Below are positions 1-64,000 of a DNA stretch of 64,000 nt, piece after piece. Position numbers and translations under genes: made by a program. The notes below the pieces were generated by a model, which was not told the origin of the DNA, did not search any database, and saw only the letters and a list, made by a program, of their open reading frames with translations. The first letter of the stretch is position 1. Each line of letters starts with the position of its first letter. This DNA comes from Eledone cirrhosa (lineage: Eukaryota): assembly GCA_964016885.1 (NCBI GenBank), contig OZ024741.1:384338001-384402000 (forward strand), read 5' to 3'.

Positions 1-399
1 ATTTGAAATTCTCCGACTTTTTACCTAACATTCTTCTCATATCTGTAAGCTACTGACATTGTACGCAAACATGTTTGGTCCATAAACGCTAATTTAAATA
101 CATCATATTATGCTACACACACACATACGTGAGTGTGTAATCGTGTGTACCACATTAACGCTTGTATAGGTATGTGTGTGTACCGTGTGTGTAAAATTGC
201 TCTTTGTGTACTGGGTATCAATAATTTAATATTTGGTCAAACATACAGAAAAAGAAAGTAGCATTGGAAAGGACTATAGATGTCATAAATGAGAGGAAAG
301 TGGGGGTAAATAGCAAGGACTATTAAGCAACGGAAGAAATAAAGGAGAATGGGAGAGAGTGACAAGTTTACACCTAGGTCAGAACGGTGTTTCAATTGC

Positions 400-730
400 G
401 CCCCGGGGCAAAATAGCGAAGGCATTTTCGTGGCCAGTGACTCTCGCTGCAACATCCACCTCACCTCATGGGGCTCCTTCCTCAGATGGGCTGTAGTCAT
501 TCCGATTTTACGTAGTAGTTCAGCTGTACGGGGTCTGAGGACACCTGAGGTACTGACGGCGACCGATGCAAAAGGGAAGCGGCCGGACAAGCCCCCCGGT
601 ATTTGCTTGTCTTCCTGTGCCCTGCATTGCAGGTCGCGTTACTGGGGTTTGTAGCCGAAGCGATTAAAAGTTGGAGGCCGAGAACGTGTCACAGCATGTC
701 GCGTCCCAGATGAGGGATTTACCAAGTGCA
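400..730 (-). mobile_element. Decayed 3' fragment of a CRE-clade non-LTR retrotransposon (restriction-like endonuclease region)
   Basis: Minus-strand translation across frameshifts reads GKSLIWDATCCDTFSAS...RKTSKYRGL...FASVAVSTSGVL...LLRKIG...EPHEVRWMLQRESLA, matching the CRE C-terminal pattern (WDATCxDT, KxxKY, QRxSLA). Confidence 0.7.
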
Positions 731-1024
731 AATTTTGTCTTAAAACAATGCCACCATTTCTCAACAAATATTTACCAAATGTGTCACGCACATCCAGATG
801 TATTTCAGAATAACCACGGAAAATATCTCGATTTTCAGCCGCTTCTATGGTAAAAAGATTAGCTTCATGGAAAAAGACGTAGAACGATTGAAAGATTTTA
901 TAGATTAGAAAGGAGAGAGAGAAAAAATACGGCTATTTGAGGAAGAAGTGAAGCAATTTGGTTTTCTTAAGTTAATTTCTCTACTTTCTGTTTCCTTCAA
1001 TCTTTCTCCCCCCTCTCTTTTCTT

Positions 1025-1073
<49 letters not shown>

Positions 1074-1251
1074 CTATATACCCCCACACACATATATATA
1101 TATATATATAATAAGTTGACGGGACCAGCATGGGTTTCACTACTAGTAGCGGTTGCCTCTCAGCATACTCAATAGGTAATGTAAAATTCCAGAGTAGACG
1201 CATAGTTATTCGCTTCAATATAACACACGTAAATGGGTACTTTCAATCTAT

Positions 1252-1362
1252 ACCTGTACTCGAGTTTCGGCCACACTTAATGCAGCAGTAGAGTGCACAG
1301 CATCCACTGCCTGAATTTATTATGCAACAATGCACAATCGGCGCATGTGACTTCATCGGGGG
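1252..1362 (-). ncRNA. Degenerate hammerhead ribozyme-like motif with long helix II insert
   Basis: Reverse complement reads CCGATGAA-gtcaca...tgtggcc-GAAA-CTCGAG-TA with a palindromic helix III; helix I is weak. Confidence 0.35.
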
Positions 1363-1726
1363 GTTTCGCCTAATCAATAAGCAATCGATCGTCAGAATTC
1401 GATTCCAATCCGTGTCGGCTATGACAGTGAATGCGACGGCCGGCACAGTAAAACATCAGCATCATATATATATGTGTGTGTGTGAGGTGTAAATACAACT
1501 AAGAATCAAGTTTGGTTATTTGGAAGCCCGACAATGCGTGTTTGGTAAAAAGGCCAAGGTAATAAGAAAAGTGAAGTAAAAGAGTGAGGACGATAGTTAC
1601 CTTAGCAATTCTTAATGATCCCAAATATTTTCGGATTGTGCATCCATTAACAAAAGGAGTCCGTTGGGGGCGGACCTCAGTGAGAAACCTGAGAAATGTC
1701 GTAGGCGGCTGTTCGATTTATGTCCA

Positions 1727-1770
1727 GTAGTAGTAGTAGTAGTAGTAGTAGTAGCAGTAGCAGTAGTAGC

Positions 1771-1825
<55 letters not shown>

Positions 1826-1831
1826 ATAGTA
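1727..1831. repeat. (GTA)n microsatellite
   Basis: Direct reading. Confidence 0.95.
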
Positions 1832-2125
1832 GGTCACATCGATTGACACTGCCATCTGAACAGTAGTTAATTTTAGCAGAGTATACTCTGGTGCAAGTTT
1901 TTGGACCAGGTCTCTGATTTAAAGACACCTTAATCCTACAAGTCTGTGAGACCCTATAAACAGTCATAGCCATCTATACTCCTCTGCTTAAGCCCTTAAT
2001 ATATTCTTTTAATTTTTTAACATTTTACTGGTTTCAGTAATTAGAGTGTTGCCATTCTGGAGCACCACCTTGAAGAGATTTAGTTGATCATATCTTTTTA
2101 ATTTATTACACGCACGCGCGAACAT

Positions 2126-2162
<37 letters not shown>

Positions 2163-2353
2163 TACCGTAATTCATGTGGGATTTGTAGAAGAGCCGCATT
2201 GACACACAGCGTTTCTAGGGCAATGTTTTAAAGCTGGTGGAACCCATTCCCTCTCCCGGTCTGCATACAGTAGATTTCTTCCTCGGAAGGATGGAGAGTG
2301 AGAGAATGGAAACGAGAAAGAGATATAGAGGAAGAATCGACCCCAAGTTTATT

Positions 2354-2398
2354 GCCGACAGCCGTTTCGTCCGACCATATGGTGGGACTTTTCAAGGC
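2354..2398 (-). ncRNA. Minimal type I hammerhead ribozyme, U3-A8 core variant
   Basis: Reverse-complement copy of 3507-3551. Confidence 0.65.
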
Positions 2399-3506
2399 AT
2401 ATAACAGGTGATTGTAAGTTCATTATTTACATCACCGTTTCACTCAAGATTAGCAGTTTGAAATTGTGGTATACATCAACAGCTCCGCTTGTATATTTAG
2501 GGTCTATATTCTATGGGGGGGCTCTTTTATATTAGTTGTAGGAGTTGTAAAAGGGATGGGAGTTAAGAGAATTTGAAAAGGGCCTAAGAGTTAGGGAAAA
2601 GAACTTTCAATAAGATTTAACAGCTTTCAACTATTTATTTCTTAATTTTTAAAATTAAATTTAATGTTCAACCCCTTAATCGTTAATTTTTAATCATGGA
2701 TATATACGATTGCTTAATCTTAAATTCATTAAATTTTTTAATTTCGGGGTTTGGAACTCTTAAAATTCAAATCCTAACTTAAATCTTAATATTTATATTA
2801 TGTAGTCCCTAAATCATTAACTTTATTAACCTGTTAAATCTTATTGAAAGTTCTTTTCCTTAATTTTTAATTTTTAATTTTTAATTTCTGAGTTTAGAAC
2901 TTTAGTAGGGATTATCAAAACTTTGTAAATTTTCTGCAATTTTTTAACGAGATCTCTTAGGAAAAAATTTTTTTTACTTTTGAAGGAATTTTTTAGGAAA
3001 CTTTATATTTTTTTAGGAAACTTTATATTTTTATTTTTTTATTTTTTTATTTTTTTATTTTTTTATTTTTTTATTTTTTTATTTTTTTATTTTTTTATTT
3101 TTTTATTTTTTTATTTTTTTATTTTTTTATTTTTTTATTTTTTTATTTTTTTATTTTTTTAGTCTCTTAATCTCTTCTGGTTTGTTAGGTTTATTGGGGC
3201 TTATAAGCTTTATGCACTTATTGAGGGATTTTTTAAGGTGCTTCTACGAGATCCCAAGTCTTTTACTTTTAATGCGTAACTTATAAATTCTCTAATTTTT
3301 GACCTTCAATCCCTAACTCTTAGGCCCTTTTCAAATTCTCTTAACTCCCATCCCTTTTACAACTCCTACAACTAATATAAAAGAGCCCCCTTAGAATATA
3401 GACCCTAAATATACAAGCGGAGCTGTTGATGTATACCACAATTTCAAACTGCTAATCTTGAGTGAAACGGTGATGTAAATAATGAACTTACAATCACCTG
3501 TTATAT

Positions 3507-3551
3507 GCCTTGAAAAGTCCCACCATATGGTCGGACGAAACGGCTGTCGGC
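3507..3551 (+). ncRNA. Minimal type I hammerhead ribozyme, U3-A8 core variant
   Basis: gcc TTGAAAA gtcc-caccatatggtc-ggac GAAA cggctg TC ggc: helix I gcc/ggc, helix II gtcc/ggac, GUC cleavage triplet, followed by AATAAA. Confidence 0.65.
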
Positions 3552-3705
3552 AATAAACGTGTTATAATGTCATAATAGCTCCTTTGTTCTTTTTCATTAA
3601 TATTTCTGCTCTGCTTATACGCATAGAGCTTAACTAGCTACCGTCGCATATTTGGTAGGTCAGGCGTGATCATCGCGATTCACGTACGACCTACCATACA
3701 TCTTG

Positions 3706-3772
<67 letters not shown>

Positions 3773-3778
<6 letters not shown>

Positions 3779-4352
3779 GAATAAACAAGAGAGATGAACA
3801 CTAATATAAACATACATGTGTCCGAATCGTAAGGACTAGGTTTGCTAGGGTGAAAAAATACTAACTACAGCAATATGGTTTGCCAGACTTAATTTAAAAT
3901 AATAACAAACCTATATTGGGCAACTGCCTGGAAACACCTAGACAGTTATGGAAACTTTTCGCAAAATCATATTAAGCGAAGTCATCACCATTTCTCTGCT
4001 CGTCAGTAGGTCTTGAGGAATTAGCGATCCTTCCACTTCTAAAAATATTAGAAGACTGAATTGCGTGCGATATGAAATAACGCACGTGTCTTCGGGGCCT
4101 AGCTTGTCTCGAAAACCTATGCCGCTAAAAATAGCAGCCTGGTTAACACGACATTAAAATTAGCTCTACATGATGGAGCCGACAAATATATACTGAGTTA
4201 GAAACTCAAAGTGGTCCGAATCGTAAGGACACATGTATGTTTATATTAGTGTTCATCTCCTTGTTTATTCAATTATATTACACGACAAGTTTTTTTCTTA
4301 GAGCTATTTAATTGTAAGAGACTACTTTCAGTTTCTAACTCAGTATATATAT
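3773..4352. repeat. Element with nested inverted repeats between (TA)n tracts
   Basis: 3773-3823 is the reverse complement of ~4227-4278. gtccgaatcgtaaggac is directly repeated (~3820, ~4214). ~4187-4215 is the reverse complement of ~4321-4349. Confidence 0.65.
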
Positions 4353-4487
4353 ATATAAGCAAAGAGATATTTAATTTGCTGGCAATTCAACAAATTTATT
4401 TATAAATTTATTTATAAATTTGGTTTTATAAATATACTTTCCATTTATTAATATCATTGATATATATATATACAGCAGATTTCTTCC

Positions 4488-4592
4488 AGAGAGAGGAAGA
4501 ATCAACCCCAGTACTAGACAGATACTAGACTGGTTCTTTTTATCGACTTCGAAAGGATGAAAGGAAACGTGGACCTCGGCGGGATTTGAACG
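4488..4592 (-). mobile_element. SINE fragment (tRNA-type B box plus conserved central domain)
   Basis: Reverse complement gttcaaatcccgccgaggtccacgtttcctttcatcctttcgaagtcgataaaa, the same core as 8038-8237. Confidence 0.75.
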
Positions 4593-4626
4593 AATACCAT
4601 AAAGCATTCTAATAGCTTTGCCAATT

Positions 4627-4636
4627 AGCCCCTATC

Positions 4637-4733
<97 letters not shown>

Positions 4734-4812
4734 CGTGTGTGTGTGTGTGTGTGTGCGTGTGTGTGTGTGTCTGTGTGTCTGTGTCTGTGTCTGTGTCTGT
4801 GTGTGTTTGTGT
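4627..4812. repeat. (TA)n-(GT)n compound microsatellite
   Basis: Direct reading. Confidence 0.95.
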
Positions 4813-5221
4813 ACTAACACTATTGTCTCTTCCAAAATCTAAATACCAGGTCGTCAACATCCGTAAAAATCTGTTAAATAATAATGTCAAAATACAGATA
4901 TTATCAGTGTGACAAGTAGAGTTCTAACGTTCAATGTGGGCTCTTCTTTCTATATTCATAACTGGTTTAGGCAGCCTTTGGCCGAAAATCAATAAAATAT
5001 ATTGTTTTTAGTGTGTCCATCCCCACGCTTAGCTTTAATTTGCTTATTCATATAGCTTTATTCTCAAACCAGTCCTAAACCACCAAACTAATGAACAAAG
5101 TCATTGAAGCTATGAGCATCGGGGTTTTATTTTGCTATCCTCCTTTCTGTGGTCCCTGGGAATTAACAATGGGGTTAATTCTACACTGAAATTAACTATG
5201 TGCCCGATAAACCTATGGACC

Positions 5222-5350
5222 TTGTGGCGTATTGGCAATGTCATTAGAACATCAGATAGAATCCTTTGCAGTATTCATTCAAAACCCACCGAGGTCAGCT
5301 TTGCCTTTCATCAGCCGTCGATAATAACGTACCAGTCTGCTACTAGGATT
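5222..5350 (+). mobile_element. Decayed SINE
   Basis: ttcaaaacccaccgaggtcagctttgcctttcatc...gtcgataataacgtaccag core. Confidence 0.65.
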
Positions 5351-5717
5351 GGTTCTTTCTCTCTATCTCTTGCTCACTTCCTCTTTATCGCTCTCTCTGT
5401 CTCTCTATCACACATACACACACACTCTCCCTCTTTCTCTCTATTAATCTCTCTCTCTCTCTCTCTTTTTCTCTCTATTAATCTCTCTCTCTCTCTCTCT
5501 TTCTCTCTATCACTCTCCCTCTGCCACTCTCCCTGTGTCTCTCTCTCTTTCTCTCTATTACTCTCTCTGTCTCTCTGTCACTCTCTCTATCTCTCTCTCT
5601 TTCTCTCTATCACTCTCTCTCTCTGTCTGCCTCCGCTAAAAGAAATCGACAGTGTTCAAATCTGGATGGACGCAGCCAGGTTTAAATGCCCAAGATACTC
5701 TGTGTGGTCAGGCACCA

Positions 5718-6070
5718 TGTAACCCAGTACAATAAGTTTCATGGTCAAGCGATCGGCGACTAAACCGACTTCCCCCACAACACCCTGGTCTAGTGAGGCG
5801 GCTAAGTGGAACCCAAGCAGCACAAAAAAAAACAAGGACTGTTAAAAGGGCAGATGAACTCCTCGGAATCTACGGCCATCCATACCAATCATGGTTAAAA
5901 TAGTTTCACCAACCCACAATTGGCCAAGCGTGGTGAGTACAGCTACATCCCTGACATGACAAAAACCAAAGAGAAAGCGGTGCAGGTGAGACAGCGAAGG
6001 GTTCCTCCAAAAGGAGTGAGAAGACCTTGGATTTGGTCGCTGTATGTCATTACTGCGCCCCAACGGCATG
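5718..6070 (+). mobile_element. Dispersed non-coding repeat, possibly LINE 5'-region derived; related copies at ~44058-44500, 45505-45900, 47172-47520, 53240-53380
   Basis: Shared blocks atgtaacccagtacaa...gactaaacc and aaagggc.ga.gaactc...acggccatcc. Confidence 0.5.
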
Positions 6071-6175
6071 ATGAGTTATGGGTCTATCATACATACAAGA
6101 ATATAAACATGACTCTGTATGTAAGCAAATGTTCAACAGGTCTCGTAGAGTAAACTAGTTTAACTCTTAATATTT

Positions 6176-8032
6176 TCTCCCGATCGGTCCGTCAAGGGTG
6201 CCCTCTCTCTTCCCTTCTGTACGTATTGACTCTCGAGCCTTTACTGCGGAAGCTGGAGCTGTTGCAGGGCATCCCGCTCAAACCGGGACATGGAAAGGCT
6301 GTGTCGGCTTATGCGGACGACATCACCGTGATGGTGTCGGACACCTCAGAAATCGAGGTGGCCGGCACCTTATTGAAGGAATATGAAAGGTTGACAGGAG
6401 CCAAACTTAACCCGGAAAAGTCGGTGGGCTTGTAGCTCGGAACCTGGAGAAGCAAGCCCATGTCGTCCAACAGCATCGTGGGGCGCTGGACGGACGGACC
6501 GGTAAAGTTGCTCGGGGTTTGGTTCGGACCAGACCTCCAGGTGGAAAAGATTTGGGACGAGGTAACGAGCAGGGTAGCCAGTCTCACCTAAAAATGGGCT
6601 GCGTGGAAGCTATCACTGAAAGGTCGCGCGGAGGTGGCGAATGCGTACATCGCGCCCGTCATCTACTAACACCTGACCATCGTGCCCTGCCCCCGTCCGC
6701 GCCTCGTCAAGTTGGAACGGCTCCTCTTCAAATTCTTGTGGAGAGAACAAGTCCCGTTGGTGAGGCGGTCAATCTGCTGCCAGCACCCTCTACGCAGGGG
6801 GCTGGGCATGCCATGGCTAATGATGCGTAGACATGTGCTGAGGCTGCGACATCTCCAGAAATACTGCCTAAACGGTGAACAGGTGTGGTCGCCGTTTATC
6901 AGACGGGCTTTTCCGCAGCTCGTTTCTTTGACTGAGCTGCAGTCCTGGGTCAAGAAGAGACTGAGACTGAGTGACTGGCACCTGGAATGTTGCCAGGCAC
7001 TGACTGCCTTCTACCAAGCGGGCAATGCAATCAGTGGAACTTCCACTCTCGAGTTCTATAGAGGATTAGTGGTGGGCAAGTGCGATGACGCACTCGGAGA
7101 AGCTTTTGGGCCTCGACGAAGTCGAAGTGACCAGTCTGTTCCGGAGGACTTTCGAGCCGAGGACGATGGACAATTTCCAGAAATCCCTCGCTTGGCAGTG
7201 CTACCGGGGGGGGGCACTGCCTGTTCGGGATAAACTCTAAGGTACGGAAGTGCTATCAGACGGACCTGCCCAAAATGCGCACAGCGCGACGAAACCGTTC
7301 TGCACGCACTTGTCCAATGTCCGTGCATTACTGACTTGTGGAGTTATGTCGAACAGCTACTGTCGCGTGTAGAACGGATCCGGCTATCGGCCGAGTCCAT
7401 AGTGAAGATCGACCCGCCGCCTTCCTTTGGTCAGGACGAGCAGGCAATTTTCCTCAGTCTGGTGGCAGTTGCGAAAGAGGTTATATGGTGAACCAGATTA
7501 AAAGGACTGAAGACAAACACTTTTCTCTTCGGCCAATCCCTCATCAACTTCTTCAAGTTTCACCTAGAAAGGAAGGTGAGGGTAGAGAAAGAAGTGCTAC
7601 CCCCCCCCCCCCAGTACATTTGCTAAAAGGTGGATGAATGTGGCGAGAATGGCCCCTGTGAATGGGTCTACTCTGACCATGCGCCTATAGGCTAGCTAAT
7701 TTGAGGAGAGGGGTGCTCTCCCTGGGTGCCCTAGAAGCGCAGGGTGGTTCAGGATTGGTGGGGGTACCCGAGTCACCCCAGGGTCGTCCACACCCTATCG
7801 GGGAATTTATTTTGTCATATTTATGCATAGTTTATTTTATATTTTTATATCTTCATTGTTAAATTAGTCTTGCCATTGTGCACTTTTACTCGACTTTATT
7901 GTAAACCCCCACTGTCCCTGTCTTTGTATTGTCCCCTACATGTCGGCCCTTGTGGCTGATAAATGAAATCATTATTATTATTGTTGATGTCGGCCCTTGT
8001 GGCCAATAAATGAAATCATTATTATTATTATC
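6176..8032 (+). mobile_element. 5'-truncated Tx1-clade LINE, family A (RT C-terminal half, CCHC finger, 3' UTR, TTA tail)
   Basis: Colinear with 13621-15394. YADD motif, several stops and frameshifts. The terminal ~40 nt occurs twice. Confidence 0.92.
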
Positions 8033-8037
8033 ACCGA

Positions 8038-8237
8038 GGGCGGTGGATTGGCAGTATCGGTAGAGGGTCGGACGCCATGCTTTCCAGCATAGTTACGTCC
8101 CTTTATGATCTGAGTTCAAATCCCGCCGAGGTTGACTTTGCCTTTCATCCTTACGGGGTCGATAAAATAAAGTACCAGTAATGCACTGGTTAATTGCTGG
8201 CCTTGTGCCTAAAGTAGAAACAATTATTATTATTATT
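8038..8237 (+). mobile_element. tRNA-derived SINE with (TTA)n tail
   Basis: A box tggcagtatcgg, B box gagttcaaatcc, central gaggttgactttgcctttcatcc...gtcgataaaataaagtaccag, tail ggccttgtgcctaaagtagaaacaattattatt. Confidence 0.85.
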
Positions 8238-8379
8238 ACAGTTGCATTTATCTTGATTTATGTTCATACGAGTTATCACCAAGTCACAACCAGTGACCTC
8301 AAGAGACAACAAGGTCCGCCATGTTCAAGAAAGAACATACATACACACACATGCATCTTTAGGTGTTTAGACTTGTGAT
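8238..8379 (-). mobile_element. 3' UTR-only copy of R4/Dong family I
   Basis: Near-identical to 22492-22631, the 3' UTR of the element at 22492-26611. Flanked by (TTA)n on both sides. Confidence 0.85.
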
Positions 8380-8407
8380 TATTATTATTATTATTATTAT
8401 TATTATT

Positions 8408-9455
8408 GGTCTAAGCGGACGTATTTTGCTCGCTCAAAGTAAGTCGCTTTATTCGCCTGTTAAAATTATTTGTTGTTAAATATTTCTTGTTGTGTAAGGG
8501 ATAATAGCCCTTAGACTTTGCCCCGTGAAGGGGAAAGTATATTTGGGCCTTTTGGTCCAAATATTTGAACTTTTTTTTACATGTTAAAAAATTTACGAAG
8601 AAAAAAAAACATGGCTGAGTCCCCCCCCCCCCCCCCCCCCCCCCGAAAATCAACTAGCCAATCTCTTCGGAAGAACTTTCGGGCCGGGGCCTATGGACAA
8701 CTTCCAGAAATCCCTGGCCTGGCAGTGCTACCGAGGAGCTTTGCCAGTTCGGGATAAACTCTACAGGCATGGAGGTGTCGTCAGCCGGGCATGTCCGATA
8801 GGCGCGCAGAGCGACGAAACCGTCCTGCACGCACTCGTCCAGTGTCCGAGCATTGCTGACTTGTGGGTTTATGTCGAACACCTGCTGTCGCGTATCGGAC
8901 GGATCCAGCTATCAGCTGAGTCCATTGTGAGGATTGCCCTGCCCTCTCCCTTTAGCCGGGAAGGGCAGGCAGTTTTCATCTGTCTGGTGGCCATGGCGAA
9001 AGAGATAGTATGGTGGACACGTTTGAAAGGGCTGAAGACGAGCACTTACCTCTTCGGTGATGCCCTGATTAACTTTTTCAAATTTCATTTGAAAAGGAAA
9101 ATCAGGGTAGAGAGGGAAGTGCTCTCTTCCCAGCATTTTGTTGAAAGATGGGTGAGAGAAGCAAGTATGGCCCGAGTGAATGGGCCTACTCTGAGTATGT
9201 GTCTGTAAATTAAAGGTGGAAAACTGGGAGAGGGCACTTGCCCTGGTGGTCAGGGTCACTGTGGCCTTTTAATGGGCTTTCTCCACAAATGTCCCTCGGA
9301 AGTCTCCCCCCTATTGGGGAATTTTTCATTGTTACTTTTTGTTACATCCTCTGTTTTTGTTTTTTTACACGCAGAAATGCCCATTTGTACTGTCCTGTAT
9401 TGTCCTGTACTGTTGTTAATGTCTACTTTATGTAAACCCTTGTGGTTAATAAAGA

Positions 9456-9489
<34 letters not shown>
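8408..9489 (+). mobile_element. Chimeric Tx1 derivative: family A 5' UTR and ATG fused through a poly-C run to the family C 3' end
   Basis: 8408-8620 matches 9490-9700. 8645-9460 matches ~37336-38145. Confidence 0.88.
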
Positions 9490-9691
9490 GGTCTAAGCGG
9501 ACGTATTTTGCTCGCTCCCAGTAAGTCGCTTTATTTACCTTTTAAAATTATTTGTTGTTAAATATTTCTTGTGTAAGAGATATAAGCCCTTAGACTTTGC
9601 CCTGTGAAGGGGAAAGTATAATATTTGGGCCTTTTGGCCCAAATATTTGAATTTTCTTTACATGTTAAAACATTTACGGAGAAAAAAAAAC

Positions 9692-11671
9692 ATGGCTGAG
9701 CCACGCCCCCCAGCGATATGTCTGCTGTCGTGCGACAACGACGTAGAAGTTGAGAGGAGCGCTACAGCGAAATTAACACGCATTGATAACACAAATACCA
9801 CCACAAACAATGTAAACAAAGACACCAATGATACCAATGAGAACTCTAATTTTGAAAAAAATGACAGTAACAGCGACAACGAAAATACAGATAACAAAAA
9901 AAACAAAAACAAATACAACAACAATATCAACACCACTAATATGAAAACAAATAGCGACAACACCAACAGCAACAATACCAACTGCACCGAGAACAACGGT
10001 GGCAACAAAGACAACAATGATAACAGCGACAGTGCTAACAACAACACCAACAAGAACAACAACACCCCCCAACGAGAAGAAGACTTTCGCTGCAGCAGCA
10101 GCAAAAAAGAGGCCATGCTTCAACATGGACCTCTCAAACAAAGATGAAAAGTTGGCCCAGGCACGGAAGCTCATCAAGCAAGAGCAAACTTGGGCCAACT
10201 TAACTGTCCCGGTAGAAGTTATTGAGGCAGTGGAGCGCAAAACGGTGCATTATAGATGCATCTCAGCACAAACCAAAAGGGCAGCTTTAATCCCACAAGA
10301 AGATGTAGAAGTCGCGCTGAGGTGCATTAGAGAAGACACCCAGTACATAGAGTGGGGCAGACAGTACGGCACCATTTCGGTGTTGTTCAAGTCTGAAGCC
10401 CTCGCTATGAAACACGCTATGACCCCTTGCAAAACCAGCAAGGTCATGATGTACCCCTCCCACATGGGAAAAAAAACGGCCCGTCTCCGCATTCCCAGAA
10501 TCCCACCAGGACTTCACATGTGGTGGCTTCTGGGATGTGTGATTGTGAAGGGGACGGATACAGTCCCTATAGAAGTGACCAGAACGGCCAGAGAGGACTG
10601 GTCCGGAGTTGACCTGGAGATCCTTCTCCAGATCAGGCCCTAGAATCTGAAGACAATCCCGGACCACATCCGCCTTCAGAATGGGACTGTCATTCACATT
10701 ATGACCGAAGGCAAAAGGCCGCAGTGTTTTGTTTGTGGGGAAAAAACCCATTTGCGAGCCTTCTGCCCTCAACTGCTGAAAGAGGCAAGGGGTCGAAAGG
10801 CTCCACTGCTGCCGACGCCGGGGCGAGGACCACAACCAACATCAGCACCGGCAAAACCACCAACAACAACACCAATAGAAAGACCACCACCAACATTGAC
10901 CACCCAGGGGGGAGACGAGGAAAGCTGTCAAATTCTCCCCCCCCCCCAAAAAAAAATACACACACCAATAAAACCATAAACATACATACAGACACACTTA
11001 CAGACACAGACCCCTCATCTACCAGTAGTGAAGATGAGGGAAAACTAAAATCCCCCAAAATACAAAAAAGTAAACACAAAAAGAAAAAAAAAACTCAACA
11101 AAGCACAAAATCACCCACAATAAAAAACGCAGACACCACCCACGCAAACATCTCTCCAATAACACCAACATCAACACCACCATCACCATCACCGTCACCA
11201 GAATCCACCAAACGCAAACAACCGAAACAGACGCAAGAACAAATATACACACAAACATCTGAAACCACAAACATCGCACTCACAACAAACACAGATACAA
11301 CCGAAACAACACCACCAAAACCATCACCACCACAGCCACGCAAACAAATAAAATCATACCAACAAAACATACAAAACTTCGTGCTCGTCAGGAGGGCCAA
11401 CAAGGAACTGATGGCCCTCGTAGCACGAAGTGAAAATATACAAAAAGAGGGGGAACTTATTAAATCGAGCACATTTCGCGTGCCGGAAGATTTGGTTCTG
11501 GTGCGAATGTCGCTCGACATATTCAAAGAAATACGAGACAGCTTTCCTCGGTACGTGGGGACCCCGAACGTAAAACCCACTTCAAGACTTTTAAAGGGGT
11601 TCCCAAAAGAAACCCCACTAAGTATGGAGGTCGAACAATCCGACTATCACAAGAGCCCGGAAGGTAAGTAA
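9692..11671 (+). pseudogene. Tx1-A ORF1 (gag-like), interrupted
   Basis: Asn-rich N-terminus, RRM-like region, CFVCGEKTHLRAFC (CX2CX4HX4C), Pro/Thr-rich linker. Split over ORFs 9647, 9999, 10701 and 10724. Confidence 0.82.
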
Positions 11672-11702
11672 ACCTTCCTCTCTCTCTGTTTAACCTGCCA
11701 AC

Positions 11703-14700
11703 ATGGCCGTATTAAGAGTAGGATGTTTAAATGTTGGAGGCCTGGGATCGTCCTGGAAGCAGGGTCACCTGCTCAACGACCTCAGGTCTATAGAAATGGA
11801 TGTAATTGCCGTCAGAGAGACCAGGATTTCCGACACGCGCGCACTAGCACCCATTTTCGACGACTATCAGATTTTTGCATCTGTTAGCCGGCCGGGAATG
11901 GGAGGCGGGGTGGCAGTGCTGTTTAGGAAAGGCCTGGATCTCGAGGTAAGGTCGATCTACCGGGGCCCGGACGGGAAGGTGTTGGTCCTGGACGTGAACA
12001 ATAATGAAGGTGGTGCCTTTAGACTGGTGGCCGTCTATGCTCCTACTGGGGCAGGGCGGCCGGACTTCTTTAGACGCCTGGAGGCCTTTCTGGTTACGTC
12101 TCGCCCTTTACTGTTAGCGGGGGACTGGAACGGCATCTTAGACGCACGCTGGGACTGTGTGGGAGTATCCGATAGGAGCGGGGGGTGCAAAAGCCTCAAG
12201 AAGCTGATCAGCCAGTTCCAACTGTCTGACAGGTACCGACTAGATTTCCCTAATGCGCCAGTGTGGACCTGGGCTAACCGCATAGGGTCATCTAGATCGT
12301 ATATAGACAGGATATTCATTAGGAAAATAGACAGAAATAGTGTAATCTGTCCACGTTTTGAAACGGTCGCCTATTCAGATCACAAGTGTGTGATCTGTAT
12401 GGTCGACCTAGATAAGACGCGTAGGTTAGGACCTGGTTACTGGAAGCTAAACATGTCATTTCCGGCACGTAAGGCTTACAGGGACCAGGTCAACAATTTA
12501 GTTAAGAAAATGTTGACAGGGGGAATCGTAAACAATAGATGGTGGGGGGCTCTCAAAAGAGAGATTAGAGTAATGTCGATAGAGTTTAGCAAAGAAGTAG
12601 CATTAGAGAAAAATAGAAAGGAGGGGGAGTTGGTAGATAAGTTAGACGAGGCTATTGGTAGTGGCAGTGCAACTGATGTGCTAGCGGCGAGAATGGCATT
12701 AGACCATTTCTTCAATGCGAAACACGAAGGTTGCACTGTCAGAGCTAAGGAGCGTGCTCTGAGAAACGAGGGAACCAAAGCTGTTCGATGGGCCCGCGTG
12801 GCAGAGGCGCAGCGTGATAATAAAACCACGATTCGGTCTTTGACGGACCGAGACGGGCACGAGCTGAACGATTCCAAGAGGATGTGTGAGGCCTTTCGCC
12901 AACATTTTGCTCGGTTGTTCGGGGGAAGTGGCGGGTCAGAGATGGTGGCGGACTTCAGTCCCTACCTCGATGGCTTGCCGCAACTCTCGACGGCTGACGC
13001 TGGGCGCTGCGGAAGGCCAATTACTTCAGCCGAGATTCAGGATTCCCTTGTCGGCTGCATGAGGCGCAAGTCACCCGGTTTGGATGGTCTGCCCTACGAG
13101 CTTTACGTAAATATGCCAGACTTGTTCTCCAATCTCCTCGAAGCCCTCTACTGCAACTGGAAGCAAAACGGGAGTATTCCCAGTTCTGTGAGCCGGGGCG
13201 TAGTGACGCTGATAAGGAAAGGCGAGAACAAGAGGGACACATTAGACAATTTCAGGCCATTAACTCTGCTCAACACAGAGTTTAATATTTTGGCCAGGGT
13301 GTTAGCGAAGAGGTTGGTGCTTGTCGTCGGGGATTTGGTTGGGGAGGCGCAAACTTGCGCAATCCCAACCAGGTCCATACACGACAACCTCCACCTAATG
13401 CAATACATCATAGAGAGGGTAGGGTGTAAACCTGGCTTCGGTGGGGCTCTGATCATTTTAGATCAATCGAGAGCATTCGATAGGGTCGACCATCGGTACC
13501 TGGAGGCTGTCCTCAAGGCGGCTGGCTTCGGCCCCGTCTTCAGAAGTTAGATCGCTGCAATGCACAGCGGCACCTGCTCGATGGTCAAAATTAATGGCCA
13601 CCTCTCGGAACCGTTTCAGGTCTCCCGATCGGTCCGTCAAGGGTGCCCTCTCTCCTCCCTTCTGTACGTATTGACTCTCGAGCCTTTACTGCGGAAGCTG
13701 GAGCTGTTGCAGGGCATCCCGCTCGAACCGGGACGCGGAAAGGCTGTGTCGGCTTATCCGAACGACATCACCGTGATGGTGTCGGGCACCTCAGAAATCG
13801 AGGTGGTCGGCAACTTATTGGAGGAATATGAAAGGTTGATGGGAACAAAACTTAACCCGGAAAAGTCAGTGGGCTTGCAACTCGGCACCTGGAGAGGCAA
13901 GTCCATGCCGTCCAACAGCATCGTGGGGCGCTGGACGGACGGACCGGTAAAGTTGCTAGGGGTTTGGTTCGGGCCAGACCTCCAGGTGGATAAGAATTGG
14001 GACGAGGTGACGAGCAGGATAGCCAACCTCACCCAGAAATGGGCTGAGAGAAAGCTATCACTGAAAGGGCGGGCGGAGGTGGCGAACGCGTACATCGCGT
14101 CCGTCATCTACTACCGCCTGACCGTCGTGCCTTGCCCCCGTCCACGCCTCGCCAATTTGGAACGGCTCCTTTTCAAATTTTTGTGGAGGGGACGGGTCCC
14201 GTTGGTGAGGCGGTCCATCTGCTGCCAGCACCCTCTTCGTGGAGGGCTGGGCATGCCGTGGCTAATGATGCGCAGACATGCGCTGAGGCTGCGACATCTC
14301 CAGATATTTTGCCTAAACGGTGAACAGGTGTGGTCGCCGTTTGTTAGACGGGCCTTTCCGCAGCTCATCTCTTTGACTGAGCTGCAGTCCTGGGTCAAGA
14401 AGAGACCGAGACTGGGCGACTGGCATCTGGAATGTTGCCAGGCGCTCACTGCACTCTGCAAGGTGGGCAATGCGGTCAGTGGAACTTCCACTCAAGATTT
14501 CTATAGAGGATTAGTGGAGGGCAAGTGCGATGACGTACTAGGAGAGGCTCTGGGCGTCAACGAAGTAGAACTGACCAGTATGTTCCGGAGGACTTTCGAG
14601 CCGGGGACGATGGATAACTTCCAGAAATCCCTCGCTTGGCAGTGCTACCGGGGGGCGCTGCCGGTTCGGGATAAACTCTACAGGCACGGAAGTGCTGTCA

Positions 14701-15125
14701 GACGAACCTGCCCGAGATGCGCGCAGAGCGACGAAACCGTTCTGCACGCACTCGTCCAGTGTCCGTGCATTGCTGACTTGTGGGGTTATGTCGAACAGCT
14801 ATTGTCGCGTGTAGAACGGATCCGGCTATCGTCCGAGTCCATAGTGAAGATTGACCCGCCGCCTTCTTTTGGTCAGGAAGGGCAGGCAATTTTCCTCTGC
14901 CTGGTGGCAGTAGCGAAAGAGGTTGCATGGTGGACCAGGTTGAAAGGACTGAAGACAGACACTTTTCTCTTCGGCCAATCCCTCATCAACTTCTTCAAGT
15001 TTCACTTGGAAAGGAAGGTGAGGGTGGAGAGAGAAGTGCTGCCCCCCAGTACATTTACTGAAAGGTGGGTGAATGTGGCGAGAATGGCCCGTGTGAGTGG
15101 GCCTACTCTGATCATGCGCCTGTAG
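11703..15125 (+). pseudogene. Tx1-A ORF2 (APE endonuclease + reverse transcriptase + CCHC), one internal stop
   Basis: APE motifs LNVGGL, ET, GDWN, IDR, SDH. RT motifs KSPGLDG, FRPLTLLN, DQSRAFDRV, VRQGCPLS. Catalytic YADD mutated to YPND. CPRC..ETVLHALVQC. In-frame TAG at 13548. Confidence 0.93.
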
Positions 15126-15595
15126 GCTGGTGAATTCGAGAAGGAGAGGGGTGCCCTTCCCGGGTGCCCTAGGAGCGTCGGGTGGCTCAGGACTGGTGGG
15201 GTGCTTGAGTCAACCCTGGGTGGTGATCCCTCTTATTGGGGAACTTTCATTGTTGTATTTTTATTGTTATTTTGTTTTTTGTTATTTATACTTACTCGAT
15301 CTCTATGTAAACCCCCACTGTCCCTGTCTATTGTGTTGTCCCCTATATGTCGGCCCTTGTGGCCAATAAATGAAATCATTATTATTATTATTATCGCCTC
15401 CAGTTTTTTTTTCAACAGTTTACCTCGTTTTCAACCGTTCTAAACCTTTTATTCAAGTTTTAAACTTGATAAAAGTTTAGAAGAAGTGACCCACCTAATA
15501 CAGGGGTTTACTCGTAAATAATACGGCACCCCTTTACGGGATGTCGTATTGTGTAAAATAAAAAAATATTATTTGAAAAACAAATTTCTTTCAAC

Positions 15596-17558
15596 ATGGA
15601 TAACACAAGAGAGAGAGAGTGCTGTCAGACAACACAGAGAGAGAGGGAGACTTTGTCAGCATGTCAACAAGACAGCGTTCCAGCGGAGGTAAATTTAAAA
15701 GAAAATATTACGAAGGAAAAGAGGAACAATAGCATGTTTAATGATATTGTTACAGATTTAAAATTACCAAATATTTCCAACACAAACAACAATAACACCA
15801 ACAACAACTATATCAATAACAACAGCAACAACAAAAATAGCAGCGGTAAGGTCGAGAACGACAATATCAACAGCCACAACAACAATAATAGTAGGAACAG
15901 TATCAACAAAAACAATAATAATAACAACAGCCACAATAACAGTAACAACAACAACAGTATCAACGAAAACATCAACAATAATATCGATACCTGTAACAAC
16001 GATCTCAGTACCACCAGTAAGACCAGGAGCGGCAGCAATAGTGGTGCTGCTGAAAAAGGGACCTCTTCTTTTGGAGGTGTCGCCCGAAATATAGAAACGG
16101 TGTTAGTCACAGAGGAGGAGATGGCAGTCGCAAGGGCCATGGTGACAAGAAGCGCCAATGGAGTCTCCCTGAAACTTACACCCGATTTTTTTCAAGAACC
16201 AGCAGCTACGGACGGTGACTTACCGCACCGTAAGCAAAATTTCACATCGGGTGGAGAGAGCCAAGGAGGCTCAAATCCAAAAGGCCTTGGGGTGCGTCTG
16301 GGCGCGCAAAACCCACATCACCCGAGGCAGAAAGTACGCTACAGTCTCGCTCTTTGGAAACTCTAAAGAGTAAGGAGATAGTCTTGGTGCCCTCCTACTG
16401 CGGACAGAAAATTGTGAGGGTCAAAGTGACCCAGGTCCCACCCGACGTTCCGATACCTTGGCTGGCCGCGTCTGTCCTTGCTGGAATCGAGGACAGGACG
16501 ACCATGCTGCAAGTAGAGAAAATAGGGAGAGAGAACTGGTCAGGTATAGGCATGCAAATGTTTATACAAACTGACCAGGAGTGTATCGACACTATCCCCG
16601 ATATCATAGACCTCGAGGAAGGACTCCAACTCCCTATAAGCGTGGAAGGAAGACGGCCAAAATGTTATCTCTGTTGGTCAAAGGTCACCTCAGGGGTTTT
16701 TGCCCGCAGAAGACAGCGAAGAAGAACGCCCCTCTCCTTCCAATACCTGGTGCGCTGCTACCAAGAGCAGGGCAGGCAACAAACGCAGAAGCCACTTCCA
16801 CGGTGAGTAGGAGGGCACCCGTACCAAGGCCACGGACAACTAAAGCAGCAGCATCAGTGGCGGCAACACCAGTAGTTACATTTGCAGTAGCTGCACCAGC
16901 AACAAAATTGCCGGAGAGGGCTCCACTACCACCACCAACAGCCGTGGAGCACATACGCCTCCCAGACGCCACGTAATCCGACATGAAGTCTGAGGCGGGA
17001 GTGAAGTGGTAAACGATCTGCCACAAAAAAAAACAAAAAACAAAAACCCCTTAGATTCACCCTCCAAAAGCAAAGGCATACAAAGAGGGGTAAAGGCTGC
17101 AAGGAGACTTGCAGCAACACCACCACCATCACCATCACCACCACAAGCACCACCGCCAACAACAACCACACCACCACCAACATCACCATAAACACCAACA
17201 ACGCAAACACAACAAAACACACACACCAAACAGCAACAAAATTACCCCTCCCCCCAAAAAGTACACAGCCATAAACATAGCAAAAAAAGAACTCATAAAA
17301 TATATAAAGCAGCACACAGACATCACGGAAAAAAATTACTACACCCCACCAACACCAAGAACTCTCCCGACAAACATAAGCATCATCGAAATCTCAATAG
17401 AACAATACAAACCTTTAAAACAAAAATTCCCCAACGCAGTTGGGGACTTCAGAGGGACGGTTACCAAGGGGATATACACTGACATCCTCTTGGAAACACC
17501 CATGACCAGCGAAAGGGACGGTTCTACTGTCCCTTCACCACACGAACAAGGTAAGTGA
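15596..17558 (+). pseudogene. Tx1-B ORF1, frameshifted
   Basis: Asn-rich N-terminus, LVPSYCGQ..V.VT.VPP, EGRRPKCYLC...GHLRGFC knuckle broken by a frameshift. Confidence 0.8.
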
Positions 17559-17590
17559 CCCTTTCTCATTTGCCCCGTTTCTCATCCAAC

Positions 17591-20500
17591 ATGGCCGTAC
17601 TCAGAATAGGCAGTATAAATGCACGTGGCCTGGGGTCAACTTGGAAGCAGGGTCACCTGCTCAACGATCTCAGGTCACTAAATATAGATGTGGTGGCCAT
17701 CAGCGAGACCAGAATCTCCGACGCACGAGCCTTCACATCGATCTTCGGCAGCTACGATGTATACGCATCTCCCAGCCGTCCAGGATCGGGGGGAGGGGTT
17801 GCCGTCCTTTTTCGGAGAGGCTTGGATCTCGCCATACGGGCCATCTTCCTAGACCCAGAAGGTAAGTTGGTGGTGCTGGATGTGGCAGGCAGCGAAGCCA
17901 ATGCTTTCAGGCTAGTAGCCGTCTACGCTCCAACTGGGGCAGGACGACCAGATTTCTTGAGACGTCTAGAGACCTTTCTTGGAACGTCCCGCTCTTTAGT
18001 GTTAGTGGGCGACTGGAACGGTATCTTGGATGCACGCTGGGATTGTGTGGGGCTAGTGGATGGGGGATGAGGGTGCAAGAGCCTCACCAACCTGCTCAGA
18101 CGTTTTGAACTGTCTGACAGGTATCGACTGGATCACCCGAATGTGCCAATGTGGACATGGACAAACCGCATCGGGTCATCCAGATCGTATCTCGATAGGG
18201 TATTCTGCAGAGAACTAGATAATGCTAGTATAAGTTGTCCACAATTTAAAATAGTCGACTACACAGACCACAAATTTGTGATATGTCAGATCGACATAGA
18301 CAAACTTCATAGACAAGTACCCGGTTAGTGGAAGCTGGACGCGTCTTTCCCGGCGCGCAAAGCCTACAGAGACCGGATTAGCGTATTAGTTAAGCGGGCA
18401 TTGACGGGAGTGGTCGTCAACAACAGGTGGTGGTTCTCCCTGAAAAGGGCAATTAAAGTAAAGTCGATTAGGTTTAGCAAAGGACTAGTGATAGAGGAAA
18501 ATAGAGTAGAGGTAGAGCTAGTCAGAAAGCTAGAAGAGGCGTTCAGGAGAGGCATCGCAACCGACGTACGTGCGGCGAGATTGGCACTCGACCAATTCTT
18601 CAACGCAAAACACGAAGGCTGTGTTGTCAAAGCTAGAGCGCGTGCTCTGAAGGACGAGGGGACAAAAGCGGTTCAATGGGCCCGGGTGGCAGAGGCGCGA
18701 CGTGGTTACAAAGCCACAATTCGGTCTTTATCTGACCAAAACGGGCGCGTGTTGCTCGAACCCGAGCAGATGTGTGAAGCTTTTCAGTAGCACTTTGCTG
18801 AACTGTTCGGGAGCAGCAGCGGGCTGGATCGGGGTATGCATTTCAGTGCATACCTCGACGGACTGCTTCGGCTCTCGATGACCGCAGCACAGTGTTGCGA
18901 AAAGCCAATAACAGCCGGTGAAATACGGGAAGCGATGGCTAACAGTACGAGGGGTAAATCGCCAAGTTTGCATGGTCTGCCCTACGAGCTTTATGCATTT
19001 ATGCATAAAGCACGTATGCATAAAGCTCTTGGCAGAGGTCTACTGCAACTGGCAGCAGAACGGGACCATTCCCAGTTTTGTGAGCCAGGGAGCGGTGGCG
19101 CTGCTGAGAAAAGACCCGAACAAGGGGGATGTTATCGATAACTTCAGGCCCATAACCCTGCTAAACGCAGCGTTCAAGATTTTGGCCAAGGTGTTAGCAA
19201 CGAGGTTGGCGCTTGGTCGTGAAGGGTCTGATGGGAGAGGCGCAGACATGCGCCATTCCGGACAGATCCATACACGACAACCTACACCTCATGCGATACA
19301 TCATAGAGAGGGTAGTTAAAGAACCTGGGACGGGTGGGGCCCTGATCAACTTGGATCAATCCAAAGCATTCGATAGAGTCAACTATCGGTACCTGGCGGC
19401 GGTCCTCGAGGCAGCCGGTTTCGGGCCCGTTTTCAGGGGTTGGATCGCTGCGATGTACAGCGATATGTGCTCAGTTGTGAGGGTGAACGGTCACCTGTCG
19501 TAGCCGTTCAGCATCATGCGCTCGGTCCGCCAGAGTTGTCCCCTCTCGTCCCTCTTGTACGTATTGGCTCTCGAGCCGTTACTGTACAAACTGGGGGCGA
19601 TGAGGGGCGTCCCACGCGAACTAGGATGCGGGAAATCCGAGTCGGCTTACGTCAACAACGTCACCATGGTGGTGTCGAGCGCCAGACACGTCCAGATGCT
19701 CGGCACCGCTCTCAAGGATTACGAAGCGGTGACAGGAGCCAAGATAAACCAGGAAAACTCGGTGGGCTTGCAGCTCAGCACCTGGAGAGGCAAGTCCATG
19801 CCGTCCGACAGCGTCGTGACGCGTTGGACGGACCCGTTAAATTGCTCGGGGTCTGGTTCGGACCGGACCTCCAGATGGAGAAAAACTGGAGCAAGGTGAC
19901 GAGCAAGGTGGCCTCCCTCACCCAGAAATGGGCCGAGAGGAAGCTGTCCCTGAAAGGCCGAGCGGAGGTGGCGAATGCGTACAACACATCCGTTGTCTGC
20001 TACCGCCTTACCGTCGTCCCTTGCCCCGGCCCAACTCTCACCAAAATGGGGCGCCTCCTCTTCCGCTTTTTTGTGGAAGGGATGCGCTCCCATGGTCAGA
20101 CGATCCATCTGCTGTCAACACCCGTTGCGTGGAGGACTGGGCATGCTATGGCTGATGATGCGCAAACATGCGCTGAGGCTGCGGCATCTCTGGTGCTTCC
20201 TTGACGGTGAACAGGTGTGGTCGCCGTTCGCCAGGCACGTTTTCCCACAGCTCGTCTCCTTAACGGAGCTGCAGTCCTGTGTCAGGAAAAGACCGAGGGA
20301 TAGCGCTTGGAAACTGGAATGTCTGCAGGTGCTCACTCCCCTCTGCCAGCTGGGCACCAGTATCGGTATAACATCCACCTCGGCGTTCTATAGAGGACTA
20401 GTGGAGGGGAAAAGCGACGACGTCCTCGGAGAGATTCTGGGCGTCGAAGAAGATCAGCTGTTTGCTCTCTTCCGGAGAACTTGCAGTCCAGGGCCTATGG

Positions 20501-20998
20501 ATAACTTCCAAAAATCCCTGGCCTGGCAGTGCTACCGGGGAGCGTTGCCGGTTCGAGATAAGCTCTACAGGCACGGAAGTGCCGTCAGCCGAGCCTCTCC
20601 GAGATGTGTGCAGAGCGACGAAACCGTCGTGCAAGCACTCGTTCAGTGCCCGAGCATTGCTGACTTGTGGAGCTATGTCGAACAGTTGCTGTCGTCGTAT
20701 GTAGGACTGATCCGGTTATCGACTGAGTCCATTGTCAGATGGTCTCGCCGTCTTCCTTCGTGGAGGAAGGGCAGGCGGTTTTCATCTGCCTGGTGGCCAT
20801 GGCGAAAGAGATTGTGTGGTGGACAAGGTTGACACTTTCCTCTTCGGCGAATCCCTAATTAACCTTTTCAAGTTTTACTTGAAGAGGAAAATCAGGGTGG
20901 AGAGGCAAGTGCTGCCTTCTAGCAAGTTTGTTGAAAGGTGGGTGAATGTAGCGAGAATGGTCCGAGTGAACGGGACCGCTCTGAATATACGCCTGTAG
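17591..20998 (+). pseudogene. Tx1-B ORF2 (APE-RT), multiple stops and frameshifts
   Basis: INARGL, ISET, GDWN, YLDR, TDH, FRPITLLN, DQSKAFDRV, VRQSCPLS. Confidence 0.9.
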
Positions 20999-21298
20999 TT
21001 TGAGAAATGGAAAAATTGAGAGAGGGCGCTTGCCCTGGTGGTCAGGGTGGCCGTGGTCTTGTGTGGTTTTCGCCACGAGTAACACTCGGAGGTTTTTCCC
21101 CCTATTGGAGAATTTTTCATTGTTTAAATTTTCATTTTTATTGTTTATATATATGTTTCTATGTCTTTTTTTTTTCTCTTCTTATATAAATAATAAAATT
21201 CTTTACATGCACAAAACCTACATCATACCCTCCTGTACCGTCCTGTGCCGTCTGTAATGTTTTTCTTGATGTCAGCTCTTGTGGCCAATAAAGAAATC

Positions 21299-21490
21299 GG
21301 TGGATTGGCAGTATCGGTAAGGGGTCGGAGGCCATGCTTTGACGCATAGAGTTACGGCACTTGCCATTCTGAGTTCAAATCCCGCCGAGGTTAACTTTGC
21401 CTGTCATCCTTACGGGGGTCGATAAAATAAAGTACCAGTCATGCACTGGTAATTGCTGGTCTTGTGCCAAAAGTAGAAACAATTATTATT
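21299..21490 (+). mobile_element. tRNA-derived SINE, same family as 8038
   Basis: Colinear with 8042-8237, TTA tail. Confidence 0.85.
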
Positions 21491-22491
21491 AGCTCGTCTC
21501 CTTGACGGAGCTGCAGTCCTGGGAGGGCGCTCACAACCCTCGACCAATCGGGCAATCTGATCGGTGGAAACTCCACCTTGGCCTTCTATAGAGGATTAGT
21601 GGAGGGGAAGAGCGACGACGTACTTGGGGAAACTCTAGGCGTCGACGAAAATCAACTAGCCAATCTCTTCGGAAAAACTTTCGGGCCGGGGCCTATGTAC
21701 AACTTCCAGAAATCCCTGGCCTGGCAGTGCTACCGAGGAGCTTTGCCAGTTCGAGATAAACTCTACAGGCATGGAGGTGCCGTCAACCGGGCATGTCCGA
21801 GATGCACGCAGGGCGACGAGACCATCCTACATGCATTCGTCTAGTGTTCGAGCATTGCTGACTTGTGGGTTTATGTCGAACACCCGCTGTCGCGTGTAGG
21901 ACGGATCCAGCTATCAGCTGAGTCCATCGTGAGGATTGCCCCGCCCTCTTCTTTTAGCCGGGAAGGGCAGGCAATTTTTATCTGTCTGGTGGCCATGGCG
22001 AAAGAGATAGTATGGTGGACACGTTTGAAAGGGCTGAAGACGAGCATTTACCTCTTCGGTGATGCCCTGATTAACTTTTTTCAAATTTCATTTGAAAAGG
22101 AAAATCAGAGTAGAGAGGGAAGTGCTCTCTTCCCAGCATTTTGTTGAAAGATGGGTGAGAGAGGCAAGAATGGCCCGAGTGAATGGGCCTACTCTGAGTA
22201 TGTGTCTGTAAATTAAAGGTGGAAAACTGGGAGAGGGCACTTGCCCTGGTGGTCAGGGTCACTGTGGCTTTTTAATGGGCTTTCTCCACGAATGTCCCTC
22301 GGAAGTCTCCCCCCTATTGGGGAATTTTTCATTGTTATTTTTTGTTACATCCTCTGTTTTTGTTTTTTACACGCAGAAATGCCCATTTGTACCGTCCTTT
22401 ATTGTCCTGTATTGTACTTAATGTCCTTAATGTCTACTTTATGTAAACCCTTGTGGTTAATAAAGAAAGCATTATTATTATTATTATTATT
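21491..22491 (+). mobile_element. 5'-truncated Tx1 family C
   Basis: Matches ~37137-38150 with a small internal deletion, TTA tail. Confidence 0.9.
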
Positions 22492-25400
22492 ACAGCTGCA
22501 TTTATCTTGCTTTATGTTCATACGAGTTATCACCAAGTCACAACCAGTGACCTCAAGAGAACAAAGCCCGCCATGTTCAAGAAAGAACATACATACACAC
22601 ACATGCATCTTTAGGTGTTTTGACTTGTGATGTACTTATATTGACAGAATCTTCCTTAGTATATGTGCAGTTCCCATTAGTACTATCTTTTGTATTTCTC
22701 CTATACGCGGGTTTCCTGGGATTTGCGATAAGTAATCATTAGACCCCTTAGGTATCATTCCTAGAGCGCCTACAACCACTGGTATTGTTTTAATTCTCAA
22801 TTTCCACATTTTTCCAATTTCTGTCTCCAGGTCCTTATACTTGCTCAATTTTTCAAATGTTTTTATAGATACATTCTTGTCTATTGGAACGGCATATCAA
22901 ATAGCAGGCATACCCTCTTTTTAAAGTCCTTCAGTATTATATCAGGTCTATTTGCATCTATTTTTCGGTCTGTTTGGATGCTAAAGTTCCAAAAGATTGA
23001 GATGTGATCTTTTTCAAGTATGGGAGGTGGTTGATGCTCCCACCAATTCTTTTGATGGGGCAGGTCAAAATTCTTACACATTATCCAATGTATGTATTGT
23101 GCAGTTCTGTCATGCCTGTTTAGATATTCGGTTGGAGCTATAGGGCTGCACATTGAAATGATATGGTCAATGGTCTCTGGTTGTTTTTTACATACACGGC
23201 ATAATGGGCTGCATCCATTTTTTATTATATTGGCTTGGTAATTTTTTGTTGGCAGACACTGATCTTGTGCTGATATAATCAGTCCTCCAGTCTCCGATTT
23301 CAGTCCAGAGGATGCCAACCACTGATGGGTTAAAGTTTTGTCAACATCAGGATTGTTAGCTCGTTCTGGGTATTTTCCATACAGAGGCTTTTCTTGTCAT
23401 TTCTTAGCCAGTTTCTGTAGCAGTTCTTTCTTTGCAGTTACTTTTACCTGCTTTGCTTTTTCTGTGTTTTCCATTTCAGCAGTAAATGAGACTTCTGAAA
23501 TTTGTAGTCCATTACTGTATCTTTGTGCATCTTTTGTAATGGAATATGATCTTTTGATGCTTTCGTGTTTCAAAACGAGTTTGATCATCCAATCATGTGA
23601 TTCCCTTAGATATGTTGCAGTTTTCAACGCAATGTCTAACTGGATTAACCCACGTCCTCCTTCTTTCCTAGGGAGATATATTCTATCTGTATCTGCCTTA
23701 GGGTGATGCATTCTGTGCATGGTTAAGAATTTTCGAATTTTTGTATCGAGCCTACGGATCTCTGTGCTTGACCAGTTGATGACATTGTAACTGTAGGTTA
23801 CTACTGGTATGGCAAGCGTGTTTATGGCATCGATCCTATTCCTTGCATTCAATTCCGTTCTTAAGATTGCTCTTACTCTGCGGTAACATTCCTTCCTTAT
23901 CCTTTCCTTCATTGTCGAGTGCTTGATTCCGTCTCCTTCACAAACACCTAGATATTTGTAGTTTCCTCTTGATCAAGTTCTCTTATCACATTCCCCCGAT
24001 CAAGATTAATATCTGAACTTTTCAGCAGCTTTCCTCTGGTGAACGTTGCTTTGGCACATTTATCTAGTCCAAACTCCATTTTAATGTCATCACTGAGCTG
24101 CTCCACAGTGGATAATAGCCCTTGCAATTGTTCATCATTTTTTGCAAATAGTTTCAGGTCATCCATGTAGAACAAGTGATTAATGGTTTTGTCATAGACA
24201 TGTTTTGTTTCATTGAGCATTTTACTTAATGGTATAAGTGCGATGCAGAATAAAAGCGGTGATAAAGAGTCACCCTGAAAAATTCCACAATTAATATTAA
24301 CTTCTGCAGCTTCCAGTGATTTTGTTTCACTATTCAAAAGGAGTGTCGTTTTCCATGTCTTCATACTGAATGACAAAAACCTCCTGACAACGGGAGATAT
24401 TTTGAAAATCTCTAAACATTTTTCAATCCCACTGTGTGGCAAACTATCGAATGCTTTTTTATAATCTATCCAAGCAATTGATAGATTTTTGTGCCTATTA
24501 TGACAATCTTCCAGTATCATTTTGTTAACCAGAAGCTGATCCTTACAGCCATATGAGCCTCGTTTACACCCTTTCTGCTCAATGGGAAATAGGTCATTTG
24601 TTATCAGGTGGTCATATGTATATTCAGTTAGGACTGATGTTAAAATTTTATACATTGTGGTCAAGCAAATTATCGGTCTGTAATTTTTGGGATTGTTTGT
24701 CTCATCATTCTTCGGAAGCAGGAATGTAATGCCGTTAACTAGCCATGATGATATCTTTTCTGTCTCCTTAACTATTTCATTGTAAAGTTGGGCTAACAGC
24801 TCATGAGATTCTGTGAAGGCATTTATCCAAAAGTTTTGTATTTTGTCTTTTCCTGGGGATTTCCATTTGCTAGTTTTTCTAAGAGCCAAACGCAACTGTT
24901 CAACTGTTATATTTTCCCATATTTGTTCCTCAAGGTGAGCTGTATCTTTCATTTGTCTGTCTATCCATGGGGCATGTATATTATGAACCTTTTCTTCGGC
25001 CCAGATCTTTTCCCAGAATTCTTGCACTTCCTCCTTGGGTGGTATTGATTTAGCAGTTACTGTTGACTTACCAATTTTTCTGTAGAAGTTTCTTTGGTTG
25101 TTTTTGAACATATTATTGTCCTTATAGAATCTAGATCATTTTTCAAAGCGCCTTATACGAGCAGCTTTGGCCGACACTTTTTGCTTAATTATTTCTATCA
25201 GCATGTCTATGTCACTTGTTGATTTTATACTGTACTTTCTTTTCAATTTTCTAAGTTTAGTTTGTTTAACATGTTCACCTACTTTATAGTTTGTTAAAAT
25301 TTCTATGTCAGATCGGAGAAGGTTTATTTGGCGATTGATGTTCTCTTGCCAAGTAGATTTCTTGTGGGAATTCCTTTGTTTTTTCATTTTCACTCCACAT

Positions 25401-26611
25401 AAGTGAGTGGTGACTTTAGCCGATGCATAATAGAGATGATTTAAATCAGTAATGTTTAGTTTTTTTGTGATGATAATGTCTTTGAGAATTATGTTAGTCT
25501 TGTGTATTATCTTTTGGTTCTGTTTGGAGTTCTGGATCTTAGGGAGGGTGTCTCGTTCCCCCATGTCAGATTCTTTCATTTTCATCCATTCGATCATAAT
25601 TTCATCCTTCAAGTTGGCAAGTTCATTCTCATTCATTTCTTTATCATTTACGATCTCATTGTTTTCATTTTGAGTTTCATCTTGAGCATGCACTCCTTCC
25701 ACTTTTTCGATCCTTTCTTTAATTTTTTCTGCTGTCAGTGATTCCGCCCCAACCCTGGGATTCGAAGTGTTGCAATTTACCTCGTTTTCACTGACACATG
25801 TTTCATTTTCCCTTCGCTGACTTTGTGCTAATAGCTTGATCTGATCAATTTCTATATCAGTTAGTAACTTTTTTTTTTACAATATTTCTTCGTATATTGG
25901 CTAGTTTGTTACTTTCAATATAGCCTCTGTTTTCGGGATGTTTCTTTTTACAATTGATATATGTCTGTTCTGTATTCGATGTATTTGATGGGTAGTACAT
26001 GGCAGTGTAGAAAGCCTCAAGGACTTCTTTATTACCTTCCCTTGACCATTTTTCTCTTTTTCTCTTTGGATTTCTTGATGGTGAGCATGGAGGGCCAACA
26101 GTAGGAGTATTCCGGTTATGGGAGGTCTCCAGCTCCGAAGTGATGGGAAGGTTTGAACCATTAGCTGATTTTTCGACCCCAGTCTGGTTCCTCTCTGAGG
26201 GACGCGACCCTTTTTTACCCGGGTGACGGCCGATCCGGTATGAGATTTTATCATTTGACATTTACTTTATTTTGTCGCGTTTTATCCTTATCCGCCAAGG
26301 GGTAATCATTTCGTGTTACCACTTCTAGGACGAGTGTCAACCAAGACTAGAGGGGTCCTCCTCCACTAGAGACACGGCTATTCCCCGCCGGCCGCCATCC
26401 CGGTATTTCTTGGTCACGGGGTTTTCTTTTTTGTTGTTTTTTTTAAATTGTTATTATCATGAGTGGTTCCTTAATGTGAGCATTGCGTGGCTTAAGAATG
26501 AAATTATTAATAATATAATATACTTTTCGCTGAAGTTGCCTGTTATTGTTGTTGGCTATGTCGGTGGTGGTGCTGGGGCTTTTTCTATTGTTGGTGAGGA
26601 AGGGGGGAGCC
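22492..26611 (-). mobile_element. Probably full-length decayed R4/Dong-type RLE retrotransposon, family I
   Basis: Single long ORF remnant, 5' region ~26262-26611, (TAA)n at both ends. Confidence 0.88.
22636..26261 (-). pseudogene. Dong-I ORF: RT + CCHC + restriction-like endonuclease
   Basis: WKSPGKD, YRPIICL, IDYKKAFDS, GIFQGDSLSP, LFYMDDLK, LPRKEGGRGL, CRVC..ETIDHIISMC, RHD, RPDIILKD, KYKDL, PVVVGALG. Several stops and frameshifts. Confidence 0.92.
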
Positions 26612-26612
26612 A

Positions 26613-26651
<39 letters not shown>

Positions 26652-26659
26652 GTTATTGT

Positions 26660-29213
26660 TATTCCTTGAATCTCAGTCATTGATGTTGGTTAACTGGAAA
26701 GTCCGTTGGATTGAATATCAAGCCACTACCTGCAGCCTCAGATATTCAGGACGTATCGGAGGGTTCTTGCCGTTCCAAGCAAGCATGCCTTTTGAAGCGT
26801 TCCAAAAAGCGTGAAGGGGCCGATTTTCTTTAACCATCCCTGGAAACCTTTGGAGATAGTCCCCAGTGCGCCTATGACAATCGGGATCACTTTGACTTCA
26901 TGGCAGTTCCAAATCCTTTTCACCTCCCACTTTAGGTCCTGGTATCGGTTAATTTTCTCCCTCTCCTTCTCTTGCACTCTCGTGTCGAACGGGCAGGCCA
27001 CATCCACAATCAGGCACGATCTTTTTTCTTTGTCCACAACCACCAGGTCAGGTCTATTGTGTTCCAGATTTTTGTCCGTCTGTATCCTAAAATCCCACAG
27101 CACCTTCACCTGACTGTTCTCCATCACCGCCTCTGGCCTATGCTCATACCATTTCTCAGAATGTGGTAGATTGTTTACTTTGCACAGGTGCCAGTGGATC
27201 ACCCTGCCCATCACATCGTGTCTCCAGCCCTTATAGTGGGTCTGGGCTAGGTGTTTACACTCGGACACAATGTGAGCCACAGTCTCCTCTCTCTCTCCAC
27301 AGATCCTGCACAGTGGGCTAGCCTCCTCCTTGTAGATATGGTGCTTCAACCACTTCGTTTTGAGGGCCTGCTCCTGCGCAGCCATTAGCATTCCTTCTGT
27401 AGCCTTTTTGAGGTCTCCTCTTCTCAACCAGTTCCATGTCTGTGGATCTCTAAATTCAGTTTTCCCAAAGAAGGTACTATGAAGGGATTTTCCCTTAAGG
27501 CTGCTCTTCCTCCTTGATGTTATTTCCTCCTTGGATATCCCCTGGCCTACTGTCCCCTCCTTCAGTACAGCTCTGAGCATTGGCTCCTTACTATAGGTCA
27601 CGTATTTGTATAGGTTGTTTTTCTCCATCTGAACACAGTCCTCTATGCTGATAAGACCTCTTCCACCCTCAGATCTCCTTAGGTAGAGTCTATCGACATC
27701 ACTCCTCTTGTGGAACATGTTGTAGATAGTCAATAGCTTCCTAGTTTTCCTATCCATTTCTTTTTGTTCAGCAACATTCCATCTCAGAATTCCCGCACTG
27801 TACCTAATAATAGACACAGCTCGGGAATTTACTGCGCTTATGGCATTTCTGCTGTTCAGATGTGACTTCAATACGCTCCTTACTCTCCGAATGTATTCAG
27901 TTCTTAACAATTCCTTCATTTTTTTGTTCTTTATGCCATCAGCCTCCAGAACGCCCAAATACTTGTATCCTTCCTCAGAGTCAATTTCCTTTATCATCTC
28001 ACCTGTTGGTATCTGGATCCCGTTACTTCTGCTCAACCTACCCCTCCTCATCACAATGACTCCACATTTACCAATACCAAACTGCATACATATATCACTG
28101 CTGAAAATACGGACAGTGTCAACAAGCACATCCAACTCCTTCTCACTTTTCCCGAAGAGCTTAAGATCGTCCATGAAGAGGAGGTGATTGATGGTAAGCT
28201 CTCCCCTTCCCAACTTGTATCCTGCTCTCACTTTTCGCAGCATAATGGTCAAGGGCATCAGGGCAAGGACAAACAACAGAGGGGACAGGCTATCTCCCTG
28301 GAAGATACCTCTCTTGATCTTCACGCTTCCCAAGGATACTCCAGTTGATGTCAACTCTGTCTCCCAGGACCCCATACTCCTGCCCAGCAACTGTCTGATG
28401 TTATCTGCCACCCTGAAGATCTCCAGGCTTTTGGTGATCCAGGAATGAGGCACCATGTCAAATGCCTTTCTGTAGTCTATCCATCCCATGGCAAGATCAG
28501 TGTGTCTCCTCCTACAATTCCCCATTACCATCTTATCAATAAGCAACTGGTCCTTTGTACCACGTGACTTCTTTCGGCATCCTTTCTGTTCGTCCGGCAA
28601 CAAGTTGTTTGTGTGGAGGTGATGGTAGATTTCCTCAGACACAATGCTCGTCAACAGTTTCCACATTACGGGCAGACATGTGATAGGTCTATAGTTGGTA
28701 ACATCATTACCCTTGATTCGGTCTTTCATTATCAGAACTGTGGTACCTTTTGTCAACCACTCTGGCACCTCACCCGACACCAAGCAGTCATTGAACATGG
28801 CCGTCAGCTTCGGGTGGAGGGATGTTAAATGTTTAATCCAATACCCCTGCACACCATCTGGGCCTGGTGATTTCCAGTTGGTTAGTTTTTTGGCTTGCCC
28901 CTTAAGAGTTTCAACTGTGATACTCAAATCAGTCTGTTGCTGTGCCTGCTCACCGATCTCCCTCTGTACTGTCTCAATCCACCCTGCCTGGGCATTGTGT
29001 CTAACATCCTGCTCCCATATTCCTCTCCAGAATGTTTTAGCTTGTTCCGCCCCAGGGATCAAGTCGTTGCCTCTTTCTTTCCCCTCAAGCTGTCCAAACA
29101 GCATCTTCTGGTTGTTGTCGAACATGCGGTTCTGTTTATACTGACTGACTCTGTTCTCGTATCGCCTGATTTTGGCACTCTTTGCTACAATGCGTTGCTT
29201 CAATTCCTCTATG
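26660..29213 (-). mobile_element. 5'-truncated R4/Dong family II element
   Basis: RT-CCHC-RLE frame plus a short 3' UTR. (TAA)n at both ends. Confidence 0.92.
26738..29213 (-). CDS. Uninterrupted but 5'-truncated RT-RLE reading frame of Dong-II
   Basis: ORF 26738..29317 without its microsatellite-derived poly-Ile start: WKSPGPDG, YRPITCL, DYRKAFD, QGDSLSP, FMDD, CRIC..ETVAHIVSEC, RHD, PDLVVVD..DV, EKINRYQDL. Confidence 0.85.
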
Positions 29214-29291
<78 letters not shown>

Positions 29292-29296
29292 GTTAT

Positions 29297-29732
29297 TACT
29301 CTTTGAGTCTCAGTCATTGATGTTAGTTAACTGGAAAGTTTGTTGAAATGAATATCAAGCCACTACCTGCAGCCTCAGATATTCAGGACGTATCGGAGGG
29401 TTCTTGCTGTTCCCAGCAAGCATGCCTTTTGAAGCGTTCCAAAAAGCGTGAAGGGGCCAATTTTCTTTAACCATCCCTGGAAACCTTTTGAGATAGTCCC
29501 TAGTGCGCCTATGACAATCGGGATCACTTTGACTTCATGGCAGTTCCAAATCCTTTTTACCCCACACTTTAAGTCCTGGTATCGGTTAATTTTCTCCCTC
29601 TCCTTCTCTTGCACTCTCGTGTTGAATGGGCAGGCCACATCCACAATAAGGCACGATCTTTTTCTTTGTCCAAAACCACCAGGTCAGGTCTATTGTGTTC
29701 CAGTTTCTTGTCCGTCTATATCCTAAATTCCC
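29297..29732 (-). mobile_element. Short 3' fragment of Dong-II
   Basis: Matches 26660-27097. (TAA)n on both sides. Confidence 0.9.
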
Positions 29733-29733
29733 A

Positions 29734-29799
<66 letters not shown>

Positions 29800-29803
<4 letters not shown>

Positions 29804-32527
29804 CTTGAATCTCAGTCATTGATGTTGGTTAACTGGAAAGTCCGTTGGAATGAATATCAAGCCACTACCTGCAGTCTCAGATATTCAGGACGTATCGGAG
29901 GGTTCTTGCTGTTCCCAGCAAGCATGCCTTTTGGAGCGTTCCAAAAAGCGTGAAGGGGCCGATTTTCTTTAACCATCCCTGGAAACATTTGGAGATAGTC
30001 CCCAGTGCGCCTATGACAATCGGGATCACTTTGACTTCATGGCAGTTCCAAATCCTTTTTACCTCCCACTTTAAGTCTTGGTATCGGTTAATTTTCTCCC
30101 TCTCCTTCTCTTGCACTCTCGTGTCGAATGGGCAGGCCACATCCACAATCAGACACGCTCTTTTTTCTTTGTCCACAACCACCAGGTCAGGTCTATTGTG
30201 TTCCAGTTTCTTGTCCGTCTGTATCCTAAAATCCCACAGCACCTTCACCTGATCGTTTTCCATCACCGCCTCTGGCCTATGCTCATACCATTTCTCAGAA
30301 TGTGGTAAATTGTTTACTTTGCACAGGTGCCAGTGGATCACCCTGCCCATCACATCATGTCTCCAGCCCTTATAGTGGGTCTGGGCTAGGTGTTTACACT
30401 CGGATACAATGTGAACCACAGTCTCCTCTCTCTCTCCACAGATCCTGCACAGTGGGCTAGCCTACTCCTTGTAAATATGGTGTTTCAACCACTTCGTTTT
30501 GAGGGCCTGCTCCTGCGCAGCCATTAACATTCCTTCTGTAGCCTTTTTGAGGTCTCCTCTTCTCAACCAGTTCCATGTCTGTGGATCTCTAAATTCAGTT
30601 TTCTCAAAGAAGGTACTATGAAGGGATTTTCCCTGAAGGCTGCTCTTTCTCCTTGATGTTATTTCCTCCTTGGACATCTCCTGGCCTACTGTCCCCTCCT
30701 TCAGTACAGTTCTGAGCATTGGCTCCTTACTATCAGTCACGTATTTGTATAGGTTGTTTTTCTCCATCTGAACACACTCCTCTATGCTGATAAGACCTCT
30801 TCCACCCTCAGATCTCCTTAGGTAGAGTCTATCGACATCACTCCTCTTGTGGAACATGTTGTAGATAGTCAATAGCTTCCTAGTCTTCCTATCCATTTCT
30901 TTTTGTTCAGCAACATTCCATCTCAGAATTCCCGCACTGTACCTAATAATAGACACAACTCGGAAATTTACTGCGCTTATGGCATTTCTGCTGTTCAGAT
31001 GTGACTTCAATACGCTCCTTACTCTCCGAATGTATTCAGTTCTTAACAATTCCTTCATTTTTTTTTTTCTTTATGCCATCAGCCTCCAGAATGCCCAAAT
31101 ACTTGTATCCTTCCTCAGAGTCAATTTCCTTTATCACCTCACCTGTTGGTATCTGGATTCCGTTACTTCTGCTCAACCTACCCCTCCTCATCACAATGAC
31201 TCCACACTTACTAATACCAAACTGCATACATATATCACTGCTGAAAATACGGACAGTGTCAACAAGCACATCCAACTCCTTCTCACTTTTCCCGAGGAGC
31301 TTAAGATCGTCCATGAAGAGGAGGTGATTGATGGTAAGCTCTCCCTTTCCCAACTTGTATCCTGCTCTCACTTTTCGCAGCATAATGGTCAAGGGCATCA
31401 GGACAAGGACAAACAACAGAGGGGACAGGCTATCTCCCTGGAAGATACCTCTCTTGATCTTCACGCTTCCCGAGGATTCTCCAGTTGATGTCAACTCTGT
31501 CTCCCAGGACCCCATACTCCTGCCCAGCAACTGTCTGATGTTATCTGCCACCTTGAAGATCTCCAGGCTTTTGGTGATCCAAGAATGAGGCACCATGTCA
31601 AATGCCTTTCTGTAGTCTATCCATCCCATGGCAAGATCAGTGTGTCTCCTCCTGCAATTCCCCATTACCATCTTATCAATAAGTAACTGGTCCTTTGTAC
31701 CACGTGACTTCTTTCGGCATCCTTTCTGTTCGTCCGGTAACAAGTTGTTTGTGTGGAGGTGATGGTAGATTTCCTCAGACACAATGCTCGTCAACAGTTT
31801 CCACATTACGGACAGACATGTGATAGGTCTATAGTTGGTAACATCATTACCCTTGATTCGGTCTTTCATTATCAGAACTGTGGTACCTTTTGTCAACCAC
31901 TCTGGCACCTCACCCGACACCAAGCAGTCATTGAACATGGCCGTCAGTTTCGGGTGGAGGGATGTTAAATTTTTAATCCAATACCCCTGCACACCATCTG
32001 GGCCTGGTGATTTCCAGTTGGTTAGTTTTTTTGTCTGCCCCTTAAGAGTTTCAACTGTGATACTCAAATCAGTTTGTTGGTGTGCCTGCTCACCGATCTC
32101 CCTCTGTACTGTCTCAATCCACCCTACCTGGTCATTATGTCTAACATCCTGTTCCCATATTCCTCTCCAGAATGTTTTAGTTTGTTCCGCCTCAGGGATC
32201 AAGTCGTTGCCTCTTTCTTTCCCCTCAAGCTGTCCAAACAGCATCTTCTGGTTGTTGTCGAACATGCGGTTCTGTTTATACTGACTGACTCTGTTCTCGT
32301 ATCGCCTGATTTTTGCACTCTTTGCTACAATGCGTTGCTTCAGTTCCTCTATGATAATATTTAGCTTTTTCCTCCTAGTTTTGTACTTTATTTCCAGTCT
32401 ATTTTTAGTGCCTATGTTTTTTAGTGTCCCATTCTGTAGTGACTCAATCTTTCCTATGTCATTTCTCATTTCCTTGATTTGACCACTTAGTCGTTTCTTC
32501 CACCAAGGCTCTGCTCTTTCTTGTCTG
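29800..32527 (-). mobile_element. 5'-truncated Dong-II copy with a frameshift and a stop
   Basis: ORFs 31036..32469, 30462..31058 and 29877..30419 are near-identical to the 26738 ORF. (TAA)n on both sides. Confidence 0.92.
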
Positions 32528-32756
32528 TTATTATTATTATTATTATTGGCGACCTACGTAGTAAATCGTATCATCGTGAGATCCGCAAAGGTTTGTTATT
32601 TCCGTTTGTTAAAAATTACCATTTATGGAAAATTTTTATTATTAACCATATATAAGCGCACATACATTGTTTTCTGAAAAGGACACCCAAAAAGATTGGG
32701 GCCTTGTGCCCAAAATTTAAACTTTTATTATTATCAAAAAGTTTCTTTGAAAAAAA

Positions 32757-34771
32757 ATGGCTAATTCACCTCTGCACCAAGCAGCCGAAAGCCTTCCTCA
32801 CAAATTAACACCTCACACCGACACCACCATTGTAAATGTTACTACGATTGCCAACACTACAAAAAGTATAAGCAGTAGCAATATTTTAAATTTGTCTCAG
32901 GCAGACATTCATTTCCCGCCATTACCAATGACTGCAGGTGTTAAAGCCTCCACCACCACCACCACCGCGACAACCACCACCCCACCACCACCACCCCCAA
33001 CACCACCGCGACAACAGAAACAAAAGAAGAAAAAAGTTTATTAACTCGTGATGTCGAAATGAAATCAAGCAAAATGGACACTTCCCCACCAAAGACGACT
33101 GACGTCACCACTACCACAACTGAAACTAAAATTAATATTAACACAAATAACGATAGCAACAACAACAACAATGACATTATAAAACCCCCCCTCAGTTTCG
33201 CCAGAGTAGCAAAACAATTCGAAGCATTTACGGTAACTCAGGAGGATTTAGAAAATGCCAAACAAATGGTAAAGAAAGATGGGTACAGGGTCAGCCTCAC
33301 CCCCACCCACCCCACCTAATAAAATGGAGCATCGGCGCCTATGCACCGTGTCGTATCGAACGATAAATGTAAAATCGCGCCGAGTGGAACGGGCATCCGA
33401 GTCCCAAATCCAAAAAGCTTTGGGACATGTGTGGGCAAGAAAAACCCACATCAGACGTGGGCAGAAGTATGGAACCGTGGACGTGTTCTTTGAAACACCA
33501 GAGGAGGGCAGAGAACACTCCATGGCCCCATTAAGAAGTGACGACTTCACACTCGTCCCAAGCTATTGTGGCCAGAGACTCGTAAAGATCAGGGTGACCC
33601 ACGTTCCACCGGCCATCGAAATTCCCTGGCTAATAGCGGCCGTCCTCGCCGGCATCGAAGCCAACACAAAAATAATAGCAATAGCAAAAGAAAAGCAGGA
33701 GAACTGGTCCGGATCCGGGATGGAGCTTCTGATCCAAGCGGACCAAAAAAGCATTGAGGAGATCCCAGAGGTAATAGACCTCACTGACGGCAGCCACCTC
33801 ACGGTAATTGTCGAGGGCAGAAGACCTAGGTGTGTCGTTTGTGGTGAAGGAACCCACCTAAGGGCTTTCTGCCCTCAGGCTAAAAGGTTGAGGCCACCTC
33901 TCCTACCCACCCCAGTGACACAACCATCAACACCACCAGTAGCAGAGATGGCAGCAACAACTGTAGCAGCAACAACAGAAGCAACTATAACAGCAACAAC
34001 CCCAGCAACAGTAGCAAAACCAACACCACCACCACCACCAGCAAAACCAATACCACCATCACCCAACGCTTCAGAACTAGCACCAGCGCCTACACTATCC
34101 ACCACGCCACAACCAAAACTAACGCCTGTGGAGGATTTTCCACTCCCCGGCTATCACAACTGGAGACAGATTGTGACGACGAGGAGTGGGAAACGATATC
34201 CGGAAAAAAAAAAAGAAACCAAAAAAGAAAAAATTCTCTTCCTTCCCCCTCCAAAAACAAAATACAGAGGGAAACAAATAAACTAAGAAACAAAAACGTT
34301 AGGACAGATATGCCACCATCCACACCAGCATCACCAACCCCATCAACCCAAACACCAACACCATCACCATCATTAACTCCAACACCACCATCACCTACAC
34401 CACAAAAGTTACCAAAATGCGAAACAGAAACAAACCCACAACAAACGCAAACAAAACAAAACAACCAAAACGATACACACTACACAGCATTAAATTTGAA
34501 CAACAAGCAATTATTACACTACATCCAACACAACACCAGCATCACAGAAAAAGACTACACAACAACCCCAAAATTCACACCACCTCCACACATACAAATC
34601 ACTCACATCACACAGAAAACGTACATGACACTAAAACAAAAATTCCCCAAAGACATCGGAGACTTCCGACAAGCACTCTCCAGGAGGATTTATAAGGACA
34701 TCCTTCCTGAGGAGGCCACAAGCAGTGAAAAGGATGGAAAAACCGTCCTTCCCCTACGAGAAGTAAGGTAA
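32757..34771 (+). pseudogene. Tx1-C ORF1, frameshifted
   Basis: LVPSYCGQ, EGRRPRCVVCGEGTHLRAFC knuckle, C-terminus homologous to B (LKQKFP..IGDFR). Confidence 0.83.
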
Positions 34772-34805
34772 GTGGTCTTTCCCATCTTTTCCACTCCTTT
34801 TCAAC

Positions 34806-37800
34806 ATGACCTCACTCAGAATAGGCAGCATAAATGCGCGTGGCTTGGGGTCGTCATGGAAGCAGGGCCACCTGCTCAACGACCTCAGGTCACTAAACAT
34901 AGATGTAGTGGCCATCAGCGAGACCAGAATCTCCGAAGCACAGGCTTTCGCACCGATCTTCGGCGGCTACGATTTGTACGCATCTCCCAGCCGTCCGGGA
35001 TCGGGGGGAGGAGTTGCTGTGCTTTTTCGGAGAGGTTTGGATCTTGCCATACGGGCCATCTTCCTGGACCCAGAAGGTAAGTTGGTGGTGCTGGACGTGA
35101 CCAGCAGGGACGGGCAAGCTTTCAGGTTAGTGGCCGTCTATGCCCCGACAGGAGCAGGGCGGCCTGATTTCTTCCGGCGTCTGGAGATCTTTCTTGGAAC
35201 GTCCCGCTCTTTAGTGTTAGTGGGCGACTGGAACGGGATCTTAGATGCACGCTGGGATTGTTTGGGATTAGTGGATAGGGAAGGAGGGTGCAAGAGTCTC
35301 ACCAACCTGCTCAGGCGTTTTGAACTGTCTGACAGGTACCGAATGGATTTCCCGAATGTACCAATGTGGACTTGGACAAATCGCATAGGGTCATCCAGAT
35401 CATATCTAGATAGAGTATTTTGTAGGGAAATAGATAGGTCTAGCATAGGCTGTCCACAATTCAAGATAGTCAGCTACACGGACCACAAATTCGTGATCTG
35501 TGTGCTTGACTTAGATAGGCTTCATAGGCGAGGACCCGGCTACAGGAAGCTAAACGCGTCCTTACCAGCGCGCAAGGCCTACAGAGACCGGATTAGCGAA
35601 CTAGTTAAGCGGGCGTTGACGGGGGCCATATTCAACAACAAGTGGTGGTTTGCTCTGAAAAGAGCAGTTAGAATAGAGTCCATTAGGTTTATTAAGACTT
35701 TAGCAATAGAGAAAAATAGAGCAGAGGGAGAACTAGTTAGAAAATTAGATGAAGCGCTTAGCAAAGGCATCGCGACCGACGTAGTTGCGGCGAAATTGGC
35801 CCTTGACCAATTCTTCAATGCAAAGCACGAAGGCTGCGTTGTCAGAGCTAGGGTGCGTGCTCTCAGACACGAGGGGACGAAAGCCGTTTAATGGGCCCGA
35901 GTGGCGGAGGCGCGTCGTGGCAACAAAGCCACGATCCGGTCTTTGGTGGACCACGACGGGCGCATGCTACTCGATCCCGGGCAAATGTGTGAAGCTTTTC
36001 AGCGACACCTCGCTCAACTGTTCGGGGGCAGTGGCGGGCCGGATCGAGGGATGGACTTTAGTGTCTACCTCGACGGACTGCCGCGGCTTTCGGCCACTGA
36101 GGCGGAGTGTTGCGAAAAGCCGATAACAACCGCTGAAGTACGGGATGCAATGACTAGTTGCACAAGGGGTAAATCGCCTGGTTTGGATGGTCTGCCCTAT
36201 GAACTTTACGTACAAATGCCAAACTTGTTCGGAGGCCTCTTGGCGGACGTCTACTGCAACTGACAACAGAACGGGAGAATTCCCAGCTCTGTGAGCCGAG
36301 GAGCTTTGGCGCTGCTGAGAAAGCATCCGAACAAGGGGGATAACATAGATAATTTTAGGCCCATAACTCTGCTAAACACAGAGTTCAAGATGTTGGCCAA
36401 GGTGCTCGGTCCGCCAAGGATGTCCCCTCGCGTCCCTATTGTACGTATTGACTCCCGAGCCATTACTGCACAAACTGGAGACGTTGAGAGGGATCCCGCG
36501 CGAACTAGGATGCGGAAGATCCGTGTCAGCATATGCCGACGATGTCACCGTAGTGGTGTCGAACGCCAAACACATCGAGGCGATCGGCACTACACTAAGA
36601 GAATACGAAGCGGTGACAGGAGCAATGATCAACCAGGAAAAGTCAGTGGGCCTGCAGCTCGGCACCTGGAGAGGCAGGTCCATGCCGTCCAACAGCGTCG
36701 TCGGGCGCTGGACAGACGGACCGGTTAAATTGCTAGGAGTCTGGTTCGGTCCAGACCTCCAGACGGACAAAAACTGGGACGAGGTGACGAGCAGGGTGGC
36801 TTCTCTCACCCAGAAATGGGCCGAGAGGAAGCTATCCCTGAAAGGTCGAGCGGAGGTGGCTAACGCGTACATCGCGTCCGTCATCTACTACCGCCTGACC
36901 ATCGTACCTAGTCCTAAGCCCCCGCCTGACTGCGCTGGAGCGTTTGCTCTTTCGCTTCTTGTGGAAGGGACGCGCTCCGATGGTCAGGCGGTCCATCTGC
37001 TGTCAACACCCGCTACGTGGAGGGCTAGGCATGCCGTGGCTGATGATGCGCAGACACGCGCTCAGGTTACGACATCTCCACCTCTTCCTCGACGGTGATC
37101 AGGTGTGGTCGCCGTTTGCTAGACACGTTTTTCCCCAGCTCGTCTCCTTGACGGAGCTGCAGTCCTGGGTCAAGCGAAGACCGAGAAGGAGCGCTTGGAG
37201 ACTGGAATGTCTTCAGGCGCTCACAGCCCTCGACCAATCGGGCAATGTGATCGGTGGAAACTCCACCTTGGCGTTCTATAGGGGATTAGTGGAGGGGAAG
37301 AGCGACGACGTACTTGGAGAAACTCTAGGCGTCGACGAAAATCAACTAGCCAATCTCTTCGGAAGGACTTTCGGGCCGGGGCCTATGGACAACTTCCAGA
37401 AATCCCTGGCCTGGCAGTGCTACCGGGGTGCTTTGCCAGTTCGGGATAAACTTTACAGGCATGGAGGTGCCGTCAGCCGGGCATGTCCGAGATGCGCACA
37501 GGGCGACGAAACCGTCCTGCACGCACTCGTCCAGTGTGCGAGCATTGCTGACTTGTGGGTTTATGTCGAACACCTGCTGTCACGTGTAGGACGGATCCAG
37601 CTATCAGCTGAGTCCATCGTGAGGATTGCCCCGCCCTCTTCCTTTAGCCGGGAAGGGCAGGCAGTTTTTATCTGTCTGGTGGCCATGGCGAAAGAGATAG
37701 TATGGTGGACACGTTTGAAAGGGCTGAAGACGAGCACTTACCTCTTCGGTGATGCCCTGATTAACTTTTTCAAATTTCATCTGAAAAGGAAAATCAGGGT

Positions 37801-37900
37801 AGAGAGGGAAGTGCTCTCTTCCCAGCATTTTGTTGAAAGATGGGTGAGAGAAGCAAGTATGGCCCGAGTTAATGGGCCTTCTCTGAGTATGTGTCTGTAA
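34806..37900 (+). pseudogene. Tx1-C ORF2 (APE-RT-CCHC) with stops, a frameshift and a ~0.3 kb deletion
   Basis: APE motifs intact and YADD present. Sequence jumps from LAKVL to the SVRQGCP region at ~36405. Confidence 0.92.
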
Positions 37901-38142
37901 ATTAAAGGTGGAAAACTGGGAGAGGGCACTTGCCCTGGTGGTCAGGGCCACTGTGGTCTTTTAATGGGCTTTCTCCACAAATGTCCCTCGGAAGTCTCCC
38001 CCCTATTGGAGAATTTTTCTTTGTTTTTTATTTCATCCTCTTTTTTTTTTACACGCAGAAATGCCCATTTGTACCGTCCTGTATTGTCCTGTACTGTCCT
38101 TAATGTCTACTTTATGTAAACCCTTATGGTTAATAAAGAAAA

Positions 38143-38183
<41 letters not shown>

Positions 38184-38189
<6 letters not shown>

Positions 38190-38430
38190 CTGAAAGGGTC
38201 GGGAAGGCAGAGTCCTCAGACACTCCTTCCAGTGTGTCCTGTCAGAAGCAAGCGTGTCCAACTGATCCGGCTGAATCCCCAAGCGTGTCCAGCCAAGCTC
38301 ATGGATATTATCCAACCATCTTGCTCGGGGTCTACCCCTGGGTCTCTTGGCTGTTGGTTTTGCTCGTAAAATTTGTCCAACGATTCTTTCCTGAGACATT
38401 CTAACCACATGCCCATAGTATCCATTTAGC
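38184..38430 (-). mobile_element. 3' end of an RTE-clade LINE with (TAA)n tail
   Basis: GYYGHVVRM..RIV..IL..P..KRPRGRPRARWLDNI...LASDR..W is the typical RTE ORF C-terminus. Its stop codon runs into the TAA repeat. Confidence 0.8.
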
Positions 38431-39250
38431 AAAAATATTCGCAAAAATATTTGTTAATTTAAATATTCAAACATTTATAGTTTCTTTTCTAGTAAACAGA
38501 TCATTGTAAAAAAATTGAAATATTAAAGGAAAGACATCAATTTTTAATGTAATGCAATCATAATGCTGTTTTATACTTTTCAAGAATGACTTGCAAGCTC
38601 AGTACTATGTGACACAGTACATTAATTGTTAAATTATCTCTTATGGAGATTGTTTCTGCTCAATTTATTTAAATTCATGCACTGATACTGCGAACCTCGT
38701 GAACATAATCCTATCAGCTCACCTCCAATGTGAGGTAATTACGAAGGAGTATATAATATCAGATGTAGGAAAGAAGGGAAGTAGAGCTGACATGCAAAGA
38801 AGGAGGGGAGATGGGATAAGACAAATATACAAAGAAGAGGTTAGAGTTGAAGGAGGGGGAAGAGGGAAAGGACAGACAGAGTTACAAGCAAGAAGTGAAA
38901 GTGGAGGAGGTAGAGGAGTGGGAGGAGGTTGGACAGATATACAAAGAAGAGGTGGAGGTGACAGACATACAAGAAAGATGTGGACGGTGGTGTTTAGATG
39001 GAGGTGGAGGTGGGGCTGACATAAAAGGAAGAGGTGTCAAAGGGTTATAATGTCTCATGTTTCACATGTAAAAAAAGAAACAGTTTATTTTTATTGGGAA
39101 AGAAAAATAAAATTTAAATTATTTAACCGTGTTGTCAACGGAAGTTGATCGACAACTAACATCTCGACACATTTATTAAAGCTACTCTTAACATTCCGAC
39201 AGAGAAACAGTTAAGGTATAAACTTGCATTTATACTACTATGTAGGTTAT

Positions 39251-39287
<37 letters not shown>

Positions 39288-39381
39288 GTGGAACACAGGA
39301 AGGTAATATCCGTAGTGGTAGGGCACTCAGTCCATGGGACGAGTTAGGTAGAAGTGGTTACACAACAGTTAGTTCACCATA

Positions 39382-39421
39382 CCGAGAACAATTGTTTCAC
39401 CTTAGCGGATCCTCAGCTCGG
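39382..39421 (-). ncRNA. Minimal type I hammerhead ribozyme
   Basis: Reverse complement ccgag CTGAGGA tccgctaaggt GAAA CAATTG TT ctcgg: 5-bp helix I, palindromic helix III, weak helix II. Lies in a ~190 bp island inside (TA)n. Confidence 0.65.
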
Positions 39422-39432
39422 AATGGGCATGG

Positions 39433-39484
<52 letters not shown>

Positions 39485-39526
39485 TCAGGACCCCGACGGC
39501 TGATTAATTAATGTGGTTTATTATGC

Positions 39527-39679
39527 TGATTGGGAGGAGAAATACTGTATATATTTTATCAAATGATTGGGAGGAGAAATACTGTATATATTTTATCAAA
39601 TGATTGGGAGGAGAAATACTGTATATATTTTATCAAATGATTGGGAGGAGAAATACTGTATATATTTTATCAAATGATT
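39527..39679. repeat. 37-bp tandem repeat x4 inside one of two direct repeats (39512-39718 and ~40328-40405)
   Basis: Unit tgattgggaggagaaatactgtatatattttatcaaa; single copy at ~40342. Confidence 0.9.
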
Positions 39680-40656
39680 ATAGATTATGATGACTCTATG
39701 GACTTACTTTCTTATATATTGCTCTGATTGTTGATTATTTAATTAATTAATTCGTCATTGAGCCACACTGTGAATGGTTGCCAAAAAACATATATATCTA
39801 TGGCTCTGTCTAGTTTATGTATATGTAAACCTATATATTTTATATACTCCCGTATGGTTGAGTAACAATTTAGGCAGTATTCGGCTGCACTTTCTAGCAA
39901 CCAGCCTACTCGCCATCAGGCACCAATCACAAGCTTTCTGACTTGACCACTGGCCATGTGACAATTCTTAGCCATTTTGAATTCGTTTCTGGCGGGGATC
40001 ATTTAAGAAAAATCTTTGTCCAATTGAGTTTGTTTCCTGATGATTTCGAAACTCGTGAATGATCGGATATTTCCTAAAAGCGAATGAAACCTCGTGGGGT
40101 AGAAACATGATTTTGGTATGTTTATGTACATTTTTTCTTCTAACTTTGATTTTGTACCTAATTGTGTATGGTTGGCTATATGTCTAATCAATTTCTACGG
40201 GCTATTAGAAATACTAGGTAAATCTTCTGTGGCTGTGGATCGAGGATAAAATAGCCATCATTTATTTATCTATTGTTTCTTCATAGGTACATTTTAAACT
40301 TCCAGCCTCGTTTAATTGATTTTTTCTGTGGTTAATTATGCTGATTGGGAGGAGAAATACTGTATATATTTTATCAAATGATTCTATGGACTTACTTTCT
40401 TATATATATATATATACACATACATGTGTGTGTGTGTGTGTGTGAATGGGTAGGTGTGTGGTGTGCGTGTGTTTTGTGGGTGGGTGCGCGCGTGTGTGTA
40501 ATTGACAGACGACAGAAAAGACAGAAAGGGCACTCAATACCGAAGTAGAATATAAATATTCATTTATTTGGCTAAGTAGTGAGTCTTGTTATTCTGAAGT
40601 ATCACCTGCAGGATCATCTTACAAGACTTACTATTTAGCCATAATAAATGAATTTA

Positions 40657-40712
<56 letters not shown>

Positions 40713-40866
40713 CATATATATATATAAATATATTTTTATATATATATATATAAACGTTGAAAGAGACACAAGGCTAAACAAAGCAAAATGGACTGTAAGA
40801 TGAGTTAACGAAAAGTAAGTTACCTGATGATCTTGGTTTTGATTTTTGTTGTTGTTCTTTTTTCTG

Positions 40867-40903
40867 TCCAATATTTCGGGACCTAAAAGTCCCTTCTTCA
40901 GGA
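40867..40903 (-). ncRNA. Minimal hammerhead ribozyme in the Penelope pLTR
   Basis: Reverse complement tc CTGAAGA a gggac-ttttag-gtccc GAAATAT T gga. Confidence 0.7.
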
Positions 40904-41514
40904 TTTAAGGAACTTTCAGTGGATAATGTTCCAATTTCCTCTCTTTGAGATTAAATTTTGATTTAAATTTTTTCTAAGTCGTTTTGAAACGTTTTTTATG
41001 GTTATTCACGAGAATGACATCAATTGCCAATGTAGTATTTCGCGAAGTCAATTTTCTTTTTTGTATGAGATGTTTAGTTTGTGTGCGTGTGGGTGTGTGG
41101 GTGTGTCTGTTTATGTTAACTATTGTGTGTCGAGTTTTTATCTATTATTTATTTGCTGATTAAGTTTACGTATGAGCAAGGCTTCCTTAATTCTTAAATT
41201 GCCTACATTTCTATCACTGGCTTCAATAGTAACGGTAATATGTTGGTTGATGTTTGTACATTTGTCAATGTTTTTTTTAATGAGGATGCGTGTGTGTTGA
41301 GGTGTTCTTTAATGCTTGAGTCTACCAATGTAGAACCCCTTACATTTGTTACAGTCAATCCGGTTAACCACATGTGTCCGCTGGCACATACCTGTATCGT
41401 GGATAGGGCAGTTAGTCAGAGAGCATTGATTGTTGTTGTCTCTGGATTGCTTTTGAGACAGGTGTCCACGCAGTGAAGGACCAGAGTGTGCTAATTGTAT
41501 GTCCAGTCCTTCTT

Positions 41515-42041
41515 TGCGGATAGCTCTGCGGATAGCTCTGCGGATAGCTCTGCGGATAGCTCTGCGGATAGCTCTGTGGATAGCTCTGCGGATAGCTCTG
41601 TGGATAGCTCTGCGGATAGCTCTGCGGATAGCTCTGCGGATAGCTCTGTGGATAGCTCTGCGGATAGCTCTGTGGATAGCTCTGCGGATAGCTCTGCGGA
41701 TAGCTCTGCGAATAGCTCTGCGGATAGCTCTGCGATTAGCTCTGCGGATAGCTCTGCGGATAGCTCTGTGGATAGCTCTGCGGATAGCTCTGCGGATAGC
41801 TCTGCGGATAGCTCTGCGGATAGCTCTGCGGATAGCTCTGCGAATAGCTCTGCGGATAGCTCTGCGGATAGCTCTGCGAATAGCTCTGCGGATAGCTCTG
41901 CGAATAGCTCTGCGGATAGCTCTGCGGATAGCTCTGCGGATAGCTCTGCGGATATCTCTGCGGATAGCTCTGCGGATAGCTCTGCGGATAGCTCTGCGGA
42001 TAGCTCTGCGGATAGCTCTGCGGATAGCTCTGCGGATAGCT
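41515..42041. repeat. 12-bp minisatellite (GATAGCTCTGCG) x ~44, in frame in the Penelope ORF
   Basis: Direct reading; encodes (AIRR)n on the minus strand. Confidence 0.97.
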
Positions 42042-43525
42042 GTGGTTATGCTTTCGCTGAAATGTGGTATTTTCATGAAGCAGGTGTTAGAGGAGGTCTT
42101 TTGCCTGCAGTGCCTTTGATTCTTAAGACGATTCACTATGGATGTTGGATATCCGTTTGTCTTTAGTACATCTATGAAGTGTGCAGTTTGTGTGATCTGG
42201 TCCTCTGTTTTGCTGCATTTATTCAGGATATGCTTAAGTTCATTTCTTATGTGTCCGGTTTTCGCATCAAGGAGAAGGGCTGATCTATAATGCACAAACA
42301 GGTCTCTGCTGGCAGCTTTCCTATAGAAGTTGGTGTATATAGTACCTTCTTCTGTTACTCTAAGTTGGAAATCCAGCAGAGACAAGGAACCATTTTTATC
42401 GAGGTGTTCTGTGGTAAATCGTATGTTGTTATCTGTGTTTGAAAATGCCGCAGATATTATGTTGGCATCTTCACGGGATGATATGAGGATGAGTATATAT
42501 GTATCGGGTGAAGACAACACAGGAGCGGCAGATGTTGAGCGCTCGACGTTCCAGTTGGTTCATATAGGTGAAGGCTAGAAGGCCTGAAAGACTGGACCCC
42601 CATGGGTAGGCCTGTTGTTTGTTTGTGTGTGGTGGTGGAAAGTGAAATATGTATTTTCTACGATGACGGATAGAAGCTGATGTATGTCTTGTGGGTGAGG
42701 CCAAAGCAGTATATGTTGTATGAAATAATGCAGTCAGTCACTAGTTGACTGCTGGATGAGCGGGTAGTGTCGTGTAGAGAGAGACAACGTCGAGGCTAAA
42801 GACATATCTGTTGAGTTTAAGTTGTTTAGGTTCTAATTGATGTAGTCTTTGATGTCTTCGTCGGAGCTGCTGACATGTCCAGGAAAAATAGCAAGCATAG
42901 GCTTGAGGAACTGGGAGAGGAACCAAGAGATTTTATAGAGGGGTCCTACTATACTCGAAACAATTGGTCTAATCTGTAGATTAACACTGATTTTGTGAGT
43001 TTTAAGGAGGTGGTAGAACATTGGTAATCTGCTTTTTCTGGTGGTGTGGTTGCTTTGTATTTGTTGGGGAGTTATCTACGACTGCAAATATCCATCTAGG
43101 TGGTGTTGATGTGATCTTCACTCTGGGATGCAGCAATGTCTGTCACTTCTGTATATAGTTCACCGTTGTTAAGGTGCTCATATGTCCCTCGAGATGACGC
43201 AGAATTCTTTCCCTTTATCGGAAGGGAGGTATATGAGGTCCTTCTCTCACATGTTGTTTTGAATGATGTGTTCTTTACTGGAGAGGTTGGGGAGTACCTT
43301 CTTATATTTCAGTAATATGCTATATATATATAGTTTCAGATCTCGTAATAGGGTGAAAGCAGGGATTATTTGCTTAAACTTTAATCTGTACTACGGGTGT
43401 ATATATATGCCTATTAATATATTTATATATATACAACCCTTATCGAGCCCTCTTCCGATATTGGTCTTCGTAATTACAAGAGACAGAGGGGGGAAGGGGT
43501 CAGAGCGGGAAGGGCGGAAGGTGAG

Positions 43526-43581
<56 letters not shown>

Positions 43582-44057
43582 GCGTACGTGTGTGTGTATA
43601 TGCTTGGATGTAAGTGAGAATCTGAAAGAGAGTGGGGTTGTGTGCTTGTGCGTTTCGGAAAACCATTGTGTATGTTGGGGTGGAGAGTAAGTCTGTGTGT
43701 GTGTGTGTGTGTGAGTGTGGATGGAAAGTGGTCGTACGGAGTGGGGGAGAGCGTGCGGAATCTGGAGGCAGAGTGGGTGTATGTGACGATGCGTACGTGT
43801 GTTTGTGTTTGTGTGGTGCGGATACGTGTTGAACGTATGGTTGCGTGAGTGCGAAAATGGTGTAAGTGTTTGTGTGTGTCCATGTTTCTGATCGTATATA
43901 CTAATGAAACAGTTCTAGCCCTTAAGAAGTCATTTTTATATAAAATAAAGATGCCTTTATTCTACTAACGTATTGGGTACCTTTTTTAACTGTAGTCAAC
44001 TCCCGATATCCACCGAGAATCCACCGATTATATATATGTATGTATATATGTATTTAC

Positions 44058-44500
44058 GTCAGGTCGCTCTCGAGTGCTACTGGTAACATGTAACCCAGTA
44101 CAACTTGTCTCATGATCGGGCGGTTGGTGACTAAACCAGCAATCCCACCAAGCTTGCTTGGTGAGGAGGGTGATATTTGGACACCCGGCGGGACGAAATA
44201 CATGACCCGGCAAAGGGCGGAGGAACTCAGCAGAGTCAACGGCCATCCAAATAGTAGTTTTCTTCTTTTTTACCTGGGAGTGAAAGGCCCTCAGTTGGTG
44301 TCACAACACCTTTCTAAGAGAGGGAAACTCTAAGAAAAAAACCTGCGGCTTCGGAAGCATCCGATGATGTTGACCAGTTCTCTTTCCGGGTAGTGTTTTC
44401 GATGCTCAGAGAGTGGGGTTGGTCGAGTGCAAGGCCTTTCCCCATTTAAAAAACCTTCAAAGCACAGGCATTGCTTGTTCAGGATATGTTACAGGTTCGG
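44058..44500 (+). mobile_element. Dispersed non-coding repeat, longest copy of the 5718 family
   Basis: Shares blocks with the 5718, 45505, 47172 and 53240 regions (gagtcaacggccatccaaa; aaacctgcggct; gatgatgttgac; ctcagagagtggg; gcacaggcattgc). Confidence 0.6.
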
Positions 44501-44869
44501 GTGGCTGGCCGTAGCCTAAAAGTGCACCAAACTCTATAATCTGACAAGTGATTGCAATACTCTTAGCAGAGTTTGCAGCCATTATGTATGTATCTATGCA
44601 TGTATATGTATGTATATTCGCGTGCGAGAGGTTGTATATACTGCTGTATGCTGCGATATCCAGCAACAAGAAAAAATGACTTAACATGTTGCTGCCACTT
44701 CAAACCACTGACCCTCGGCATTTCACAACAACCGCCTTAGTGGTAAGCAGCTGAAGTATATGATAGATTTATATTTGTATATATACAGTATAGAGGTAAC
44801 TGAAACTGCGTAAATGTGTATATAAATTTACACATTTTTAGTATATAGATATGTAAGAATCAGTTTGAT

Positions 44870-45290
44870 TATGAAAAGCTACAGTGAAATCAGTATTACT
44901 TTATTCCTGTGAATTATGGTCGGTGGCAATACCTATCACCAAAGTTTTAGATGGTTGCTATACATGAATTCTAAGAAGTATAAAAACATCTAACCTCTCG
45001 ACCGTGTTGCAAACAAAGTTCTCTACGACAACATCTCGCCCATTAGCCATACCATCTGTATCAAGTGTCTTCAACTTGCAGGTCATGTCATGAAAGGAAA
45101 AGAACCTGCCACAAAACTTTTACTATAGGAGACCACGAATATGAAACTCAAATACGGAAGACCTTTCAAGACATTAAAGAGAGTCATTGAGGAAAATACA
45201 GAATTATCCAGTGAAGTACTGAGGCAGTTAATGTTGGATCGTGTGGGATGGAAAGGTTTTATTGTGTCACCACAAAGAAGTAGATGAATT

Positions 45291-45342
<52 letters not shown>
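44870..45342 (+). mobile_element. Decayed RTE-like LINE 3' end with (TAG)n tail
   Basis: CLQLAGHVMKGKEPATKLLL*E...YGRPFKT...MLDRVGW followed by (TAG)n. Confidence 0.65.
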
Positions 45343-45343
<1 letters not shown>

Positions 45344-46472
45344 TGTAAGAATGCAAAATATACGAATCTTCCTAAAAAATTATAAACACCATGAATCGAC
45401 ATACATATATGATGATATAGGTATGTATGTATATATTCATATGTATATGGCTTGTTTATTATAAGCACAAGAAAAACGACATATACTTACGAGAGAAAGA
45501 GAATATAGGAGTCAACGGCCATCCAAAAATGTGTAAATATATATATACATATGTATATATGTATGTATATATATATGCATACATGCATGTATGTATATAT
45601 ATATACATGTATACATATGTATATATATGCACGGGGACATAGAAATAATCGGGCTGAATACCTGATGGCGTGGTTAAACCACTGAGAGTGAACGACCCCT
45701 AGACTTTATCAGGGCATTCTTCTAGGAGAAGGCAGCTCAAGAAACTGGGATAACTCCGATATAAAACCTGCGGCTCAGTAGTTACCGATGATGTTGATCT
45801 TTTCTTCCTTTCGTGTTATAGCTACTGTCGCTCAGAGAGTGGGATTGGCTCAGTGCACAGTCTTTCCTCACTTTCTTCAAATCTTCACGCACAGGTATTG
45901 CGTTAATTGATGATTATTAATAATGTTATATCGTGCAGTGGCCATACTACTCGACAAAGAGGGGGCAGCCATCATGTGTATTTGTATGTATGTATGTATA
46001 CTTGTATGTATGCATATATGTATGTACGTACGTATGTATGTATATACGTACGTATGTATGTATGCACTTCTGATTTTAGAACTTTATCAATTTTTACCAA
46101 TAGAGAGAGAGTTGGTTTCTAGCATAGATACAAGACTCTTTCATTGGAATATAAACAACTTCAACTATGTAGATAGGTATGCATGTCTGCATGCATGCAT
46201 GTGTGTACAGGTATAGATGTTATTGTATGTGTATGTGTATGCTTTGTGTTATATGTGTGCATGTGTATATGCTTTGTGTCTGTACATGTGTACATGCAGT
46301 TATTACATGCAGAATTTTTGGAATAGTTTAAATATTTTTACTGTTCCATTGATGGATTGTACTTGTAATTTCCCAACTACTCGTGTTCTTTCTGTTTCTG
46401 TGAAGCCCAGCTTAAGATTTGTACTGAGATAGTTACTAACATATCCCAGTGCCCCAATAATCACAGATATAA

Positions 46473-46503
<31 letters not shown>

Positions 46504-46528
46504 TGTATGTATGTATGTATGTATGTAT

Positions 46529-47093
46529 GTTATCTCTTTCTCTTAATTTCGAGTATATTTTTGACCGGCCACCTTCCTGGTGGCAAGGTTGTAAAAGAAA
46601 AGAAATTGTCATCCCTTGAATCACAAGAATGTTTTGCAAATTTTGAAGGTGCCAGCTATCGCAGCCATTTGTAGACTATGAATTAGGGAGCTGCGCTTTT
46701 TGTCCGCAAATCCAAGTTCAGTCATACTTTGGATCAATCGGGTTGGTATATAACCCGTAGCTCCAATAATGATGGGTATGAAGCTAAAGGTGTATCTTGA
46801 ATAATGGATTTGTAAACTCCTCATCAATGGTCCGTAGATGTCCTCCTTCTCCTGTATTTTTCTGACAACGTTTACATCAAGTGGGCAGCTGATCTCCACA
46901 ACAGAACACGTTTTCAATGTGTGGTCCCAAACAACAATATCAGGCTGGTTGTGCTTTAATTTGGTGGCAGTTTTTATTTTCAGGTTCCACCAGTATTCCT
47001 TAGTGCCATCTGTCTCAATATATTCTTCCTCGTTTGTTAATTTTGTTTTCCGAAGTGCGTTCCAGATGGTTCTAGCTATCCCATTGTGTCTCA
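46529..47093 (-). mobile_element. 5'-truncated R4/Dong-like RLE element (family III) within (TATG)n
   Basis: RHN..YWWNLKIKT..KHNQPDIVVWD..VEISCP..EKEDIY..PIIIGATG. (TATG)n on both sides. Confidence 0.85.
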
Positions 47094-48253
47094 TGTATGT
47101 ATGTATGTATGTATGTATGTATGTATGTATGTATGTATGTATGTATGTATGTATGTATGTATGTATGTATAGTGAGTAGGGTGACTTTGGACATCCTGCA
47201 GGACTAAAAACAAAACCTGTCAAAGGGCAAAGGAGCTCTTAAGAGTCAATGGCCATCCAAAATCACTGGGAGAGATGACCCCTTAGCCTTTGTCAAGGCA
47301 GAATTCTAGGAGAAGGAAAACTCTGATATAACACCTGCAACCCTGATGGTATCCAATGATGTTGACTTGTTCTTCTTTTTGGTAAATATCATCTTGGTTA
47401 AGAGAGTGGGACTGGCTTTGTGCAGTGCCTTTGCTCACTATAAAAGCTTCACGACACAGGCATTGCTTTATATCTGGAGATCTCTCTACACTTGTCGTCA
47501 CATGGTACGATGGGCCCAGCACTAAGTGTCAATAATTGTCACAAGTGTAGTGTCTGTACCAGAGTTTTCAAGTTGCTGGCTGGACTAAAAAGTCACACTT
47601 GTTCAGCGCATCGGTAGGGATTCTCCTACATGGATATAAAGTAGTGGCCGTACTCGAAAACGAGTTGGCAGCCACCATGTGTGTGTATGTACATGTAAAT
47701 ATGAATATATGTATGTTTTCATCTATGCATGTGTGTATATGTGTATGTGCATGTGTGGTGTTGAATGAGTATTCAAGTATGCTTGATACATAATGTATCA
47801 TAATATAAAGAAAGAAGCTGCTGTATGTATTTAAAACTAAGGAAACTAATTATTCTATATATATATTCGATTCAAAACCATGGAACCAAATTAGCCATTT
47901 CGATAACCATCCTCGTTGTCATCCTCACCCTTTTCATCATAATTACGATGTTGGTCATGATATTGAACATCATAATCATGATCAATATCATAACTATCAT
48001 CAGCATCATAGATATTCTAATATTCAGACAGTTTCATATTCTTCAATTTAAATTTCAAGTATTCATGAGATAAATCAATAATTTATTTTTAATCAAAATA
48101 TATATTTGGATCAATATCCAGTTATTTGCAATAGTTTTAGCACATCGATTCATTAGTATCCTTATTCTAGAAAGTTGTTTAACATTTTTTTTTTTTTTTT
48201 TTTGTAGAGGTAAAGACCATTCATAATCAATGTTAAAATGAAATGTTCTAGAA

Positions 48254-48809
48254 CAGCGGTCGGCAATCGGTGGTCCACGGACCATCGGTTGGGCGAGAGA
48301 AAATGTTGGTGGTCCGCAGAAAAATGTGGTCATTATTTGCAATTTTTATGTTTTATTAATAATTGTTTCTACTTTTGGCACAAGGCCAGTTATTACCTAG
48401 TACATTACTGGTACTTTATTTTATCGACCCCGTAAGGATGAAAGGCAAAGTTAACCTCGGCGGGATTTGAACTCAGGTTGTAAAGAGACGTAACTACGCT
48501 GGATGTTTTATTAATAATAAAAGAAAAATAATATTTAGTTAAAATATATTTTATAACACTCCTAAAACATGTTTCTCCTCAGTAAAGAACTAACATCCAT
48601 GAAAGAATTTTACACATATCGACAATATGACACATCTATCGACAATATGACACATGTATGCTTCAGTATTGTTTAATAATATGGAACTTCTCAGATCATT
48701 ATTTTACAAATGTATTTATCTTCTTTTTTTTTAAATCATATAAGTGGTCCGCTGGATTTAAAATCATGAATTTAGTGGTCCGTGAAGTTAAAAAGGTTGG
48801 CGACTACTG
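48254..48809. mobile_element. Non-autonomous hAT (Charlie-like) DNA transposon
   Basis: Imperfect TIRs CAGCGGTCGGCAA / TTGGCGACTACTG, 8-bp TSD TTCTAGAA on both sides, subterminal GTGGTCC motifs. Confidence 0.85.
48355..48505 (-). mobile_element. SINE nested in the hAT element
   Basis: Reverse complement of the 8038 family, including tail tggccttgtgccaaaagtagaaacaattatt. Confidence 0.85.
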
Positions 48810-50813
48810 TTCTAGAATATATGCATGAAGCTCCACTCCTGTCATCTTCTGATCTGATTCAAGTTCTATTTCTCTTCAATATACGAGAGGCGACTGAAGG
48901 GTTCATATACTGACCAAAATACTCTCATGGAATGACCAAATGAGGTTGTTGTTTTTTTAAATAGTCCCTGGAAAGAAACAATGCAGCTATTAATAAGAAG
49001 AGTGGTAATTAATGCAGGCAAGATTTTACAGTTCTAGCATCAATATTTTATAGTCTGCCTATGAACTTTTCAGCTGTCCCTTGTAACGTTGTAGTTACTG
49101 TTTGCGAATCTTTAATTTCCGTATTCTCTTAGATATTAAAGGTTTGTTCATACTTTCTCATAAATTCTTTTTTTTATTTTAATTATGAAAATTATGAAAG
49201 AATTTTGAAATAATAGCATTAGTAAATCTAAATTCATACCCTAAGTTCTATGTAACGAGGAAACACCATAAAGTTGCAAATTTGTGAAATTTATGTCTCT
49301 TTAAGTTCTGTCTAGTTGTATCTAACGAGTTCGCAATATTAGAGAAGGAAAGGGGGACATTAGGGAATTTAGTGAACTTATAGATCTTCATATATTATAT
49401 TTATTACATATTAAATTCAACACTTAGAAACGAACAAATAATATCCACTTACGAAACAAAATAAACAAATTTTCTAATCAATTCCCTGCAGTTATAGTTT
49501 AGAAATATCTGTTTATGTTTATCAAATAATATTTCGTCTGATGCAGCTTCAGTTTAGAACGTTAAAACTCTGTGGTTTTAAAGATACAGAGAAATTACAC
49601 AAATAATATTTATGTTCAGTCTCATACACGAAATATAGAATACGCAAGATTACACGGTTCAATCCCTCGTTCAATCTTAAAACGCTTAGAGGTTCTTTTA
49701 TTTGTTTGAAAAATATTTTTTTTAAAAACATAAATATATATGTTCAATAAAATATTTTATGTTCAATAAAAATAATTTTAGATTAAGTTTTAGTTGTACT
49801 CAAAATTTTGCTTCAGAAATATTCATTCCTCTTGATTGTTTTAATCACTAAACATTAATAATAATTCAAGTCTTTCAAATTTCATTTTCTATTCTTTTAT
49901 TAGTCTACTTATTTCAGTTATTTAACTACGGCTGTGCTTATACACTATGGTGAAGAGTTCATTCGATTATACAGATACGAGTAATTGTTTTAACCAGGTA
50001 TGCATAAATCTTGTTTAATAATATATGTACATAGATATACTTTTGTGTATGCATATATAAATATATATATAACATATATGTGTATATATATATATATTTA
50101 CATGTGCAATACATATGTGTGTATATTTATATATGTGTGTATATATATTTATATGTGCAATACAAATGTGTGTGTATATTTATATATACATATATGGGTG
50201 TGTATATATTTATATGTGCATATACATATATGTGTGTGTATACGAGGCAAATTCTTCTTTGTCAAAACCTTCCTGTTTTATACAACAAAGACAAAAGAAT
50301 TGGCAACATAGACACACTGTTACACACGCACGCAAACACGTACACAACAAAAACAATAAAAAACGCACACTTACACAACATATCAACACAGACATCACAC
50401 TATAACATACAATAGTCACTTAAATTTCAGTCACCATATAACACTCTCTTGTCTGCCCGTGTCTCTCTCCTTTTCTACCAATCTCTCTCTCTCTCTCCTT
50501 TTCTACCAATCTCTCTCTCCCTCTCTCTCTCTCTTTCTCTCACTCTCTCTATCACTCTCTCTCTCTCTCTTTCTATTTCTTTCTCTCTCCCTCTACCAAT
50601 ATCTGTCTCTTTCTCTCTCTCCCTCTCTATTTCTTTCTCTCTCCCTCTACCAATATCTCTCTCTCTCTGATTCCCAAACATTTTATATATATCTACATGT
50701 GTGTGCATGCGTGTGTGTTTGTGTGTAAAGGAAATGCATGATTCCATCTTGAATATTCATATATACAACTATATAACCTCAAAACTCTATATATTTGCAT
50801 TAATATATATATA

Positions 50814-50980
50814 CCGTATTTCCCGGCGTCGAAGACGCTTCTTTCTTCCTAAAATAAGTCTCAAAAATCTACCATGCGTCCTGGAGGCCCAAGGTTGTTT
50901 ATTATGTTCTTCAAATTTTTGGTTGTCAAAATTAGGGTGTTTCCTCGAGGACGAAGCGTCTTCGGCGCCGGGAAATACGG
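50814..50980. mobile_element. Tc1/mariner-type MITE
   Basis: ~28-bp TIR CCGTATTTCCCGGCGTCGAAGACGCTTC, flanked by TA on each side. Confidence 0.85.
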
Positions 50981-52155
50981 TACATATAATAGAAATAATT
51001 GCACTGATTAGTCGCCATGGATAAAATCAAATCTCACTACTACATAAATACGTTGTCCTTAAGATAGTCGTAGTCTTGCTTGTATATATATATTTATGTG
51101 TATGAGAACCTGTGTTATTTTTATGGTGTGTGAGTGTGTCTCTCTCTGTATGTGTGTCTCTCTGTGTGTGCGTCTGTACGTCTGTTGTGTATTTGTGTGT
51201 CTGTGTTGTATGTCTCTGTGTGGGAGTCTGTGTGTGTCTCTGTATGTATATGTATTTCTGTGTCTATGTGTGTCTGTGACTGTCTGTCTATGTCCGTGTG
51301 TGTATGTCTGTGTGTCTTTGTATGTGTGTGTCTGTGTGTCGGTGTGTCTCTGTATGTGTGTGTCTGTGTGTGTATCTGGGTGTGTGTCTGTGTTTTTGTA
51401 TGTGTGTGTGTGTCTGTCACTGTGTGCGTGTGTCTGTGTGTACCTGTGTGTCTCTGTATGTGTGTTTCTGTATGTGTATCTCTGTGTATATGTATGTTGT
51501 GTATTTGGGTATGTATATGTGTGCCTCACCCTGGTATCAATTCATATTATCGCATCACACTTCTATAAAAAAATATAATAATAATAAAATGTATCTCAAG
51601 TTCGAACTTGTTCAGACACAATCACAGAACAATATCTGTGAATGTGAAAATCAAACGGAACATATTTTTTTCAAACAATCGATGCAATTTATCTGAAATT
51701 TGTCAAATCATTTGATCATAGCATAAGAATTAAATAGCAAGAAAAAGTATCTTGTCGATTATATAATGCTTTTCTGTTACAAAAAAAATAGAGAAAGAGA
51801 AAAACAAGATTCTTTTTGTTTTTTGGGGGTGGTTTTGTTAATTTCTTTTTTTTTTTTTTACTTTTCAGATCGTTTCATCGTTCGAAATCATTTTGAAAAT
51901 TAAAAAAAGGGTATTTTTATTTCATCATTTCTTTTCGTAATTGTTCTCACAGAGATTCTGAATTTAAAAAAATAAATAAACGTGAGAGAAAAATCATGAA
52001 ACACATAATATGAGTGAAATTTCTACATGAAAAGTTAAAATTTTCGAAAAAATATATAAGAAAATGTGTATACAATTTCATTAAATCATTTTTATATGTA
52101 TTTTAAATACCTTTTCCTACTGTTCACGTATACTTCTAGCTTTCTTGCTCAATCT

Positions 52156-52208
<53 letters not shown>

Positions 52209-52398
52209 TCTCTCTCTCTCTATGTATACATATATGCATGAGTAAGCGTCTGTACATACATACATATGTGAATATATATATTTATAATTTTCTTTCGCTT
52301 GCACGCTCTTGCTTGAATGTCTCACACACATTCTCTCTCTCTCTCTATTTAACTCTCTCTATCTCACTCTCTCTATCTCACTCTCTCTCTCTCACCCT

Positions 52399-52459
<61 letters not shown>

Positions 52460-53996
52460 TCTCTTTTAGTTCCGCTCGCTCTCAATCACTGCCTAATCTT
52501 AAAAATCTCACACATTTGCCAACCACAATCATCATATCACTTACAATTATCGACATAATATTCGTTATTTTCCTTTTAAAAACTATTTCCATGCATAGAA
52601 GTTATTATAATAGAACTGAAAGACATCCGTAGCGCGGAATTCTATTTCAGTTACAGACAACAATCATAGGAAGAAAAAACAAGTGAGCGCTATGATTATT
52701 TAACAAAAAGAGAAATCTGCGCTCTATCTAATAGTTGTAAATTAATACCTCAATGTCAGGCTTGTTATTTACGCTCTGTTGATCCGTTTCCGTTCTTATA
52801 TCATGCTGAGAAAACATAGCTTTTTTCAATAATATGAAGCCAATCTAGTGACTCCTTTGCATGGCATAGATAAAGAGTAAGTTATGAGCCTGTACGTGGC
52901 TGCTTGACATACTAAAAATGGTAACCAAATATCACTCAAATCATGGTCTAACGCCTTAGGTAAAGTAGTCTGAATACACTATGCCTGTAAAAGGATTGTC
53001 GGGATGAACAAAATTTGAATATCTTTGGTCACAGATATATTCAATCAAGGAAAATGCGACAAAATATCTACAATAAGTAAAATTTACCTTAAGCCTTACT
53101 AATTTCCCCAGCCTTTTCATTCTTCCACTATCAATTCATACCTTTAAATTTTGTTAGTTTTATATGCACTTTTGCATGTTTTTTATGTATCTTGCATTTT
53201 ATCAGTAGTGCTTGCGAGCGACATAACATAGAGCCTGATATATGGTCGGGTTGTCGGTGACCAAACTGGAAACATCATCAAACATACTTGGCGAGGGGAA
53301 GAATTTGGAGTATCCAGCGAGATGAGGAGCAAAATCACTCAAAGAGTGGATGAAGTCAAGAGCATCAATGGCCATCTAATAGTGTGTGTGTATATTCTTG
53401 TTCACATATACGTCTATTAACATGTTTATATTAATGTTCATATCAGAAGGATATTCTTGCCTGAAACCTGCGTTGTTTGTAGTCTCCAGACATTTTACTT
53501 TGTTTTAGTATGTTGCTAGCTTAACCACTTCGGGTATTTAGAGATTGGTTCTCGTGTCGATAGCCATTAAACAATTTTATGTGTGCCAGCTTTCAATTTC
53601 CGTATATTTACCCTCTACCCAACAAAACTCTTGGTGCCACATGCAGACAGTGAATTAGAGCAATGACTGTTAGAATAATGAAATTTAGCGCTATTCCACT
53701 TAGAGCAATTGACCTCTTTTGAACAAAATTAAGAACTGCGAAATTCTGAAGAATATTATTCTGAGCAATGGAATTAGAAATATGAGAGTTCACCAAGTTT
53801 GCATACAGATAGGGTCCATTTCAACGGAATGGTCTAAAATTGTTCAAAGATATTTCACCAGGGATGAACATCCCATTCCTCAAGTAAGTTTTGGTCTTGC
53901 TTGAAATTGCGGGGATAGTTTCAGTTCATCGAAGATTTTTCTCACTCACCATATTCTGATTGTGAAGCGAATGTGTGTATATCTCTCTCTCTCTCT

Positions 53997-54070
<74 letters not shown>

Positions 54071-54084
54071 AGAGAGAGAGAGAT

Positions 54085-55977
<1,893 letters not shown>

Positions 55978-56774
55978 ATATATATATACTTTTTCCTATA
56001 TATCTCAAGTGTGAAGAACTAATACCACACTGTTCTTACTGCATTCTTTGTTATTGTTTTTGTTTTTTGTTTTTTACTTACACATATATACATATATGAC
56101 TTTCTTTATTTATTCTTTGTATGAAATATTGATTGTTTTACCTGTATCTCATGTCCGATTTTTCCTGAGAAAATACATCTATGTGTGTATAAATAATACA
56201 TACATATATTTATTTTTTTATATCCAATTGAGTTCTTCACGCGTGGTTAAAATTCATGACAGAATTAATTGACCTGCGTATATATTATTTTATGTTTTAC
56301 GATGACCTCCCCTTCCCGTTTGGGGACAGTGTGAAATTTCTTTTTGAGACTGCTGGAATTTCAAATTTGGTGGTCATTCTAGCACTGACGGGACCATCGC
56401 TGAATATTAATGTCAGTATGTTTTTTTTTATATTGATATTGCTGGGCATCCACTGATGAGTTATAAGTGCCCACCTTCATGTATACCTATGGACTATATG
56501 CAGGCTTCTACATAACCTGGACATTATTTTCCCAATTTGTAGAAAACTTATAACGAAACGATCGTTTGGATGGAGAGATGTATTTAATTATGTCTCATAT
56601 AAAATAGTACAGCCGGCTATCTGCAAAATACAATATATTTAGCACCCCAAACATATAATTAGGGTTATACTCAGGTATATCCTAATGTTTGTTGAGTGAG
56701 ATGGATGTCGGTCGGAGTATTGCTTAAAGCTTTCTCTGTTAATGTATTAAGTTAATGTATTAATGTATTAAGTA

Positions 56775-56876
<102 letters not shown>

Positions 56877-57396
56877 CATTTTTTTTAGCTGAATCCAACA
56901 ACAACACCACTACCAACATAAGAATAGAGGTCAGATGTACCTAACAATAACAAGAACAACCACTACAGATTGGCTTGCCTCAGAACGAATTTCTATAGAC
57001 TTTTGAATGAGGAATGTTCTAACAACTGACCAATGAGAGGAGAAGAGGCCCTTTGACGCTGAAATTCGTTGGTTTAAATTCATATGATTCCAGTTCCTCA
57101 GTGAAATAACAACCCAACCAGGAACTGGGCATATCAGAGTATTGACAAAGTTAAATACTTCAACAACATGTGTACTCGTCTCTACCACACTAATTCGGAC
57201 TGCCTGAAAAGGTCACAACCAAAGATGGCTGTCACCGAAATATATATAGCAGTAATAAACGAAGCAAAATTTTAAACATTTGACTTATTTATTTTATTTT
57301 ATTTTATTTTATTTTATTTTATATATATATCGTATTTCTTTAGAAATACGAAATTTCGATACATATCTGTATACAGCTATGCATGTAGCTAAATCC

Positions 57397-57443
<47 letters not shown>

Positions 57444-57445
<2 letters not shown>

Positions 57446-57690
57446 TTTCTCTTTCTCTTAATTTCGAGTATATTTTTTTGACCGGCCACCTTCCTGGTGG
57501 CAAGGTTGTAAAAGAAAAGAAATTGTCATCCCTTGAATCGCAAGAATGTTTTGCATATTTTGAAGGTGCCAGCTATCGCAGCCATTTGTAGACTATGAAT
57601 TAGGGAGCTGCGCTTTTTGTCCGCAAATCCAAGTTCGGTCATACTTTGGTCCAAGCGGGTTGGTATATAACCCGTAGCACCAATAATGAT
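57444..57690 (-). mobile_element. Shorter 3' fragment of Dong-like family III
   Basis: Near-identical to 46529-46772, with TATG repeats at both ends. Confidence 0.85.
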
Positions 57691-57896
57691 GTGTATGTAT
57701 GTATGTATGTATGTATGTATGTATGTATGTATGTATGTATGTATGTATGTATGTATATATAACGAAGGAATTGTGGTAAGGAACCAGATGGGTCATAACG
57801 CACCAAAGTACTCAATACTTAGGGTGGTAGAGTGGGTAATACTCCAGAAATAGCCGTCGAAACGGCTTGAGCTCTGCCGTCGAGGTCATACTTGTT

Positions 57897-57923
57897 CATA
57901 TATATATATATATATATATATAT

Positions 57924-57963
<40 letters not shown>

Positions 57964-58123
57964 GTATATATATGTAAATATATATATATATATGGATATA
58001 TATATGTAAATATATATATATATATGGATATATATATGTATATATATATATATATATGGATATATATATGTATATATATATATATATATGGATATGTATA
58101 TATATATATATATATATATATGG

Positions 58124-58161
<38 letters not shown>

Positions 58162-58242
58162 ATATATATATGGATATATATATGGATGTATATATATATA
58201 TATATATATGGATGTATATATATGTATATATATATGGATATA

Positions 58243-58299
<57 letters not shown>

Positions 58300-58318
58300 A
58301 TATATATATATGGATTTA

Positions 58319-58356
<38 letters not shown>
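57897..58356. repeat. Interrupted (TA)n microsatellite
   Basis: Direct reading. Confidence 0.95.
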
Positions 58357-58358
<2 letters not shown>

Positions 58359-58533
58359 GTGTGTGTGTGTATGTATGTATATAGCTATGCATGAAGCTAA
58401 TTCTATTCTATTAAAAGTTGGGCCAATTTATGCAGCTTCATATGCAAATGAGATTAATCACCTCATTTACACAGACGAGAAAACTATATATTCGCGCCTG
58501 TTTTCAGGTCCAACAGTTGCAAATGTGGGAGGG

Positions 58534-58575
58534 TCGTCCTGATGAGAACCAGTAAAGTTCGAAATGCATCAACGA
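58534..58575 (+). ncRNA. Minimal hammerhead ribozyme in a short pLTR-like repeat (~58385-58740)
   Basis: tcgtc CTGATGA gaac-cagtaaa-gttc GAAATGCAT C aacga. The 3' end of this repeat recurs at ~57330-57402. Confidence 0.72.
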
Positions 58576-58759
58576 TTGTCCCCCTTGCTTCTGCTGGACA
58601 CGAACATAGGGCGTTAGCCCCGGTGTTTTGCATAGCTACAGCTTTCTAAATGTTTATTTATATACATGTCGTATTTCTTTAGAAATACGAAATTTCAATA
58701 CATATCTGTATACAGGTATGCATGCAGCTGAATCCTAATTATATATATATATATATACT

Positions 58760-60134
58760 AACCCTGACCCCCACACATCCACCCACCACCCCGCAACTAG
58801 CATCACTAACACACCCCGACCCCAAGAACACGAACACACACACCCACTTACACCACCCACTCTACACGCAACTAACATCACTAATACCCCCAACCCTACG
58901 CACACGAACACACAGACCCTCTTACACCGCCCACTCTACACACCCTACCACCACTGACCCCCACTCACACCCGCATTCAATCCTTTCCCCACCTCCAGTA
59001 CACTAACACCCACTAACACCCCCTTCACCACACACACTCACACACACACCAGTACACTACACTCCCTCCACCGTCCCCCTCACCCTTCTCTCCCCGCTCC
59101 CCCACACCCTTTCTCACACACACACATATCCCACTAACACCTCTACTAATACACACACACCCCTCCTCACTCCAACTTTCACACCTACCCATCCTCTCCC
59201 CTGTCCACCGCACCTCCGCACACACTGACACACCGACTTTCTTCACTTACCATTCTACCCGACTGCTGGCTATGCCCTTATCTCTGACCACCTCCCCGCA
59301 CACACAGACACACAACCCTCCTCTTGCCTTGACCCTCTGACCACTTCCTGTTGCGCGCGCACCCCACATCTCCCCTCTTCCGACCAATCTCTTCACGGAT
59401 TACACATATGTGAACATCGATCCCTAGAATCCACCACATCCCAAGGATATTACCCAGCATTTCACCACATCCTCTACGGAACTACCTTAAGGACTCACCC
59501 ACTGACATACACTCAAAAAAAAAATTTTCCCACACGCCACCTACATCCACAACACACATAAACACCACACAGACACGTGCGTACCACCACATATTTACAC
59601 ACTCAGCCTCCGGAATCATCTCCCCCCACCCCTCTGACCCCTCCCCATCCACACACACTCCGACCTACACCCCACCCCACACACACCTCTTCATGAACAT
59701 GCAACCCCGTTCTTCCCCCAACTCTTACTTTCACATACACACACACACACACACGCACACGTACACCTACACACACACACCACCTTCGGCCCTCCCCGCT
59801 CGGACACCCCGCCTCCTTCTCCCCACTCCACCCGCCAAAACCCCTACACGCCCCACACCCTTCCACCACCTGTTTCACTTCATGTTTATTTTTATTTTTA
59901 TAATGCTTTTATATTTAATTTCATTTGTACCGTTTCCTCTCACCCCCTTTTTTCTATATGTCTCTCCACCACTCCCCTACACAGCCTTGGAACTCTCTTC
60001 CTACACACTTTCCACCTGAAGAAGGGCTTATGCCCGAAACGTCGTTCCCCACCATCACCCCACTCTCAAGAGCGTAAAACTAATAAACCTTTGTTCGTAC
60101 TGCCTCTCTGTTTTGTTCCCGTTCAATTTTTTAC

Positions 60135-60135
<1 letters not shown>
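58760..60135 (+). mobile_element. Non-coding C/A-rich Penelope-like element (copy 2)
   Basis: Homologous to 54085-55248. Hammerhead at 60013. Confidence 0.7.
60013..60046 (+). ncRNA. Minimal hammerhead ribozyme
   Basis: Identical core to 55128-55160. Confidence 0.75.
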
Positions 60136-60195
<60 letters not shown>

Positions 60196-60242
60196 AAAGA
60201 GAGAGAGAGAGGGAGAGAGAGAGAGAAAGAGAGAGAGAGATT

Positions 60243-60279
<37 letters not shown>

Positions 60280-60296
60280 GTGTATATATATATATA

Positions 60297-60339
<43 letters not shown>

Positions 60340-60526
60340 CGGAGGAAATGTGGTAGGGAACCAGATGGACCATAACGCACCAAAGTACTCAATACTTAGG
60401 GTAGTAACGTGGGTAATAGGAACGAGTAGGACCCCGACGGCTGAGCTCAAGCCGTTTCGACAGCTAATTCTGGACTGAATTAGCCGTCGAAACGGCTTGA
60501 GCGCAGCCGTCGGGGTCCTACTCGTT

Positions 60527-60575
<49 letters not shown>

Positions 60576-60727
60576 ACATAATAAAATGCTGTAGTTTGCT
60601 TGACACATTGTATATAATACTAGACCACCCGTGAGCCGTTGGGTCACGTTCACTTCAAAATATTTTTTTTAAATCATGTTCACTTAAACATAATTCTTAA
60701 ATAATTAAAATATACAAAGACATGTAT

Positions 60728-60915
60728 ATAATTGTTTCTACTTTTGGCACAAGGCCAGCAATTACCCAGTACATTACCGGTACTTTATTTTATCGACCCC
60801 GTAAAGATGAAAGGCAAACTTAACCTCGGCGGGATTTGAACTCAGATCGTAAAGAGACGTAACTACGCTGGAAAGCATGTCCGACTCTCTACCGATACTA
60901 CCAATTCACCGCCCT
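60728..60915 (-). mobile_element. tRNA-derived SINE, full length
   Basis: Reverse complement of the 8038 family, from ggcggtgaattggtagtatcgg to the tail. Confidence 0.85.
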
Positions 60916-61051
60916 TGTATATAATGTGAAATGAAACTAGAAGGCCCATATATATACGTGTGTGTATTTATATATATATATGTATGTGTGTGTATATATA
61001 TATGTGTCTATGACCAGTGCATATAGATCACAGACACCCATTTATATATAT

Positions 61052-61082
<31 letters not shown>

Positions 61083-61367
61083 CACACCCATTTATATATA
61101 TACATACACACACGTATATATATGGGCCTTCTAGTTTATATATAAATTGTATATATATAAATTGAAAGCTGGCACACATAAAATGTATGTATATATATAA
61201 ATGTGTGTGTGTGTATATATATATATATAGATGTGTGTGTATATATATAAATGGGTGTCTGTGATCTATATGCACTGGTCATAGACACACACACACATAG
61301 ACACACGCGCATATATATATACACAAAAACACATCCAGCTCTCTCTCTGTCTCTTTCTCTCTCTCTC

Positions 61368-61426
<59 letters not shown>

Positions 61427-61493
61427 CTCCTTCTCCGTCTCTTCTTCCTCTCTATATCTCTCTTTCAATCTACTCTCTCACAACCACTCTCTT

Positions 61494-61562
<69 letters not shown>

Positions 61563-62191
61563 CTATCTATCCATCTATCTATCTTTCTCCCTCTTTCTCT
61601 GTTTATGAAGGTGCCCGGAAAAACCCCGTATCTCGGGAACACGTGCACCGATTTACGCGAAACTTATTTCATTTGTATTCCCATTTCAGGGTCAACTTTC
61701 TTTCAAAGTATTTTCCCCTTATGCGCCCTTTTGGCTGTATTACTTTACAGACAAGCAAGTAAGCAATCACAGTGAATTAGTAGTGTATAGATATAATGTG
61801 TAAAGTATTATATGCAATAAAGCTAAACAATGCAAAATGGACAGATATCTTACTGTCCATTTTGCATTGTTTTGCCTTATTACATATATCACTTTCTGCC
61901 CTATACAGATAAATGCCTCAATAGAAACATAGTATATGAATGTAGAGTTACAACTAAATAAGTAAATTATTGGAACCAATTATTTAACATTCATGAACTG
62001 GAGCGACTGACCCCTCTGGTAATTTGATACCTTCTTACCATCCAAATAATTTCAGCTAGAATAGCGTCTCACGCATCCTATCTGCTTACTATAATAGACA
62101 TCTAAATCATATGGCTACTGGAGTGGAATGTTATCAGAACGCTCATAACTCCAGTAGCATATAAAAAACAAAAACACCACAACTTTACACC

Positions 62192-62258
62192 TGCCTGAAG
62201 AGAACACGTCAAAGAGTTATCATGCAATCACTTTGACGTCTTCGAAAGACGTATAACA
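62192..62258 (+). ncRNA. Degenerate hammerhead-like motif with extended helix II
   Basis: CTGAAGA gaa-c-acgtcaaag...ctttgacgt-c-ttc GAAA gacg TA, AATAAA downstream; helix I is poor. Confidence 0.45.
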
Positions 62259-63022
62259 TGATTATATAATAAACAGAGGATTTACATTTAAAACAGCTCT
62301 CTCTTCTTTATAATGTGAGGGTGGTGGGGTGAATGTCGTGGAGCACCAAAAAAATACAGTGAGATCTGTATAGAATGTCTGGGGACAGATATACTGCTGC
62401 TGTCTAAAATGAGCTTACAACCTTGCATGCAAAGCAAACGGCAGCAGTGTCAAACTCCCATATACTTCAATAGGCAACCAAAGAAAGATGGAAAGTTATG
62501 GAAAGGGCGGAAACAATGTGGGCTGCAGCAGGTAAAAGAGTTAAAGGATATATATAACAATCAATATAACTTAACATTTATATAAACGAATACGATTTAT
62601 TGCTATTTTCAATTGTAACCATGTTTCAAAAAGTCTATGTTGCTATTGTTGTTGTTGGTTAGTCGCAAATCTATACTGATTGAGCAGCCCTATGATCAAA
62701 AACGTTGAAGCTACAATCATACAGTCTTTATTTTTCAAGTATTCTATATCCAGAATTACATTATCCCGGATAAATATGTCTCCGTATGGTGTTCTTTAAA
62801 ATATATTCTAATTTTGACTCAAGTTGCCCGTATGCTGTTATTCATTTTTTACTCTAAAACTTCATTCCAGACGTCGTCTGTTGATGTAAACTATCTACAA
62901 TAAACTTTCACCATTGAATTCTAGCATTCACCATTGAATTATAGACTTGATATTATATATAAAGACATATTGTGTCCATTATCCATCATTCTGTGTGTGT
63001 TTTTTAATATACACACACCCAT

Positions 63023-63122
<100 letters not shown>

Positions 63123-63196
63123 TAGTGAAATAGAGTTTCGGCCGTATTTTTGACTAAGTAAATTAGACTAATAGTTGGAGTTATAAAAGCCCACAG

Positions 63197-63366
63197 ATTG
63201 GAAAAAGGATGAGCATTGACGTACATGGGGCACGAACCCACATCTTTGGCTATCATGACCACTGTGTTAACCATTACACCAATACGTCACGTATTTGGTG
63301 TAATGGTTGATAGCCAAAGATGTGGGTTCGTATCCCATGTACGTCAATGCTCATCCTTTCTCCAAT
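63197..63366. pseudogene. Head-to-head palindromic pair of tRNA-like sequences
   Basis: Minus copy 63217-63288 has a 7-bp acceptor stem, A box TGGTGTAATGG and B box GGTTCGTGCC. The plus copy lacks ~14 nt of the D/anticodon region. Confidence 0.6.
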
Positions 63367-64000
63367 TGTTAGATAATACAGTACCGAATTTTTTAACAAA
63401 TATATTTATTGGTTTACAATTGTTTCAGAAACTAGATCAAAATTCAATTCATAAAATTTAAAATTGATGATTATATAATCGATAAGAACAGATGATAATA
63501 AAACTGAATGACAGAACTGGCCTCATCTTCAGAACCAAAACGAAAATAAACATAAAATTCAAAAATACATGTCACTGATGGTGGGGACTACAAAAAAAGA
63601 TGAAAGGCAAACCATAACACTTATCATTCGATAAACCGAAACAGAATTAAAATACTTTCTAAAATCAAAGAAGTTAAACGTTTAAATAATGGCTGAACGA
63701 TAAAACAGGAAGTAAGCAGGTTGTAAATAGCAAGGGGCATAAATATGATGGAAGGGAGACTATTTGATAATAAAAGAATTAAAATCTGGTTCTTAATTGA
63801 AGTTAATGTTGATATACTAATGAGATATTTAAAAAAGGATGAGAAGTGTTATTATTATTCATTACGGTAGAATAATAAATAAATATAGGTGTGAAAAGAA
63901 ATAGCGTGCAATATTACTCAAGAGAGTTAATATGAATGGAATCATTAAGAATAAAATAATTAGAGGAACTAATGTATATTTTGACAGGTGGAGCAAAAAT

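Follow-up and report, generated by a model that had tools for sequence, protein, structure and literature searches.

A strand-polarized retrotransposon array in which Tx1-like and Dong-like elements probably share an ATT microsatellite target

Introduction

Insertion into microsatellites has been described for several APE-type elements of the L1 group, including Kibi in (TC)n, Koshi in (TTC)n and crocodilian elements in (TTCC)n or (TTTC)n (PMC4494074, PMC3812793), and the mechanism of such targeting is described as not well understood (PMC3812793). Dong elements (R4 clade; Bombyx Dong, DongAg, DongBg) possess a single ORF with RT, CCHC and RLE domains and reside in (TAA)n. Among molluscs, a (TAA)n Dong has been described in the snail Biomphalaria (DongBg; PMC3812793), and Dong-R4 is reported among the recently active LINEs of Octopus vulgaris (PMC13282606). 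A single tandem repeat may also house two families that face opposite ways and build arrays there, as described for TRAS and SART in the telomeric repeats of Bombyx (PMC10088271). Microsatellite-targeting Tx1, TAA-targeting Dong and opposite-strand co-occupation are thus already known.

Here we analyze an array of retroelements in a 64-kb stretch of DNA (the window) from an octopod-like genome. TRAS and SART both belong to the R1 clade of APE elements and occupy telomeres, whereas the pair found here joins an APE and an RLE element in an interstitial microsatellite at many loci. The Dong-like elements show no essential difference from known Dong, except that two families are present and are co-arrayed with Tx1-like elements. 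Compared by description, the Tx1-like families differ from Kibi, Koshi and the crocodilian elements in their targets, which are (ATT)n, (TATC)n and a site in a 72-bp minisatellite rather than (TC)n or (TTC)n, and in a probable target switch within one young clade. Our literature search, which had Repbase outside its scope, found no paper on an ATT- or TATC-targeting Tx1. The comparison bears on the question of how sequence specificity arises or shifts in APE-type retrotransposons (PMC1950540).

Results and Discussion

Organization of the array

Fifteen retroelement units were mapped across positions 6176-38422 by BLAST against the window's own units, Pfam and sequence reading (Table 1), in agreement with a first-pass annotation of at least 14 abutting units. 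The orientation split in that annotation also stands, as the + strand carries seven Tx1-like elements (families A, B and C) and two SINEs, while the - strand carries five Dong-like elements (two of family B, three of family A) and one RTE 3' piece. The units had been described as almost all separated only by (TTA)n; of the 14 inter-unit junctions, 12 bear this out with (TTA)3+ tracts of 3-25 units, and two do not. TTA is absent at the junction 21297|21298, from Tx1-B to a SINE, and also at the 5' junction of the leftmost unit. There are 15 (TTA)3+ tracts inside the array compared to one in the remaining ~32 kb of the window; (TAA)3+ tracts number one inside the array (within an ORF) and three outside it. 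Weak Pfam matches to MBD and Surfac_D were treated as chance.

Table 1. Retroelement units of the array, in window coordinates.
Unit	Position	Strand	State	Adjoining repeat or junction
Tx1-like family A	6176..7971	+	5'-truncated, RT to 3' end	no TTA at 5' junction; followed by (TTA)3, then a 47-bp tandem duplication of the 3' end with (TTA)4, to 8030
SINE, ~190 bp	8031..8223	+	ATT tail; passenger, not microsatellite-specific	then (TTA)5
Dong-like family B	8239..8379	-	last ~140 bp	(TTA)9 at 8379-8405
Tx1-like family A	8406..8630	+	5' UTR fragment	ends in poly-C run 8621-8645
Tx1-like family C	8644..9460	+	3' fragment	then (TTA)9
Tx1-like family A	9488..15378	+	full length; ORF1 frameshifted; ORF2 (APE, RT, zf-RVT) from 11703, in-frame stop at 13548-13550	then (TTA)5
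Tx1-like family B	15394..21297	+	near full length, ~22 bp missing at 5' end, ORFs broken	
SINE	21298..21482	+		abuts Tx1-B without TTA; then (TTA)3
Tx1-like family C	21491..22471	+	5'-truncated, small internal deletion	then (TTA)7
Dong-like family B	22493..26613	-	~780 bp short of family 5' end, ORF frameshifted	(TTA)12 at 26614-26649
Dong-like family A	26662..29214	-	5'-truncated, 821 aa open to C-terminus (RT, CCHC, PD..D..K)	(TTA)25 at 29215-29289
Dong-like family A	29300..29734	-	last ~435 bp	(TTA)22 at 29735-29800
Dong-like family A	29801..32527	-	5'-truncated	(TTA)6 at 32528-32545
Tx1-like family C	32546..38144	+	full-length ends, ~320-nt RT deletion at 36404, ORF2 from 34806	(TTA)14 at 38145-38186
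RTE-like LINE	38187..38422	-	3' fragment, stops at its stop codon, own GAA tail absent; bystander	

The first-pass annotation had further held that no unit interrupts another, and to this there is one exception: at 8621-8645 the Tx1-A 5' UTR passes through ~24 nt of poly-C into the Tx1-C 3' fragment. From 8644 to ~9840 the sequence matches a locus 0.5 Mb away (C2 ~384.84 Mb) at 98-100% identity, and this stretch is either a conversion patch or a mis-join. Both the poly-C junction and this 1.2-kb patch require some process other than the insertions proposed below. Segmental duplication giving an entire second array at C2:384.84 Mb was considered and rejected, as only ~1.2 kb is near-identical.

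Such features bear on another possible account of the train, in which a few units were multiplied by tandem duplication or unequal crossing-over, or in which the assembly is at fault. The patch behind the poly-C run and the 47-bp tail duplication are in keeping with it, as are seven Dong-B copies on C2 that are 99.2-99.9% identical and spaced ~4.9 kb apart. Contigs of four sequencing runs cover most of Tx1-C (three organisms), but none of them, and no long read, spans the array; no RNA run was among the listed holders. We nonetheless regard this account as very unlikely. Identity among the window copies is 90-97% and their end points differ, the five families alternate, and junctions of these types are seen again at about 100 other Tx1-Dong sites. 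For each of the eight window segments tested, the closest relative lies outside the array, and the units are therefore independent insertions.

Identity of the Tx1-like and Dong-like families

The Tx1-like elements have two ORFs, with a C-x2-C-x4-H-x4-C knuckle in ORF1 and an N-terminal APE, an RT and a C-terminal zinc motif in ORF2. The Pfam domains Exo_endo_phos, RVT_1 and zf-RVT were all found on a 1121-aa open stretch of one genomic Tx1-C copy. ORF2 is nearer to the L1 group than to RLE elements (E 3e-50 to human L1 ORF2 vs. 6e-21 to R2), and two proteins named "Transposon TX1" by similarity scored 304 and 191 bits vs. 174 for human L1, the latter from a different library. Most other homologues retrieved were proteins without a name. 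Relatives at 80 metagenome loci, mostly 24-32% identical and without a (TTA)5+ tract, are too distant to be informative.

The Dong-A translation contains an RT with an RVT_1 match, followed by a CCHC finger and PD-(D/E)xK endonuclease motifs, and has no APE; the closest structures to the Dong-like protein are R2 proteins (E 2e-31). Among the 120 homologues listed, none bears a family name, and we provisionally assign both families to R4/Dong by their motifs and target. An Rfam scan of 5500-39500, a region without a true Dong-B 5' end, gave no real match, ribozymes included.

Insertion sites

Flanks of full-length copies outside the window were scored by the presence of at least two repeat units within 6 nt of the 5' end. 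By this rule a 5' tract is present in 29/29 Tx1-A, 29/29 Tx1-C and 22/28 Tx1-B copies, and five of the six Tx1-B failures have tracts interrupted by GTT or TTT. The Tx1-C 5' motif has 1,678 exact matches genome-wide, and the first 100 by genome order are all preceded by ATT repeats. The Tx1-like families thus exceed the level at which a target preference has been defined, namely one sequence type in >20% of flanks (PMC4494074). No clear target-site duplications beyond the repeat were seen in 20 Tx1 loci read by eye. Full-length Dong-B 5' ends are mostly preceded by TAA tracts.

Among best matches with internal deletions excluded, 5'-truncated copies lie at the repeat in 7/8 cases for Tx1-C, 8/9 for Dong-A and 16/19 for Dong-B, against a 6-mer background of 0.2%. 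In samples taken by genome order and scored by eye, the proportions are about 5-6/13 for truncated Tx1-C-type copies and about 3/11 for truncated Tx1-A copies, three more of which sit directly on another element's tail. Truncated Tx1 copies are less strictly flanked than full-length ones. Part of this weakness may come from later deletions across the junction, and internal deletions were present in about 6/20 Tx1-A loci. Full-length copies also appear to have received part of their 5' repeat from the donor copy, and because some of it would travel with the RNA, full-length flanks overstate target specificity.

The first-pass annotation had two endonuclease classes share one microsatellite niche; inclusion of the SINE and RTE elements in that niche is not supported. 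The SINE uses short ATTA(T) sites with 9-19 bp target-site duplications (22/28 copies), and only 8/29 copies have a 5' tract under the same flank rule, which falls short of microsatellite specificity; ARAGORN did not call the SINE heads. SINEs would be drawn into the array by the short ATTA(T) motif that every element tail offers. In the RTE family the tail is GAA and the flanks are random, with a (TAA)3+ tail or 5' tract in 0/29 other copies, and its piece in the array is a bystander.

Genome-wide polarity and array formation

For the Tx1-like and Dong-like families the shared niche is upheld, with opposite orientation throughout the genome. In de-duplicated pairs of neighbors across one tract, all outside the window, Tx1 and Dong are opposed in 100/101 cases, whereas Tx1-Tx1 and Dong-Dong pairs are on the same strand in 56/58 and 39/41, respectively. 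Neighboring Tx1-C-type 3' ends fall within 12 kb in 26/99 cases (1.9 expected), and 25/26 such pairs are co-stranded vs. 33/65 of those more than 50 kb apart. Random 5' flanks and random orientation, the outcome set in advance as speaking against a shared target, did not occur for these families. This makes it extremely improbable that insertion was free of preference, with TTA merely a 3' tail and the arrays a passive build-up in a tolerated region, although such a description holds for RTE and largely for the SINE, and the leftmost unit without a 5' tract would agree with it.

Trains of this kind are common genome-wide, and the array is therefore not exceptional. Larger trains occur on C1, and hits appear skewed toward the four largest contigs. 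By this pattern, much of recent octopod LINE insertion goes into the tails of other such elements, ATT and TATC microsatellite markers would often be element-linked, and such trains are likely trouble spots for assembly.

Taken together, we consider it likely that the array represents independent insertions piled up in one repeat, with Tx1-like elements entering so that their sense strand reads (ATT)n and Dong-like elements entering the same repeat reversed, probably through nicking of opposite strands, each insertion renewing the target. In this scheme the (TAA)n strand would be cut by the Tx1 APE and the (TTA)n strand by the Dong RLE. Reverse transcription would be primed on the repeat units found at the 3' end of the RNA, and full-length copies would join at their 5' ends through a small number of repeat units that the RNA brings along. 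Both flanks of a new insertion would again be repeat of unchanged polarity and could serve as further targets, and array polarity would follow from strand-specific targeting and this regeneration. With opposite-strand nicking and unchanged repeat polarity, no interaction between Tx1 and Dong would be needed.

Target choice among Tx1-like relatives

Sister Tx1-like families nested among the ATT families occupy (TATC)n, and a further relative occupies one fixed site of a 72-bp minisatellite. In an RT tree without L1 or curated Tx1 rows, the TATC families form the sister group of Tx1-A (99/99), and Tx1-C, two B-like rows and an Argonauta protein fall outside this pair. The 5' flanks of the TATC family conform to the strict rule in 14/29 copies, and 12 more have one common TCTC variant in the same place; the tract background is 7/665. 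A (TTC)n-targeting sister family was considered and rejected, as it was represented by a single TTC-tailed 3' end. The (TATC)n families have likely switched from ATT. In the best ORF2 segment, ATT and TATC families share about 66% identity, and they differ consistently at two predicted DNA-contacting loops. Given this similarity, the few predicted contact differences and the different repeats, swaps of endonuclease and tail between them could separate protein recognition from RNA-DNA pairing.

We are evenly divided on a broader interpretation, in which an undescribed octopod Tx1-like clade of >17,000 copies has partitioned AT-rich repeats among sister families, with (ATT)n ancestral and (TATC)n and the minisatellite site derived, through few endonuclease-loop changes, a changed RNA-borne repeat, or both. 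The ATT branch would meet Dong, facing the other way, in thousands of shared tracts and build polarized, self-extending trains, and the families would provide the closest natural pair yet for tests of target switching.

The same array might instead be specified by the RNA, with the Tx1 endonuclease preferring only a Y-TAT core and the RNA-borne repeat (3' tail and 5' leader) selecting the site by base pairing, such that a change of tail alone switches the target. We hold this to be possible but rather unlikely. Y-TAT is present in ATT, in TATC and in the minisatellite 3' junction, and the short sites of the ATT-tailed SINE and the weaker flanks of truncated Tx1 copies are in keeping with pairing. 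The TCTC variant in 12/29 TATC flanks appears inherited and resembles R2, whose RNA 5' end bears target sequence, giving uniform junctions and the spread of junction variants (PMC3774820); R2 is an RLE element of 28S rDNA with upstream self-cleavage. RNA-target pairing may contribute to the choice of integration site, with loop structure outweighing loop sequence, yet the Tx1L endonuclease is sequence-specific in vitro (PMC1950540). The consistent differences at the predicted DNA-contacting loops also argue for recognition by the protein, as do the young truncated Tx1-C copies, of which 7/8 lie at ATT and none carries a 5' leader. Finally, one TATC-family copy (L438; 1/297 3' ends) retains poly(A) yet has (TATC)n at both ends, a single case that favors protein-led targeting.

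Composition and origin of the array

The array, located in a window (C2, 384338001-384402000) of a 3.0-Gb assembly, contains 15 retroelement units, in agreement with the at least 14 abutting units counted in the first-pass annotation. The strand split described there was also confirmed: seven Tx1-like pieces from three families (Tx1-A, Tx1-B and Tx1-C) and two SINEs lie on the + strand, and five Dong-like pieces from two families (Dong-A and Dong-B) and one RTE 3' end lie on the - strand. The names Tx1 and Dong were assigned by domain order, similarity and target rather than by a tree with curated references, and no complete intact ORF2 was found among the 15 units. The proposal that TTA tracts separate the units is accurate for 12 of the 14 junctions, which carry (TTA)3 or longer; 15 such tracts are found inside the array versus one in the remaining window. 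It does not extend to the Tx1-B/SINE junction, which lacks TTA, or to a poly-C that links a Tx1-A 5' UTR to a Tx1-C 3' piece, the latter being the one exception to the view that no unit interrupts another. The 5' tract is absent at the leftmost unit.

Each of the eight window segments compared is closer to a copy elsewhere in the genome than to any other array member, and thus the train grew by separate insertions. One part did not arise in this way: a patch of about 1.2 kb matching a locus 0.5 Mb away (see table), either a conversion patch or a mis-join. Among the contigs of four public runs, none spans the array stretch. Elsewhere on the same contig, seven full-length Dong-B copies at regular spacing represent either a tandem amplification or an assembly artefact.

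Locations of features in the window (nt) and of loci elsewhere in the assembly
Feature	Position	Strand	Description
Array	6176-38422		15 retroelement units
SINEs	8031-8223; 21298-21482	+	Last ~30 nt like Tx1 3' end; duplications start ATTA(T)
Patch	8644 to ~9840		98-100% identical to C2 ~384.84 Mb, then drop to ~95%
Stretch in Tx1-C 5' UTR	32700-32733		Similar to the 3' end of SINE/Tx1; (TTA)3 follows
Minisatellite	41515-42041		12-bp unit, about 44 copies, 95% matches; source of long spurious ORFs
Unnamed repeat, two copies	54095-55272; 58963-60158		72% identical; outside array
tRNA-Ser(tga)	63216-63289	-	ARAGORN prediction; may be a SINE head
Poly(A) Tx1-type 3' end (L438)	C2 277.55 Mb		About 25 nt of poly(A), then (TATC)n
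Dong-B copies (L524-L530)	C2 353.61-353.64 Mb		99.2-99.9% identical over compared stretch; ~4.9-kb spacing, (TAA)7 between
TATC sister families (L236, L237)	C2 ~384.85 Mb		Own head-to-tail trains, as also at L361-L390
Minisatellite-associated relative (L547, L549, L557-L562, L573-L575)	C1, first 11 Mb		Ends at one fixed site of 72-bp unit

Target flanks and orientation across the genome

Full-length 5' ends were drawn from best matches with window copies excluded, and were scored as lying at the repeat when two or more repeat units ended within 6 nt of the junction. By this strict rule, 29/29 Tx1-A, 29/29 Tx1-C and 22/28 Tx1-B ends lie at the repeat (a further Tx1-B copy could not be anchored). 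A genome-order sample of the Tx1-C 5' motif (1,678 exact matches), which is free of ranking bias, showed ATT repeats upstream in the first 100 of 100. Copies truncated at the 5' end cannot carry a 5' leader and thus provide a stricter test; among best matches, with internal deletions excluded and a background of 0.2%, 7/8 Tx1-C, 8/9 Dong-A and 16/19 Dong-B copies lie at the repeat. The random 5' flanks that would have argued against the first-pass interpretation are therefore not seen in the Tx1-like and Dong-like families. Truncated Tx1 copies taken in genome order and scored by eye gave lower figures. Of 13 Tx1-C-type ends, about 5-6 lie at ATT, another two at (TTC)n and one on the wrong strand; of 11 Tx1-A ends, about three lie at the repeat and a further three directly abut the tail of another element. 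Internal deletions occur in about 6 of 20 Tx1-A loci, where later deletions may mimic truncation. The ATT preference is thus strong but not absolute.

At least two further Tx1-like families with other 5' UTRs begin immediately downstream of ATT tracts (one at L241, L213, L229, L492, L506 and L513, another at L038). Contigs C1-C4, with 54% of bases, hold 31-38 of 40 best matches of the Tx1-like and Dong-A families, 19/40 for the SINE and 23/40 for the RTE, shares that ranking ties may bias. The stretch in the Tx1-C 5' UTR is found in other matched Tx1-C copies and so belongs to the element.

Neighbours across a tract were compared at 441 loci of the same genome, de-duplicated and with window junctions excluded; as these loci were chosen around the families, the pairs measure orientation, not frequency. 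Tx1 and Dong neighbours are in opposite orientation in 100/101 cases, extending the orientation claim beyond the window, and SINE and Dong in 25/25; the same orientation is shared by Tx1-Tx1 (56/58), Dong-Dong (39/41) and SINE-Tx1 (56/61) neighbours. The first 100 of 6,096 Tx1-C-type 3' ends form 99 neighbour pairs, of which 26 are no more than 12 kb apart, versus 1.9 expected if uniform; three of the 26 derive from short local tandem repeats. The two ends share a strand in 25/26 close pairs versus 33/65 distant pairs.

The SINE and RTE appear not to belong to this niche, contrary to the initial reading. Only 8/29 SINE copies satisfy the strict rule, and 22/28 show duplications of 9-19 bp, nearly all starting with ATTA; judging by these and by the 3' end, the partner LINE may be a Tx1-like element. 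The RTE family has a GAA tail and random 5' flanks in 29 other copies, the window piece having lost this tail at the stop codon.

Proposed mechanism and relation to known elements

In target-primed reverse transcription, the priming strand is the complement of the RNA tail, so Tx1 insertion would be primed on the TAA strand and Dong insertion on the TTA strand. Each insertion would split the tract and add a tail of unchanged polarity, and trains would thus extend and stay polarised without Tx1-Dong interaction. The site could be picked by the endonuclease or by RNA-DNA pairing. Poly(A) is present at 1/297 Tx1-type 3' ends, and that copy still lies in (TATC)n. Two endonuclease classes sharing one niche in opposite orientation, as first suggested, accords with the observed family-wide flanks, orientation and independent origin; strand use and nicking we infer.

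The literature describes microsatellite Tx1 families, including Kibi in (TC)n, Koshi in (TTC)n and crocodilian elements in (TTCC)n/(TTTC)n (PMC4494074, whose figure 3 gives further targets), Dong in TAA, a snail included (PMC3812793), and both TRAS and SART lying in opposite orientations and a Tx1 element at the telomeres of Anolis (PMC10088271). In octopus surveys L1-Tx1 and Dong-R4 count among the abundant or recently active elements, the relevant passages giving no insertion target (PMC13282606, PMC8967140). No ATT- or TATC-targeting Tx1 or Tx1/Dong co-array was found in the literature searched, a scope outside which subscription journals and Repbase Reports fall. The train is genuine, its pattern holds across the families, and known principles account for most of it; against that literature, what is new is ATT as a target, the sharing of tracts by APE and RLE elements, and the switching of targets between close relatives.

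Sister families with other targets

Tx1-like sister elements 0.5 Mb away, in (TATC)n, have 71-74% DNA identity to the three families. Their 5' ends lie at (TATC)n in 14/29 copies by the strict rule, and 12 more of the 29 share a TCTC variant at the same upstream place versus 7/665 positions in background tracts, so the repeat is likely inherited from donor RNA over about 10 nt upstream, resembling the junction variants inherited via RNA in R2 (PMC3774820). Flanks of full-length copies thus make the targeting look more specific than it is.

A midpoint-rooted RT tree of 36 rows (at most three per label from 41 candidates, without curated references) groups the TATC families with Tx1-A as sisters (99/99) and leaves Tx1-C, two rows nearest Tx1-B (87-89%) and an Argonauta protein outside this pair. 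Judged by the targets of the families in this genome, ATT is likely ancestral. The Argonauta protein, from A. hians, is the only named close homologue of the Tx1-like ORF2 among the matches listed, with 73% identity across 43% of the part searched, and points to a likely octopod host. Two loops distinguish the ATT from the TATC endonucleases, the first loop (SS vs MP) and the hairpin loop (IGS vs SGT), the latter implicated in target choice of L1 and Tx1L (PMC1950540).

In the genome, 17,107 positions match a degenerate ORF2 motif; the first 30 comprise four of ATT type, 15 TATC-family relatives (several with degenerate tails) and 11 that terminate at a single position within a 72-bp minisatellite unit, six of these in one tandem cluster. 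Several of these minisatellite loci have downstream sequence in common, and the target may therefore lie in a dispersed repeat.
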